DNA of 64,000 bases from Pachysolen tannophilus NRRL Y-2460 (GCA_001661245.1 KV454016.1:1052268-1116267); one strand, 5' to 3'. Numbered from the stretch's first letter, positions 1-64,000 are shown. Notes: a model not told the origin generated them from the letters alone. Program-made: numbers and translations.

Positions 1-1
1 A

Positions 2-484
2 GATTTAACTTTATTATTACAACAAGAGTATGGGGATTTAGTCAACGATTACAATCCGAATAATTTTTTTTTCAATAATGCTGGTAATGCAATGGGTACG
101 ATGCATATTCTTCATGCTTCAATATCGGAATATGTAATTTTTTTCGGTACTGCTATTGGTACTGAAGGTCATAGTGGTCTTCACTTTGCTGATGATTACT
201 TCACCATCTTGAAAGGAGAACAAAGAGCTGCTCGTGCCGATTCGTTGGTTCCTGAAGTATATAAACCAGGTGATCAACACCATTTAGTCAAGGGTAACTC
301 GAAACAATATGCAATGCCTGGAGAATCTTTTGCCTTGGAATTAGCACAAGGATGGGTTCCTTCAATGTTACCCTTTGGATTCTTGGACTGTATCGCATCA
401 ACACTAGATTTCCCAACTTTTATCAAAACCGCTCGTTTGACAGGTTACGATATGATTAGAAACTTATTACGCGGTAAGTTTTAA
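2..484 (+). CDS. ERG2: C-8 sterol isomerase (ERG2/sigma1 family), 5'-partial; begins upstream of the window
   Basis: Frame open from position 2 (...[38 protein letters not shown]...); motifs typical of Erg2; stop TAA at 482-484. Confidence 0.93.
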
Positions 485-1013
485 TACAAACAAAAACAAA
501 AACTTGAAAAATTTTTCAAGTTTTTATTCTCTTTGTAAAATTAAACTTCTTAGAAACATTGTAGTATATAGCAAACTCCATAGATTTTTAATAATATTAT
601 TATAGATATATGTATGGGTCTTACCGGTTATTTTACATCCTAAAACGGTTTCCAATATACAAACCATACAACATGCCATGTCATGTCATCTCATTGATTT
701 TTTACCTTTAAATTTTTATAACTAGTTTCCGGCCCGGGATTTTCGTGGTGTGTTGAAGTAGATTTTTTTTATGTCTTCTTCTTAACAGAACATCATCTGA
801 TATCTTTTCTCCCCAAAATTTAAAAAGAAAATAGATGTAAGCCCATAATTTCTAATTGATCAGTGTCATCTTCATAGTGATCAATTGGTCCATCTGTTGA
901 AATTTATTTTGAATCTATATATAACGGTGGATTTGGATAAATTATTAATTGTTAGTTGTTGTTGTGGTTTCAAATTAATTTAATTTTTTTCTTTTTTTAC
1001 AATTTGGCTCATC

Positions 1014-1016
<3 letters not shown>

Positions 1017-1052
<36 letters not shown>
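1017..1052. repeat. (AAT)12 microsatellite about 25 bp upstream of the PFK2 start codon
   Basis: Direct reading of the sequence. Confidence 0.9.
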
Positions 1053-1053
<1 letters not shown>

Positions 1054-1077
1054 TTTTAAATTTTTTTAGAAGAAGCT

Positions 1078-3894
1078 ATGCTGCTCGACACTGTTCCGTT
1101 AGTGAATGGTACTTCATACTTGACTTTATATGCAAAGGATAGAAGTTCTTTTGATAAGGCTGTTGGTTTCTATACACATTTGATTGGATTAAAGGTTAAA
1201 GAAAAACATGACTCTAGTGTTTTATTATATGAAGATGTATCAAGGTTAACTACTTCATTAAAGATAAGTATAGATGAGAATTTATCAATTTCGGAAGAAG
1301 TTATACTTAAGAATATTGAACATTTAAAGCAAGTTGGTGAATCTCAAGATTGGAGATCAATTCAATCAACAATAGCTTTTGAAACTTCTGATATTGCTCG
1401 GATCATTTCAGATTTTAAATCAAAGGAAATTCTTTATCGTGTAATTCCAAATGAATTAGCACCTTTAGAAGTTTATGCACTGGATCCATTAGGTTCATTA
1501 GTTGTATTTACAACTTTGAAAAATGCATTTGGAGTTAATCTGGCAAATTATTCAACAATTTTAACTCAAGTTTCTAAACCAAAAATTTTAAATGATTCTT
1601 CAGTTTTAAAACTTGATATTATTTCAAAATCTCAAAAGAGAAATATTGCAGTTATGACTTCTGGTGGTGATGCCCCAGGTATGAATGCAAATGTTAGAGC
1701 AATTGTAAGATCTGCCATTTTTAGAGGTTGTAAACCTTTTGCAGTTTATGAAGGTTATTCTGGATTAGTTAAAGGTGGGGATTATATAAAAGAAATGCAT
1801 TGGGAAGATGTTAGAGGTTGGTTGGTTGAAGGTGGTACTTTAATTGGTACTGCTAGATGTAAAGAATTCACACAAAGACCTGGAAGGTTATCTGCATGTA
1901 AAAATTTAATTGATGCAGGTATTGATGCATTGATAGTTTGTGGTGGTGATGGTTCATTAACAGGTGCAGATGTCTTTAGATCAGAATGGCCAAGTTTAAT
2001 TAAAGAATTGTTAGATAATGGACAAATTACAAGAGAAAAATATGAAAAACATCAACACTTGAACATTTGTGGAACTGTTGGTTCAATTGATAATGATATG
2101 TGTTCAACAAATGCTACAATTGGTGCTTATTCTTCTCTTGATAGAATCTGTAGAGCTATTGATTATATTGATGCTACAGCAAATTCACATTCAAGAGCTT
2201 TTGTTGTAGAAGTAATGGGTAGACATTGTGGTTGGTTAGCTTTAATGTCAGGTTTGGCAACAAGTGCAGATTATATTTTAATTCCAGAAAAACCTTCATC
2301 ATCAAAGGAATGGCAAGATCAAATGTGTGAAATTGTTTCTAAACATAGATCTAGAGGTAGAAGAAAGACTATTGTTGTTGTTGCTGAAGGTGCTATTGCC
2401 AATGATTTGACTCCAATCACTTCAAAAGATGTTAAAGATGTCTTGGTAAATAGATTAGGTTTGGATACCAGAATTACAACTTTGGGACATGTTCAAAGAG
2501 GTGGTACTGCAGTAGCTTATGATCGTATGTTGGCTACATTACAAGGTGTAGAGGCAGTACAAGCTGTATTAGAATGTACTCCTGATACACCATCACCTAT
2601 GATTGGTATTAAGGAAAATAAGATTGTAAGAAGACCATTGGCAGAAGCTGTTAAGTTAACAAAATCTGTTGCTGCAGCTATAGATTCAAGAAATTTCAAA
2701 AAACTGATGGAATTAAGAGACAGTGCATTTAGTGAACATTTAAAAAATTTCATGGCAATGAATTCTGCAGATCACAATAAACCAAATTTACCATTGGAAA
2801 AAAGGAAAAAAATTGCAATCATCAATGTTGGAGCTCCAGCTGGTGGTATGAATAGTGCTGTTTATGCAATGGCAACATACTGCATGTCAAGAGGTCACAT
2901 TCCATATACCATTCACAATGGTTTCAGCGGCTTGGCAAGACATGAATCTGTGAGATCAGTTGATTGGATATCAATTGAAAATTGGAACTCTTTAGGTGGT
3001 TCAGAAATAGGTACTAATAGAACGTTACCATCAGAAGTAGATATTGGATTAATAGCGTATTATTTCCAAAAATACCAATTTGAAGGTTTAATTTTAGTTG
3101 GTGGATTTGAAGCATTTTTATCTTTGGAACAATTGCAAAATGCTAGAGTAAGTTTCCCTGCTTTCAGAATTCCAATGGTTTTAATTCCAGCTACTATATC
3201 AAACAATGTTCCAGGAACCGAGTACTCATTAGGTTGTGATACATGTCTCAATTCTTTAATGGATTATTGTGATATTGTCAAACAATCTGCTGCTGCAACA
3301 AGAGACAGGGTTTTTGTTGTAGAGGTTCAAGGTGGTAATTCAGGATACATTGCAACTTTTGCTCAATTAATATCGGGAGGTCAAGCTTCATATGTTCCAG
3401 AAGAAGGTATATCTTTAAAACAATTGGAAATGGATATAAATTCACTAAGAGGATCATTTGCAAGTGGTGAAGGAACGTCTAAATCTGGAAAATTATTAAT
3501 CAAATCATCGAATGCCTCAGAGGTATTGACAACTGAAGTAATAGCTGATATAATATTGGAGGAGGCTGATGGTAGATTTGATGCCAGAACAGCAATTCCA
3601 GGACATGTCCAACAGGGTGGTATACCTTCTGCAATTGATAGAACTAGAGGTGCAAGATTTGCTATCAAAGCAGTTGAGTTTATTGAAAATGCTAATTATG
3701 ATGTTGAACATACTGCTGTTGTGCTTGGGATCGAAAGATCGCACTTGAAATTTACACCAATTAGGAAACTATATGATTACGAAACACGTTTGAAAAAGAG
3801 AATGAGAAAAGACGTTTTTTGGAATGATATTAGAGAGATTGCTGATATTCTCGTTGGTAGAACCAAACTCAAGGATCAGAGTCTGCTGATGTAA
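1078..3894 (+). CDS. PFK2: 6-phosphofructokinase beta subunit
   Basis: MTSGGDAPGMN, GGDGSLTGA, GSIDND, EVMGRHCGWLAL and GHVQRGG motifs, duplicated regulatory half and yeast N-terminal extension; close to ERG2 as in S. cerevisiae chr XIII. Confidence 0.93.
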   Translation: MLLDTVPLVNGTSYLTLYAKDRSSFDKAVGFYTHLIGLKVKEKHDSSVLLYEDVSRLTTSLKISIDENLSISEEVILKNIEHLKQVGESQDWRSIQSTIAFETSDIARIISDFKSKEILYRVIPNELAPLEVYALDPLGSLVVFTTLKNAFGVNLANYSTILTQVSKPKILNDSSVLKLDIISKSQKRNIAVMTSGGDAPGMNANVRAIVRSAIFRGCKPFAVYEGYSGLVKGGDYIKEMHWEDVRGWLVEGGTLIGTARCKEFTQRPGRLSACKNLIDAGIDALIVCGGDGSLTGADVFRSEWPSLIKELLDNGQITREKYEKHQHLNICGTVGSIDNDMCSTNATIGAYSSLDRICRAIDYIDATANSHSRAFVVEVMGRHCGWLALMSGLATSADYILIPEKPSSSKEWQDQMCEIVSKHRSRGRRKTIVVVAEGAIANDLTPITSKDVKDVLVNRLGLDTRITTLGHVQRGGTAVAYDRMLATLQGVEAVQAVLECTPDTPSPMIGIKENKIVRRPLAEAVKLTKSVAAAIDSRNFKKLMELRDSAFSEHLKNFMAMNSADHNKPNLPLEKRKKIAIINVGAPAGGMNSAVYAMATYCMSRGHIPYTIHNGFSGLARHESVRSVDWISIENWNSLGGSEIGTNRTLPSEVDIGLIAYYFQKYQFEGLILVGGFEAFLSLEQLQNARVSFPAFRIPMVLIPATISNNVPGTEYSLGCDTCLNSLMDYCDIVKQSAAATRDRVFVVEVQGGNSGYIATFAQLISGGQASYVPEEGISLKQLEMDINSLRGSFASGEGTSKSGKLLIKSSNASEVLTTEVIADIILEEADGRFDARTAIPGHVQQGGIPSAIDRTRGARFAIKAVEFIENANYDVEHTAVVLGIERSHLKFTPIRKLYDYETRLKKRMRKDVFWNDIREIADILVGRTKLKDQSLLM

Positions 3895-4569
3895 GATAAC
3901 GTATTTTCTATTTTTGTGTTGTTGTTTTTCTTTTTTTCCTTCTTTTATTTTTTTTTTTTTTTTTTTTTTCCTTCATCTCTCAGTCATTTTAGTTTTTTTG
4001 TCGACTATTGATTTATGAACCTAATTGAAATCGCAAATATATATATATATACACATTCGTATTCATTCTATATTAACCGTGAGTTTGTAAACTCTTCCTC
4101 GTTATCTTATACTAGAATTCATAGTTTTGAGCCGCATCTGAAAAAGGAAAAAACAACAATAAAAAAAGAACTCAGGTACTAGTGATACGAAGTTCATTTA
4201 TTAAAACGATAATGCAGTTCCACTAATAAAGAGAAGATAACTATAGATCTAGATAAGCTATGTCAGTATGTACAAAATAAAAAAAGGTAGAACTGTATTT
4301 TCCTTCTAAGATTTGCATTTCGACTTCTAGTTTCCTAGTCTTGAAAACCTGACTAAAAATATGCAAAATCATGCAACTCGGTTCGTAATAAATCTTTTAC
4401 TCTGTTAGATTTTAAACATTAACAGATTGCCTTTGAGTATCTATGATATTGGCTTGATATCTATATAAAGAAGGTTAATTTCAATTAGAATTTTTTAATA
4501 AATCTTTCTTAATCCCAATCCTAGACCAGGGGAAAGAAAGAGTCTCGATTTTCTTACTTATTTGTTAAA

Positions 4570-6405
4570 ATGTTTATTTCCAACAATAATCTTCCTGACT
4601 TGGAATGTTCCGATTCAACGACAGCTACCAGTTTTAAGATTGATAAGGAACAGCTCTCCGGACTAACAGAATATTTGAAATCTTGCTGGAATAAATTAGA
4701 AAATTCTTCTGATAAGAGCCAAATACCAGAAAACTTGAAAGAAACTTTAAAAAAAAACATATCAGAAGAATTTTTAGGCACAGTCACAAGCAATGGACAA
4801 ACTAAAAGAAACTATTTTATAAACTGGATTGTTTCTGAAGTTTCAAATTTTTTTAAATCCGAATCAAATAAGTTAAATAACAAAAATTTTATAAAGGTGA
4901 ACAGACAAAGCCGTAAAGAAGCTTTCCGTAAAGACAATAATTCTAAACAAAATGATGATAAGAAAATCTTCGAATGCAAAGATAAACCAAAAGAGGCAGA
5001 AGTTGACACTTCAAATGGATATTTGGATCAATTAGTTGATGAATATTTGTCGAAAAATCCTGAAGCGGAAAACAAAAATTTGAATAATATCTTGGAAACC
5101 GATATTTTAAAAGTTGAAAATGAAAAAGATAAGCAAAGTCTTACCAATCACCATTTTAGAAATAATACAGGAAGTGTCGAGGATAAAAATAAAAGCTTCT
5201 TCAGCATTATATCTCAAAACCCAGAAGACAAGTATTTGTTTGATTTTGAAAGTACAGAAACATTAGCAAATGAATCATTTACTGAAATTGATTCACTTGG
5301 AGATTTAACTTTAGAGAACACATGGACAAAAAGTTCCAGCTCGCTGTTTCAAACTTTTAGTAACGGAGAAAGTAAAGATTCCTTAGGAGGTTACTTCAAT
5401 TTCAGCAATGGTCTGTCAACTAAAACCAATGAATTCAGAGATGGAAATATAATGAGCTATCCCAGAAGTCCAGAGAGTGATGAATTTGTTTTTGAAAATG
5501 AACTTGGTGATTCAATTGAAAATAATGAAATACAACTGCAAACAAATGATTTTATTAGTGTTTATCCAGAAAACGAATTCAATTCAGTTGTTAACAATTC
5601 ATTAACTAAAAAAAGAACTAAAAACAGTTCCGGCCGTAACGTCAGAACGCAGTCACCAGTGACAACACTTAAGGAACTAACTGAGTCAGAACATAACTAC
5701 AACGATATTCACCACACTAAAAATATAACTCCTGAAAGCAACGGAGAAATTTACAGTTTAGTCTCAGAAGAAATACCACCTCAAGATGATAGCTTACAAA
5801 TTAGTGGGAAATTTTTGGAATTTTGCACTGAAGAATTGAAAAAAGCTAATAAGAAAATAAACTTGGAAGATATTCCTATTGAAGAGAACAAAATCAAGTT
5901 TGTTTCTTTACCTAAAAACGGGTTGTCTTCTTTAAGAAAATTCAATAATTTTACCAAAAACAATTTTCCTGATTACGACAATAACTATAGATATTACTCT
6001 AATAATAAGAGAAACTGTTTAAGTGCTTACGACCCACTAGTAAGAAGAGAGTCTATAAAGGAAGAAATCAGAGGATCAGAAGGACTATGTCCATTCTGTA
6101 CGGAACCAACTTTTTTCAGATTAAATGATTCTCATTATTTGCATCACTTGGCCAAAATACACGGTGTTTGTTCAAATGGTGAATTTGTTCCTGACCCAAC
6201 CAATCATAGACAATACTTAAATTCAAGGCTCACTTTAAAAACCCCAAAGATTCATATTGTTGAAGGTGCTGTGTGCGGGCATCCAGCTTGTAATAAAATA
6301 ATAAAGATAAATGAATACAGCAAGAGTGAAAAAAGGTATTTACCGTATCTTCGTCACTTTAAAGAATGCCATCCATGCGGTAAAAAACTTAAGAATACAC
6401 TTTAA
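4570..6405 (+). CDS. Hypothetical protein with C-terminal Cys/His-rich Rua1-like (DUF4451) domain
   Basis: 611-aa ORF; C-terminal GLCPFC...YLHHL..HGV.S.G...CGHPAC...YLRHF.ECH pattern; N-terminus low-complexity. Confidence 0.6.
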   Translation: MFISNNNLPDLECSDSTTATSFKIDKEQLSGLTEYLKSCWNKLENSSDKSQIPENLKETLKKNISEEFLGTVTSNGQTKRNYFINWIVSEVSNFFKSESNKLNNKNFIKVNRQSRKEAFRKDNNSKQNDDKKIFECKDKPKEAEVDTSNGYLDQLVDEYLSKNPEAENKNLNNILETDILKVENEKDKQSLTNHHFRNNTGSVEDKNKSFFSIISQNPEDKYLFDFESTETLANESFTEIDSLGDLTLENTWTKSSSSLFQTFSNGESKDSLGGYFNFSNGLSTKTNEFRDGNIMSYPRSPESDEFVFENELGDSIENNEIQLQTNDFISVYPENEFNSVVNNSLTKKRTKNSSGRNVRTQSPVTTLKELTESEHNYNDIHHTKNITPESNGEIYSLVSEEIPPQDDSLQISGKFLEFCTEELKKANKKINLEDIPIEENKIKFVSLPKNGLSSLRKFNNFTKNNFPDYDNNYRYYSNNKRNCLSAYDPLVRRESIKEEIRGSEGLCPFCTEPTFFRLNDSHYLHHLAKIHGVCSNGEFVPDPTNHRQYLNSRLTLKTPKIHIVEGAVCGHPACNKIIKINEYSKSEKRYLPYLRHFKECHPCGKKLKNTL

Positions 6406-6917
6406 TTTTTTTTTTATTTTTTCCTTTATTTTTTTTTGTTTTACAAAAATTTCCTTTGAATACTTTCTTTATATTTCAAGTTTATAGCATCTTATAGAAA
6501 CCATATACGATCTCAGTTACCGTCTTTATTATAACAGATCTTCCTTGACTCGTAGTTAAATCCAATGCATATTGAATTGTGCATTCTGCAGGGAAACTTC
6601 CTTTTTAGGAAAAGTATCGAACGGTAAAACATTAATAATCTTGAAGCTGCTCATCCGGTCGATGAAAACTAATTAGGTGATTGATTTCCAACGTATGGAT
6701 TTCAAATTATTCAAATTCAACTATTGAGAAAAGTATACGGACTTGAGGAAAAATAGAAGAAAACAAATTGGGAAAGATCTTGAGAAATCATGAATGAGAT
6801 GTAAGATAGGGTTCTAACAATCAATATTAAATTACTACAATGATATCATATAAGTAATGAATTGTCTTAATGCTACATACATATATTTCACAAATATAGA
6901 AAAAATTAAGTTTTAAT

Positions 6918-9900
6918 TCAGTTATCTTCTTCAGAAGAATTATTTTGTCCTTTAGAGTCTTGTTTTGGTGTGACAAATACATCATTATCATTTTCATCAT
7001 CAGTACTAGTAATTGCAACAACTTTGTCCTCATGGTCAGATTCATTTTTTTGTCTTTTCAATGTCATATTGTTCGTGGGTGATGCTAATGACCTTTTTCT
7101 TGGCGTAGTGTTGATATCCATCAAAGCAGCCAGGTCAGTTTTTGTATTTTCACCGTGTTCATCTATATCCAGATTATTAGATTTAAAAACTTCATTATTC
7201 TGAACCTCAAATGACGGGGTTTTATCACTTGCTGGATTTAAATCATGAGTAGAGAAGGATTTTTCATCGACTTTTTTATCGAGTTTAACATGTGATTGAG
7301 CCTCTGCAGGAACAGTTGAAAAATCCGAATTTTCTTGCACAAGACCCTGAGAATCTGAAAAATTCAGCTGGTTACTGTCATTCTGAGGACTGATAAGTAA
7401 AGTTTTGGTTACATTTTCTGTCTCTTGAGATTCTGGAGCAAGACCGCTATTATTATTTACAGCGATTAATTCATCTCTATTATCGGTGTTGGGGCTTTGT
7501 GAAATAGGGTTAGAGTTTGTTGGTGATAGTTCTGCTACTGACTTAGGTTCGGGAACATTGTAAACTATTGGTATCTCTGACAATTTCGGAAGTTTCATAG
7601 ACTTAATAATTTCTGTAATGTCTTTCCTTGCAAGTTTTGATTTCACTGATTCCAGAACTTTAATCAGTTCTCCATTAGAACAAATTTCATTGGTGTAGAT
7701 AAAATACATTTTCAAGTAAATTGAATAGAAAGTATCGTCAATAAATGAAGTTTGCGAAAATCCGTTTGACATTCTTTTAATCTCATGGAAATCTGTAAAT
7801 AAATATAGCAATTCTTGTAACCTCTTATGCTGCAAATTAGTTTCATTCTCCGCTATTGATTTATTAATGAAATTATTAAATTCTTTTGCCCTAACAAGAA
7901 ACTCCCCATAAACTAAGAAGCCGATACACTTCTCGGTGAAATTCTCGTCAATATCAGCCACTTTTCTGCATAAATCACAGATTATCTTTGTTGTTGAATT
8001 CCAAGCTTTTATCAAATTTATCATGCTAGACCCTACACGGCGCAATTTCTTTGCAAACTGAAACAAAGAGGTTAGGTCCCTCTGTTTGGATAATATCTTG
8101 AGGAAGAAGGTAATGTATTGAAGATTATAGACAAAGTGCTTTCCTGGTCTTTCATTTTCCGGCTTCCAAATCGTTACTAAGTTCTTGACAGTGGGCTTAA
8201 GACTAACTAAATTGAGCATAGTTTCTTTTGCAGAATCCCAATCATCTAATATCTCCAGTTGAATTTCAGCAATCTTGTAATGAGGTTTATGATGCCAATT
8301 TTTTTTGTCATACGATATCACTTTTTTCAATGATTCAATAATGACAAATTTTGCAAACAACTTTAAATCATTTTGTTCGCTATTTGTTCTGTCGATATCC
8401 AGTGGATCCACCTTCAAAATTGGATTCTGGTTTAAATAATTGATTGCTTCTGTCACAGTTAATTTATCATTAGATACGTATTTCAATAACAAAGAGCATA
8501 ACCTATAATGTGGTTCAATAGTTGGATCAGCACTAGAATTTGAAGATCTAGCCAAATTACAAGATATAATCAAGTCTTGCAAAACCTGATGAGGCTCGAG
8601 ATTTAATTTGTACTCAATCTTAGAGATGTAGTAATAGTTTAGCCAGTCATCTTTAGACAATCTTGAAGCCATTAGAAATGATGATAGCAATATTTTCAAA
8701 ATCGTTTTATCCGTGATGGGATTCGTTGATAATTTTTCATAAATCTTCGTGTTATTTGCTAGTTTCAAAAATTTGGGAACTGAATTTACATTGAAAACCA
8801 ATTTTGACATCGGTTCCATTGCAGCATTGTACAACTCTTTACCAAAAGAGCTCCATAACACAGCACCAACTTGATCGGATAATTCCTTAGATTTATCTGT
8901 CTCGGCCTTCAAACTTATTGCCATAAGGTAACATAATAAAGATTTTTTCTGCAATAACGCTGTGCCCTGTTTTTTATCATTATTTGTCAATTTATCAGAA
9001 GTCCAGATTAAATCGTCTTCCACTAAAAGACTGTAGGTTTGTCCTAATAATAACCATGTTTCAAGTCTCTTTGAACCACAAATTATATCTTGCTTGAACA
9101 TCTGTAAGACAAAATCCAATTCAGAAATTCTACTTTGCATAGATCTCTTTCTAATCTTGAATAATCCCAAGGCCATAACACCCTGTAAGTAATACAACCC
9201 ATTCTCAGCAACTTCTTGTATATCTAATTTGGATTTACCGATATCAATTGTTAGCAAACCGTAGAAAGCGTCTCTCATAATCCTAACATTTAACTGAGTG
9301 TTATCAAGATAATCCTCTAATACAGCATTATACCTTGAGATAGATTCATCTTTTTCATTTGGATCGCCAATGACTTTATATATAGAATCTAATAAAGTTT
9401 TAATATCATTTTTAGGAATATTAAACATAGGATTTTTCTTCTTAAAACAATTAGGTAAGACAAATTTCGAAATTTCCATGGCATCAAATCTGCTAAAGGA
9501 TATTTCACTTGTTGAGTGATCGAACGGAGTAAAATTTTCAACACTAATGCTAATTTTATAACGACAGAAAATTACCTGCAATAAATCCATTTCAGACTCA
9601 GGCCAGCTAAGATCTATCAAGCAATCCTGAATTAATTTCAAAAATTTCCCATCGCTAGAATCACAATAGCTTCTAACACCTAGTTGTTCATGCAATAATG
9701 AGAGCAAATCATTTATATACTCCGGCTTTGCTTGTGGTAATAAAACAGAGTAATACAAGAAAACTAAGGAAAACGTGTTAGTTAATATATCCCTTACTTT
9801 TCTTGCAGCTTTAGTTGACTTCAGATCCAAAGATACCTTCAAAGACGACTTCTTTGCTACGTCTTCATGCAAACAATATATAAAGCCTATCCTCATGAAT

Positions 9901-12542
9901 TCCAAAATTTTTGATAAAAGATTTTTTTTATCTGAACGTTCTTCAGGACTATACTGCAATTTCCAAGAGTTTTTACTTAATAGTTCAATAAATTTATTCA
10001 AAAACTCACCATAAAATCCTAAATTTCTTAGTAAAATTTGTTGTCTTTGAAATTCTTGTTCTTTTCTGTAGGCCTCGGAACCAATTTGGTTATACAAAAT
10101 ATTTAAAATATGTTCAATTCCAGTTTGATACTTTTTCAAGTTGTTTATAGACGAATAATAATTTAATAATATTTGCCATAATTTTAACTTTAATTCCAAA
10201 GATGACTTGTGTATGAATTCCTCCATCTCCTTTTGTTCTTTTGAAAAAGGACATTTCTTTTCTTCAGATACAGGCATTAATATCAATTCTAATAGTTGTA
10301 TTTTTTCTAAACTGTCACAATCTGAATCCAATAAATTTGAAAAAGTAGTTAACACATTCAATTTCGATAACTGAATATTGACAATATCATAATTTAGTCT
10401 TTTAATATTTGTATAGTTCAAATATATAATATCCACATTCGATAGATTTTCATTGCTCAACAAATTGGACAACATTTTCTTGATATTTAGTTCATTAATC
10501 GACGTAAGATTATCCAAATGTTGCATGTAAGACAATAAACACCAAGTATATCTCAACATTAATTTATCCAAAACATCACTTTTCAATGTCAGCTTGATAA
10601 AAATTAAATCCTGGGAAATAGATTTCCATCTTTCAATTCTTGTAACCAATATTTTTTTTTGAGTTAACAATTCATTAAAATATGCTTTCTGTTTTTCAAT
10701 GCCCTTTTTTTGGTTTTTTTGATATACGGAAATATAAGAATCAACCAATAACTCAAATATGGAGATCGACATACTCAAATACTTGTAATATATACTATTT
10801 TCTAAATTTTGGTAATCTGAAGCAAATAAGCTTACAATTTCATTATAGATGGTGATATCAGAGGCATTTAAAAAATTTATCAAAATTTTATAAACATCTT
10901 CGTCAACTTTATAGTCTATTATTAAAACTTCATTTTTATCATTAAAACTTAAAAATGACTCCAATATCAATATTCTCAATTGGAACAAATGCAAACTACT
11001 ATTATTTACAATTTTGATAAATTCATTGACATCCAATACGTCGACATTTTTATATTCAACAGTTAATAAATCATCCAAAGTGTTTGCATTTAATATTTCT
11101 AAAATCGAATTATTACTACTACTTTCTATATTCAGTAATAATAATTCTGATTTCTGGTGGCTCCAATTACTTAATGTTTTCACGAAATCATGGATATACA
11201 TATCTTTAGACTCACTGTAATTTTCGAGGAATGCATCAATCGGCCCATTAAATTTTAATTCTATATCTTCTTTTTCACATTCAGTATTTGAATTTAGTAG
11301 AGATAAATATTGATTCAAAACCGATACAAATCTTTCCAGTTCTGAAAATTCTAAATCTTGGACATTTTCAGGAGTATCATTTGCTATTTTGTTTAATCGT
11401 TTACTGGATCTTGTGATGCTATTCTTTTCATTTCTAGCTTCTGAAGCAGAAGTTTGTTGAGGTTTATCCTCTCCATTTTCTCCCTCAGTCCCTTCAACCG
11501 CAGTTAATGTTGTTGTTGTCGCTGTTGATACTTTGCTCTCATCTTTATTATTTTCAACTTCATTAGTATCATTTGCAATTTCAGGCTCACTATTGTCTTT
11601 TTTTAGAGGTAACAAAAATTGTACTTTTTCAACGGGCGTTGTGGTTAAAGAATATTGATCATAACATTTTTGTTTACCTTTTGGTTTTGGTAAACTTTCG
11701 TGGATTAACCTAATTAGTGATGAAAACGATATGTCATTTGTATTGTAATTTGTTAAATCGATATTTAGTGTTTTCAATTGAAACAAATTTTCTTTTTTTT
11801 TCAATTCTATATGATCTTTAACTGGTTGTAAAAATTTTAAATCACAAGTTTCTCTTTGATCATCATCATTCAATTTTTTAATATTTTCAAAAGATATTCT
11901 ATTTTTATTCATAAAATTATCTTTATCTTCGCTTACTAGTTGATAATGATCAATTTCTATTAACAACTCTTTATACCGATTTAAGAACTTGCTAAAATTT
12001 TTCAATATCTTATTTTTTCTTAATATCAAAAAAGTTTTATCAGACCCATTTCTAATATCATTTTTCATTAATTCATATTCAATGATAAATCTAGATAATC
12101 TCTTACTTCCAAAAAAATTAAATATATCGTATAGTAGTTCCACCAACCTTGTATCTCCTTCAGCAAATTTCAAAGCCGAAACTAAATCATCAACACAAGA
12201 TGTCAACTCTTCATATAAATCTAATATTTCTTCTTCTGTAAGTTCATTTGATTCCTTTCTATTTTTTTGCTCTGCCACCAATTTGTCAAATTTTAAAAAA
12301 CCAACATTTCTATACGCTAAATATCTCAAATTATTTATAGTTGGCGATGACGAATTATCATTAATAACGTCAATCTTAAATAACTCTTCATATACATTTG
12401 CTGCTTCTGTATAATTGTTATCCTTCTGCAAATTTAACGCCCTCTTAAATAATGTAAAAGATTCTTCAATCTGCAACTCCCTCGTATGTTCTTCAGCATC
12501 CAATTCATCTTCACTCAAGTTAATAGCAGCAAATTTAGACAT
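6918..12542 (-). CDS. HIR3: HIR histone-chaperone complex subunit Hir3 (Cabin1 family)
   Basis: About 1874 aa; N-terminal EEHTRELQIEE..., C-terminal EPHYRL, DKKNWHHKP and IWKPENERPGKHFVY motifs; first ATG at 12542. Confidence 0.92.
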   Translation of the reverse strand: MSKFAAINLSEDELDAEEHTRELQIEESFTLFKRALNLQKDNNYTEAANVYEELFKIDVINDNSSSPTINNLRYLAYRNVGFLKFDKLVAEQKNRKESNELTEEEILDLYEELTSCVDDLVSALKFAEGDTRLVELLYDIFNFFGSKRLSRFIIEYELMKNDIRNGSDKTFLILRKNKILKNFSKFLNRYKELLIEIDHYQLVSEDKDNFMNKNRISFENIKKLNDDDQRETCDLKFLQPVKDHIELKKKENLFQLKTLNIDLTNYNTNDISFSSLIRLIHESLPKPKGKQKCYDQYSLTTTPVEKVQFLLPLKKDNSEPEIANDTNEVENNKDESKVSTATTTTLTAVEGTEGENGEDKPQQTSASEARNEKNSITRSSKRLNKIANDTPENVQDLEFSELERFVSVLNQYLSLLNSNTECEKEDIELKFNGPIDAFLENYSESKDMYIHDFVKTLSNWSHQKSELLLLNIESSSNNSILEILNANTLDDLLTVEYKNVDVLDVNEFIKIVNNSSLHLFQLRILILESFLSFNDKNEVLIIDYKVDEDVYKILINFLNASDITIYNEIVSLFASDYQNLENSIYYKYLSMSISIFELLVDSYISVYQKNQKKGIEKQKAYFNELLTQKKILVTRIERWKSISQDLIFIKLTLKSDVLDKLMLRYTWCLLSYMQHLDNLTSINELNIKKMLSNLLSNENLSNVDIIYLNYTNIKRLNYDIVNIQLSKLNVLTTFSNLLDSDCDSLEKIQLLELILMPVSEEKKCPFSKEQKEMEEFIHKSSLELKLKLWQILLNYYSSINNLKKYQTGIEHILNILYNQIGSEAYRKEQEFQRQQILLRNLGFYGEFLNKFIELLSKNSWKLQYSPEERSDKKNLLSKILEFMRIGFIYCLHEDVAKKSSLKVSLDLKSTKAARKVRDILTNTFSLVFLYYSVLLPQAKPEYINDLLSLLHEQLGVRSYCDSSDGKFLKLIQDCLIDLSWPESEMDLLQVIFCRYKISISVENFTPFDHSTSEISFSRFDAMEISKFVLPNCFKKKNPMFNIPKNDIKTLLDSIYKVIGDPNEKDESISRYNAVLEDYLDNTQLNVRIMRDAFYGLLTIDIGKSKLDIQEVAENGLYYLQGVMALGLFKIRKRSMQSRISELDFVLQMFKQDIICGSKRLETWLLLGQTYSLLVEDDLIWTSDKLTNNDKKQGTALLQKKSLLCYLMAISLKAETDKSKELSDQVGAVLWSSFGKELYNAAMEPMSKLVFNVNSVPKFLKLANNTKIYEKLSTNPITDKTILKILLSSFLMASRLSKDDWLNYYYISKIEYKLNLEPHQVLQDLIISCNLARSSNSSADPTIEPHYRLCSLLLKYVSNDKLTVTEAINYLNQNPILKVDPLDIDRTNSEQNDLKLFAKFVIIESLKKVISYDKKNWHHKPHYKIAEIQLEILDDWDSAKETMLNLVSLKPTVKNLVTIWKPENERPGKHFVYNLQYITFFLKILSKQRDLTSLFQFAKKLRRVGSSMINLIKAWNSTTKIICDLCRKVADIDENFTEKCIGFLVYGEFLVRAKEFNNFINKSIAENETNLQHKRLQELLYLFTDFHEIKRMSNGFSQTSFIDDTFYSIYLKMYFIYTNEICSNGELIKVLESVKSKLARKDITEIIKSMKLPKLSEIPIVYNVPEPKSVAELSPTNSNPISQSPNTDNRDELIAVNNNSGLAPESQETENVTKTLLISPQNDSNQLNFSDSQGLVQENSDFSTVPAEAQSHVKLDKKVDEKSFSTHDLNPASDKTPSFEVQNNEVFKSNNLDIDEHGENTKTDLAALMDINTTPRKRSLASPTNNMTLKRQKNESDHEDKVVAITSTDDENDNDVFVTPKQDSKGQNNSSEEDN

Positions 12543-13416
12543 GGTCACCTAAGCGCCATTAGAAATGAACAATAAACTTAGTTAATGGGCGTCTATTTTG
12601 TTTTCATTTGTTTTTTTTTTTTTTCTAACGCAAAAAATACCTTTTTTCGAGGTAGTGAACTTCTACAGTAAAAATCACAGATATCAGCTATAATATACTA
12701 CAAACTATACTATGAACTACCGGAACAGAAGACTAGCTTATGTGAGCATCGGAACGTTAGTGCCACGAGAACAATGTTTAATACTTATTTTAAGATCATG
12801 TAATTGGACTAGTGAATTGGCTTTATGGAGATAACCTTATGCTTGTATATTCGAAAATCTTTAATGAATTTTTTTGCACATCCGGTTGTATTTATGCGTC
12901 TTAGTAAATGATAAACTTTTCAAGTGTACAACTTCATTGGAGAAGAATAACAATTTTTTGGAAATTATCACTCTTTATTTCAACAACAGAAGGCTTAACA
13001 TTTTTCTTTTTGGTTACATTGCTTAATCTATAGTTATAGTTGAATACGACTATTTCTATTGTTATTTATGACCATTATTTAAAGTTAGTACAAAAAAATG
13101 TGTGAAGAGAAAGAGGTTTCCTAAAGAGGAAATGTTCCTGATATTATGCAATTCGAAGAAGCCATACTCATTGCATTAAGTTATAGTTAGGTATGAACAC
13201 TGCTAATTAAAGTTTCTATGTTTTTAAATTATGGCTTTTTTTCTTCACATATTATTCAATTGAAGGCATTAGTTCTTGTCTATTTTCAATGGTTTGTAAA
13301 GAAGAGAAAAAAGTATAAGAATCAGGACGTATTCCATATTATTGATTTATATTGGTTTTGCCCAAAATCAATTGTACGTTTTAGAAGGAAAAAAAAAATA
13401 GAAGCAGGAGACGCAA

Positions 13417-15198
13417 ATGTCGAAAATACTGCAGACTTTACTTTACCCTATATGGGGATCAACAGAAGATGGTACATTCGAGCTGGAAAAAAATGATACT
13501 ACTGTGATAGTTTCAAACTATGATGAACCAGATACATCTTACAACTTACGTGGTACTCCATCTGAAAAAACTAGTCCTCTAGGTTATAGCAACAATCTTT
13601 TAACCACAGTATATTTAGTGCTTCATGGTATTGTTGGTACAGGTATTTTTTCAACTCCTGCAACTATTTTAAACTCTATTGGTAGTGTTGGTGCTAGTTA
13701 TGTTCTATGGATTACTTGTTGGTTTATTTCATTGTTTAATGTCTTGATCTATATTGAATTTGTTACTTATTTTCCCAATAGAAATGGTGGTGATGTTGCT
13801 TATTTAGAGCAATCATACCCTGAACCCAAATTTATGATACTGACAGTTTATGCGGCCGTTAGTGTTGTTTTATCATATCTGACAAGTAGTGCTATTGCAT
13901 TTAGCCAGTATATTTTAAAGGCAGCAGATGCTGAAGCCACAACTTGGAGAGAAAGAGGTATAGCTGCAGGAGTATTAACAGGAGTTTGTTTAATGGCCTC
14001 TATTAATACCAAATATACTTTGAAAATTTCAAATATCTTAAGTTTTGTAAAAGTTGTGTTTTTACTGTTCATTGCTATTACTGGTCTTGTTGTTCTTGGG
14101 GGACATACTAGGGTTAGATCACCAACAGCAAATTTTCAAAATGCTTGGGAAGGAACAACTTCTGATGGTAATGCTATTGCTAATTCTATTATTGACGTCA
14201 CATTTTCATATTCAGGATTTAGTTATGCTTTTGCAGTTGTTGCGGAGCATCAGAAAAGTCTGAAAGAAGATCCAATTAGAACATACAAGACATTTGTACC
14301 ATTAACGCTTTTCGTGATTTTTATTTTTTACATTTTAATTATCACAGCTTATTATGCTGGTTCTGGAACAATTGAAGAAATTAAAGATTCGGGGAATACT
14401 GTTGTCAGCACTTTTTTCTCTAACGTATTTGGTACCGAAAGTGCTACCAAAGCAATGAGTTCTTTGGTTGCTCTCTCAGCTTTAGGCCATTTGCTTACAG
14501 CTGTTGTTTCTCATTCAAGAGCATTACGGGAATGTGGAAGACAAGGTGTACTTCCTTTCCGTAAATTTTGGATACAAGTAAAACCATTTGGTACTCCTAT
14601 AGGTCCATTGTTCATTACTTGGTTAGTTAACATTATTGTCATACTTGCACCTCCAGCAGGATCTGCATACAATTTTGTGGTTGATTTAGGTACTTATTCA
14701 TCAGATATTTTTTCTTTGGTCTTGGTTATTGGTTTGCTTCAAGTTAGAAGACAAAGGAAAAAAGCAGGGTTGGGGTATGCTGGTTACAAAGTTCCTACAG
14801 CACTCATTATAATTCTCATCTTGTTTCAACTTTTAGTGATTGCAATTGTCTGGGTTCCTCCATCAAATGGTACCTTAATTGGTAGTGATGTCACATTTTT
14901 TTATGCCACTTATCCTATTGTTACAATTGGTTTGATATTACTCTGTATTGGTTATTACTTGGTATGGTATAAAGTATTGCCGAAGTTGGGAAAATTTGAA
15001 TACAGATATTCTGTTTACAGATTGAACAATGGAGAATTAGGTAATTCAGTCATAAAAGTTCCTTTAGATAAGTTAGACCAATGGGATAGTGAACATACGG
15101 AAGAAATTGAAATTGAGCCTATTGAAAGTAATCAGTCTTCGGAAGTTATCCAGGTTAAAAAACGTATTACTCATTATTCAAAAGATGATAAATTATAA
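13417..15198 (+). CDS. APC/LAT-family amino-acid permease, high-affinity methionine permease-like (Mup1-like)
   Basis: GIVGTGIFSTP and RNGGDVAYLEQSY motifs; about 12 hydrophobic segments. Confidence 0.85.
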   Translation: MSKILQTLLYPIWGSTEDGTFELEKNDTTVIVSNYDEPDTSYNLRGTPSEKTSPLGYSNNLLTTVYLVLHGIVGTGIFSTPATILNSIGSVGASYVLWITCWFISLFNVLIYIEFVTYFPNRNGGDVAYLEQSYPEPKFMILTVYAAVSVVLSYLTSSAIAFSQYILKAADAEATTWRERGIAAGVLTGVCLMASINTKYTLKISNILSFVKVVFLLFIAITGLVVLGGHTRVRSPTANFQNAWEGTTSDGNAIANSIIDVTFSYSGFSYAFAVVAEHQKSLKEDPIRTYKTFVPLTLFVIFIFYILIITAYYAGSGTIEEIKDSGNTVVSTFFSNVFGTESATKAMSSLVALSALGHLLTAVVSHSRALRECGRQGVLPFRKFWIQVKPFGTPIGPLFITWLVNIIVILAPPAGSAYNFVVDLGTYSSDIFSLVLVIGLLQVRRQRKKAGLGYAGYKVPTALIIILILFQLLVIAIVWVPPSNGTLIGSDVTFFYATYPIVTIGLILLCIGYYLVWYKVLPKLGKFEYRYSVYRLNNGELGNSVIKVPLDKLDQWDSEHTEEIEIEPIESNQSSEVIQVKKRITHYSKDDKL

Positions 15199-15226
15199 AT
15201 ATACAAGACACGTATATAGGTATATA

Positions 15227-16375
15227 CTATGAAGAATTTTGAAAAATTTCTTGCAAAAAAGGAGCAACTTGCTTCCTACTATGCTGTATATTTCTTTGTT
15301 CATAAACCACTATATTGGAATTATCATCAATGGAGATATTATTTATTTCAACAAGATCCAATTTTTTATCTAATGAATCAATAATTTTGCTCAGATCCAA
15401 ACTTTTGTTAACAAACGATAACAGCAATTCTCTTGTGAACTTATCTGTACTTTTATCTACAAAATTTGTCATCACAACACATAAATCTAATTGTCTTTCT
15501 TTTGACCATTTATTGAAATCAGTTAAAAATTTTGACTCGTTACCAAAAGAGTTTTGCTTAAAAATGTAGTCAATTGAATCGGGAATAGTACTAATCCCGA
15601 CTTTATGACCATTATATTCATATTCTTTATAATCTTTTTTCAATAATTCATAAATTGAAAATCCACTAATATCAGTTTTTCTAGATCTAATTTCTTGGAA
15701 ATAATTTTGAAAATTTAAAGCTGATGAGCTATCAAGGTGATTTTTAATAATTTCAATTGCTCTTAAATCACTTTTCTCTACTTTATGTGTCATACATGCA
15801 GTATCAATTAATATTGGAGGCAATATAAATTTTGCAATAGATTTGAAAACTTCGTTCATATTAGTATGCTTTGAATTTGATGACAGATATAAATCGTACC
15901 AATAATTTAATATTAATGATGAGCAACTACCTGATTTTTCTATTATTCTAGGGTTTGCATTTAAGTATAATTTTTCATCAAAGTGATGATCAATGATACC
16001 AGTAACATTAAATTTTGTTACCTCAATTATTTTTTTATCATATTGTAATGAATTATGATCAACCAAGATTAAATCAAAATTTTTCTTTTCTGCCCTGATA
16101 AGATCATCAACAAATAAAAAATTTTCCGGATCCAAATGAAATTCATCAAATATATATTGAATATCTTTTCTCAATGTTAAATCTTTTTTCAAAATATTAA
16201 TAAATGGATAAATTGGATTTTCCCAATAATTGTAATATAGAAAACTATAAGAAATCGATCCAATTACTGAATCAAGATCAGCTGAAGAATTCCCAGAAAC
16301 TAACGTAATTACCGGTATTTCATTGCTCTCATTTAATAACGGTTTGCTAAAAGTATTAGCAAATGATCTTAACAT
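15227..16375 (-). CDS. PPX1: Exopolyphosphatase (DHH/DHHA2 family)
   Basis: GNSSADLDS, LVDHN, IIDHH, SGSCSSL, KDYK and SRKQVAP motifs. Confidence 0.92.
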   Translation of the reverse strand: MLRSFANTFSKPLLNESNEIPVITLVSGNSSADLDSVIGSISYSFLYYNYWENPIYPFINILKKDLTLRKDIQYIFDEFHLDPENFLFVDDLIRAEKKNFDLILVDHNSLQYDKKIIEVTKFNVTGIIDHHFDEKLYLNANPRIIEKSGSCSSLILNYWYDLYLSSNSKHTNMNEVFKSIAKFILPPILIDTACMTHKVEKSDLRAIEIIKNHLDSSSALNFQNYFQEIRSRKTDISGFSIYELLKKDYKEYEYNGHKVGISTIPDSIDYIFKQNSFGNESKFLTDFNKWSKERQLDLCVVMTNFVDKSTDKFTRELLLSFVNKSLDLSKIIDSLDKKLDLVEINNISIDDNSNIVVYEQRNIQHSRKQVAPFLQEIFQNSS

Positions 16376-16957
16376 CTTTTCCCCCCTATTATTTAAGCAA
16401 TCTACTTGTAATCAATATGAATAGTTTTATAGTTATGTTCAAACGCTTTACGCTTTGAAAATTTTTTTAATTTTGCTCTTTTTTTAAATAGTAGTGTAAA
16501 GCTTTAACCAACACTTTAATTGAAGCAAATGAGATAATAAATAACAATATTTTTTGTATTTTTTATCATTTTAAAACTATGCAAAAGAAAAGAAGAAACT
16601 TTAGTTTGCGAAATCCCATTACTTCTTTTTAATTGCTTCAAAAGAATGTATCGAATCTTCTCTTTGCTTGTTTTAATATAACGAAGCAGGGTTTTTGTTT
16701 ATCTATTATTTGCCAAAGAAATGCATCAAAGACCCTCATTACCTGCATAATCATGCATATACTATATTTTTGCTATTTTTCCAAAGTTAAAAGATGGTCG
16801 CCGTTGAACTAATAGTTTAATCTGGGAGTGAAATATTCAAGAGAAATCGAATGAAGACTAAACTTATTATTAAAAAAATTGTTATGCAAAAGAAAATATA
16901 AATCTCATATACAGAAAAAAAAAAAAAAGCAAAAAAAAACATTATACAACGATTGCA

Positions 16958-18100
16958 TCATTTGACATAGCTATTTTTGAACAAGTTATCAAAACGTTCA
17001 TTGCTATTATTGAAATTACAAGAAATACCTTGATTTGAATTCGGATTTGTATTTGAGTTTGTGAAACTATCCCATTCTAAAATTTTTGGCTCTTGAAACT
17101 TGATTGCGCAACTTGGTCTTCTATGATGATGTCTTGAGCAAACATTACTTTCATCTGTGGCATTGAATGATCTATCACTTTTAATAGAAGAGCCATATAG
17201 TGAGCTTGAAATACTTGATATAGAGAAAGTACGGTTCTTACCGTTATTTGTAGTGAATGGATCTATAAAAGTACCATTACTATCATCTGAACTTATTGGC
17301 GAAATGATATTAAAATGTTGATCTTTAGGATTTTCTTGAATTGTTTTATCTATTTTTGTAATTTGTGATGTTGAAGGAGATGCAGGTGGAGTATTATATT
17401 CAAAACTTGAAGATTTTTTTTTAAAATCTTGTAATTGAGAAGTAGATTTTGATGACGACAACTCTTGCGTATTAAAAGTATTTAAATTGCCTTGACCTTG
17501 ATGGTTATTATGACTATGACTATGACTACGACTTTTATGATGATGATGATGCTGAGGAGGAGAAGGACAAGGAGGAGGACGAGAAGGAGAATAACGTGAA
17601 TTAAGGGGCTTCAGTTCTTTTATCGGATCCTTAGGCTTGAAAGCACTTTCACTTTCGTGCACACAGCAATTCATAAACATCATAGAAAGATCCTTGTCAT
17701 CATCTTCGAATGGTGTTTCGCTAGTTCCCAAGATTGGTCTTGAACTAGCACTAGCATTACTTGAACACCTTTTTGATCTATCATTTGATGAAACATCCAT
17801 TGGAATTGAAAAATACCTTATATTTGAATTGTCATTCCCATTATCAACCCCATCATTTTCTTTTTCTTTGAAAACCATCAAACTACCCATCACTGGAGTT
17901 CTCCCTTTTAACGGAATATCATTTTCTGTACTCCTGCTACTGTTTTTATTATTATTATTTCTTATTGATCTTGGTTTACTCCGAACCAACAAATCTCCAT
18001 TACCATTCTTATCTGTATCACTCGATTGAATAAATAATGAAAATCTACCGTCACTATTTCTCCTTTTACTGTTACTTATACTGCTGATACTCTCACTCAT
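16958..18100 (-). CDS. Ser/Asn/His-rich hypothetical protein, probable YNR014W/YMR206W-like orthologue
   Basis: 380-aa ORF with C-terminal RHHHRRPSCAIKF motif; divergent from PHO91, matching the recalled YNR014W-PHO91-URK1 order. Confidence 0.55.
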   Translation of the reverse strand: MSESISSISNSKRRNSDGRFSLFIQSSDTDKNGNGDLLVRSKPRSIRNNNNKNSSRSTENDIPLKGRTPVMGSLMVFKEKENDGVDNGNDNSNIRYFSIPMDVSSNDRSKRCSSNASASSRPILGTSETPFEDDDKDLSMMFMNCCVHESESAFKPKDPIKELKPLNSRYSPSRPPPCPSPPQHHHHHKSRSHSHSHNNHQGQGNLNTFNTQELSSSKSTSQLQDFKKKSSSFEYNTPPASPSTSQITKIDKTIQENPKDQHFNIISPISSDDSNGTFIDPFTTNNGKNRTFSISSISSSLYGSSIKSDRSFNATDESNVCSRHHHRRPSCAIKFQEPKILEWDSFTNSNTNPNSNQGISCNFNNSNERFDNLFKNSYVK

Positions 18101-18995
18101 ATTTGCTGTAAAACAAAAATTAAAAGATGATGATGAATATCAATTGTTAATTTAATTATTATTTTTTTATTAATTTTATTTCTTTCCCCTTTTTTTTTAA
18201 AAGAAAAAAAAAATATTAAAAATGAAAAAAAGGATACTGATTTCCCTTATTTTATATATAATATATATAAATCACCCAATTTTTCAAATCATATAAAAAT
18301 TATGGAGCAAAAGGATGATTTTTTTAGTGTTTAAAGTTTAAGCGGGAATAAATTAAGTAATATAAAAAAAATTTATTTTCTTTTTTCTTTTTCACGATTG
18401 TAATCGTAAGATAGATAGATAACAAACAACAAAAGAATATCTTAAAAACCTTTAAAGTTTTTAATAGTTAAAGAAGCAGTAAGCAATTAAAGTATACATA
18501 TACATCATTTTTTTTTCTTTTTTCTTCCAACCCCAGATTTCTTTATATTTACTTTACGTAATTATCGGTATTATTCAATACCCCACTAAATTATCAATAG
18601 AAGTTTTTTTTTTTCCATCATCACAATCTGATGTATCGATCGGTGTACGGACATACGTAGTAGATGGATGTATTTTATTTTGAGGAAAAAAAAATTTTTT
18701 TTAGTACTGCAATATAGAGATTAAATGCGCAAAAAAAAAAAAAAATGATGAATTGAATAATTAGAGGATATAATAGTGTGATCATTCAAGTATAAATTTT
18801 AAGTTGACTGCTCTTTTAATATAAGAATTTTAACTATTTATCAATCTATCTTTGATCTTGAACCTGATGCGTGTTCATGTGTCGTGGGAATTTTATCAAA
18901 AAAAGAAGTGTTGAAAAGCAAAAAAAAGCAAAAAAAAAATACAATAAAAACCGCATGCATGTCACTTGTGGCGCTATCTCTTTATGTCCGCAAGC

Positions 18996-19221
18996 ATAAG
19001 ACAATAAGACAATAAGACAAGGACACAAAAGTTTGGACATGTCTTTTTTTGTTGCTTTTGACACTTTTGACACTTTTGACACTTAAGACATTTTTTTTGT
19101 CATTTTTGACATGCTGGTGAGTGTCTTATTGTATCACCCACGGTACTTACTATAACCATAGCGTCACCGCATTGTCACCGCATTGTTACTGTGTAGTTAC
19201 TGCGTTGTCACCATGGTGACA
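18996..19221. repeat. Cluster of short tandem repeats and a palindrome in the divergent promoter upstream of PHO91
   Basis: (ATAAGACA)3 at 18996-19019; (CTTTTGACA)3 at 19055-19081; degenerate 11-bp GTCACCGCATT array at 19163-19212; perfect palindrome TGTCACCATGGTGACA at 19206-19221. Confidence 0.85.
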
Positions 19222-19252
19222 CCAATGTCTTTATATAGAATTTGTTCCTGTC

Positions 19253-19258
19253 CACGTG
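19253..19258. promoter_or_regulatory. CACGTG E-box (Pho4/Cbf1-type site) upstream of the phosphate transporter
   Basis: TCCACGTGCC, about 350 bp upstream of the PHO91 ATG; function inferred only. Confidence 0.45.
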
Positions 19259-19607
19259 CCATTCAAAGTCTTGTGCCGATTTTAAAATAACAATCTATCT
19301 GTTTACTTAACAATTAATACAATTAATCAATATAAATTGATTAAATCAAACAAACTAATTATTATTAAAAAAAAAGAGGTATTTGGCGCTTAATTTTATT
19401 TTAATTTATTTAAAGACCAGTTTTCCCACTTTGAAAAATTTCTTCTTTTTTCTTTTTTTTTTTTTTTTTATTCTTCTTTTTTCAAAGTCTTTATAAAGTT
19501 GAAATCTTTTAAAAATTTCCTTTTTAAATAATCTTCATCGTGTTGGAGAACAAGACATCGAATTAGTTGATTTAAGCAACGGCGGCAGGAACGAAGAATC
19601 TTTGTCG

Positions 19608-22229
19608 ATGAAGTTTTCTCATTCGCTTCAATTCAATGCGGTGCCGGAATGGTCATCCAAATATATTGCTTATTCATCATTAAAGAAAACAATTTATCAA
19701 TTACAACGAGAGAATTTGAATAATGGATTTGGTGATAGGTATGATCCAGAACAACAACCTTTAAATCATTCTTTACTGATTGATAATCATATGACAGAAG
19801 ATGATAAAAATCCAATTAAAATTTTTACAAATGCTCTTGATACAGAATTACAAAAAATTGATTTATTTTACAAAAATAAAGAAGCTGAAATTTATACAGA
19901 TTGTCAAATTTTATTAGATGATATCGATGATTTTGAAAGAACAAATAAGAATGATGATGAGAATAGCATGAATGCAGGTTATGATGGATCTTCCAATAGA
20001 AGAAGTATAAGACTGTTGATTGCAACAATTCAACCAGTTTTGAGTAATAATTCAAGTCAACTGGTTTTAAAATCTTCTACTATAGATAATCCTTCAAATG
20101 AAATTGCAAATGGTGGTAGCAATAATAATAATAATAATAATTTGGTTCATGTGCTTTCTAATTCTAGTTTGCAAAATAGTAATTATAACGAAAATTCAGA
20201 AATGTCATATACTCTTGATTCAGATGATGATGATTTATTAAATCATCGTAATAATCGTAAAATTACAAATCAAAGATCAGATATACTTGAAGATTCTGAT
20301 TTTGATGTGGATTTCTTACGTAGAGTGGCATTATCAACAAGAAAAAGAACAATTGATTTGTTTGTTAAATTATCAGAATTAAAATCATATATTGAATTAA
20401 ATAAAATTGGTTTCACTAAAGCTTTGAAAAAATTTGATAAATCTTTAAATGTTAAATTAAGAAATGAATATTTAAGTCAATTACCTTTAAAATCTTATAT
20501 TTTCCAAGAATCTACATTAAAAAATTTAAATGATAAAATTCATTCAATAGTTAAAATTTATGCATTTTTTTTCACTAGAAGAAATAATCTCCCCATTGCA
20601 GAAAATGAATTAAGAAGTCATTTAAGAGAACATGTTGTTTGGGATAGAGATACAGTTTGGAGAGAAATGATTGGATTAGAAAGAAAAACTCATTCGGCAA
20701 ATGTTGATACTACTGCATCAGGTAACCGAGTCTTAATAGGTGATGAGGGAAATATTTTAAAAGAAACTCCACAAGAAAAAATCAATATTAATATATGTAG
20801 TAAAACTTTTACTATCCCAAAATTTTTAGTTTCTTCAAATGCTATTAAAGGTTATATTATTGCATTCATTACTGTGGTATTATTATTTATTTCACCTTTT
20901 GAAGATAAAGAACAACAAAAATGTTTTTCCATTTTAGTCTGTGCTTCTTTATTATGGGCAACTGAGACAATCCCATTATTTATTACTTCATTATTAGTGC
21001 CATTGTTAATTGTTACCTTCGGTGTTTTGAAAGATCCAGATACATATGAGCCTCTCTCAGCAACTGAAGCATCAAAATATGTTTTTAGTACTATGTGGTC
21101 ATCTGTTATAATGTTATTGGTCGGTGGTTTCACACTTGCAGCAGCATTATCAAAGTATAATATTGCTAAAGTTGTTTCTACTTGGGTACTATCAAAGGCT
21201 GGAACTAACCCTAAAATTATGTTATTAACAATTATGTCAGTAGCTTTATTTGCATCCATGTGGGTTTCTAATGTTGCTGCTCCTGTCTTATGTTTTTCCA
21301 TAATTCAACCATTATTAAGAACTTTACCTAAAAATTCAGAATTTTCTAAAGCTTTAATATTAGGGATAGCTTTATCTTCAAATATCGGTGGTATGGCATC
21401 CCCCATAGCTTCTCCACAAAATGTTATTGCCATTGGTTATATGGATCCAAGTCCTTCATGGGGACAATGGTTTGTCATTGCATTACCAGTATGTGCAATA
21501 TCATTAGTGCTGATTTGGATGTTTTTAATAGTTACAATGAGAGCAGGTAAAGGCGTGAATTTAGTTCCTATTAGAGTTAGTGATGATAAGTTTACCTCCA
21601 CACAATGGTATATTAGTTTCGTTACTATACTAACCATTATACTTTGGTGTTTTGCTTCAAAATTGGAATCTGTATTTGGTGAAATGGGGATGATTGCAAT
21701 TATACCGTTGTTATTGTTTTATGGACCTGGGTTTTTAACCACAGATGATATTAACAATTATCCTTGGAATATTGTCATTTTGGCAATGGGAGGCATAGCT
21801 TTAGGTAAGGCTGTGTCTTCATCAGGGTTATTGCAAACCATCGCGTTAGGTATACGTGCACATGTTGAGCATTTCCAACTTTACTCAATAATGTTAATAT
21901 TTGGATTATTGATTCTTACAGTCGCTACTTTTGTTTCCCACACAGTTGCTGCATTGATTATAATTCCTTTAATTCAAGAAATTGGAAATACACTCCCTGA
22001 TCCTCATCCGCGTTTATTGGTTATGGCTAGTACATTACTATGTTCCGCTGCGATGGGATTACCTACTTCTGGATTTCCAAATGTTACTGCCATTTGTATG
22101 GTAGATGATGTTGGCGTTCCGTATTTAACTGTAGGGAAATTTATTACTAGAGGTGTTCCAAGTTCCTTTATGGCTTACTTGGTAATTGTTACGTTTGGTT
22201 TTGGGATTATGAAATTAATAGGTTTTTAG
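19608..22229 (+). CDS. PHO91: SPX-domain low-affinity phosphate transporter (SLC13/CitMHS type)
   Basis: MKFSHSLQFNAVPEW...YIAYSSLKK SPX start; SNIGGMASPIASPQN and SGFPN motifs; adjacent to URK1. Confidence 0.9.
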   Translation: MKFSHSLQFNAVPEWSSKYIAYSSLKKTIYQLQRENLNNGFGDRYDPEQQPLNHSLLIDNHMTEDDKNPIKIFTNALDTELQKIDLFYKNKEAEIYTDCQILLDDIDDFERTNKNDDENSMNAGYDGSSNRRSIRLLIATIQPVLSNNSSQLVLKSSTIDNPSNEIANGGSNNNNNNNLVHVLSNSSLQNSNYNENSEMSYTLDSDDDDLLNHRNNRKITNQRSDILEDSDFDVDFLRRVALSTRKRTIDLFVKLSELKSYIELNKIGFTKALKKFDKSLNVKLRNEYLSQLPLKSYIFQESTLKNLNDKIHSIVKIYAFFFTRRNNLPIAENELRSHLREHVVWDRDTVWREMIGLERKTHSANVDTTASGNRVLIGDEGNILKETPQEKININICSKTFTIPKFLVSSNAIKGYIIAFITVVLLFISPFEDKEQQKCFSILVCASLLWATETIPLFITSLLVPLLIVTFGVLKDPDTYEPLSATEASKYVFSTMWSSVIMLLVGGFTLAAALSKYNIAKVVSTWVLSKAGTNPKIMLLTIMSVALFASMWVSNVAAPVLCFSIIQPLLRTLPKNSEFSKALILGIALSSNIGGMASPIASPQNVIAIGYMDPSPSWGQWFVIALPVCAISLVLIWMFLIVTMRAGKGVNLVPIRVSDDKFTSTQWYISFVTILTIILWCFASKLESVFGEMGMIAIIPLLLFYGPGFLTTDDINNYPWNIVILAMGGIALGKAVSSSGLLQTIALGIRAHVEHFQLYSIMLIFGLLILTVATFVSHTVAALIIIPLIQEIGNTLPDPHPRLLVMASTLLCSAAMGLPTSGFPNVTAICMVDDVGVPYLTVGKFITRGVPSSFMAYLVIVTFGFGIMKLIGF

Positions 22230-22521
22230 ACTGAAATACTGAGCCAAATACCCATAACTTACATATTATACCATTTAGACTTATTTAAAAGATACAATTA
22301 TTTTTTCAAATTTAAAAAGAGAAATTTAACTAAACTAATTACAATAGTTCATCATATAATTAACTTACTTGCAACTACATTTGCATATAATAAACGGAGT
22401 ACTTTAAAGTGGTAACTGGCTCTTTGATTATTTATTTGAAAGCATTTTAAACTAAAAGACAGAAATAATTTGAAACAATTTTAATAAATTACAACATTTT
22501 AATCAAAAAAATAGTTTGAAA

Positions 22522-24216
22522 CTAACTAGTTCCAAAATAAACATTATCAACAAACCTCGTCTTAAACCACCAGTCAGAATCGTAGTTTTCTTCTGTGACA
22601 TTTCTATTAATTTCGTTATACGTTTTGATATCTTGCTCTTTCACATTATTATTAGTATCATCATTAGCGGAATCAGCATTATTCAACAGCTTATGATTGA
22701 TACGACTCATTAACCCGACAATTATTTTAACTTCACTAAAGGCATTCAAAATTCTTCTCATACCCATTTCTGTGCATAAATAGCCCACCAATACTATATC
22801 TTGTTGCCTGAGTCCGTGATCTAATAATACCTGGATAGCCATAATGGCAGCAGCACCGCTTATGATTTGGGCATCAAACAACAATATCTTGACATGGTTA
22901 TCATATATGGAAGGAGGTAGAGATTCTGTATGCAACTGCGGTTCACCGGTAAGGGAATCCGATTGAATTAATAATTTTCCTATTGTTACATCTGGCAAAG
23001 TTCTTTTTATGGAGTTCATAAAGCAATCACCGGATCGAATCATATTAATAGCAACTATGGATTCTAGTGGTCTTATACTTTTAACCTCGTAGTTTGTGGG
23101 TGTGGTTATTTTAACAGGAGTATAAGTTAATAAATTTAAAGCATGAGTTAATAATATAGTAGCAATCCTGTCGAAATAAAATATGAACTCATCCCTTCTA
23201 GTTGATTTGTTTAGCAAAATTGTGTTAATACAATTAAGTTGGTTGGTACGGGGCAATCTTATAGCTCTCAGATCATCTAATGGTCTAAAAATTTTTCCCA
23301 ATTTTGAGAGATGCTTCAAATGTTCTTTAGACTTCTTACTCAACTGCTTGGAAATATGATTAATCATCATATTGATTCCAACATGATTATCCGCACCACG
23401 CGGTATTACTAAATCTGCGCTGTCAATGGTCGGCCTAACATATTTAACAGAATTTGGTTTCACAAATGCATTCCATTGTTTTAATATACCTTCTAGATCC
23501 CTACCTCTAGATGCAATATCCCTATTCAACCGTCTTGCTAGACAAATATCCAAATCAGTATCTACGAAGATTTTGGTATCCATCAATTCCAATAACTGTC
23601 GATTGTATAATGCGTAAATACCTTCCACAATAATCACATTGGCACCATATATAGTAACTGTCTTATCTGTTCTGTCGTGGTGCGTGAAAGAATATATAGG
23701 TATTTCAGTTTTTTTGCCTTCTTTCAATGATTTAACACATTCGAATAATAAATCAAGGTCCAATGATGAAGGGTCGTCAAAATCATATTCATTCTTAAAG
23801 ACTCGTTCTCTGTCCTTACCTTTGACGGGTTTGTAAAAATTGTCTAAGGAAAGAAGAATTGTCCACGGTTGGTTAATTTCTTGAATTATCTTAGATGCTA
23901 CTGATGTCTTACCAGAACCTGAACATCCTGCAACACCAATAATGTAAGGCTCACTCCAAGGCGGAATGTATTGTGAATCACTGTGACTAGCATCTTTGGA
24001 ATCTAAATTTTCTAGTATAGATCTTGACCTAGAAGGGCCATCTGGGGAGGAAAAAAAATGACTATGAATTCTCGACTTTCCAAGATCAATATTGTTATTG
24101 AAAAAGGATTCTGATCCGTTATTTGGTGATATCCTGGTACTATGTTGAGAAGAAGTTGAGCTCAAAATACTGGAGGTGCTTGAATTAACACTTATTTGCG
24201 GAGTTTGTGTCGTCAT
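22522..24216 (-). CDS. URK1: Uridine kinase with C-terminal UPRTase-like domain
   Basis: YIPPW.EPYIIGVAGCSGSGKTS P-loop, VIIVEGIYAL and GKLLIQSD motifs. Confidence 0.93.
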   Translation of the reverse strand: MTTQTPQISVNSSTSSILSSTSSQHSTRISPNNGSESFFNNNIDLGKSRIHSHFFSSPDGPSRSRSILENLDSKDASHSDSQYIPPWSEPYIIGVAGCSGSGKTSVASKIIQEINQPWTILLSLDNFYKPVKGKDRERVFKNEYDFDDPSSLDLDLLFECVKSLKEGKKTEIPIYSFTHHDRTDKTVTIYGANVIIVEGIYALYNRQLLELMDTKIFVDTDLDICLARRLNRDIASRGRDLEGILKQWNAFVKPNSVKYVRPTIDSADLVIPRGADNHVGINMMINHISKQLSKKSKEHLKHLSKLGKIFRPLDDLRAIRLPRTNQLNCINTILLNKSTRRDEFIFYFDRIATILLTHALNLLTYTPVKITTPTNYEVKSIRPLESIVAINMIRSGDCFMNSIKRTLPDVTIGKLLIQSDSLTGEPQLHTESLPPSIYDNHVKILLFDAQIISGAAAIMAIQVLLDHGLRQQDIVLVGYLCTEMGMRRILNAFSEVKIIVGLMSRINHKLLNNADSANDDTNNNVKEQDIKTYNEINRNVTEENYDSDWWFKTRFVDNVYFGTS

Positions 24217-24468
24217 TTCTTTCTCCTCTTTTTTTTTTGTTTTCCGCTCACAGACCTAAGACTTTTGAAGTCTGTGATACTGAAAGTTGAAAAGTATGAA
24301 GTGTAATGTAATGTCGTTTTAACTTAATTGTTTTTTTTTTATCTTTTTTTTTTTGTTTTTGTCACTATTTTCTTCTCTAGCGACACGACATATAAACGAG
24401 ACAAAAGACTGTCTATATATAATTCATTAATAGCAAATCGAACTTGGAAATGCAATTGTTTATTTATT

Positions 24469-25311
24469 TCATATTCCAAGGACTGATTTAATTGAATCCA
24501 ATGAAGTTAAGAATTCATTTTTAACATTTTCAATGTAAACTTCAGTTTCTTTTAAAATGTTATCGTATTTTTGAAATTTATAACTTGATCTTGCAGAATC
24601 CAAAGTATAAGAATTTTCTAGCCAGCAATTTCTGTCGTCATCTAATTTTGTTAATTTTTCAACTATTTCTTTTATTGCATTTTCGTACAGTAGGATAATA
24701 TTATCTAATTGTGAATATAGATCTTCAATTTGAAATTTGATTGATTCTGTTTTTAAAGGTGAGTTTTTTTCAATTTCGTTTGTTAGATTTTCCATTCTGG
24801 AAATGAATTTGTTATCAATGATCGAATTATTTGTCTTTCCAATTTGCAATGTAGAATTTTTCAAATTTTCAATTGTAGTAATGAACTCTTTTTTAGAGCA
24901 GTTATTAAATGTAATTGAATGGAAATCATTAAGATTAGTAATTGTCTGAAATTTTTTCGAAACTGAATCATTAAATTCAGTGTCAGATAATGATCTTTTC
25001 TTAGAAGACAGTTTATTATCTCTAACTTGTTGATTTGTTCTTTCCTTATCAGCACTTTCTGATAAGGGGCTTGTTATTGGAGAGTTAAATGTGACTACAG
25101 TACCATTGTGATTAGTACTATGCGCTGTTGAAACATGAGTTCCTGCTGTTGTTGGATTATTTGAAGGCAGAAAGACCGTAGGCTCGGATGGGTTTCCATT
25201 TTCTTTATCTTTAGATGGAGTAATTGCAACAGCGGCTAAGTCATCTTCAAAATCGCCTTGATTACTAGATCCGTAAGTTGAGTTATCAGAACCTCCCTTC
25301 ATCGATGCCAT
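24469..25311 (-). CDS. Hypothetical protein, disordered N-terminus and helical/coiled-coil C-terminus
   Basis: 280-aa ORF with ATG start; no family recognised. Confidence 0.6.
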   Translation of the reverse strand: MASMKGGSDNSTYGSSNQGDFEDDLAAVAITPSKDKENGNPSEPTVFLPSNNPTTAGTHVSTAHSTNHNGTVVTFNSPITSPLSESADKERTNQQVRDNKLSSKKRSLSDTEFNDSVSKKFQTITNLNDFHSITFNNCSKKEFITTIENLKNSTLQIGKTNNSIIDNKFISRMENLTNEIEKNSPLKTESIKFQIEDLYSQLDNIILLYENAIKEIVEKLTKLDDDRNCWLENSYTLDSARSSYKFQKYDNILKETEVYIENVKNEFLTSLDSIKSVLGI

Positions 25312-25775
25312 ATGAAACTATAAAAACGAGCGTCTAAAAAGAAAAAAAAAGAAAAAAACACACCCACACACAAAGAAAGTAAGCTTCTAGTTGAGTTCTT
25401 GTTTGCAAAAAAAGAAATTGTAAGCTGTCATTAGGGATACTAAGTTTATATATAAAATTATCAGGAAAGTTTGATATATAAATATTTTTTTTTCAACTAC
25501 AACATTGCGAATGTTGTAAAAAATTCTTCTATTTAGGGTAAAAAAAAAAACATACGCGATTATGCTATTATACATGTAATGGAACTGATAGAATTGATAG
25601 AACTGATATTGATATTATATTAATAATTTACGAAGAAGTATTGGGAGTATATCTTAGATGGTCTATATCAAAGTATATATTTATACGTCTTGTGTTAAAA
25701 AAATGAATTCTTTCTATTATACAAAGCCTAAAATCAAGAATGAATAAAACTTTTTGTAAAAAAATGGTATTTTCG

Positions 25776-26684
25776 TTAATCAAGACGATCTTTATCTAGT
25801 AAAGGACTTGGTCTTTCTTGTCCAAGTTCTGCATATTTTTTACCAAATATTAAAATGATCAATTTTTCAGTCAATCTGAAGGAATAACTAGCAATGACCA
25901 TTATACCTCCACAAATTGTAATTAATCTAACAATGAATTGAAGAAATGGAATTCTTTTTTCTTCAATTCTCATTTGAATTGGTTCAAAATCATATTTGAA
26001 AAATATTCCAGGAACTCCTTTGTTGAATTCATAAACTCTTGCCTGTTGGGTCATTGCATATTGATTAGTTTCAATAAGAACACCTAATTTCTTATAAAGT
26101 GTTGGAACTACAGAAAGAAAATATTGATAACTCTGTAAATATTCTTTAGTTACTTTCCCTGTTCCATCTAAAGGATTAACCATATATGGGTAAAATGCTC
26201 CAAATGAAAATTCATTTATAACATGAGTGAAATTTAAAGAATCTGTTGGAACAAATGATCTATCACGATAACCATATCCTTTACCTGTGATATGGAAATC
26301 ACCTTTCACTTTAGTCACTGGAATTGAACCAAAGATGTGACATGCCGGAGCTGCCTCATTAACATGCAAATTATTCAACGAAAAATCGGCCAATAAACTT
26401 TCTTGTAACACTTGATCGATTTCAGGTGTAGTGATATCTCTGACTTCATCATTAATTATATAATTCGATGGAATCCTCGGTGGGAAAACTGCTCCTTCAT
26501 AATTTAAAACCTCTGAAGCTAAAGTTCTGTCCTCAGTCATATCTAAAATGTTGGTATGGATGAAATTACATGGCATTGCAACCAACATATCTAGATTAAT
26601 GAATAAATTTCTTTCTATATCACTATCCACATTGAACTGATGATCCACAAACCCATCAATATATCCACCAACTTCAATCCAGAC
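25776..26684 (-). CDS. ERV41: ER-derived vesicle protein Erv41, 3' portion (codons 44-345 of the reconstructed gene)
   Basis: VWIEVGGYIDG..., INLDMLVAMPC, ACHIFGSIPV.KVKGDFHIT, LNFTHVINEFSFG and PGIFFKYDFEPI motifs; has no N-terminus on this strand. Confidence 0.9.
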   Translation of the reverse strand, partial: VWIEVGGYIDGFVDHQFNVDSDIERNLFINLDMLVAMPCNFIHTNILDMTEDRTLASEVLNYEGAVFPPRIPSNYIINDEVRDITTPEIDQVLQESLLADFSLNNLHVNEAAPACHIFGSIPVTKVKGDFHITGKGYGYRDRSFVPTDSLNFTHVINEFSFGAFYPYMVNPLDGTGKVTKEYLQSYQYFLSVVPTLYKKLGVLIETNQYAMTQQARVYEFNKGVPGIFFKYDFEPIQMRIEEKRIPFLQFIVRLITICGGIMVIASYSFRLTEKLIILIFGKKYAELGQERPSPLLDKDRLD

Positions 26685-27079
26685 CAATTGCAAAACAAAA
26701 TATTTCCGTCTCCAAAGTTGGAGAAGATTTTGGGGTTGAGGTCAAATCGAAATTTCAATTTTTGTAGAGAACAGCTCTTAAGTTAAAGTAAAGAACGATT
26801 GTAAAAATAATTCAATTTAATTCAAATAAAAATAGCAGGAAATAGGATTGAAAATGGACTCTTTTTCGAGAAAAGTTAAGTCCTTTGATGCTTTTCGTAA
26901 GTTTGATTTTTTGTTTTTTAGGAGTGTATTATTATTATCGCAATTACTTTTACTTAACTTTTTTTTTTTTTTTTTATTTTTTTCAATTTACAGCTAAGAC
27001 TATATCTCAGAATCAGGTAAGATCCACAAGGGGTAGTTATTCCACTATATTGATGATAACTTCCTTATTCTTCTTTTTG
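26685..27079. other. Inverted 395-bp segment carrying the ERV41 promoter, exon 1, intron and start of exon 2
   Basis: Reverse-complementing the segment joins ...TTC TTT TTG to GTC TGG ATT GAA in frame; 3-bp microhomology CAA (26685-26687) / TTG (27077-27079). Confidence 0.9.
26854..27079 (+). CDS. ERV41: ERV41 5' portion on the opposite strand: exon 1 26854-26896, intron 26897-26993, exon 2 part 26994-27079
   Basis: Spliced translation MDSFSRKVKSFDAF-PKTISQNQVRSTRGSYSTILMITSLFFFL matches the Erv41/Erv46 N-terminal FDAFPK motif; GTAAGT donor, TACTTAAC branch-like motif, TACAG acceptor. Confidence 0.9.
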
Positions 27080-27272
27080 TCTCCAAAAAGGAAACTTAAG
27101 CTTTCCAAAAACGGAGAAATTATTTCTATTATGTAAATGCGCCTAACTAAATTTTAGCTTTAGCTTTTAAAAGAGGGTATTATTCATTTTGTCAAACCTC
27201 TTGAAATCATTAACTTGATCAGCTGGTTAGGCTTTAACTTTTTTTGGAGGTAGTCAAAGAAGGTATTGTACT

Positions 27273-28802
27273 ATGCAAGATATTGGAGATACTGAATTGC
27301 TGAATAGTGAGGTGCGATTTGGGCATAGCATAGAAAATGATTATGAGGAAAGTGATATAAGATCTCAAGAATTGGATTCTATAAAAGCGATATACCCTGA
27401 GGCGGTATTATCCAAGAAGCGTTTCTGTGGCACTGTTGATATAATGGTTGTAACTGATGATCCAGTTACTGTTGTGCTTAAATCTGGTAAAGAACTGAAA
27501 GTTGGTATAGAACTGAAAGAACAACAAATGAAGGAGGTAAAAGCAAAAATTCATTATTTACCTAGTTTAGTTTTTCAATTTAAATTACCTCAAGGATATC
27601 CATATCAATCACCACCTATTATCAGTTTACTTTCGAGCTGGATTCCTTCACTGACAATTGGACATTTGAATTTAGAGCTATTGCGATTATGGGAAAGCTT
27701 TCACGATTTAGTAATTTTTACAATGATTGATTTTTTACAAGAGAAAGCATCAAATTTATTTGATTTGGCTCAAGATAATATTTATTTTACTACATCTAAA
27801 ATGACTTTTGATAACTTTAAAGAATTTGATAAATATTCGATATTACAAAAATTTAATAATGAAACATTTACTTGTGATATTTGTCAAGAAGATAGAAAGG
27901 GGTTATATTGCTCTAAATTTAGTGATTGTGGACATGTTTTCTGTATTCAATGTTTGAGAAATTATTTTGAATCATATATATTGAGCAGCGATATAGATAA
28001 AATTCATTGTCCTGATTTTAATTGTACAAAAAGGTTTACAAACTTGAATTCTGAAATTTTGAAAGAATTAGATAAAGATGATAATTATAAAAGGATTGCA
28101 GAAATTGAAGAAACTTTTTTTATGCCTCCATTATCAAAAAAATTCTTACTCAAAATAATTTCAGAAGAACTTTTCAAAAAATACTTCGATTTATTTATGA
28201 AAAGGCAATTTGACTTATTTGCAAAATATTTTCCGACAAAATCAGTTCAGTGTCCTGATGTTCAATGTCGAAAACAGTTCATTCGTGAAAACCAAGATGA
28301 CTTATTAACAATTTGTCCATCTTGTAAATTTGCATTTTGCTTTAAATGCAAGCATTCATGGCATGGACCGAACAATCTTTGTCGTAACATAGAACTGGAT
28401 GGTATTCCTCAAGAAGAAATATTAATCTGGATTGAAAACGAGTCGGATTCAAAGGCAAGATTGAAACTAAACTACAAATATGGTAAAAAGACAATGGAAC
28501 TAGCATCGAAAGAATATATTTCTGATAAACTATTTGAAGAACTGATAAAAGATCCTCACTCAGATTTACAGAAATGTCCCTTTTGCAGGACAGTTATTCA
28601 AAGATCAGAAGGTTGCAATAAGATGAGATGTTCTCAATGCTTTACAATATTTTGCAATTTATGTGGTCAACAATTGCACCCTTCGGATCCATACGAGCAT
28701 TTTCGGGAAAGAAGCTCTGAATGTTATGGGAAATTATTTGATGGTATGGCGGGAACAGAGGAAGCAGAAATGGACCATGGTTTTCAGTTTTTGGCAATCT
28801 AA
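27273..28802 (+). CDS. ITT1: RWD + RBR (RING-IBR-RING) E3 ubiquitin ligase
   Basis: RWD (ELDSIKAIYP, YPYQSPP), RING1 CDIC..CGHVFCIQC, IBR, RING2 CPFC..IQRSEGCNKMRC; neighbour of ERV41 as in S. cerevisiae. Confidence 0.9.
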   Translation: MQDIGDTELLNSEVRFGHSIENDYEESDIRSQELDSIKAIYPEAVLSKKRFCGTVDIMVVTDDPVTVVLKSGKELKVGIELKEQQMKEVKAKIHYLPSLVFQFKLPQGYPYQSPPIISLLSSWIPSLTIGHLNLELLRLWESFHDLVIFTMIDFLQEKASNLFDLAQDNIYFTTSKMTFDNFKEFDKYSILQKFNNETFTCDICQEDRKGLYCSKFSDCGHVFCIQCLRNYFESYILSSDIDKIHCPDFNCTKRFTNLNSEILKELDKDDNYKRIAEIEETFFMPPLSKKFLLKIISEELFKKYFDLFMKRQFDLFAKYFPTKSVQCPDVQCRKQFIRENQDDLLTICPSCKFAFCFKCKHSWHGPNNLCRNIELDGIPQEEILIWIENESDSKARLKLNYKYGKKTMELASKEYISDKLFEELIKDPHSDLQKCPFCRTVIQRSEGCNKMRCSQCFTIFCNLCGQQLHPSDPYEHFRERSSECYGKLFDGMAGTEEAEMDHGFQFLAI

Positions 28803-28956
28803 ATTATGGAAGAAACATATAGGTTAGGTAAGGGGTATTTTGTATTTATGTTAAAACCTGATTTTTTATTTTCTTTTTTTTTTTAATTTTTTGTATAAAG
28901 CATCATTTCATTAATTCATTACATAAATATCAAGATTAAAATAAAATATAAAAATG

Positions 28957-30699
28957 CTACTTGCGAGACGGCTTTCTAGGTGGCCTTGCATACCTGTAAC
29001 AATCTCTGACCCATCTTCTTCGCCTCCATCTTCCAATAAAACCGTCTTCCTCTCTTTTCTCTATATCATAAACCCATCCATCATCTGATGAAATTTTCAC
29101 GTCTTTGATTTCTCTATCTGTGACCCATAAATTATCCTTATCCAATTCCCAATTTTTTTCAGAATCAAACTCCCAATTCTCGACAGGTGGTAATATCTCA
29201 GCAATCATAGATGATCCTTCCGGAATTTGTTGTGATGCTCTCAATTCACAATTCGGATCAAATATTTCAGTGGTGAAACAGTACGGATTCCATTGCAATG
29301 GAGTTAAACCTTGTTCTTCCAATTCAAAAATCTCCACTTCTCTAATTTCTGGAGATTCATCTAAAATTATCGATTTATTTTCTATGATCCTAGGTGGTAA
29401 CTTTGGTGGTAACCTGTGAGGAATAATTGTATTTTGAGGAAAATATAATTTTATGACTTTATCAATAGTCTTCATGGTTTTTGGATGGCAAATAATAACC
29501 AAAGACCATCCAACAGCTATGAAAATTAGTCTCCATGGAATAAAAGCACCAAAAAATAACACACAAAATATCATCTTTAAAAAATTGAAAAATAACTCCG
29601 TTGATGATTTTTCATCTTCAAAACCAGCTGTAACATAAAAAAAATCTTCAACTTGGTCATAAGTACTGATAACATCGGTACTCATATTTTGTAAATCTCT
29701 CATATTTCTCAATAACTTCATTTGTTTTTTTAATTTCTTTGACGTTGAATTCACTTTACTACTAGTTGGCTCTTCGGATTCTTCTTTTGTAGTTTCCAGT
29801 TGTCTTTGATTTTGTGAATTTTGTCTCTCTGATGATACTGGAGAAAGTAAATCATCAGTTGCTTCATTGACAGAAGGTTTTGGTGACTGAAAATTATTGT
29901 CTTTGTTTGCCTTGTGGCTTTTTTGCGATACAAGCAAAAAATCAAAAACTGCTTGCCCTCTTTTTTTAACAGGAATTATTGGTGACTTGTTAATTGGATG
30001 TCTATATAAATAGTTTGGAATTATTGCACCATAAATTACCGCAAGTAAAGGATAAACCAAGATTAAATATGGATAGCAACATATAGATGTGTAGATAACC
30101 AATGCAGTTAATGTTGCTGTTGGCCTTGACCAAGTTACAATCTGAGTAATACCAGATTGCAATTTGTACAATATATCTAACCTAGAACTTAAATTCTTAA
30201 AGTTTTTGGCTACTATTCTAATTGAAAAATTTGGTTTATTATCATTCTTAGGTAATTTTCGTTTTGATTTATTATTCTTTGGGATAATATTGCTTATGAA
30301 TTTGTCTAACAAGATATCTGTAAAATGATCCAGTTGTTTTTTATTGTCACCATTATTGAGAAAAGATCTTCTTGATTCTTCTGTGGGTGTAGAAGGATCT
30401 GATGAATCATTCTCATCTGAATCGAGACTATCAGCCACTATTTCAAATAAACTTGAACCGAGAGGAGGCAACCTTAAATTTGGGCTATCAACTCCAGAAG
30501 CACCCGCTTTATCCAATCCTTTATTTAACAATAAAGCTGCTGTCCTCGCAGCCATGTTTGACTTTGATCCAGGTCGATTATTCTCAGTAGCAATGTCAGA
30601 TGACATACCGTACAGTTGTGATAATGCATTTAATGCGCTGCGACGAAATTTGGAACTTCTCTTGGAAGATTCCAGATTGGATGAGTATTCATCAGTCAT
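28957..30699 (-). CDS. Pex24/Pex28-family peroxin with C-terminal dysferlin-like domain
   Basis: NFKNLSSRL..ITQIVTW, LRNMRDLQN and C-terminal W..RRRRWVR motifs; most like Pex28. Confidence 0.8.
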   Translation of the reverse strand: MTDEYSSNLESSKRSSKFRRSALNALSQLYGMSSDIATENNRPGSKSNMAARTAALLLNKGLDKAGASGVDSPNLRLPPLGSSLFEIVADSLDSDENDSSDPSTPTEESRRSFLNNGDNKKQLDHFTDILLDKFISNIIPKNNKSKRKLPKNDNKPNFSIRIVAKNFKNLSSRLDILYKLQSGITQIVTWSRPTATLTALVIYTSICCYPYLILVYPLLAVIYGAIIPNYLYRHPINKSPIIPVKKRGQAVFDFLLVSQKSHKANKDNNFQSPKPSVNEATDDLLSPVSSERQNSQNQRQLETTKEESEEPTSSKVNSTSKKLKKQMKLLRNMRDLQNMSTDVISTYDQVEDFFYVTAGFEDEKSSTELFFNFLKMIFCVLFFGAFIPWRLIFIAVGWSLVIICHPKTMKTIDKVIKLYFPQNTIIPHRLPPKLPPRIIENKSIILDESPEIREVEIFELEEQGLTPLQWNPYCFTTEIFDPNCELRASQQIPEGSSMIAEILPPVENWEFDSEKNWELDKDNLWVTDREIKDVKISSDDGWVYDIEKREEDGFIGRWRRRRWVRDCYRYARPPRKPSRK

Positions 30700-31037
30700 T
30701 TGTCAACTGTTGAGTTCAAAACCAATGAGAAAATCACTTCAATTGCTTATTCTTCTCAAATTTGGATATTTATATACATCAAATAAATATTTACGTTGGA
30801 ATTAAAGTTACTTTCTGATAAGTATTGCTGATTATTTATTTGGACGTACATACAATATACAATCTAAATGACAGATATAAAGTAATTAATACAAAACTTT
30901 TACTCTATCTAATAATAATACAAATACTTCTGATGCCTTGTATTTCTGTTTAAAATGCATTTTCTTATGTTAACCAGAGTGGTCCTCTTAATTAACAAGC
31001 TTCTGTGTATATATAAATGATAAAATTCCTGCATATT

Positions 31038-33862
31038 TTAATTATATTTGACAAAAGAATGCCCTGATAGTCTTTTAGCTCCCCATCTTTTACTATGATC
31101 CCAGACCAAGCAATTCTTGAGGAAACTAATGAATATTAATAGCTCATTGAACACGGGCTCATTATTAGCATATTGGGATAATTTGATTAAGCTTTCCAAT
31201 TTTTTAGAATTTGGTATTATTGGATTATTCATACCCAATTTTTTCTGTAATTTTGACAAGTTCAAGCAACCCTCCTCGTTGAAAATTTTCCATAATAAAG
31301 TCGAGGTATTCAAATCCAGGTCCTTATCTTCAGAGTTTTCGGATCCAACTGAGCCCTTCAGTAACAATTCTAGACGTAATTTTATGATATAATTCTCATT
31401 CGGAGCACCTATCAATTCTACCATCATTTGCATCAACTCATTTTCAGTTTTACATGGGAAAACGGGACTTCCTGTAAATAGTTCAACCAAAATAACACCC
31501 AAAGACCAAATATCAATCTTTTCACTATACCAGCCACCCAATAAGACTTCAGGGGCCCTATAAAAACGTGATTGAATATATGAATAAGATACCTCATTCA
31601 CATGACAAGATGATCCAAAATCTATTAACTTTATATTGAAACTATCTAGTGATGTTAACATTATATTTTCAGGTTTTAAATCACAGTGGACTAATTGCAA
31701 GTTTTCATGTAAGAATTCAAGGGATGTTAAAAGCTGTTTAGCAAAATTGGCAACAATTGATATTTCGAAACCTTTAAAATGTGCCAATTCTAACACCTGG
31801 AACAAATTAATCGGTAAATACTCTGTTGAAATACACATATGACCTCTGAAATGGAAATGATTGAAATAGCGAATCATAGGGATATCTGTGTGGTGGGACG
31901 AAATTGCTATTTTTTTTAAGATTTTAACCTCATTGACAGCCTGTAAAGAACAAGTCATTTCGTTTTTGACGATTTTCATTGCAACAACTTTTCCATCCTT
32001 GTAGTCTCGGCATGCTATAACTCCTCCAAATGCTCCATTACCTAAAATTTTCAAGATCTCGTACCTATAATTTATATGATCACCCAATCGGATGATGTAG
32101 TTTTTGTTGTTGTCATCAAATCCAAAGTTATTTTTCAGATCTAAAACTTCTATATTAGGTTTATTTAAATGATGTTTCCCTGTGAAATAAATATTTCGTT
32201 TTCTTAATACTTCACTTTTTTCGTAATTATTTAGCGGATCATATAAATTACTATGATCTTTCATATTTTCTGGTATTATTGGTTCAACTCTTTCAACTCT
32301 TTTGCGTTTTAATATTTCACATTCTTTTGCTAATGATGATTTAGTTACTAATTTTGTTAAATCTTCAATTGAAGAAATTTTCTGAGATGTAAAAATAAGG
32401 GAGTTCCTCTTCGATTTCGTATAAAGTGAAGCAGATCTTGCTTTATAAACATTCGAAGGATTTCTACTCGATTCTCTCTTACTCGCACCAACATTTATAT
32501 CTTGCTGAGAGTCCACTATTATTGAAGCAGTCTTCAGTGATATTTTTCGTTGAGAGGTAGCCGTATCAGATAAATTCTGGTGAGTATATGATCTACTCAA
32601 CGATCCATTTTTAGTAAGTGCAACAACATCTCTACTTACTCTTCTTGAATTTATAATTGAATTATCATGGTACTGCGTCCTTGGCTGAACAAAAGACAAC
32701 CTTTTTATAGTATTCGGAGTATTTTTAATGGGAGTTCTTGTTTTCAGAATATTCAAAGAGTTCAAAGTCTTTATCAGTTGTTTTGAACTTGTTTCTGTTG
32801 AAATATCCTGTCTATTAATATGTGAATTGTTGTGCTTACTCTCTGCAGGACCACCTAAAACGCTCATTTGCGATGGTATAGACTGTGATGGAGTTAAAAT
32901 CATTGAATGTATTCTCGGCTTATTGTAATTTTTACTTCTGGAAAAACCATGCGAAGGAATTCTATTTTTTAAAGGTGTTTCTTGTAAAATTGATTTATTT
33001 TCCTTATTTTCTTTAACATTATTACAGTTTGTCTTTTTCGATGACGACGTTGTTTGTTTTAAATATGAGGGAATTGTATTTGCCTTTTTAGATTCGGGAG
33101 TAGCCAAAGATACATTATTCAATCTATATTCATGATTGAATTTAGTAGCAGGAGCAGGTTCCAAACGAGCGCTCACAAACTTTGCTGACGATGATGATGA
33201 TGATAATGATGATGATGATGCAATGTCATTTATACTTTGCGGAGACCTTCCATGTACATTTGATGCAAATCTCGTCACATGCTTGCTTGACGAATAAGGT
33301 TTATGTAACATTGAAGTCGATCTAGTTAAGGGAATATGTTTTTCATTAACTCTATCAGGTGTATTCATAGCAGGTACTGATTTGAAATGACTAGGAGAAT
33401 CACTAACAACTCGAGATACAGGTTTTGTAGCGCTCGTTCCGGCATTAGAATCCACATTGGAGTTCAAAAAATGATTACTATCCTGATTGAATGAATGCAA
33501 GTTCAATTTGATCGATGATGTTGATAGCGGCAATTTTGACTCGGGACTTATCTTTAATTGTTTTGTCGATTGATTAAGTTGATTTTTAGGTTTCGGTATT
33601 TTACTTTTTTTTGAATTTTCCCATTGATAATATCTTTATATTTCTCTAAAACTGAAGGTGAAGAGTTTAATACTCGTGGATCTAACGTTGTGGAAAAAGA
33701 TTTATTATCATCTTCAAATAAAACAGAATTATCTGATGTGGATAAAGTTTGATCTATTAAACTTTTATCATCTTCCGTCCCTTCTTTTAATGAAAACCCA
33801 CCTAATTGATTCGTTATAAATGACAAATCACGGTCTAAGCTGGTATCATGGGTACTAGCCAT
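31038..33862 (-). CDS. Class-2 DYRK (Pom1/DYRK2-like) kinase interrupted by a 1-nt frameshift in an A8 run (33605-33612)
   Basis: NAPA-like YEKSEV..IYFTG, DH box NNFGFDD, HCDLKPEN and YSYIQSRFYRAPEV; ORFs 33554-33862 and 31038-33533 join into 941 aa if one A is added. Confidence 0.8.
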
Positions 33863-34101
33863 CTTATTAGAAAACTAACAAGACCCAGTGTTGCGAAAGA
33901 ATAGTATTCTAATGTGATTTCGTTTCACTTTCACTTTTTGTTTATCTTTTTTGGTTTTTTATTTACTTTTTAAATTTTTTTTTTTAAACATTTTTTCAAA
34001 TCACCAAAATAAAATCATTTAAATCATTTAAATCCATCAAAAAGTGTTTGAATTCATTAATTTGTAAAAAATTTAATTGATTCGAGTAGATATTCAACAT
34101 C

Positions 34102-34533
34102 ATGCCAACCACATATTCTACTCAATTTTTACTTCTCTTTTCACAGTTGGTTCATGAATCAGCAATCTTAGAATTGACACTGGATAATTTCAAGAGTATA
34201 CGAATAAAATTGAAAAATCATCCAATAGTGACTGAATCCAATATAAAAATACTGAATGAAGCTGGTTTGTTATCACTTTATAAAAAATTGTTGCTTGAAT
34301 ATGGGTTAGATCCAGAGAAATTTTCTGAAGGTAGCGAAGTCAAGAATGAACAAAATTCAGATCAACTTTATAATAACAGTAATAAAGTCAAGAAGCCACC
34401 AGTGTATGCTACAAAGTTATGCGAATATTTGTATTTAAAAAGAATAGAGGAATTGAAAAAAGGTATTGAAGAAAATGGGATCTCATTTAAGGAACAATTG
34501 GAAAAATTAAATAAAATTTCCAGTATACAATAA
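34102..34533 (+). CDS. Small protein resembling SWR1-complex subunit Swc7
   Basis: 143 aa; LLLFSQLV...LKNHPIV...LCEYLYLKRIEEL pattern recalls Swc7. Confidence 0.5.
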   Translation: MPTTYSTQFLLLFSQLVHESAILELTLDNFKSIRIKLKNHPIVTESNIKILNEAGLLSLYKKLLLEYGLDPEKFSEGSEVKNEQNSDQLYNNSNKVKKPPVYATKLCEYLYLKRIEELKKGIEENGISFKEQLEKLNKISSIQ

Positions 34534-35978
34534 CTATTTATTATCGAAAAATGAAGTCTTTAAATATTTAAATTGTTCAGTGTTTGAAAAATTTATTTTC
34601 AATAACAGAATTATACTCACCATTCCAATTCCATGTGAAAAGGCAATCAATCATCTTTTTGGGTATCAAAAATATACTCACGTATTATTTATATTCACAA
34701 GAAAACTTAAAACCACCACTAGTGGTTTCAGTCTAGGAAATAATTAGAGTTTAATGCATGTGCAGAGGTTTTGTAAAAGTCCGGCTTTCATACTTCTGAC
34801 AATATCATCATCATCATCATCATTTTAATATCCTATCGATGCTAGGATGCCCTTTTTTTTTTTTTTTTTTGTATTTTCGTGATTTGGGGTTTTTATTTTA
34901 TTTTATTTTATTTAATTTTTTGGTTTGGTGAGATTAGTGACTAATATGTCTGCAATTAGAGTTGAAATTTCCATTGTGACTCTAGAATAAACTAACATAA
35001 AAGTTCTTTTTCTTCTTTTTTTTTTTGCTAATCAAAAACAAGTTGTGTTTTTGTTCTTAGTTGAAAAGAGAATTGATAATTTTTGTTAAAAAATTGATGG
35101 ACTAATACATGTTGTGAAAGAACTGAAATTAATGTCTAATGTCTAAAAGTTAGTACTTAGATTATGCTGCAAAACTTGCTGCTATTTGTTCTTTATAAAT
35201 TCCAGTGTTCTATCTTAACATCAAAATAATTACCGGAGTTTTGAAAAGAAAAATAAATAAATAAATAAATAGATTGAATCATTAAGAACATCCAGTCATA
35301 TCTTCATATATCACACTTGATAGTTATAGACAGCTTCAAAATATTGGGTTACAGATGACTGGAATTAACTTTCAATATAAAAATCAATATTAACAAGAAC
35401 GTGAATTAGAGCTCAAAGCAGTAACATAAAAAGTATTAACACAATCAGTAGCCACTTCATAAAATCAAAACATTCAAAAAAAAAACATTATAGTCTAGAT
35501 CTAGGATTCTAAAAAAATTCTACTAAGTTTTTATTTAATAGTCTCTCGATTTGATGAGCACCTTAGAATCATTCTGTTAGTAAACTAGTTAGCCGGAAAA
35601 TATTGGGTGAAATGATAATTGATGATTGATTCTCTTTTTCTTCTTTTTTATAGAACTTAAAATTAATAATATCCTAACAGCTCTAAATATCTATTAGGCA
35701 ATAAATATAATCAAATGACCACAAGGAAAATGAAGGAAGACTTCATCAGAAACTCTTGATCAAAACCTCTATCTTATAATTTAAGCCGCACTTCCAATTG
35801 TGTTCATGCAAGTTTATGCAGATGAATTTAGGACCACAAAAACAATAGTTTTCCATCTTTCAATTCAAAGTTCTTTTCTCATTCTTTCCATTCAATCATA
35901 AAATTTGTTTATCCAGTTTATTTCAGAAATGTTGGTTTATTTTCTATTATCTTCTTAATTGTTCAGTTCAATATAAAA

Positions 35979-37324
35979 ATGGGGTATAACTACAAGGATG
36001 TCGATTGGGTTGACATTAAGAAAAATGTCGTTAGGGTAAGCATAAAGTATTTAAAAACATATGAAATACTTGATAAGTTATTAACAATATAAATTCCAAT
36101 TTTCAATTGATTGTGTATTTTCATAATTAGGCCCCTCAAATTTTGAAAAACAAAGCAAAAGTGGGAACTACCACTGTAGACGAGGAATTTGAATTATTAA
36201 GTAACAGATTCTATGAAATAGATGAAGACATTAATAAATTATCAAAATCAGTGCATAAATATCATTCGGCAATTATATCGTTACTTGAATTTTCTAGTCA
36301 ATTGGGTCACACAATGACTATTCTCTTGGATCCTACAATTGAAAGAAAAACAATTGACATTAATCAATTGAATAACGGTGAACACACAAGTTTGAAAAAC
36401 TACGAAAATGCAACTGGAGCTTCAGAAAGAATTTCAAAATATTTAGAATCTTATACTTCAATTGATCATGGTATCAATGATTGTTTAAATATTTTACTTG
36501 AAAGTTTTGATTCACAAATTAAACAGTTGACAATTTTTTTGAAAAAAGTTAAAAAATATATTAAGGAAAGAAATTATTCTTTGTTAGATTATGATAAGTA
36601 CATTGATTCAATTGAAAATTTAGAAGATAAATATAATTCTTTGACTCCAAAGCAACAACAGCAGTTATTTACTAATAAGAGAAGAATTGAAGACTTTAAA
36701 GTAAAATATGATACTTTAAACTTAAATTTGAAAAAAGAATTGCCATATTTTTTTGCATTAATAAGGGAAGCAGCAAAACCTTTATTTACAAAAATTTATT
36801 ATACACAATTTTCCATAATGTATCAAATGCATATTTCTTTATCAAACAATGCACCACAGGAGTATCTTGGCAATTTTAAAGATTTCAAAAAAGACGTTAT
36901 TTTGGAAAAACAAGCAAAATCATCAGAAATCTTGGATTCTTTAAAAATATGCAATTTCCATGACGAATTTTTAAAAACCATAACGAATAACTTAATATTA
37001 AGTGATACTTACCCATCAAGCTCAAAAAATTATTCAGCTAGCACCACCAACTTATCAAGAGAATCTTCTGCAAAGAGTTCCTCAAAGATTTTCATGAATT
37101 CTCTCCCACATCCTCCACCTCCGTATACTCGTAATGAACCTGCTATGACAGAAGACTACTGTATTGCTCTATACGATTTTTTCAAAGTTCAAGATGGGGA
37201 TTTATCTTTTAAAGAAAATGATAAAATTAAAATATTACAAAGAAATGAAAGCAACGGCTGGTGGAAAGGAGAGCTAAATGGAAAGATAGGATTTTTCCCA
37301 AGAAATTACGTTTCTTTATGTTAA
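35979..37324 (+). CDS. BAR-SH3 amphiphysin (Rvs167-like); exon 1 35979-36035, intron 36036-36130, exon 2 36131-37324
   Basis: Splicing GTAAGC...TATTAAC...TAG gives W.DIKKNVVR-APQ, the N-BAR helix-0 motif; C-terminal SH3 (ALYDF..DLSF..WWKG..GFFPRNYV). Confidence 0.85.
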
Positions 37325-37564
37325 GCTCAGCAAATTTGAATTAAATAATTTTTCCTTTTGTATAATACCACTATCAAATTATAGTTTTTAGCTAAAAAGC
37401 CGAGTGAGAAATATTTTAATTCTTAAGTAATCAATTTTTGTAAAACCTATAATTGAAATGCTATACATAAATTATTATCTTACATATCATTTGTAAGCTC
37501 AACGCTGTTATAAGTTATGACTGTAATGCTACCAATATCACTCTCTACCATTTTTTTTTCTCCC

Positions 37565-39433
37565 TTATAATTTCTTAAGAAGTTCAAGATTTTCATTAAT
37601 TTCGTTTTTTACTTCTCTTTCCCATATTTCAACGCACCTACCAGAACAAAATTGTTTCCTGATTGGAATGAGTTTAACATCCACAAAATCCCACCATTCA
37701 ATTACCTCAGCAACATATTGTATTACAATTTGGTTACATACAGAACACGTTTCTTTTAAGGCACCCAGATGTAAAGCTTTTGCAATAGTTTGAGAAATTG
37801 TTTTACCAATTACTTGTTTCCACTTCCTGGTTTCTGATTGAGAAGTTTTGTATGTTGATATTTCACGAAGACATAATTCTGTTAATTTGGGAATTTTGAA
37901 TAAGTTTGACTGCAAAATTTTTTGTTCTTTCTCATCAAAGCTATCTTCGTATAATTGTTGGGTGGAAGGTGAAAGGGAAAATTCAGTTTCTGATTTCTGG
38001 GATAATATGCTTAAATTTTTAGTTAATTTGAATGCTCCTTCATTTATAATATGCTTATTTCTGTTGATATATTTTAAACGTCCTATGAATCTTCTCTGTT
38101 TAGAGTTCTTCTGTATTGACTGTGGACAAATTTCTCTTGTAGTTTTAAAATCTTCTTTTTCTAATAATGCAGAATTAGGTCTTAGAACCAAAGTTTGAAG
38201 ATTATTCAAATCCAATAACTGGTGTGGTAAAGTCTGAATTAAATTTGAAGATACATTCAAATACTTCAAATTTTTTAAGTATGAAATGATCCCAGGTAAT
38301 GATTTCAATTTATTATCTCTTAAGCTCAATACTTCAATTTTATCACGTAGTTCAAATAAGCATGGTGATAATGAACTTAAAGCATTATGAGTTAAGTAGA
38401 TTTGTAATCTCACAGGGGAAATAAATCCAAATTCATCAGGTATAACTAAGTCTTTAAAATCTTCAATTTCATCTGGAATTTTGACTAAATTTAAATTCTC
38501 GAGGTAAATTTTCTTATCACAATTTTCAAAAAAAATTGTTAATAAATCTCTGGCTCTTTTCAGTACTAATTCTGCATCTAATGTTTGTTCTTGACTCCAA
38601 TCCAAATCTTTTTCAGACAAGGGTTGAACCCCATTAACCCTACCAAACCTATCAATTCCAAAATCAATGGTATCATCAGATTGTACATGGTTTTCATTGA
38701 AAAAAGGATTTGAAAAATTATTATTATTCATAAAAGTAACTTGACTACTGGGAAGCGGAAATTGATTATTATTGTTACTATCATTATTATTATTATTATT
38801 ATTAGGAGGAAGCCAATATGGTTGATTAACAAGACTTTGATTTTCGATTTTAGTTGGTGAACTGGGTAAAATAAAAGTACGATCTGCTACTGAATTGAAA
38901 TATCCCATTTCCAATTCAGAATCAAGTGTATTACTATCATTTGCAAAATCCCTTTTTTTCATATTGCTATTGGAAATTGGAGGTGAACTGGACAATTTGT
39001 GGAACGGATATATAGAATCTGATGAATGATTATTTATAAAATCTGTTAATGAATTTTTTTTATCTTTTCGATGCTTATAAGGAAGTTGATGCTGTGAATG
39101 TTGAATCTGAGTGCTAGTTGGTATATGTTCTAGATCCATCCCATCAGACGTAAGCATTGGATCTGAACTTCCAACTCTTGATTTCTTGTTATATTTATAC
39201 CCATCATAAGAATCATTCTCAATGTTTACATCGCTTCTACGTCGTTTTGAAGCAGATGCATTGCAATCATTGACACTTTCTGCATTCTCTAAACCTCTGG
39301 TATGGAATATTGTACCACCTGCATTCAAATCTCTAATTTTACGATTCACAGGTTCTGTTGATAACGGTACCTCATTCTTATCATTTCTTGATATATCAAA
39401 TGCCAATGGAAGTAAAGTATTCTGTCTATCCAT
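37565..39433 (-). CDS. Leucine-rich-repeat protein with disordered N-terminus and C-terminal CxxC...CSxxC module
   Basis: LxxLxLxxNxL repeats (LSLRDNKLKSLP, LNVSSNLIQTLP). Confidence 0.75.
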   Translation of the reverse strand: MDRQNTLLPLAFDISRNDKNEVPLSTEPVNRKIRDLNAGGTIFHTRGLENAESVNDCNASASKRRRSDVNIENDSYDGYKYNKKSRVGSSDPMLTSDGMDLEHIPTSTQIQHSQHQLPYKHRKDKKNSLTDFINNHSSDSIYPFHKLSSSPPISNSNMKKRDFANDSNTLDSELEMGYFNSVADRTFILPSSPTKIENQSLVNQPYWLPPNNNNNNNDSNNNNQFPLPSSQVTFMNNNNFSNPFFNENHVQSDDTIDFGIDRFGRVNGVQPLSEKDLDWSQEQTLDAELVLKRARDLLTIFFENCDKKIYLENLNLVKIPDEIEDFKDLVIPDEFGFISPVRLQIYLTHNALSSLSPCLFELRDKIEVLSLRDNKLKSLPGIISYLKNLKYLNVSSNLIQTLPHQLLDLNNLQTLVLRPNSALLEKEDFKTTREICPQSIQKNSKQRRFIGRLKYINRNKHIINEGAFKLTKNLSILSQKSETEFSLSPSTQQLYEDSFDEKEQKILQSNLFKIPKLTELCLREISTYKTSQSETRKWKQVIGKTISQTIAKALHLGALKETCSVCNQIVIQYVAEVIEWWDFVDVKLIPIRKQFCSGRCVEIWEREVKNEINENLELLKKL

Positions 39434-39654
39434 AATCAGAGCATAGCAGTTTGAGAAAAGAATAGATAATTATAAAGATACGATGAAATAAATGAATGAA
39501 TAAAAAAAAAAAACTCTATTCGTTTTGTTTACCTTTATTTACCTTTGTGACAAATTTGGCGCGTGAAAAGTAAAAAGAAAAAAAAATTATTCCATTTTGG
39601 GTAAGTTTACTAGAAATAATATGCACATTTGGGAGAAAAGTGAGAATACAATTT

Positions 39655-39726
39655 TCCGTGATAGTTTAGTGGCTAGAATTACCGCTTGTCGCGTGGTAGA
39701 CCGGGGTTCAATTCCCCGTCGCGGAG
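39655..39726 (+). tRNA. tRNA-Asp (GTC)
   Basis: TCCGTGA acceptor stem pairs with TCGCGGA; anticodon loop TTGTCGC; GGTTCAATTCC B-box; poly-T terminator follows. Confidence 0.96.
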
Positions 39727-39809
39727 CTTTTATTTTTTTTATTTTTTTTATTTTTTTTTTTTTCTTTTCTTCTATATATAATATTATACATCTATTACTA
39801 CCTACCCAA

Positions 39810-42086
39810 CTACTTCTTGTCTAGGTTACTATTAAAATAATGAGGAGCTAATTCTTCTAACCAATGTTCTCTTATAGGAATACAGTTTCTCATGTACTGT
39901 TTTGAAGTTAAAACCAATTCATTATAAACTATCAATTTTGGTGGAGGTTTGACTTTAAACAAGATACTTGAAGGATGGATAAAAACATTTTGTTGTTTTT
40001 TTATTGATTTGTATGAATCTCCTAATTTTGATAATTTGGCTGTATGTGGGAAAAATCCCGAAACTATTGATTTTTGTACATTGATTAATTGTTGTTCTGG
40101 TAATAATTTATTTTCCACAATAATATTTTTCACAATTTTCAATTTTACACATATTCTTTTTAATTGATTTCTAATATTTTTAACTCTTTGTAATGTCTTG
40201 GATTGTAAAAAAAAATCTCTACACCATTGATTTGAATATCCATTATCTTTATACTGATTATAAATTTCTAATAAAGTTAAATGATCTCCTCCTTCAATTT
40301 TACTAAAAGATTCTCTCAGTTGATCCGCTTGTAATTTTTTTTCTTTTGGACGATAAAATAGAGAATTAGATTCACCCAACATTGACATTATTGTTAAAAT
40401 TTCTTCAACACAATTAAATTTTTCACTTGAAATAATACTTTTTGAAATCATTGGATCTGTTGGAAATTCACACATTTGGAAACCTAATTTAGTTAAATTT
40501 CCCTTATCGTTCATTGCACCTAATGCATATAACAATTCTAATGATTTTATTAAACTTTCATTTGATGGAGGATCCATAAATTCAAAATGCAACAAATCAT
40601 TGATCCCCATGGATAATAATAATAATACAATACTTGACAAATTAGAACGTAAAATTTCTGGCGTTGGATTAGATTCTAATTCATTGAAATAAGCCCATTT
40701 AGTGAATAATCTAAAACATTTTCCCGGACCAACTCTTCCAGCTCTTCCAGCTCTTTGATCTACTGAAGCCCGTGAACAAGGTGTAATCACCAACAGCTCC
40801 ATTCCTGTTGATGGATTATAAACATTTTCCTTAACAAAGCCCGGATCTATAACATATACTATACCGTCGATAGTAATAGAAGTTTCAGCTATATTTGTAG
40901 CCAAGACAACTTTCCTGGCATTTTCAGGTGTTTTTTCAAAAATTTTCTGTTGTATTTCAGGAGGTAAATTGGCATAGATGGGACATATCAACATTTCCTT
41001 AATTTTTGATCCCAACTTCCCACATGTTTCAGTTAAACTCTCAACTATTGATTCAATTTCATCTTGACCAGTTAAAAATACTAATATATCACCTTTTGGT
41101 TGAGTGGTATGTATTTGGAAAATAGTTGTCAATGCAGCTTGAACATAGTTTGCTTCTGGTTGTAAAGTATAGTACACATCCACTGGGAATTTTCTTCCAG
41201 GAACACTAAAGATAGGTGCATTATTGAAAAATTCAGAAAATTTCGAGGCATTAATTGTAGCAGACATGACTATTACTTTAAGATCTTTTCTTCTAGTTAT
41301 TAATTGTTTGAGCAAGGACAAAATCAAATCCGTAGCACTTGTTCTTTCATGTGCTTCATCAATCATTATTACAGAATATTTTGATAGTTCTGGGTCCACA
41401 GAAAATTCTTTTAATAACATACCATCAGTTAAATATTTTAAAATTGTCTTATCACTAGATTTATCCTCAAATCTAATTGTATAACCAACTTCATTCCCTA
41501 ATTTCACATTCATTTCTTCTGCTACACGAGTGGCAACACTCGTAGCAGCCACTCTACGTGGTTGAGTACATGCAATTGTTAATCCATGATTGAGTTCCTG
41601 TTCAATCAAGTATTGAGGAATTTGAGTAGTTTTACCAGAACCTGTTTCACCAACTAGAATTAAAACTTGATATTTCTGAACAGAATCCAATATTTCATCT
41701 CTATATTTATATACAGGCAAAGATTTCCGTTGATCAGATATAGATTTAAGTCTTTGACGTTGTAATTCTTTTTCTTGTTCTATTGCAATATCTTTTTCAT
41801 CTTTTAAAGTTGATATTTCATCTATTAATTTCGAATCTAATGCAAAATCAATTTTTGAATCAAATACAAATTCGTATTTCTCATTTCCTGGAAGTGATAT
41901 TTCATCAGGATTTTTAAAATTCTTATCGTTGGTATTAGTCTTGGATCTTTTAACTTGCTGAGATTCCCAACTTATATTACTATAATCATTTCTATTTCTT
42001 TTAGAAGTCAACAATTGCTCTTTATGTTTTCTATCATTAGATTCCAGCGGCAATTGATAAATATTATCCCCACTTGACCGTTTCAT
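39810..42086 (-). CDS. PRP2: DEAH-box spliceosomal RNA helicase Prp2/DHX16
   Basis: GETGSGKTTQIPQ, DEAHER, SAT and PCSRASVDQRAGRAGRVGPGKCFR motifs; first ATG at 42086. Confidence 0.88.
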   Translation of the reverse strand: MKRSSGDNIYQLPLESNDRKHKEQLLTSKRNRNDYSNISWESQQVKRSKTNTNDKNFKNPDEISLPGNEKYEFVFDSKIDFALDSKLIDEISTLKDEKDIAIEQEKELQRQRLKSISDQRKSLPVYKYRDEILDSVQKYQVLILVGETGSGKTTQIPQYLIEQELNHGLTIACTQPRRVAATSVATRVAEEMNVKLGNEVGYTIRFEDKSSDKTILKYLTDGMLLKEFSVDPELSKYSVIMIDEAHERTSATDLILSLLKQLITRRKDLKVIVMSATINASKFSEFFNNAPIFSVPGRKFPVDVYYTLQPEANYVQAALTTIFQIHTTQPKGDILVFLTGQDEIESIVESLTETCGKLGSKIKEMLICPIYANLPPEIQQKIFEKTPENARKVVLATNIAETSITIDGIVYVIDPGFVKENVYNPSTGMELLVITPCSRASVDQRAGRAGRVGPGKCFRLFTKWAYFNELESNPTPEILRSNLSSIVLLLLSMGINDLLHFEFMDPPSNESLIKSLELLYALGAMNDKGNLTKLGFQMCEFPTDPMISKSIISSEKFNCVEEILTIMSMLGESNSLFYRPKEKKLQADQLRESFSKIEGGDHLTLLEIYNQYKDNGYSNQWCRDFFLQSKTLQRVKNIRNQLKRICVKLKIVKNIIVENKLLPEQQLINVQKSIVSGFFPHTAKLSKLGDSYKSIKKQQNVFIHPSSILFKVKPPPKLIVYNELVLTSKQYMRNCIPIREHWLEELAPHYFNSNLDKK

Positions 42087-42210
42087 GTTTCTAGACACTG
42101 ATCTGAACCGCAAATTACATCAACTAACCAACTAACTTATTTCTGATGAGATTGCAAAAAAAAAAAAAAAAAAAAAAAATAAACCAAGATAAAATTAAAA
42201 AAAAATTAAT

Positions 42211-42283
42211 TGGACGAGTCAGGAATCGAACCCGAGACCTTTCGCATGCTAAGCGAACGCGCTACCAACTACGCCACACGCCC
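42211..42283 (-). tRNA. tRNA-Ala (AGC)
   Basis: Reverse complement GGGCGTGTGGCGTAGTTGGTAGCGCGTTCGCTTAGCATGCGAAAGGTCTCGGGTTCGATTCCTGACTCGTCCA; G3:U70 pair; T-tract downstream on the minus strand. Confidence 0.96.
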
Positions 42284-42490
42284 TAAATTAACATCATGGA
42301 ATAACACTTTGTTTCAATAGTGGTTTGTGCTCTCCGCAAAGTACTGGTAAAACCAAAATCCTTTCTTTGACAGGAAGAACTTTTTAATCTACAAATGGAA
42401 TGAGAATTAAATACTGGAATTGTTTAGTCACATTGTACCATAAGAGCAAATGCATAATCCATGTCGCCTATCGCTGGTAGTATATAACTC

Positions 42491-44320
42491 ATGTTGAATA
42501 CCCTTTTCCATAGGCACCTGAATTTATTGAGGTCATCTGTGTCGTTTTCAATTTGCAAAAGAAGGTTTAGAAACAATTTTTTTATTTGGGTTGGGAATTG
42601 GAAGATAAGAGAAAACTGTTTAATCTCTGTGCGACAATATTCACAAGAACCGCTAAAACTGAGTATATCTGAATTCAAGGGTGAAAATGATTTAGAGAAA
42701 TTGCAAGGGTGGGTTGAGGTATTCATTGAACGTTCAAGTCAGGCTATACAAAAAGATGATATTCCACTAAGTATTGAATATGCGTTGAAAAAGCTAGTTA
42801 GAGATTATATTAAACAGAAAGACCCACCAATTGGTGAAGATTCATCAAATGATTTCTTGGATATTTTTGAGTCTAAAGATGATTTAGATGTTGAGCGTTG
42901 TATTAGTTGGATTTCTTTACAATTTGATGGTGCTAGAAATCAATCTATTGAAAAACAAAGAATAAATACCAAAAGATACAATTTATCAACTTTATCATAT
43001 TCACAATTTTTAAAACAATTATATCCGTTGAAAGAGAATATAGGACCCACGAAGTATAAAATTGATTTTCGAAAATTATTTGATTCCTATTTGTTATTAC
43101 CAAGTCCGAGGCCATTATATATTAAAAGTTATCATTTTGAAAAATTGTTAAAGACTTTATTACATTCTGTAAATGAGGAAAATTTTTTTTTATTAAAGTT
43201 TTGGGAAGTGATTATTGAAGATATGAGATCTTGTAATCTACCTTTAACAACGAATAATAAAAATAAAGTGTTACAATTATTATTTCATAGCGAAAATAAC
43301 ATTAATTGGGATAACTTGAATTTAGATACAATTGAAAAATTGGAGAAGAGCTTGCAGTTGAATGATATTTCATCTTATAATATTATTTTGAAAGCTTGCT
43401 TAATGAATAAAAATACAAGTTCCGTTTCTAACAATAACTATTATGATGAGTTAATAACTATAATTTTACGGAAAATAAATACAAAGAGATTGAAACCAAA
43501 CAAAGCTACATATGTTTTTTTAATTAATTATTTATCATCAATTAACAGTATCGATCACTTGGCTCAAATTTTATACCACATCTTGGATAAAACTAACATT
43601 AGCTTTGATATTCATATATTAAACGATATCTTAATCGCTTTGTTGAAATGTGGACTTTTCGAGTCATCAACTTTATTGTTAAATCACATCATCGATATTA
43701 CATATTTGAAAATAAATAAAGGAGGTACACTAGAATATTTACAAAGAAACAAAATTAGAGCAATACACAAGAAAAATTTAAAAATTATTGATTTTATTAA
43801 TCAGGAATTAGACAATAAGGATATTATATGGCCCTATTTGATAAATCCAGTTGACAGGACTTTTGACATATATATCAGAAATTATATCGCTAATAAAGAG
43901 TTTTTTGAAAAATTTGAAGTGATATTGAAGTATTTACAATTTATGATGGACCAAAATATATTTATAGATAAGGGAACTTTTGAAACCCTATATGAGTTTT
44001 TCATTAACAATCATGAACGGGATATTAATTCTTTGAATTTTGCAAACTTGATGAAGCTAACAGATTTATTGGTGAATTCGAATAAAAAAAGACAAATGTT
44101 TGTTACGGATACATCAATTTCTAAGACTTTTCAAGCTTTTAAAATGTATTCACCCCATTCTGAATTTACTAGTTTCATTGAAGAAAAAGAGATTCAGATT
44201 TTTGGCCTAATTAAAAAAGCCAACAACTCACAGAAAGCTGTTGATATTCATGATGTATTTTATGCTAGAGACCAGATGTATTTCAGAACATTAGAAATTG
44301 TTGTAAACACTAATAAATAG
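42491..44320 (+). CDS. Probable mitochondrial PPR-like protein
   Basis: Basic, Arg-rich N-terminus; PPR-like repeats DISSYNIILK, KPNKATYVFLI, DIHILNDILIAL, PVDRTFDIYI. Confidence 0.65.
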   Translation: MLNTLFHRHLNLLRSSVSFSICKRRFRNNFFIWVGNWKIRENCLISVRQYSQEPLKLSISEFKGENDLEKLQGWVEVFIERSSQAIQKDDIPLSIEYALKKLVRDYIKQKDPPIGEDSSNDFLDIFESKDDLDVERCISWISLQFDGARNQSIEKQRINTKRYNLSTLSYSQFLKQLYPLKENIGPTKYKIDFRKLFDSYLLLPSPRPLYIKSYHFEKLLKTLLHSVNEENFFLLKFWEVIIEDMRSCNLPLTTNNKNKVLQLLFHSENNINWDNLNLDTIEKLEKSLQLNDISSYNIILKACLMNKNTSSVSNNNYYDELITIILRKINTKRLKPNKATYVFLINYLSSINSIDHLAQILYHILDKTNISFDIHILNDILIALLKCGLFESSTLLLNHIIDITYLKINKGGTLEYLQRNKIRAIHKKNLKIIDFINQELDNKDIIWPYLINPVDRTFDIYIRNYIANKEFFEKFEVILKYLQFMMDQNIFIDKGTFETLYEFFINNHERDINSLNFANLMKLTDLLVNSNKKRQMFVTDTSISKTFQAFKMYSPHSEFTSFIEEKEIQIFGLIKKANNSQKAVDIHDVFYARDQMYFRTLEIVVNTNK

Positions 44321-44356
44321 AGAATAAAAGTAATATTTATTTTATCATTCGTCGTT

Positions 44357-46732
44357 TTAAAGTTCTTCTAAATACTTATTTAAATACCTATTTTTCAAAT
44401 TTAACTGTCTAATAACATCCCAGATTTCAGCATCATATTCATTCAAAATTTCGACTATATCAATAATCGGATCTTGTCTTTCTTCAAAGTTATTATTTTC
44501 AACGTACGCTTTAACAATTTCACCATACCTATTTCTTAAAGTTTGTGGATCTTCACCTTCAAAAGACACAAAATTTTTCTTAAGCGATGGTTCAGGAATT
44601 CTGGGCTTCATATAACTTTTAATGAAAATAAGAGAAGTCCTGATTTTTTCTTCCAAACATGATAATGTTGTTTCAGCGTCATACGTCAAAATATTGGATA
44701 ATTTTCTATTTGCCTTATTAATAACTTTGATATTACCGAATTGTCTAGCATTATATTTCTCCGATATTTCTCTGTCATGAGTAATATTGAAACCTAGAAA
44801 CCAGTTTAAATTTTCCAAAAGAACTAAATCATTATCGCTATTTTCAGGATCAGTAATTTCATCATAATTTACAAAAAAACTAGTGGAATGTTCATCAGTA
44901 AGTGCATTTTGCAATATTTTTTTAAAAATTTTTAATTTCATATCCAATAAATTTTCACCTTCAACTTGTTCTTTATCGACGGAAAAATTTAAAAATTCAT
45001 TTCTATAAGGAAATGATACTATGTTTTTTACTGTGAAATCTTTTAAATTTAACGACGATATTGTTGTTAACGGGTGTGGAGTTGCTATTAATTGTAAGAC
45101 TTTTCTTTCTTCTTTTTCAAAATCATTATCCATATTTAATGAAGACTTTATTACAAGATTTTTATTTTCACATTTGGGTATTAATGTTTTCAAAACGTTT
45201 TCATAACCTTCAATTGATTTCAAGTTTTCTTTATTATAAAGATTTTCGTTATTGTCAATTTGTTTCAAATCTTGTTTAATACTATCCCACCTTTCTTTCA
45301 ATTTCAAACTTCGCACTTTTAGGAAGTTTTCTGGAATTGGATATCCAACTTCAATCAATTTTGATGGACATTTACTCATTTTTTTCCCAATTCTGATTAA
45401 ATTTTTTGATAAAAGATTGTTTGGTAATGCAATTGGATCAATTATATTTATATCTGTACTAATTCTATTCAAAAATAAGGTATGTTGATGTAGATCAATA
45501 GATTGAAGCACTTTATCAAACAAAAATTTATTAGTTGTATCTGCAAGAGCTGGATTCAATTCTTTTATATTATCTATTGAATATCGACCAAACAAGTCTG
45601 TATAATAGTTGCTCGCTGGAAGCTTATTTGTAAAATTTTTTGTATGTAAAATGGAATTTAATGCTGTTTTCAATGAATTTTTATTAATAATTAAAAAATC
45701 TTCTTCATCTGAAGTTACTATATCTTGCTCTGCTAATTTTTTATGGAAACAACTTTTCAATAAATTTTGTTTAAATTTAACAAAATCATTTTCATTATCA
45801 ATAATTGGGAAAAGTTTATAATCTATGTATATACCATTTTGTATTCTATCATTACCTTCAGTATTTAAATAATCATGCAAACCTAATAATTTTAAATTTA
45901 AATTAGATAAAAGTAAATCAGGATATTGATTTTCAAATAAATTAATGAAATAATTTTTATTATTAATATCAGGTTTTTTCTTTTGAGATTTGAAAAAGCT
46001 AAATCCCAATGCTTTTTTTTGTTTAACATTATTTTTTTGTTTAAATTTTTTACGATTTTCAATCAATTTTTTCCTTCTTTCTTTTCTTTGTTTTATTCGT
46101 TCATCTCTAGTTAAAGAATTTGGGTCTTTAAGTATTAATTTTTCAATATCACTGTCGCTTTCTCTATTAAGTTTACTATCATCTTTATTCCCATTATTAT
46201 AATCATCATCATCATAATCATTATCATCATCATTATCTTTCTTGTAGTTCAGTAAAATTTCTTTTGGATTTAAAATTGTTGGATTAACACCTAAAGAATA
46301 ATAAAATTTCACCCATTTTTTCAATAATTTTTTTTCAAATAATTGTTCTTCAATAGGTAATTTTTCAACATCATTTTCATTAAAATATGTAAATACAGGA
46401 CAATTATTTGGATTATTGATCAAAGATTTAAATTTTATAAGTGATGGGGTATTATCCTGAGATATTAAAGACTCACTTAAATCAGCTATACTTGTCCCTC
46501 CATTATCATAACTCTGATTTATAAATTCTTGAATATAATTTCTTGGAGATACAGAAGATTGATCTCTTAAGATAAAATAACATAAAAATATCAGTATTAA
46601 AATCAGCGGTATTAAATATTTTAAATGAACCCTGTTTTTCCTTAAAAAAAGCTTGAACCTCGCAACAGCCAATCCATTCTTCCTTTTCCTATACCCACCA
46701 CCATGACTACTGTTCATCAGTTGAAACCTCAT
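44357..46732 (-). CDS. Type II membrane protein of unknown function (single N-terminal TM, large luminal domain)
   Basis: 791-aa ORF; basic cytosolic tail then hydrophobic YLIP.ILI.IFLCYFIL. Confidence 0.7.
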   Translation of the reverse strand: MRFQLMNSSHGGGYRKRKNGLAVARFKLFLRKNRVHLKYLIPLILILIFLCYFILRDQSSVSPRNYIQEFINQSYDNGGTSIADLSESLISQDNTPSLIKFKSLINNPNNCPVFTYFNENDVEKLPIEEQLFEKKLLKKWVKFYYSLGVNPTILNPKEILLNYKKDNDDDNDYDDDDYNNGNKDDSKLNRESDSDIEKLILKDPNSLTRDERIKQRKERRKKLIENRKKFKQKNNVKQKKALGFSFFKSQKKKPDINNKNYFINLFENQYPDLLLSNLNLKLLGLHDYLNTEGNDRIQNGIYIDYKLFPIIDNENDFVKFKQNLLKSCFHKKLAEQDIVTSDEEDFLIINKNSLKTALNSILHTKNFTNKLPASNYYTDLFGRYSIDNIKELNPALADTTNKFLFDKVLQSIDLHQHTLFLNRISTDINIIDPIALPNNLLSKNLIRIGKKMSKCPSKLIEVGYPIPENFLKVRSLKLKERWDSIKQDLKQIDNNENLYNKENLKSIEGYENVLKTLIPKCENKNLVIKSSLNMDNDFEKEERKVLQLIATPHPLTTISSLNLKDFTVKNIVSFPYRNEFLNFSVDKEQVEGENLLDMKLKIFKKILQNALTDEHSTSFFVNYDEITDPENSDNDLVLLENLNWFLGFNITHDREISEKYNARQFGNIKVINKANRKLSNILTYDAETTLSCLEEKIRTSLIFIKSYMKPRIPEPSLKKNFVSFEGEDPQTLRNRYGEIVKAYVENNNFEERQDPIIDIVEILNEYDAEIWDVIRQLNLKNRYLNKYLEEL

Positions 46733-46963
46733 ACTTTCTTTCCCATTAGAAAAAGAAAATTCAAAGAGTTTTCAGAAAATCTTATTATAAACAAATTCAT
46801 TTACTACATTAAAGTTTCTTTCAGTTATAGCTTAAAAGAGATGAGTTGGGCTTCTCGAAGAAAATCAACTAAGACTGAAACAGGGGCTGAAAACCTACAA
46901 TTAGCAAATAGCAAAATAAAAAAAACAAAAAAAAAACAAAATAGGGGCGGCAGGAAGAAGAAG

Positions 46964-47430
46964 TCCAATACATAGAGCCACAGTTACAGAGGCATCTGCA
47001 GCATTCCCATTTTGTTTCAAAATTTCAATACCCATCTTGGAACAAAGAGGAACATCACATGCAACTGCACCATTCCGAGCTTTTACAAGATGTTTCTCTG
47101 AAGGCTCTAAAGTTGGACCACCAATAGATTTCCCAAGTTCCAATTCCTGTTCATAAGCCAATACTCTTTCATTCTCAATTGCTCTATACCCACTACCTCC
47201 GAATTTAAAACATATTTTTAAAAACTAACAACAACATTATCATTTATATCATCACTATCATGACCTCTTTCACCATGATCACAAAAATAAAATAATGTAC
47301 CGAATATTAAAAGTAAAAAAGTAAATAATTTATACTTGAAACTTGAATCATTCAGCCGTCTCCTTCTTTGATTAACTGATAATGGCAAAATACTCTCACC
47401 ACCTATTCTACTCTTTTTCTCATTCATCAT
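46964..47430 (-). CDS. ECM38: Gamma-glutamyltranspeptidase 5' portion on the opposite strand, with a 1-nt frameshift at about 47220-47224
   Basis: MMNEKK...TM (KLFTFLLLIFGTLFYF)...HLVKARNGAVACDVPLCSKMGIEILKQNGNAADASVTVALCIG is the canonical GGT N-terminus. Confidence 0.88.
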
Positions 47431-47606
47431 AAATTAAGTAACAAAATATCCATAAGATCAAAATAAATAGTAAAGCAAAAAGGAAAAAAAAAAAAAAAAA
47501 AATAAAATATATTAGTAATTTCTAATTGATAAGGTCTATCTTTCCTGTTATCGGAAAAAGCTTCCATGCAGAACAGAACTTTTGATGAAAGTTTTCAAAT
47601 TTTCAT
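46964..47606. other. Inverted segment of about 645 bp carrying the ECM38 promoter and first about 156 codons
   Basis: Re-inversion gives TGT ATT GGA CTG ATC AAT TCT CAT TCT TCA GGT (CIG-X-INSHSSG); 2-bp microhomology AG (46962-46963) / CT (47607-47608). Confidence 0.9.
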
Positions 47607-49169
47607 CTGATCAATTCTCATTCTTCAGGTATTGGTGGTGGTGGGTTTATAGTTTCTAAAAAAATGGATGAAGATGATGCAATTAGTATTGATGCTAGAG
47701 AAATGGCTCCAGGATCGGCATATAAAGATATGTTTAATAATAGAGAAGATTTGGCTAGGATTGGTGGTTTAAGTGTAGGTATACCTGGAGAATTAAAAGG
47801 TTTATATGAATTATATAAACTTCATGGTTCTAAAAATTTAACTTGGCAACAATTAATTCAACCTGTTATAGATTTAACCAATAATGGTTGGATTGTTGGT
47901 GAAGTTTTTGATAAAGTTTTAAAATTGTATACAAAAACATATGCTCCAGGAATTTTTAATAAACAAGATTGGTCATTTGTTTATAATGATGAAACTGGAG
48001 AATTACTTAGTGAAGGTGATTTGATGAAAAGACCTTCACTTTCTCATACTTTATCTTTAGTTGCTCAAAATGGTTCAGATGCAATATTTTATGATTCAGA
48101 AGGTCCAATTGTAAAATCAATTGTTGAAAAAATTCAAGAAAAAGGTGGTATTTTAACTAAATCTGATTTTAGTAAATATAAAATTCGAGTAGAAAAAGCT
48201 TTAATTACAGAAAATTTTACTCATGATAATTATAAAATTTTTACAAGTAATGGAGCATCTTCAGGACTGGCACTTGCTGCAGGTTTAAATATAATGAATA
48301 GTTTTAATGATTTAAATGGGTTTGATTCTACTGCTGAAGATTTTAAACCTATAGAAAGTCATAGATTGATTGAAACTATGAAATGGATGGCTAGTGTTAG
48401 AAGTAATTTTGGTGATTTAAATATTTATTCTAAAAATCAATCTGAAATTGAAGAACATTGGAAAAGATATAAAAAATTTTTAAAACCTGAATGGTCTTTT
48501 GAAATTAATTCAAAGATAAATGATAATTATACATTACCATCATGGAAAGATTATGAACCTGCTTATCAACTGAATAATCCTCATGGTACTGCTCATTTTT
48601 CAATTATTGATAAAGATAATAATGCAGTAGCAATGACAACAACCATCAATTTAATATTTGGATCGTCAATTCATGACCCTGATACAGGTATAATTTTAAA
48701 TGATCAAATGGATGATTTTTCTATACCAACATCACCAAATGCATTTGGATTACAACCATCAATTTATAATTATATTGAACCTTTTAAAAGACCTTTATCA
48801 TCTTCATCACCAACAATTATAATAAATTCCATTTCAAATAAACCTGATTTAATAATTGGTGCCGCTGGCGGTAGTAAAATAACCACATGTGTTGTTCAAG
48901 CCATTATAAGAAATTATCATTACAAGATGGATTTATTAAACGTTATAGCCGCACCAAGATTACACCATCAACTATTACCAGAAATTGTCTCCATAGAAGA
49001 ACCATTAATTAAATATGAACTTGTAGATGAATTGATTAAAAAAGGTCATGAAATTGAATTAGTCCCACACCTGACCCTGATGAATGGAATCCGTTACAAT
49101 GTTCAAGAACAATGTTGGGAAGCAGTTAGTGATTATTGGAGAAAAAGAGGTGAAGCCTATGGTTACTAA
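47607..49169 (+). CDS. ECM38: Gamma-glutamyltranspeptidase 3' portion (520 codons, including the catalytic Thr)
   Basis: INSHSSGIGGGGF, IDAREMAP, HGTAHFS, NDQMDDFS, KRPLSSSSP, GAAGGSKI and PRLHHQL motifs. Confidence 0.92.
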   Translation: MINSHSSGIGGGGFIVSKKMDEDDAISIDAREMAPGSAYKDMFNNREDLARIGGLSVGIPGELKGLYELYKLHGSKNLTWQQLIQPVIDLTNNGWIVGEVFDKVLKLYTKTYAPGIFNKQDWSFVYNDETGELLSEGDLMKRPSLSHTLSLVAQNGSDAIFYDSEGPIVKSIVEKIQEKGGILTKSDFSKYKIRVEKALITENFTHDNYKIFTSNGASSGLALAAGLNIMNSFNDLNGFDSTAEDFKPIESHRLIETMKWMASVRSNFGDLNIYSKNQSEIEEHWKRYKKFLKPEWSFEINSKINDNYTLPSWKDYEPAYQLNNPHGTAHFSIIDKDNNAVAMTTTINLIFGSSIHDPDTGIILNDQMDDFSIPTSPNAFGLQPSIYNYIEPFKRPLSSSSPTIIINSISNKPDLIIGAAGGSKITTCVVQAIIRNYHYKMDLLNVIAAPRLHHQLLPEIVSIEEPLIKYELVDELIKKGHEIELVPHLTLMNGIRYNVQEQCWEAVSDYWRKRGEAYGY

Positions 49170-49581
49170 ATATTACATTATTTTCTGTATCTAAAAAATA
49201 ATAGAAACTAAAGGTGGGCTATATAAGCTGGGTTATTCGCGGATGCAATTTAAAGTACGTTCAATTTCTTCATCTTGTTTGAAGTTAAAATGTGTTTTTT
49301 TTTGTTTTTTCTGCTTTTTGATACTAAGCGTGTTTATGTCTCTTTTTTTGAGTTCCAGAACTTTTCTTTATTTTTGTTTATTTATATTGTTGATCTCTTA
49401 CCAGGGGTAAAAAAAAAAAAAAAATGACACTATAAATAATTACATTTAAATTAAATTTTTTGAACATCATTGATCTTATATTAAAAAAACCCCTTATCAT
49501 TATATAATCAACTTTACAATATATTATTATATATTATTATTATTGTTGTGTTGTACCTGACTTACTTTACTTACTTACTTA

Positions 49582-49620
49582 GTGACGTGGTGAAGAGTGA
49601 CGTGGTGACGTGGTGACGTT
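49582..49620. repeat. Four GTGACGT(G/T) octamers (CRE/ATF-like) upstream of MSB1
   Basis: Copies at 49582, 49597, 49605 and 49613, preceded by TTAC repeats. Confidence 0.8.
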
Positions 49621-50082
49621 TCGACTTTGTTATTGATTTTTGTAGTTAAAAATTCCCGATCTTATCGTGTAATTTAAAGTGTAATTTATACACTTTAAAT
49701 ACGATTTTAAAAACGGAATTTTCCCATTTAACTTGAGGTTTTTTTTTACAAAAAATCCCGTTTGTTTACAATTTTTTTTTTTTTTTTTTTTTAAACAGCG
49801 CTTAAAATCGAAGAGGACAAAATTTAGAAACCTCTTTCTTAAAATTATACCTATATTTATTATTTATATTTTTTTTATATATTTGATACTTATAAGAAGG
49901 TAATAAAAAGCTTGAAAGTGTGTTGGTGGATCTGTAAGAGTAGGATTTATATATTAATAAAATAATTAATTTTGAAGAAGGGGAGAAGAGAAGAGAAAAA
50001 AAAAAAAAATTAATATTGGGAACGTTGTTGGATAATAAATTTTGAGTTATTTTAAGACTTCTGGTTTAAGTATTTAAAAATA

Positions 50083-53000
50083 ATGATGTCAGCAAATGAT
50101 ATTGATTTACCCAGTTTGCCTGCTTTTAGTATGGTGAGAAAGGCTTCTAGTACGAGTGATAAATTTGTTTATTCGAATGGGAAACAAAAGGGGATTCCAA
50201 CAAATATTAAGAATAATGTTAAAAATAATACAAGAAATTATCAAGATTTTTTTGAAATTGTTTTCACAAGAGATGAAGTTAAAGATGTTATTCATTTGAT
50301 AACTGGTGAGATTAAGGCTAAAGGTACTAAATCTGAATTAATTTTTTTACCATTTAGACCTCAAAATGATGAATATAAATTGAAAAAATTTTTATCAAGA
50401 ATATTTATTAATAATGAAAAATTGGATAATTTAGATATAATTGAAAAAATTATTAAAAGAACTGATGAATTTACATTAATTTCTGCTTTAAAATTTTTTT
50501 GGTGTAGATTACCACATTCTTCAATAATTGGTTGGAAACCTTTTTTAAAATTTCAAAAAATGGAAAAAAAGCAAAATTATCCAAGAAGAGCATTTTTAGA
50601 TATTATGCCTCAATGTTTACATTCAACATCTCATGCTTCAATTGTTTATGATTTTTTAGATTTACTTATTTCTATTGCATCATGTACAAAAGAAAATAAG
50701 TTAAGTGGTAGAAAAATTGCAAAAATGTGTGCTATATGGGCATTTGATGGACCTCATCCAAATAATATTAATAATTCCAAAAATATAAGTTGTCATCCAA
50801 GTTATCAAAAAGGTTTAAATGATTGGATTCCTGCATCAGATGCAATGTTTCATCTTTTATTAGCCTTTTTAAGATCAATTTTACCAATAAGAGAAGAAGA
50901 TAAAGTTAAATTACCAAGAACTTTAAGATCATTAATTGCAAATAATTTATATCCACCTCCTTTAACAAAAGATTCAGATTCTTCAGGTTTACTTGAAGTA
51001 CCAATTATAACATTAACAGTAAATAATCCTTCAAAATCACCAACAGAATTAATTTCTAAAATTGTCAAGACATTAACTTTTGAAAATCCAAAACTTTTTT
51101 ATTCAAGAGAAGATTATATATTATTAAAAAATGTTTTTAATGATACTGCTAAAAATGTTATTAATAAGTTATCACTGGAAAATAAGAAAATTATAAATAA
51201 TTTTTGTAATATTGATGAAAATTTAATTGTAAATGAAAGAAATTCAAATGTTAAATTCAAATTAGTTGCTGGTTGGGCAGATGATTCAGATTCGATAATC
51301 AAAAATTCTTCTGATGATACTGAATACTTTACTGCTAATATTTCTAAAACTTTTATAGATGATTATTTTATATGGACTTGGCTCTCTACAATATCTCCTG
51401 AAGAAACTACTTCGAAAAGAAATATCTTTGGAAGAAGTTTCATCATGGAAGTTGAATTGGATGAAGATTATAAAAAATGGATTGTCATAGAGGAACAAAA
51501 TTTAAATGCAGAAAATGTTGTTGATGGTGAAGAGGATAATTTTAAAGAAAATGAAATGGTGAATGATAAAGATTATCAATTAGATTTGAAGTTACAAAAA
51601 TTGCAGAAAAGAGAAAAAGAAATTTTGGATTTAAAAATTAAAAAAGCACTGAGGAGGAAGCAATTAGAAGAAAGTAATGAATTACCCTTACCACCAATCC
51701 CACCAAAGGAAGTAATAAAAAATCAGATGAATGTTACTAAAAAGGATCATCAAAACCATAGCTCAAACCATAATGGTGATAACACAGCTATCACTTCTTC
51801 TAATAAACACCAATCCAAGAAGAGCAAGCCTACTAATAAACTAGGAATGAAGATATCCCAATCATTACTGAAATTAACGAATACCCATGATAGACCTCCA
51901 CCTTTGAAAAAGGACAGCATTTATATAGATTCTCCTTCGATGACTTTTAGCCAGGAACATTTTATGTTACCTGAATTTGGTGCTGATGATGACACTGATG
52001 ATGATTTGAATGAAGAATTAGAAAATTATTTGACTTCGGCAGGATTTGATTATTTAGAAACTTATGATAGAGATGGCAATAAGGTTAAAATAAATAGATC
52101 TCCAATAAAACTGAAATCAGGACCCGAGACTGAACAAGGACTCCAAATATCTTCATCTGTGAATGCTCAAGATATCACGCATAACATGAATGGTATGGCT
52201 TTGAAAGATGGATATGAAAATGGAAATAATAGTAATTATGCACCAAGTTTACCGCCAAAGGATGACGATAGAGATGGTTTTCTGAATAAGGGAGGTCAAA
52301 CGCATCACAAATTATCAAATACTACGAACGAAGTGAACTCGTCTGTTAATTCCTCTACTTCGAAGAAGAAGAGAAAACCACCTCCAAATATGAATGATGA
52401 ATCACAGCAACAGCAACAGCATTCCATCCCTAACCCTTACAGCCATAATGGTGGCCATCTGGAGTTACAAGTTTCGCCTCAACAAAATAGCTATTTGAGA
52501 AGGACTCCTCCTCCACCTCTGCCTGAATTGACAGAGATGCGTAGTTCACATAATGTTAACAATCAGCAATATGCTACTCCCCCTCTTTCTATTTCGTCAC
52601 CTAGAAAACAGGGTATAGACGGCTATATGACACCAGTGGTAAGTCAGCATGAGCAGATTCCTGTACCTCAACAGCAAATGCTGCAGTATGGGTATAATGC
52701 TCAACCTTCATACGTGAATGGTGAAGTTCGACATGAAGCACATCAATTTACTGAGCTGAATAAATACCAGAATGGATCTGCACCAACACAAAATAATGGA
52801 AAGTCTCAGTCTCGTATAGAGTCTCCAATAAGGTCTCCTGTAAAGTCTGGCCTGAGTTCTCCTAAGAAATTTGAAGCTATTTCAAATGCAGGATCACCAT
52901 CAAAGGTTTCATTATATGGTGGCAACAGTGACGATCTTGAGGGTTCGGCTTATTTTTCAATGAAGGAGCCTTCTTCACAGGAACTACTGCAAAATGCTGA

Positions 53001-54426
53001 CCAGCTGACTAGCGAAGATGCTCTTCCGCGTGCTTCAAGGACATCCCAGTTGATGGAAAATTTCAGCAATTTAGAAAATGAGTTACAAAAATTTTTATCG
53101 AATGCTGAAGAATTTGCACTTGATGGAAATAACGATGTTGATGTTTCGAAGACCAATAGTACTCCACCAAGGCCCAGAAAGCCTCCTAAAGAACCAGTTA
53201 TTTTAGATGAATCTGCAGATTTATCTTCAGATATGGCGTCTTCACTTGGAAATACTCCACTTTTGAATACGCAACACTCTGGTAATTACCATAGGGCTGA
53301 TGTTCCTGGACTGCCTCCAAGAGATCCTTCTCCATTAAGGCATCAATACGTACAGGAGGTTACAACTTACCCTCAAGGATCTTCGCCACAAATACAGCAG
53401 CATGTTTCTCATCAACAACACCTCCAACAACAACAATACATTCAACAGCAACCAGCACCACATCCACCAAATCCATCAAATCCATCAAATCCACCAAATC
53501 CACGTTCACCACATCCGCAACAACAACAACAACCTCAGCAGCTGCAACTTTCTTCTCCTGCTGTTCAACAGCAATACACTCAATCACCAATTCAACAGCA
53601 ACGTGCTTCTGCTCCCCACTATCAATATCATGATCAACAGCGTCCGCAACAACAACATCCTTCTCATCAGCAATATCCCTATTCTCAGTACATTCCGCAG
53701 AAATATCCGCAGCTGCAATATCCGCAGCTGCAATATCCGCAACCACAACCACAACCACCTCAGCAAAGGGATGGGCAATCTAGACCTACACAGGCTCCGT
53801 TAGCCTATGCTAATAATGGTGCACATCCTTTGCCAGGACAGCAGCCGCAGTTTGCAACACCTCCTCCATCCCTGAATTCTTATATGGCTCCACAACAGCA
53901 TTTGAACCCAAGGCCTGTTGCTCATGGTCAGCAAATTTACCCATCTCCGAAGTTACTGAAGTCACCTCAGCAGTACCCTCAGGCCCACTATTCACCTCCT
54001 CGTTCTGGTCAAGGTCAACAATATATGCGTCTGCCGAATTTACCTCCACCCCAACAGCAATTGCCACAGCAGCTGCCACAGCAATATCTTCAACCACCAA
54101 ATCAATATTACCAGCAGCAGTATATGCCACCTCAAATTCAGCAACAAGGGTCATATATTCCAAATAACCAGGGAGCACCAGTTTTTTCTCCGCCTTCAGT
54201 TTCAAGTAATGCGGGTAGCAAAAGACAGTCAGATAATTCTTTGCCAGATCAGATGATTCCTGTTCCAATGCAATATAATTATGCTCCCCCAGGAACTAGA
54301 CCTCAACAAACTACGAGCGATTTTGCAATTAATCAAATTCCTACTTCAGTAAAGGTTAATAAATTACATCGGACTGCAAATAATAAAAATAAAAATTTAC
54401 GTGATGCCATTGCTTCAGGTGGATTT
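50083..54426 (+). CDS. MSB1: Morphogenesis protein Msb1 (N-terminal DUF1708 domain, Pro/Gln-rich C-terminus); last two codons and stop displaced to 55038-55030 on the minus strand
   Basis: IHLITGEIK.KG, LKFFWCRLP..IIGW, SHASIVYDFLDL and IDDYFIWTW motifs; upstream of IES4-EXG1 as in YOR188W-190W. Confidence 0.88.
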
Positions 54427-55038
54427 TCGAGGCCGAAAAAATGCTACATCTCGGTTACCTCTTACTATTATTTCACTGTATCTTCGAAGAAAAAAAAGAT
54501 CTTAAAACAAAAAAAATTTTCTTTTTTTTCATAGTGATACCCTTGTGGATCACAAGTACGAAAAAATGAAAAGTTAAAAAAACAATGGTCCTACCTGCAT
54601 TTGGTTGTGCATAATATTGCATTTTCGCTTATTGACAAAAAAAGTCCCTAGTTTTAAGTCTCTGTCAAAATTTAGGCGTAAAGGTTTACTGCGTCTCAAA
54701 AAAAACATCTATTATTCAATTAAAATCAATCTGCAAATGTATAATTATGAGCAAGAGTATAGTAATAACATAGCAAGCATATACCATACGAAGATCATAG
54801 GAATTTTGGCATAGGATTTTTGGCCCTTTTTTGATTCAGACATTATTATTATACAAAAATGTCTAATATTAAAATATACATAATAAAGAAATATCTAATC
54901 TAGAACAGAACCAAGAAAGAAAAAAAAAAAAAAAAAAAATTAAAAACAAAATCATCAAGACATCTATCTATCTATTAACTAAATTATATAACGTTCAGAA
55001 AACAAACAAAAAACCTTTTTCTTTTCATTTCAAATGCC
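54427..55038. other. Inverted 612-bp segment carrying the MSB1 terminal codons, stop codon and 3' flank
   Basis: Re-inversion gives GGT GGA TTT GGC ATT TGA (GGFGI*), followed by T-rich and TATATA terminator-like sequence; 1-bp microhomology. Confidence 0.8.
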
Positions 55039-55502
55039 ATGTCATCTACAAGTATCATTCTAGAGATCAGTTTATTTAGTAAGTAAGAACTGGACTGTAC
55101 AGTAGGAACAAAAGTTTTTTTCTAAGCATTTCCATACCCCTTACTTTTTATTGTAAATTTTTATCACTTAATTATTTCTGCAATTTTTAATAAAATAACC
55201 AGAGCAATTACTAAAGAATCTAACTGGGATTTAAATTTTCAGACAGAACTATGCAGTTATTTTAAAAAAATTCAGGTATTTTAGATTTTAATATTGTATA
55301 GAACTCATTCTAGACACAAGAAAAGGGATATAAGTAGTGTAAAGTGTACTAATAAGGCGGATGCTCCAAAAAACAAAGCAAAAAAAAAAAGCAAAAAAAT
55401 AATTTTCAGAAATCAATAAAATACAAAAAAATAATAAAATGAGGACAACAAATAGTATTAATTAATTAATTAATTATTAATTGATGGGGAAAATTTTTTA
55501 AA

Positions 55503-56138
55503 ATGTCTAAGACCAAATTAGTAACACTACATTTATCATCAAAAGTATTAGGGAGTATAAAGGAGCCTTCTACACCTCCAAGGAATTCGAATAGTCAGAG
55601 TATAGCTTCTAGTCCTTTAATTCAGCCCACACCAGTTTCAGCGATTTATAATAATACTGAATTATTACAAGATCTTTCAAGGACAACGACACCAGGCGGT
55701 AATAGTTTAAATGTTGGAGCAAGTGGTGAACCGGCCAAGAAGAAATCTGGAGGGAAAAAAATTGTAGGAGGAATAATAAGTGGTACAAGTGGTACTGGTG
55801 GTGCTAGTGGTGGGAATAAAAAATATTTACTTTCTTCACCAGTTCCTGAATCACCTATAGGTGCAACTGATACTCCATTAAATAAGCTTGGTGGTACAAA
55901 TAATGGTAGAAGTGGATTGGCAGCTACCGCCAACGGTGGTTTATTAGAGTTGGATAAAACCGGTAAGCCTTGTAAAAAATGGATTAAAAAACCTAGACCT
56001 ATAAAGGCTTTTACTGGGTTTAATATTTCTTTATTGATATGGAAAAAAGATGGTCAATTTTTAAAATCAAAAGAACAAGAAAAAGATGTTAAAATTGAGA
56101 AAAAGGAGGAAGAAGTAGAGGCTTTAGCACTGTCCTAA
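55503..56138 (+). CDS. IES4: INO80 complex subunit Ies4-like (DUF1711)
   Basis: LDKTGKPCKKW.KKP..IKAFTG motif; lies between MSB1 and the exoglucanase. Confidence 0.75.
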   Translation: MSKTKLVTLHLSSKVLGSIKEPSTPPRNSNSQSIASSPLIQPTPVSAIYNNTELLQDLSRTTTPGGNSLNVGASGEPAKKKSGGKKIVGGIISGTSGTGGASGGNKKYLLSSPVPESPIGATDTPLNKLGGTNNGRSGLAATANGGLLELDKTGKPCKKWIKKPRPIKAFTGFNISLLIWKKDGQFLKSKEQEKDVKIEKKEEEVEALALS

Positions 56139-57389
56139 ATAAATAAATAAAATAATATATATAAATAATAATATATAATTGCAAAGCCTTATTTTAATTT
56201 TTTATTTTCTCAAATGAAAAAAAACAAAATTTAAATCAATGTAAAAAATTTTTTATTAAAAAAATCTAAGATTTAATCAATTATCCCCAACTCGGCTAAA
56301 CAACAATATTGAAATAATACTTTCTTTGCCCCTCCACGTTAAAGCAATTAATCAATTAATTATTATATATATAGCTATATATATATATATATATATATAT
56401 AGCACGGTCGTGAGTTGGCACACAAATAGTGCCTATTCAAGCATTAATTACAATTGTTTACAATTTACCGGATTTGTGGTAACTTTTTCATATCTCACCC
56501 TTTTCGGTTGTTAGATTTGCAGTAAACTAGGGAAATTCATTGAAAATCCCCAAAAAAAAGAAATAGTTAAACTTTAATTAAATCACGAGATAAGTAATTT
56601 TTGATAAAAAACAATAACAATTAAGCATGGTTACTAGGGTTTATATTTTTCGAAAATATGCATTTTTTTTTACTAAAAATCAATTACTTAAAATAGAAAT
56701 CTACATTGAAGATCCCTTGAAAATTATATAATAATCTATGTAAATTTAAAGGCACGCCTAATAAGCCTCTACTGAATTATTAACATAATCAACATTAACT
56801 TACATGTTACTTGGGTAATTCTGTGTCTGATTCAGTAAAATCTGCAAAAAATTCAATGTTTATGGGTACGATGAAATGGAAAAAGAAAACTAAAAAGAAC
56901 CAAAAAGACGCAGGAATGATGAACCCGTGCTTCTATTTATATATATCGATTAAAATAGTTTTTTTTTTATGCCCTTTAAGTATAACAAAATATTCATATA
57001 AATCTATATAAAGGTTTTAGTTTACTTTCTCTTTTTTTTTTTATTTTAATTTTATTCTTCTTTTTGTTAAATTATTTATTCTGAATTATATCTTAGTTTA
57101 AACATCAATATTTTAATTGATTTGACTTTGTGTATATTAATAAATTGTCAACTCGTTACTACTGTTTAGAGATCTAATCAGCGTTAAAAGAAGAAGAAGA
57201 AAAAAAAAATAATTTCAGCCGCCGTTAGAAATTAGATACATAAAAGTGGCTTAATTTTTTTTTTTTTTCCCTTGATAAAGAAAACGAAGCATTTAACTAC
57301 ATAATAAGCAGGTTCCTTCGCTTAATAAAAGAAAAGAAAATAAAATAAAAGAAAATTAGAAATAATATAAACATTATAGAGTTATTATT

Positions 57390-58658
57390 ATGAGTATACG
57401 TTCGTTTTTAATTTTATTGGTTCTTGTGTGGACAACTTTTGCTGCTCCAACAGGTGAAAGTTTAAAGTTTGTTAAGAAAGATTTAGCATTTGATTATTCG
57501 TCTCAAAAACTTTATGGTGTTAATCTTGGAAGTTGGTTTGTATTAGAACCATATATTACACCTTCATTATTTGAAGCTTTTGGTGATGATACTCCAGTTG
57601 ATGAATATCATTTTACTCAAAGATTAGGACAAACAGAAGCTCTGTCCATATTAAATGCTCATTGGAGTACTTGGTATACTGAAACAGATTTTGAAAATAT
57701 TGCTTCTTATGGTTTAAATTTTGTTCGTATTCCAATTGGTTATTGGGCATTTCAATTATTAGAAGGTGATCCTTATGTTCAAGGTCAAGAACTGTATTTA
57801 GATCAAGCATTAGAATGGATTAGAAGTAATGGTCTTTATTGCTGGATTGACTTGCACGGTGCTCCAGGTTCTCAAAATGGATTTGATAATTCAGGATTAA
57901 GAGATACTCTTGATTGGCAACAAGGTGATAATGTTAATATTACATTATCTGTATTGGAATATATTTCAAATAAATATGGTGGTTCGAATTATTCAGATGT
58001 TGTTATTGGAATTGAACTTGTTAATGAACCTTTAGGTACTTCATTGAATATGGATGAAATAAAATCTTTTTACTACGATGGTTATTCTAAAGTTAGAAAT
58101 GTTGGTGATAATGCTGTAATTATACATGATGCATTCCAAAGTGAAGGTTATTGGAATAGTGATTTAACAACTGATCAAGGTTATTGGAATGTTGTTCTTG
58201 ATCATCATCATTATCAAGTTTTTGATACAAGTGAAATATCTGAAGATATAGATACACATATTTCAGAAGCTTGTGGTTGGAATTCAGAAACAAATGATGA
58301 ATATCATTGGTCTGTATGTGGTGAATTTTCTGCAGCTTTAACTGATTGTGCTAAATGGCTTAATGGTGTTGGCCGTGGTGCAAGATGGGATGGTTCTTAT
58401 GAAAGTTCTACTTATTATGGATCTTGTGAAAATAAACAAGATATATCTACATGGTCTTCTACAGATATTGCCAATTCTCGTAAATATGTTGAAGCTCAAA
58501 TGGATGCATTCCTTAATGGAGATAAGAATGCCGGTTGGGTATTTTGGTGTTTTAAAACAGAAACCACTTTAGAATGGGATTTCAAAAGATTGGTAAATGC
58601 AGGAATTATTCCTCAACCATTAAGTGATAGACAATATCCAAATCAATGTGGATTTTAA
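57390..58658 (+). CDS. EXG1: Secreted GH5 exo-1,3-beta-glucanase
   Basis: Signal peptide, [35 protein letters not shown], catalytic NEP and GEFS, C-terminal YPNQC. Confidence 0.93.
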
Positions 58659-58918
58659 AGTTTGCAATTCATTTCTGTCTCTAAACTTTATTTGTTTATA
58701 GACATGTAAGTTTATAATTTTTTTTTTTTTATTCTTTTTATTTTTTTTTTGCAACTTTAAATTTTTTTTTTTTTTTATTTATCTTTTCTTTCCTGTTGGT
58801 CATCTTAATTTTTCAATCTTGTTTGTTTATTATGTATTGCTTTATGATTTTTGTTTTTATTTCAGTTTCAGTTTCAGTTTTTTTTTTTTNTTTTTTTATT
58901 TTTTATTTTTTTCTCAGC

Positions 58919-59234
58919 NNNNNNNNNNNNNNNNNNNNNNNNNNNNNNNNNNNNNNNNNNNNNNNNNNNNNNNNNNNNNNNNNNNNNNNNNNNNNNNNNN
59001 NNNNNNNNNNNNNNNNNNNNNNNNNNNNNNNNNNNNNNNNNNNNNNNNNNNNNNNNNNNNNNNNNNNNNNNNNNNNNNNNNNNNNNNNNNNNNNNNNNNN
59101 NNNNNNNNNNNNNNNNNNNNNNNNNNNNNNNNNNNNNNNNNNNNNNNNNNNNNNNNNNNNNNNNNNNNNNNNNNNNNNNNNNNNNNNNNNNNNNNNNNNN
59201 NNNNNNNNNNNNNNNNNNNNNNNNNNNNNNNNNN
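58919..59234. other. Assembly gap (316 N) flanked by poly-T and poly-A tracts
   Basis: Run of N in the sequence. Confidence 0.99.
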
Positions 59235-59240
59235 TAAGAC

Positions 59241-59286
<46 letters not shown>

Positions 59287-59955
59287 GCATCTATCTCACT
59301 AGAAATTTTTAAAAATTAAATAATTTTGAATTAAAAGTTTTCTTAAATTAATTTGAAAACATGTTCTGTAAAATTTGTGAAATTTGTGAAATTTGTGAAA
59401 TTTCAAAAGAAAAATTTAAAGCAATAAATGTTATTTACTAACTCTAGTAATGAATCAATTAAAAGAAACTAAAATATCAAATTTTTTTAGATATTTTACT
59501 ACTCAAATACTGTTTCGGTTTCGGTTATTGTTTTGCCGATAAGCAGAAATTTTATTTGGCGCGTCGCTTTTTAAACTATTAAATTTTCGGGCTATTTCTG
59601 AGGCACCAAGAAAAGTCGTATAGTTTCCTGTAAAAAAGTTTAAATAAATAAAGAGTGCATCAAATTTAATTTTATCTTAAAGATTCCCATGCATTAGATA
59701 CTAATTTATCTTTCTACTTAGCTTCTAGTTTTGTTTATATAACCCAATTCTAAACCTTGAATATAATAAATATATATAAAAAGAAGTAATCTACCATGAA
59801 ACTGATAAATCCTTTTAACAAACCATAACAAAGAAAAAATTCATATGTATAAAACTATATAAAATTTGACCTTAAAAGTAATCAAAAATAATGAAAAAAA
59901 AAAAATACTAATCAAAGCATGGTTTTCTTGATAAATTTTAAACAGCCCTGCTGCC

Positions 59956-60979
59956 TTATTTTTCATCATCATCATTGAAAATTTCAATTGGCCATGTTGG
60001 ATCATTGAATCTCATGGTACGACCCATCTTGTTAGCAAGGTTTTCAATGATGCGTCCATCATCATCTGACAATTCAATTGTCTTAATGTTAGCATCAACT
60101 CTTTCTGGAGTAACAGATTTTGGTAAAACAACTGTTTCTCTCCAGATAGCCCATGAAATGACAAGGGTAGCAACAGAAACACCGTATTTTTCAGCAATCG
60201 CTATCAAAGTTGGATCTTTGAATAATGGCGAGTTAGTTGAACCTAAAGGAGAATAAGCTTCGACAAGAATACCTTGTTCTTTGCAGTATTGAACCAATTT
60301 GTTTTGTGGCAAATATGGATGACATTCAATTTGGTTAATAGCTGGCTTAATTCTTGTACTTGGATCATTTAATAAAGTTTCCAAATTCTTCTTTGAAAAG
60401 TTAGAAACACCAATAGATTTAACTTTACCAGTTCCCTTCAACTTTTGGAAAACTCTGTAGGAGTCAACAAATGACCAGTCTTCAACCATATCTCTTGTAC
60501 CATCTGGCTTCTTTGGGTATTTTGGATCATTACCATTTGGATTCAAAAAGATTGGCCAGTGAATCAAATAAAGATCTAAGTAATCTAAACCAAGAGCTTC
60601 TAATGATTCGTCCAAAGCCTTTTCTGGGTCATTGTGACGGGTACACCACAATTTACTGGTAACAAATATTTCTTCTCTTGGAACACCAGAATCTTTGATA
60701 GCTTTACCAACTTGAGCACCGTTACCGTAAGCCCAAGCAGTATCAATGTGTCTATATCCTGATTTGAGGGCGGCTAAAACAGAATTGTAAGCATCTTCAT
60801 CTGTGGATTTCCAAGTACCAAGACCAACAGCAGGAATTTTGTTACCATCTGGAAGCTTGAAAACTTTGTTTGTCCTGTTTAATACTCGTTAGTAATCTAT
60901 TCATTAAAAACTTTTTTTTTTTCTTTTTTCTTTTCAAATACTATTATACATACTTTTGAATTTGAACAGCTGCAGTCAT
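59956..60979 (-). CDS. Aldo-keto reductase (Gcy1/Ypr1-like); exon 1 60979-60954, intron 60953-60875, exon 2 60874-59956
   Basis: GTATGT...TACTAAC...CAG intron; spliced MTAAVQIQK-TNKVFKLPDGNKIPAVGLGTW, GYRHIDTAWAYGN, LYLIHWP, IGVSNF and LPKS motifs. Confidence 0.92.
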
Positions 60980-63702
60980 GATCTCTATAGAATTTATAAT
61001 GCACTAAAACTAATATGAATATGAATATGAATATCTAATCTAAATAAAAACTGTTTAAGTCTATTTGAATTGATTGTAGAACACAAAAACGAATAAGAAT
61101 TGAAAACGAGGAAACCAGTGGTTTATATACCTTTCAAAAACAAATCTGATTACATCATCATCAACGTTACAAAAAGAACAAGTTTTTGTTTCAATTTTTC
61201 TTTTTGTTAACTTAAGCCGGTGATGTAATCTTAATTTAAGTTAACCAATGAATTGTTCAACTTTAAAATTTATAATAGCGGTTTTTTACTTTATTTGGTC
61301 CAAGGTTTTTTTGACTTTTTTTAACAATTACATCACAAAAGAATATTTGTTTTCATCAAGTCTAATCAAATCTTTTGAAATTCATTTAAAAAATATATCA
61401 GTAAATCTGGGATTTTAGAGCAAAGCACTTTGGTAATAATAATTACTAAGCGTTATGGTATAGCCCTGGTTGAATGGGAATGCAAGGCATCGGAAAAATC
61501 TTTTTTTTCATCTGTTTCGTCATCTACATGAAGAAAATTAAGGTTTACAGACCGAAGCTGTTATATTACGTCATACCAGTTTTTTTTCCGGCGTTGAAGT
61601 GCGTGTTCTACAAAAATCAAAATTTAAAATTCAATAGAAGAATAAAAGAACCACAAACTACAATTAAATCCGGATAATCACCGAGGTTTTTCTTAAATAC
61701 AAAAATATTCGAGCATTGGCTACACCAAGGGAAATCAAGAAAAAGTTTTAAACGTTGAAAAGTGTTGAACGTCTTTTTCTGATTCCTTTTACCTTTCATG
61801 AGTTTAAACTGTTTGACTTTTGTTTAACCTAATATTTGAATTCTATAAGCCAATGTGCTTGAGGGAATATTTTTTTTTTTATTCTAGATGGATTTATGAC
61901 ATAAGTGAGTTAGAACCCCCGAAGGTATTTGTTTTCGGAAAAATAGAAAACATTACGCAACGGAATTCCGCTTGGCATAACTTTCTTAATTATTTTGATT
62001 TAAATTTTTTAAACTTTGATTTTTAATATTTTTTTTTCTTTTCTGTTAGAAACCAGAACTCATCACTTTTATTAAAACCTGATTCCTTAATTACAAAAAC
62101 TAGAACACATAAATTTTACAATTAGAATATGAGTTGAAGTTGCAAAATAAAATTTTTATGTTGCAATTTTGAATATGATTGATTGTAAGTAAAAAAAAAA
62201 GAGTTCTTTTTAAGATTTTTTGTTTCATCTATGTTTTAAATGTTCGTAGCGCCCTGCCCATGTTTAATGTATTTCGGAGTACAAATATTGACTAATGTCA
62301 TAAATTGCAGAAAGTTCAATCCATATTAATTGTTTTATGATGTAAGACTAGTATTTAGAAATAATTGATCGGCTCCCGATAAAAAAAAGATCGGTATGAC
62401 GTAATCATTCTTTCCTTATTTTTTTAACTTGTAATGTTAAAAAAAAAAAAAAATAAATAAATAGGAGCGCTATAAAAAGTATTTATTGTTAATTTTAGGT
62501 ACTAAGTACCTCGTATCATAAATAATGCTTTGCAAAGATGAAATCCTACTGCTGCCCTAATTACCGATACGTAAATAAAAAATCGTGGTTTTGAATGAGG
62601 TAATTTTAATTGTAGGCATCAAGGTTTGTGTAATATTACTTCGGAAACAAAGAAAAAAATAATTGGATTCCGTAAATGCTGTTTGTTCTTAAAACAGCTC
62701 GTGCTTGAAGATCTGTTTCCCTATACGTCCACATTATAAATCGTTCTCGTGTATTGATAACTTGAAATCTGTTTTATTACCCAATTTGATTTCCTGATTT
62801 TTTTTGCATTTCATTATCGATATGACTTTTATCTTGAAGCGCTTAAAAGGCGAAGATATATATTGAAGGGTAAAACTTATTGTTTATGATTTTTTCATTA
62901 CAGATTTCAATGATTGTTTTATCAAGTTTTACTGATGTGGTAATATAGAAGTCTTTGGTACTAGAACTAGCTAGGACCAATATAGACTAACGTGGGACTA
63001 ACATTCTCATTTATTAAAGTACTTTTTTGAGTCCAAAAAGAGAGGTAATTTTTACACTATTAAAATATTATGCCATGCGTCATTTTGTAATTATTAAAGC
63101 ATATTAAGCAGTTTATCTTTTAAGACCCATTGATAACCGTAGTCGTTTCGTTTTAAAAAATAATTGAAAGCAAAATGAGTTTCCTTCTTATTTTTCAAAA
63201 GGACTCGATTAAGATAGTTTTTAATCAACTCTGTTTTGTTTAACGCAAAAACCTAAATTTTGTTTATTATATGTGCATCAAAATTGGTGAATCTCGTCTT
63301 TCAAACTAATTTGACCAAACGCTGCTATATTATTGTATATTTCCTTCTTAAAAGTGTTTGTGTGTGTGTGTGCGTGTATTAATTATTTTTATTTTTTTTT
63401 TTTTTTTTTTGCTGTGGTTTCTCTAAATGCATATCAGCGAAACGAATGTAAAGATAAAGAAGAAAACAAAAAGGTCTATTCCCGATACAAAGATTTGATA
63501 ATCAAGTTGTATAAGGTTAGTAAAAAATGTTCTGACTTTCAAAAATAAAGAAGAATAGCTAGCTAGAAATATGTATTTCTCCCTGAAGCAAAGTTTAGTT
63601 AATGGGAAATAGCTTTCATACGTTTCCTAGAAAATTTGTAATGATATTGAATGGCATCTATTTTATACAACTGATGGATCGAAGAGTTAGATTTTTGGAA
63701 AT

Positions 63703-64000
63703 CTATAAATCATTGAATCCATTAAAGATCATTAAGGTGATAAAAGTACTGATGCTGAACCCAATTATTGATAGCAAAGCTACTTGTTTTAATTCGTTTA
63801 GTTCGACCATATGTGGATTTAGTTTTTTTAACTTTTTCCTATTTCCGTAAGCATGGTATCCCTCTAAATTTGCATCTGTGATATCTGTTTCTAGCTTTCT
63901 CTTTCTTGATTTCAATTTACATACCTCTTGATCTCTTGTTAACTTTGTTGGACTTGCGATTCCAGGGGCTCTTCGTTTCCCATTAATGCGGACACCAAAA
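63703..64000 (-). CDS. 3' end of a gene entering from the right edge; C-terminal hydrophobic segment (possible tail anchor)
   Basis: Frame open from the window end (..FGVRINGKRRAPG...VA.LSIIGFSISTFIT.MIFNGFNDL*). Confidence 0.55.
   Translation of the reverse strand, partial: FGVRINGKRRAPGIASPTKLTRDQEVCKLKSRKRKLETDITDANLEGYHAYGNRKKLKKLNPHMVELNELKQVALLSIIGFSISTFITLMIFNGFNDL

Follow-up and report, generated by a model that had tools for sequence, protein, structure and literature searches.

We find that three reversed segments in the public assembly of Pachysolen tannophilus NRRL Y-2460 are, in all likelihood, errors of that assembly and not features of the yeast's DNA. They lie in a 64,000-nucleotide stretch, hereafter the window, and each places a terminal piece of one gene (ERV41, ECM38 or MSB1), together with its flank, on the wrong strand (Table 1). 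Contigs built from sequencing reads show ECM38 and MSB1 in normal orientation, which identifies these two cases as assembly mistakes and not as a genetic switch. Within 30 kb, the public reference thus contains at least two reversed patches that are proven, and probably a third, at ERV41.

Table 1. Gene pieces, reversed segments and associated features of the window
Feature	Coordinates	Strand	Basis or remark
ERV41 exon 2 remainder, including stop codon	25776..26684	-	ORF without a start of its own
ERV41 reversed segment (segment 1)	26685..27079, 395 bp	+	Reading of the window and in-silico flip; probable artefact, by analogy
Make-up of segment 1	5' flank, 170 bp; exon 1, 26854-26896; intron, 26897-26993; first 86 nt of exon 2, 26994-27079		
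T17 run within segment 1	26959..26975		Right breakpoint 104 bp away
ECM38 reversed segment (segment 2)	46962..47608, 647 bp	-	Read contigs, Pfam, orthologue; breakpoint ambiguity 2 nt
Make-up of segment 2	N-terminal coding part, start near 47430, down to 46962; 5' flank		
Homopolymer undercall in ECM38	47219		One A more in read contigs, four of four runs
A19 run within segment 2	47484..47502		Right breakpoint 106 bp away; read contigs stop there
ECM38 remainder (gamma-glutamyltranspeptidase)	47609..49169	+	Pfam, orthologue alignment
MSB1 coding sequence up to ...ASGGF	50083..54426	+	
MSB1 reversed segment (segment 3)	54427..55038, 612 bp	-	Read contigs, orthologue ends, flip
Make-up of segment 3	Last two codons and stop, 55038 down to 55030; then 3' flank		
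A20 run within segment 3	54920..54939		Right breakpoint 99 bp away; read contigs stop there
Unclosed scaffold gap, 316 N	58919..59234		Flanked by T-rich runs and an A36 run

Split genes and their restoration in silico

Flipping the three segments in silico yields open ERV41, ECM38 and MSB1 frames, with single continuous orthologue alignments across every junction; the junctions are exact to within an ambiguity of 1-2 nt, and bases are neither gained nor lost. The description given in the first-pass annotation is borne out to this extent: three genes have a terminal piece and its flank reversed, flipping restores each of them in frame, and a homopolymer of 17-20 nt lies where it had been placed in each segment. 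Its further observation that the breakpoints lack long inverted repeats also stands, as a search of the three segments finds no inverted-repeat pair with arms at both breakpoints. A Pfam scan of 27 ORFs in the window returns no recombinase, invertase or transposase family.

In ERV41, similarity between the minus-strand ORF (25776-26741) and Erv41 proteins begins no earlier than "...VWIEVGG", and the sole part of the Pfam domain ERGIC_N that this ORF covers is positions 31-90 of 91. The preceding part is found on the plus strand, where exon 1 translates to MDSFSRKVKSFDAF, an intron of 97 nt follows (GTAAGT...CAG), and the start of exon 2, read from 26994 up to 27079, translates to PKTISQNQVRSTRGSYSTILMITSLFFFL. 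Residues 22-50 of Ascoidea Erv41p match this plus-strand piece, and the minus-strand match starts directly after them. The public protein PACTADRAFT_77084, encoded on a scaffold of 1.13 Mb, is 100% identical to the large ERV41 fragment. The 45 nt to the left of the ERV41 breakpoint, sought as an exact match, retrieve 0 records from metagenome_contigs.

The gamma-glutamyltranspeptidase encoded by ECM38 is divided in the same manner. The minus-strand piece accounts for positions 2-27 of the Pfam domain G_glu_transpept and the plus-strand ORF for positions 24-511; in the Kuraishia orthologue, residues 62-115 match the minus-strand piece down to 46962, and the plus-strand part takes over from residue 117. 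At MSB1, the coding content of the reversed segment amounts to Gly-Ile-stop only, and FGI is the C-terminal end in 68 of 80 MSB1 orthologue representatives (drawn from P0245-P0329 and at least 900 aa long, shorter ones being left out). The nearest MSB1 orthologue ends in ...NLRDAIATGGFGI, and a search with the C-terminal region of MSB1 has the window's own protein as its sole match. The C-terminal half of MSB1 (52000-54300) is of low complexity and rich in Gln and Pro, with local G+C raised to 0.42, and this region contains 20 CTG codons, which P. tannophilus reads as Ala.

Orientation of ECM38 and MSB1 in read contigs

The first-pass annotation had put forward a eukaryotic intragenic inversion system, and named mis-oriented gap-fill patches around homopolymers as the strong alternative. 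Orientation was read from Logan contigs, an independent build from raw reads, for runs X1, X2 and X4, which come from one sample in study P1, and for run X5, from study P2. Of the words sampled from 46000-55999, 95% occur in five runs, four of which were compared over 36000-55999; this stretch takes in ECM38 and MSB1, and ERV41 is over 20 kb away from ECM38.

In four of four runs and both studies, 46962 is joined to 47609 on opposite strands (46964 to 47607 in X4), each run having a contig that descends from 47470 to 46962 and continues straight on at 47609 on the other strand. The same holds for 54426 and 55038, again joined on opposite strands in all four runs (54425 and 55039 in X2 and X4). 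The contigs that carry the ECM38 joint have depths of 247, 100, 168 and 139 in X1, X2, X4 and X5, respectively, and those that carry the MSB1 joint 284, 100, 184 and 138; these values are close to the depth of neighbouring single-copy contigs (265-289 for the X1 neighbours), and the contigs are unbranched. Both restored junctions stand together on one 7,488-nt contig of X2 (record 11). Among the pieces listed, none crosses any of the four ECM38 and MSB1 junctions collinearly with the window; the joints listed represent each tested segment by its coding-side junction only, and two joints and 1,306 pieces fall outside the listing. Both genes are whole in the reads, with their parts collinear. 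The proposed inversion system does not survive this comparison, as the listed contigs hold both genes in the restored orientation only, at full depth and in four of four runs; this is the outcome that had been named in advance as the mark of an assembly artefact, and the gap-fill alternative is the reading that the read contigs, together with the error marks described below, support.

Some joints of the "skips" type, with sides of 19-25 nt, were rejected as spurious repeat matches; their positions are A/T-rich runs and tRNA genes. Several begin at tRNA-Asp(GTC) (39655-39727, plus strand) or tRNA-Ala(AGC) (42211-42283, minus strand), and the raised read depth in the bins of these two genes is that expected of multi-copy genes.

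If a reversible switch existed and the assembly had by chance caught its rarer orientation at each of the three loci, both forms would have to be present in the DNA. Contigs prove presence, not absence, and they lose rare variants, so that minority forms in the window's orientation could escape this comparison; the finding that none is collinear extends to the pieces listed. P. tannophilus is reported in PMC5499181 to switch mating type by an inversion. However, the contigs pass through the restored junctions unbranched and at full depth in two studies, there are no crossover repeats and no recombinase among the 27 ORFs, sequencing-type errors are in excess inside the reversed segments, and a consensus assembler would not choose the minority form three times. 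We consider such a switch to have next to no probability, and give equally little credence to the related idea that the reversed form is a real but rare orientation of short invertible segments beside poly(dA:dT), turned over independently of repeats and toggling the ends of genes, which the assembly would have fixed by chance and which contigs would fail to reveal.

The assembly and the reads could also disagree if the DNA preparation used for the assembly were truly inverted and the preparations behind the compared runs were not. X1, X2 and X4 are probably the very sample behind the assembly, X5 being the only independent run (its organism label differs from that of X1-X4). The first three share a sample and a study dated 2010-2016, most likely the genome project, and they agree with X5. 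A difference between sub-cultures would, moreover, leave the error excess and the regular homopolymer offset unexplained, and we judge it highly improbable.

Sequencing errors and homopolymers within the segments

An assembly error accounts for ECM38 and MSB1 in the reads, and the base-level comparison adds marks of procedure. The window differs from the read contigs at nine places in the 1,259 bp of the ECM38 and MSB1 segments and at five in the other 18,741 bp, a rate of 7.1 versus 0.27 per kb (binomial P = 2e-8), with seven of the nine in-segment differences coming from X5 alone; when only differences common to all four runs are counted, two fall in the segments versus four outside (P = 0.05). 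Eight of the nine are in the MSB1 segment. Contigs of four of four runs have an added A at 47219 and at 55007. The first of these is at a T5A5 run, the site of an apparent frameshift in ECM38, and the extra A removes that frameshift. Within 54427-54955, X5 shows four further insertions and three substitutions, and it is the only run with a contig across this interval; X1, X2 and X4 have depth 0 at 54489 and 54697, and elsewhere their depth comes from contigs without the change. The substitution at 54521 is common to X2, X4 and X5.

Outside the segments, homopolymer differences of 1-2 bases are found at 36052, 39501, 49294 and 49739 in all four runs, and the reference has scattered homopolymer-length errors. 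Position 36052 is intronic in an RVS167-like BAR/SH3 gene, which has a short first exon (ATG at 35980), an intron of about 93 nt (GTAAGC...TAG) and a long ORF that begins at 36131.

The distance from the homopolymer to the right breakpoint is nearly constant across three of three segments (Table 1), an agreement that random placement reproduces with P ~ 9e-4 in simulation. The read contigs stop at A19 and A20, which indicates that such homopolymers break short-read assemblies, and the unclosed scaffold gap, itself flanked by homopolymers, shows the assembly breaking at sequence of this kind. The window contains 317 N, 316 of them in this gap, and has a G+C content of about 30%. The interval 58890-59280, which holds the gap and the single further N, lies downstream of a GH5 glucanase-like gene.

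These regularities bear on the possibility that the inversions are real and fixed, each a one-off event such as replication template switching near poly(dA:dT), with ERV41 and ECM38 inactivated and the end of MSB1 altered. Precise junctions with 1-2 nt of ambiguity would suit such events; ERV41, ECM38 and MSB1 are all dispensable in S. cerevisiae, and the read comparison covers ECM38 and MSB1 only. For those two of the three genes, however, this origin is refuted by the uninverted form at full depth in four of four runs, and the breakpoints have no inverted repeats. Three events in 30 kb in otherwise undamaged ORFs, and a homopolymer that keeps a constant distance of about 100 bp, are signs of a procedure and not of mutation, and we regard fixed micro-inversion as very unlikely.

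Since ERV41 lies outside the stretch compared with reads, its status as an artefact is argued by analogy. It shares with the two proven cases its size class, an internal homopolymer (T17), the offset of that run from the breakpoint (104 bp) and an exact junction, and we take it to be very probably the same kind of assembly error. As to how such errors would arise, draft contigs may have broken at long A/T homopolymers, and each gap may then have been filled with a patch roughly as long as a read (395-647 bp) whose anchor lay some 100 bp beside the homopolymer. These patches would have been inserted in reverse complement, and would bring with them homopolymer miscalls of the type seen in single reads.

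Damaged gene models and comparison with known systems

Every patch has left one public gene model faulty. PACTADRAFT_77084 (Erv41) has acquired an invented first exon, with the N-terminus MNFCFYLLHLL..., PACTADRAFT_4453 (Msb1) has an invented C-terminus, ...VIPLWITSTKK, and the glutamyltranspeptidase protein on record is a truncation of 501 aa, most listed orthologues being of about 600-650 aa. If this rate of patching holds genome-wide, artefacts could be behind some of the gene losses, truncations and novel introns that this assembly seems to show. P. tannophilus is much used for studies of the genetic code, as it reads CUG as Ala. There is no biological novelty in these observations, and their value is a practical one, for users of the reference. 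The work in PMC4937558 is stated to build on the Liu 2012 assembly. Logan-derived P0005 and P0126 represent a relative with 69% identity in Erv41 and 60% in Ecm38, in contigs of up to 66,403 bp; their source is probably a Pachysolen-clade yeast.

Having no end repeats and no recombinase among the 27 ORFs, and being absent from the reads at ECM38 and MSB1, the segments match neither flip-flop inversion, nor a bacterial switch, nor a template-switch micro-inversion. Site-specific invertible segments underlie the Hin/Gin/Fim-type switches of bacteria and phages. The segments here resemble them in being short and in that a flip would switch a gene between on and off; unlike them, they have no inverted crossover sites, the 27 ORFs include no recombinase, and the two orientations are not seen side by side in the listed contigs of ECM38 and MSB1. 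Micro-inversions that arise by template switching, as in the four-point model, span tens of bases, are often framed by short inverted repeats, and exist in the DNA itself. Small size, precision and microhomology are common to these and to the present cases, whereas the segments at hand are 400-650 bp long, are without such repeats, and at ECM38 and MSB1 are absent from the reads.

Flip-flop mating-type switching turns over a large segment, flanked by long inverted repeats. In contrast, the segments described here measure 395-647 bp, lack terminal repeats, and at ECM38 and MSB1 do not occur in the reads. What likens them to the flip-flop system of methylotrophic yeasts is an inversion that changes which gene copy is expressed. 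For P. tannophilus itself, PMC5499181, citing Riley et al. 2016, describes mating type as set by flip-flop inversion of a chromosomal segment between two loci.

Gap-closure misassembly is the remaining known process to which the segments can be compared. The junctions here are unusually clean for it, with no bases lost or gained. In other respects the likeness is close: at sharp junctions the reference contradicts the reads it came from, the segments have the size of a read and enclose homopolymers that break contigs, indel errors are in excess within them, and a comparable N gap, still unclosed, is found close by.
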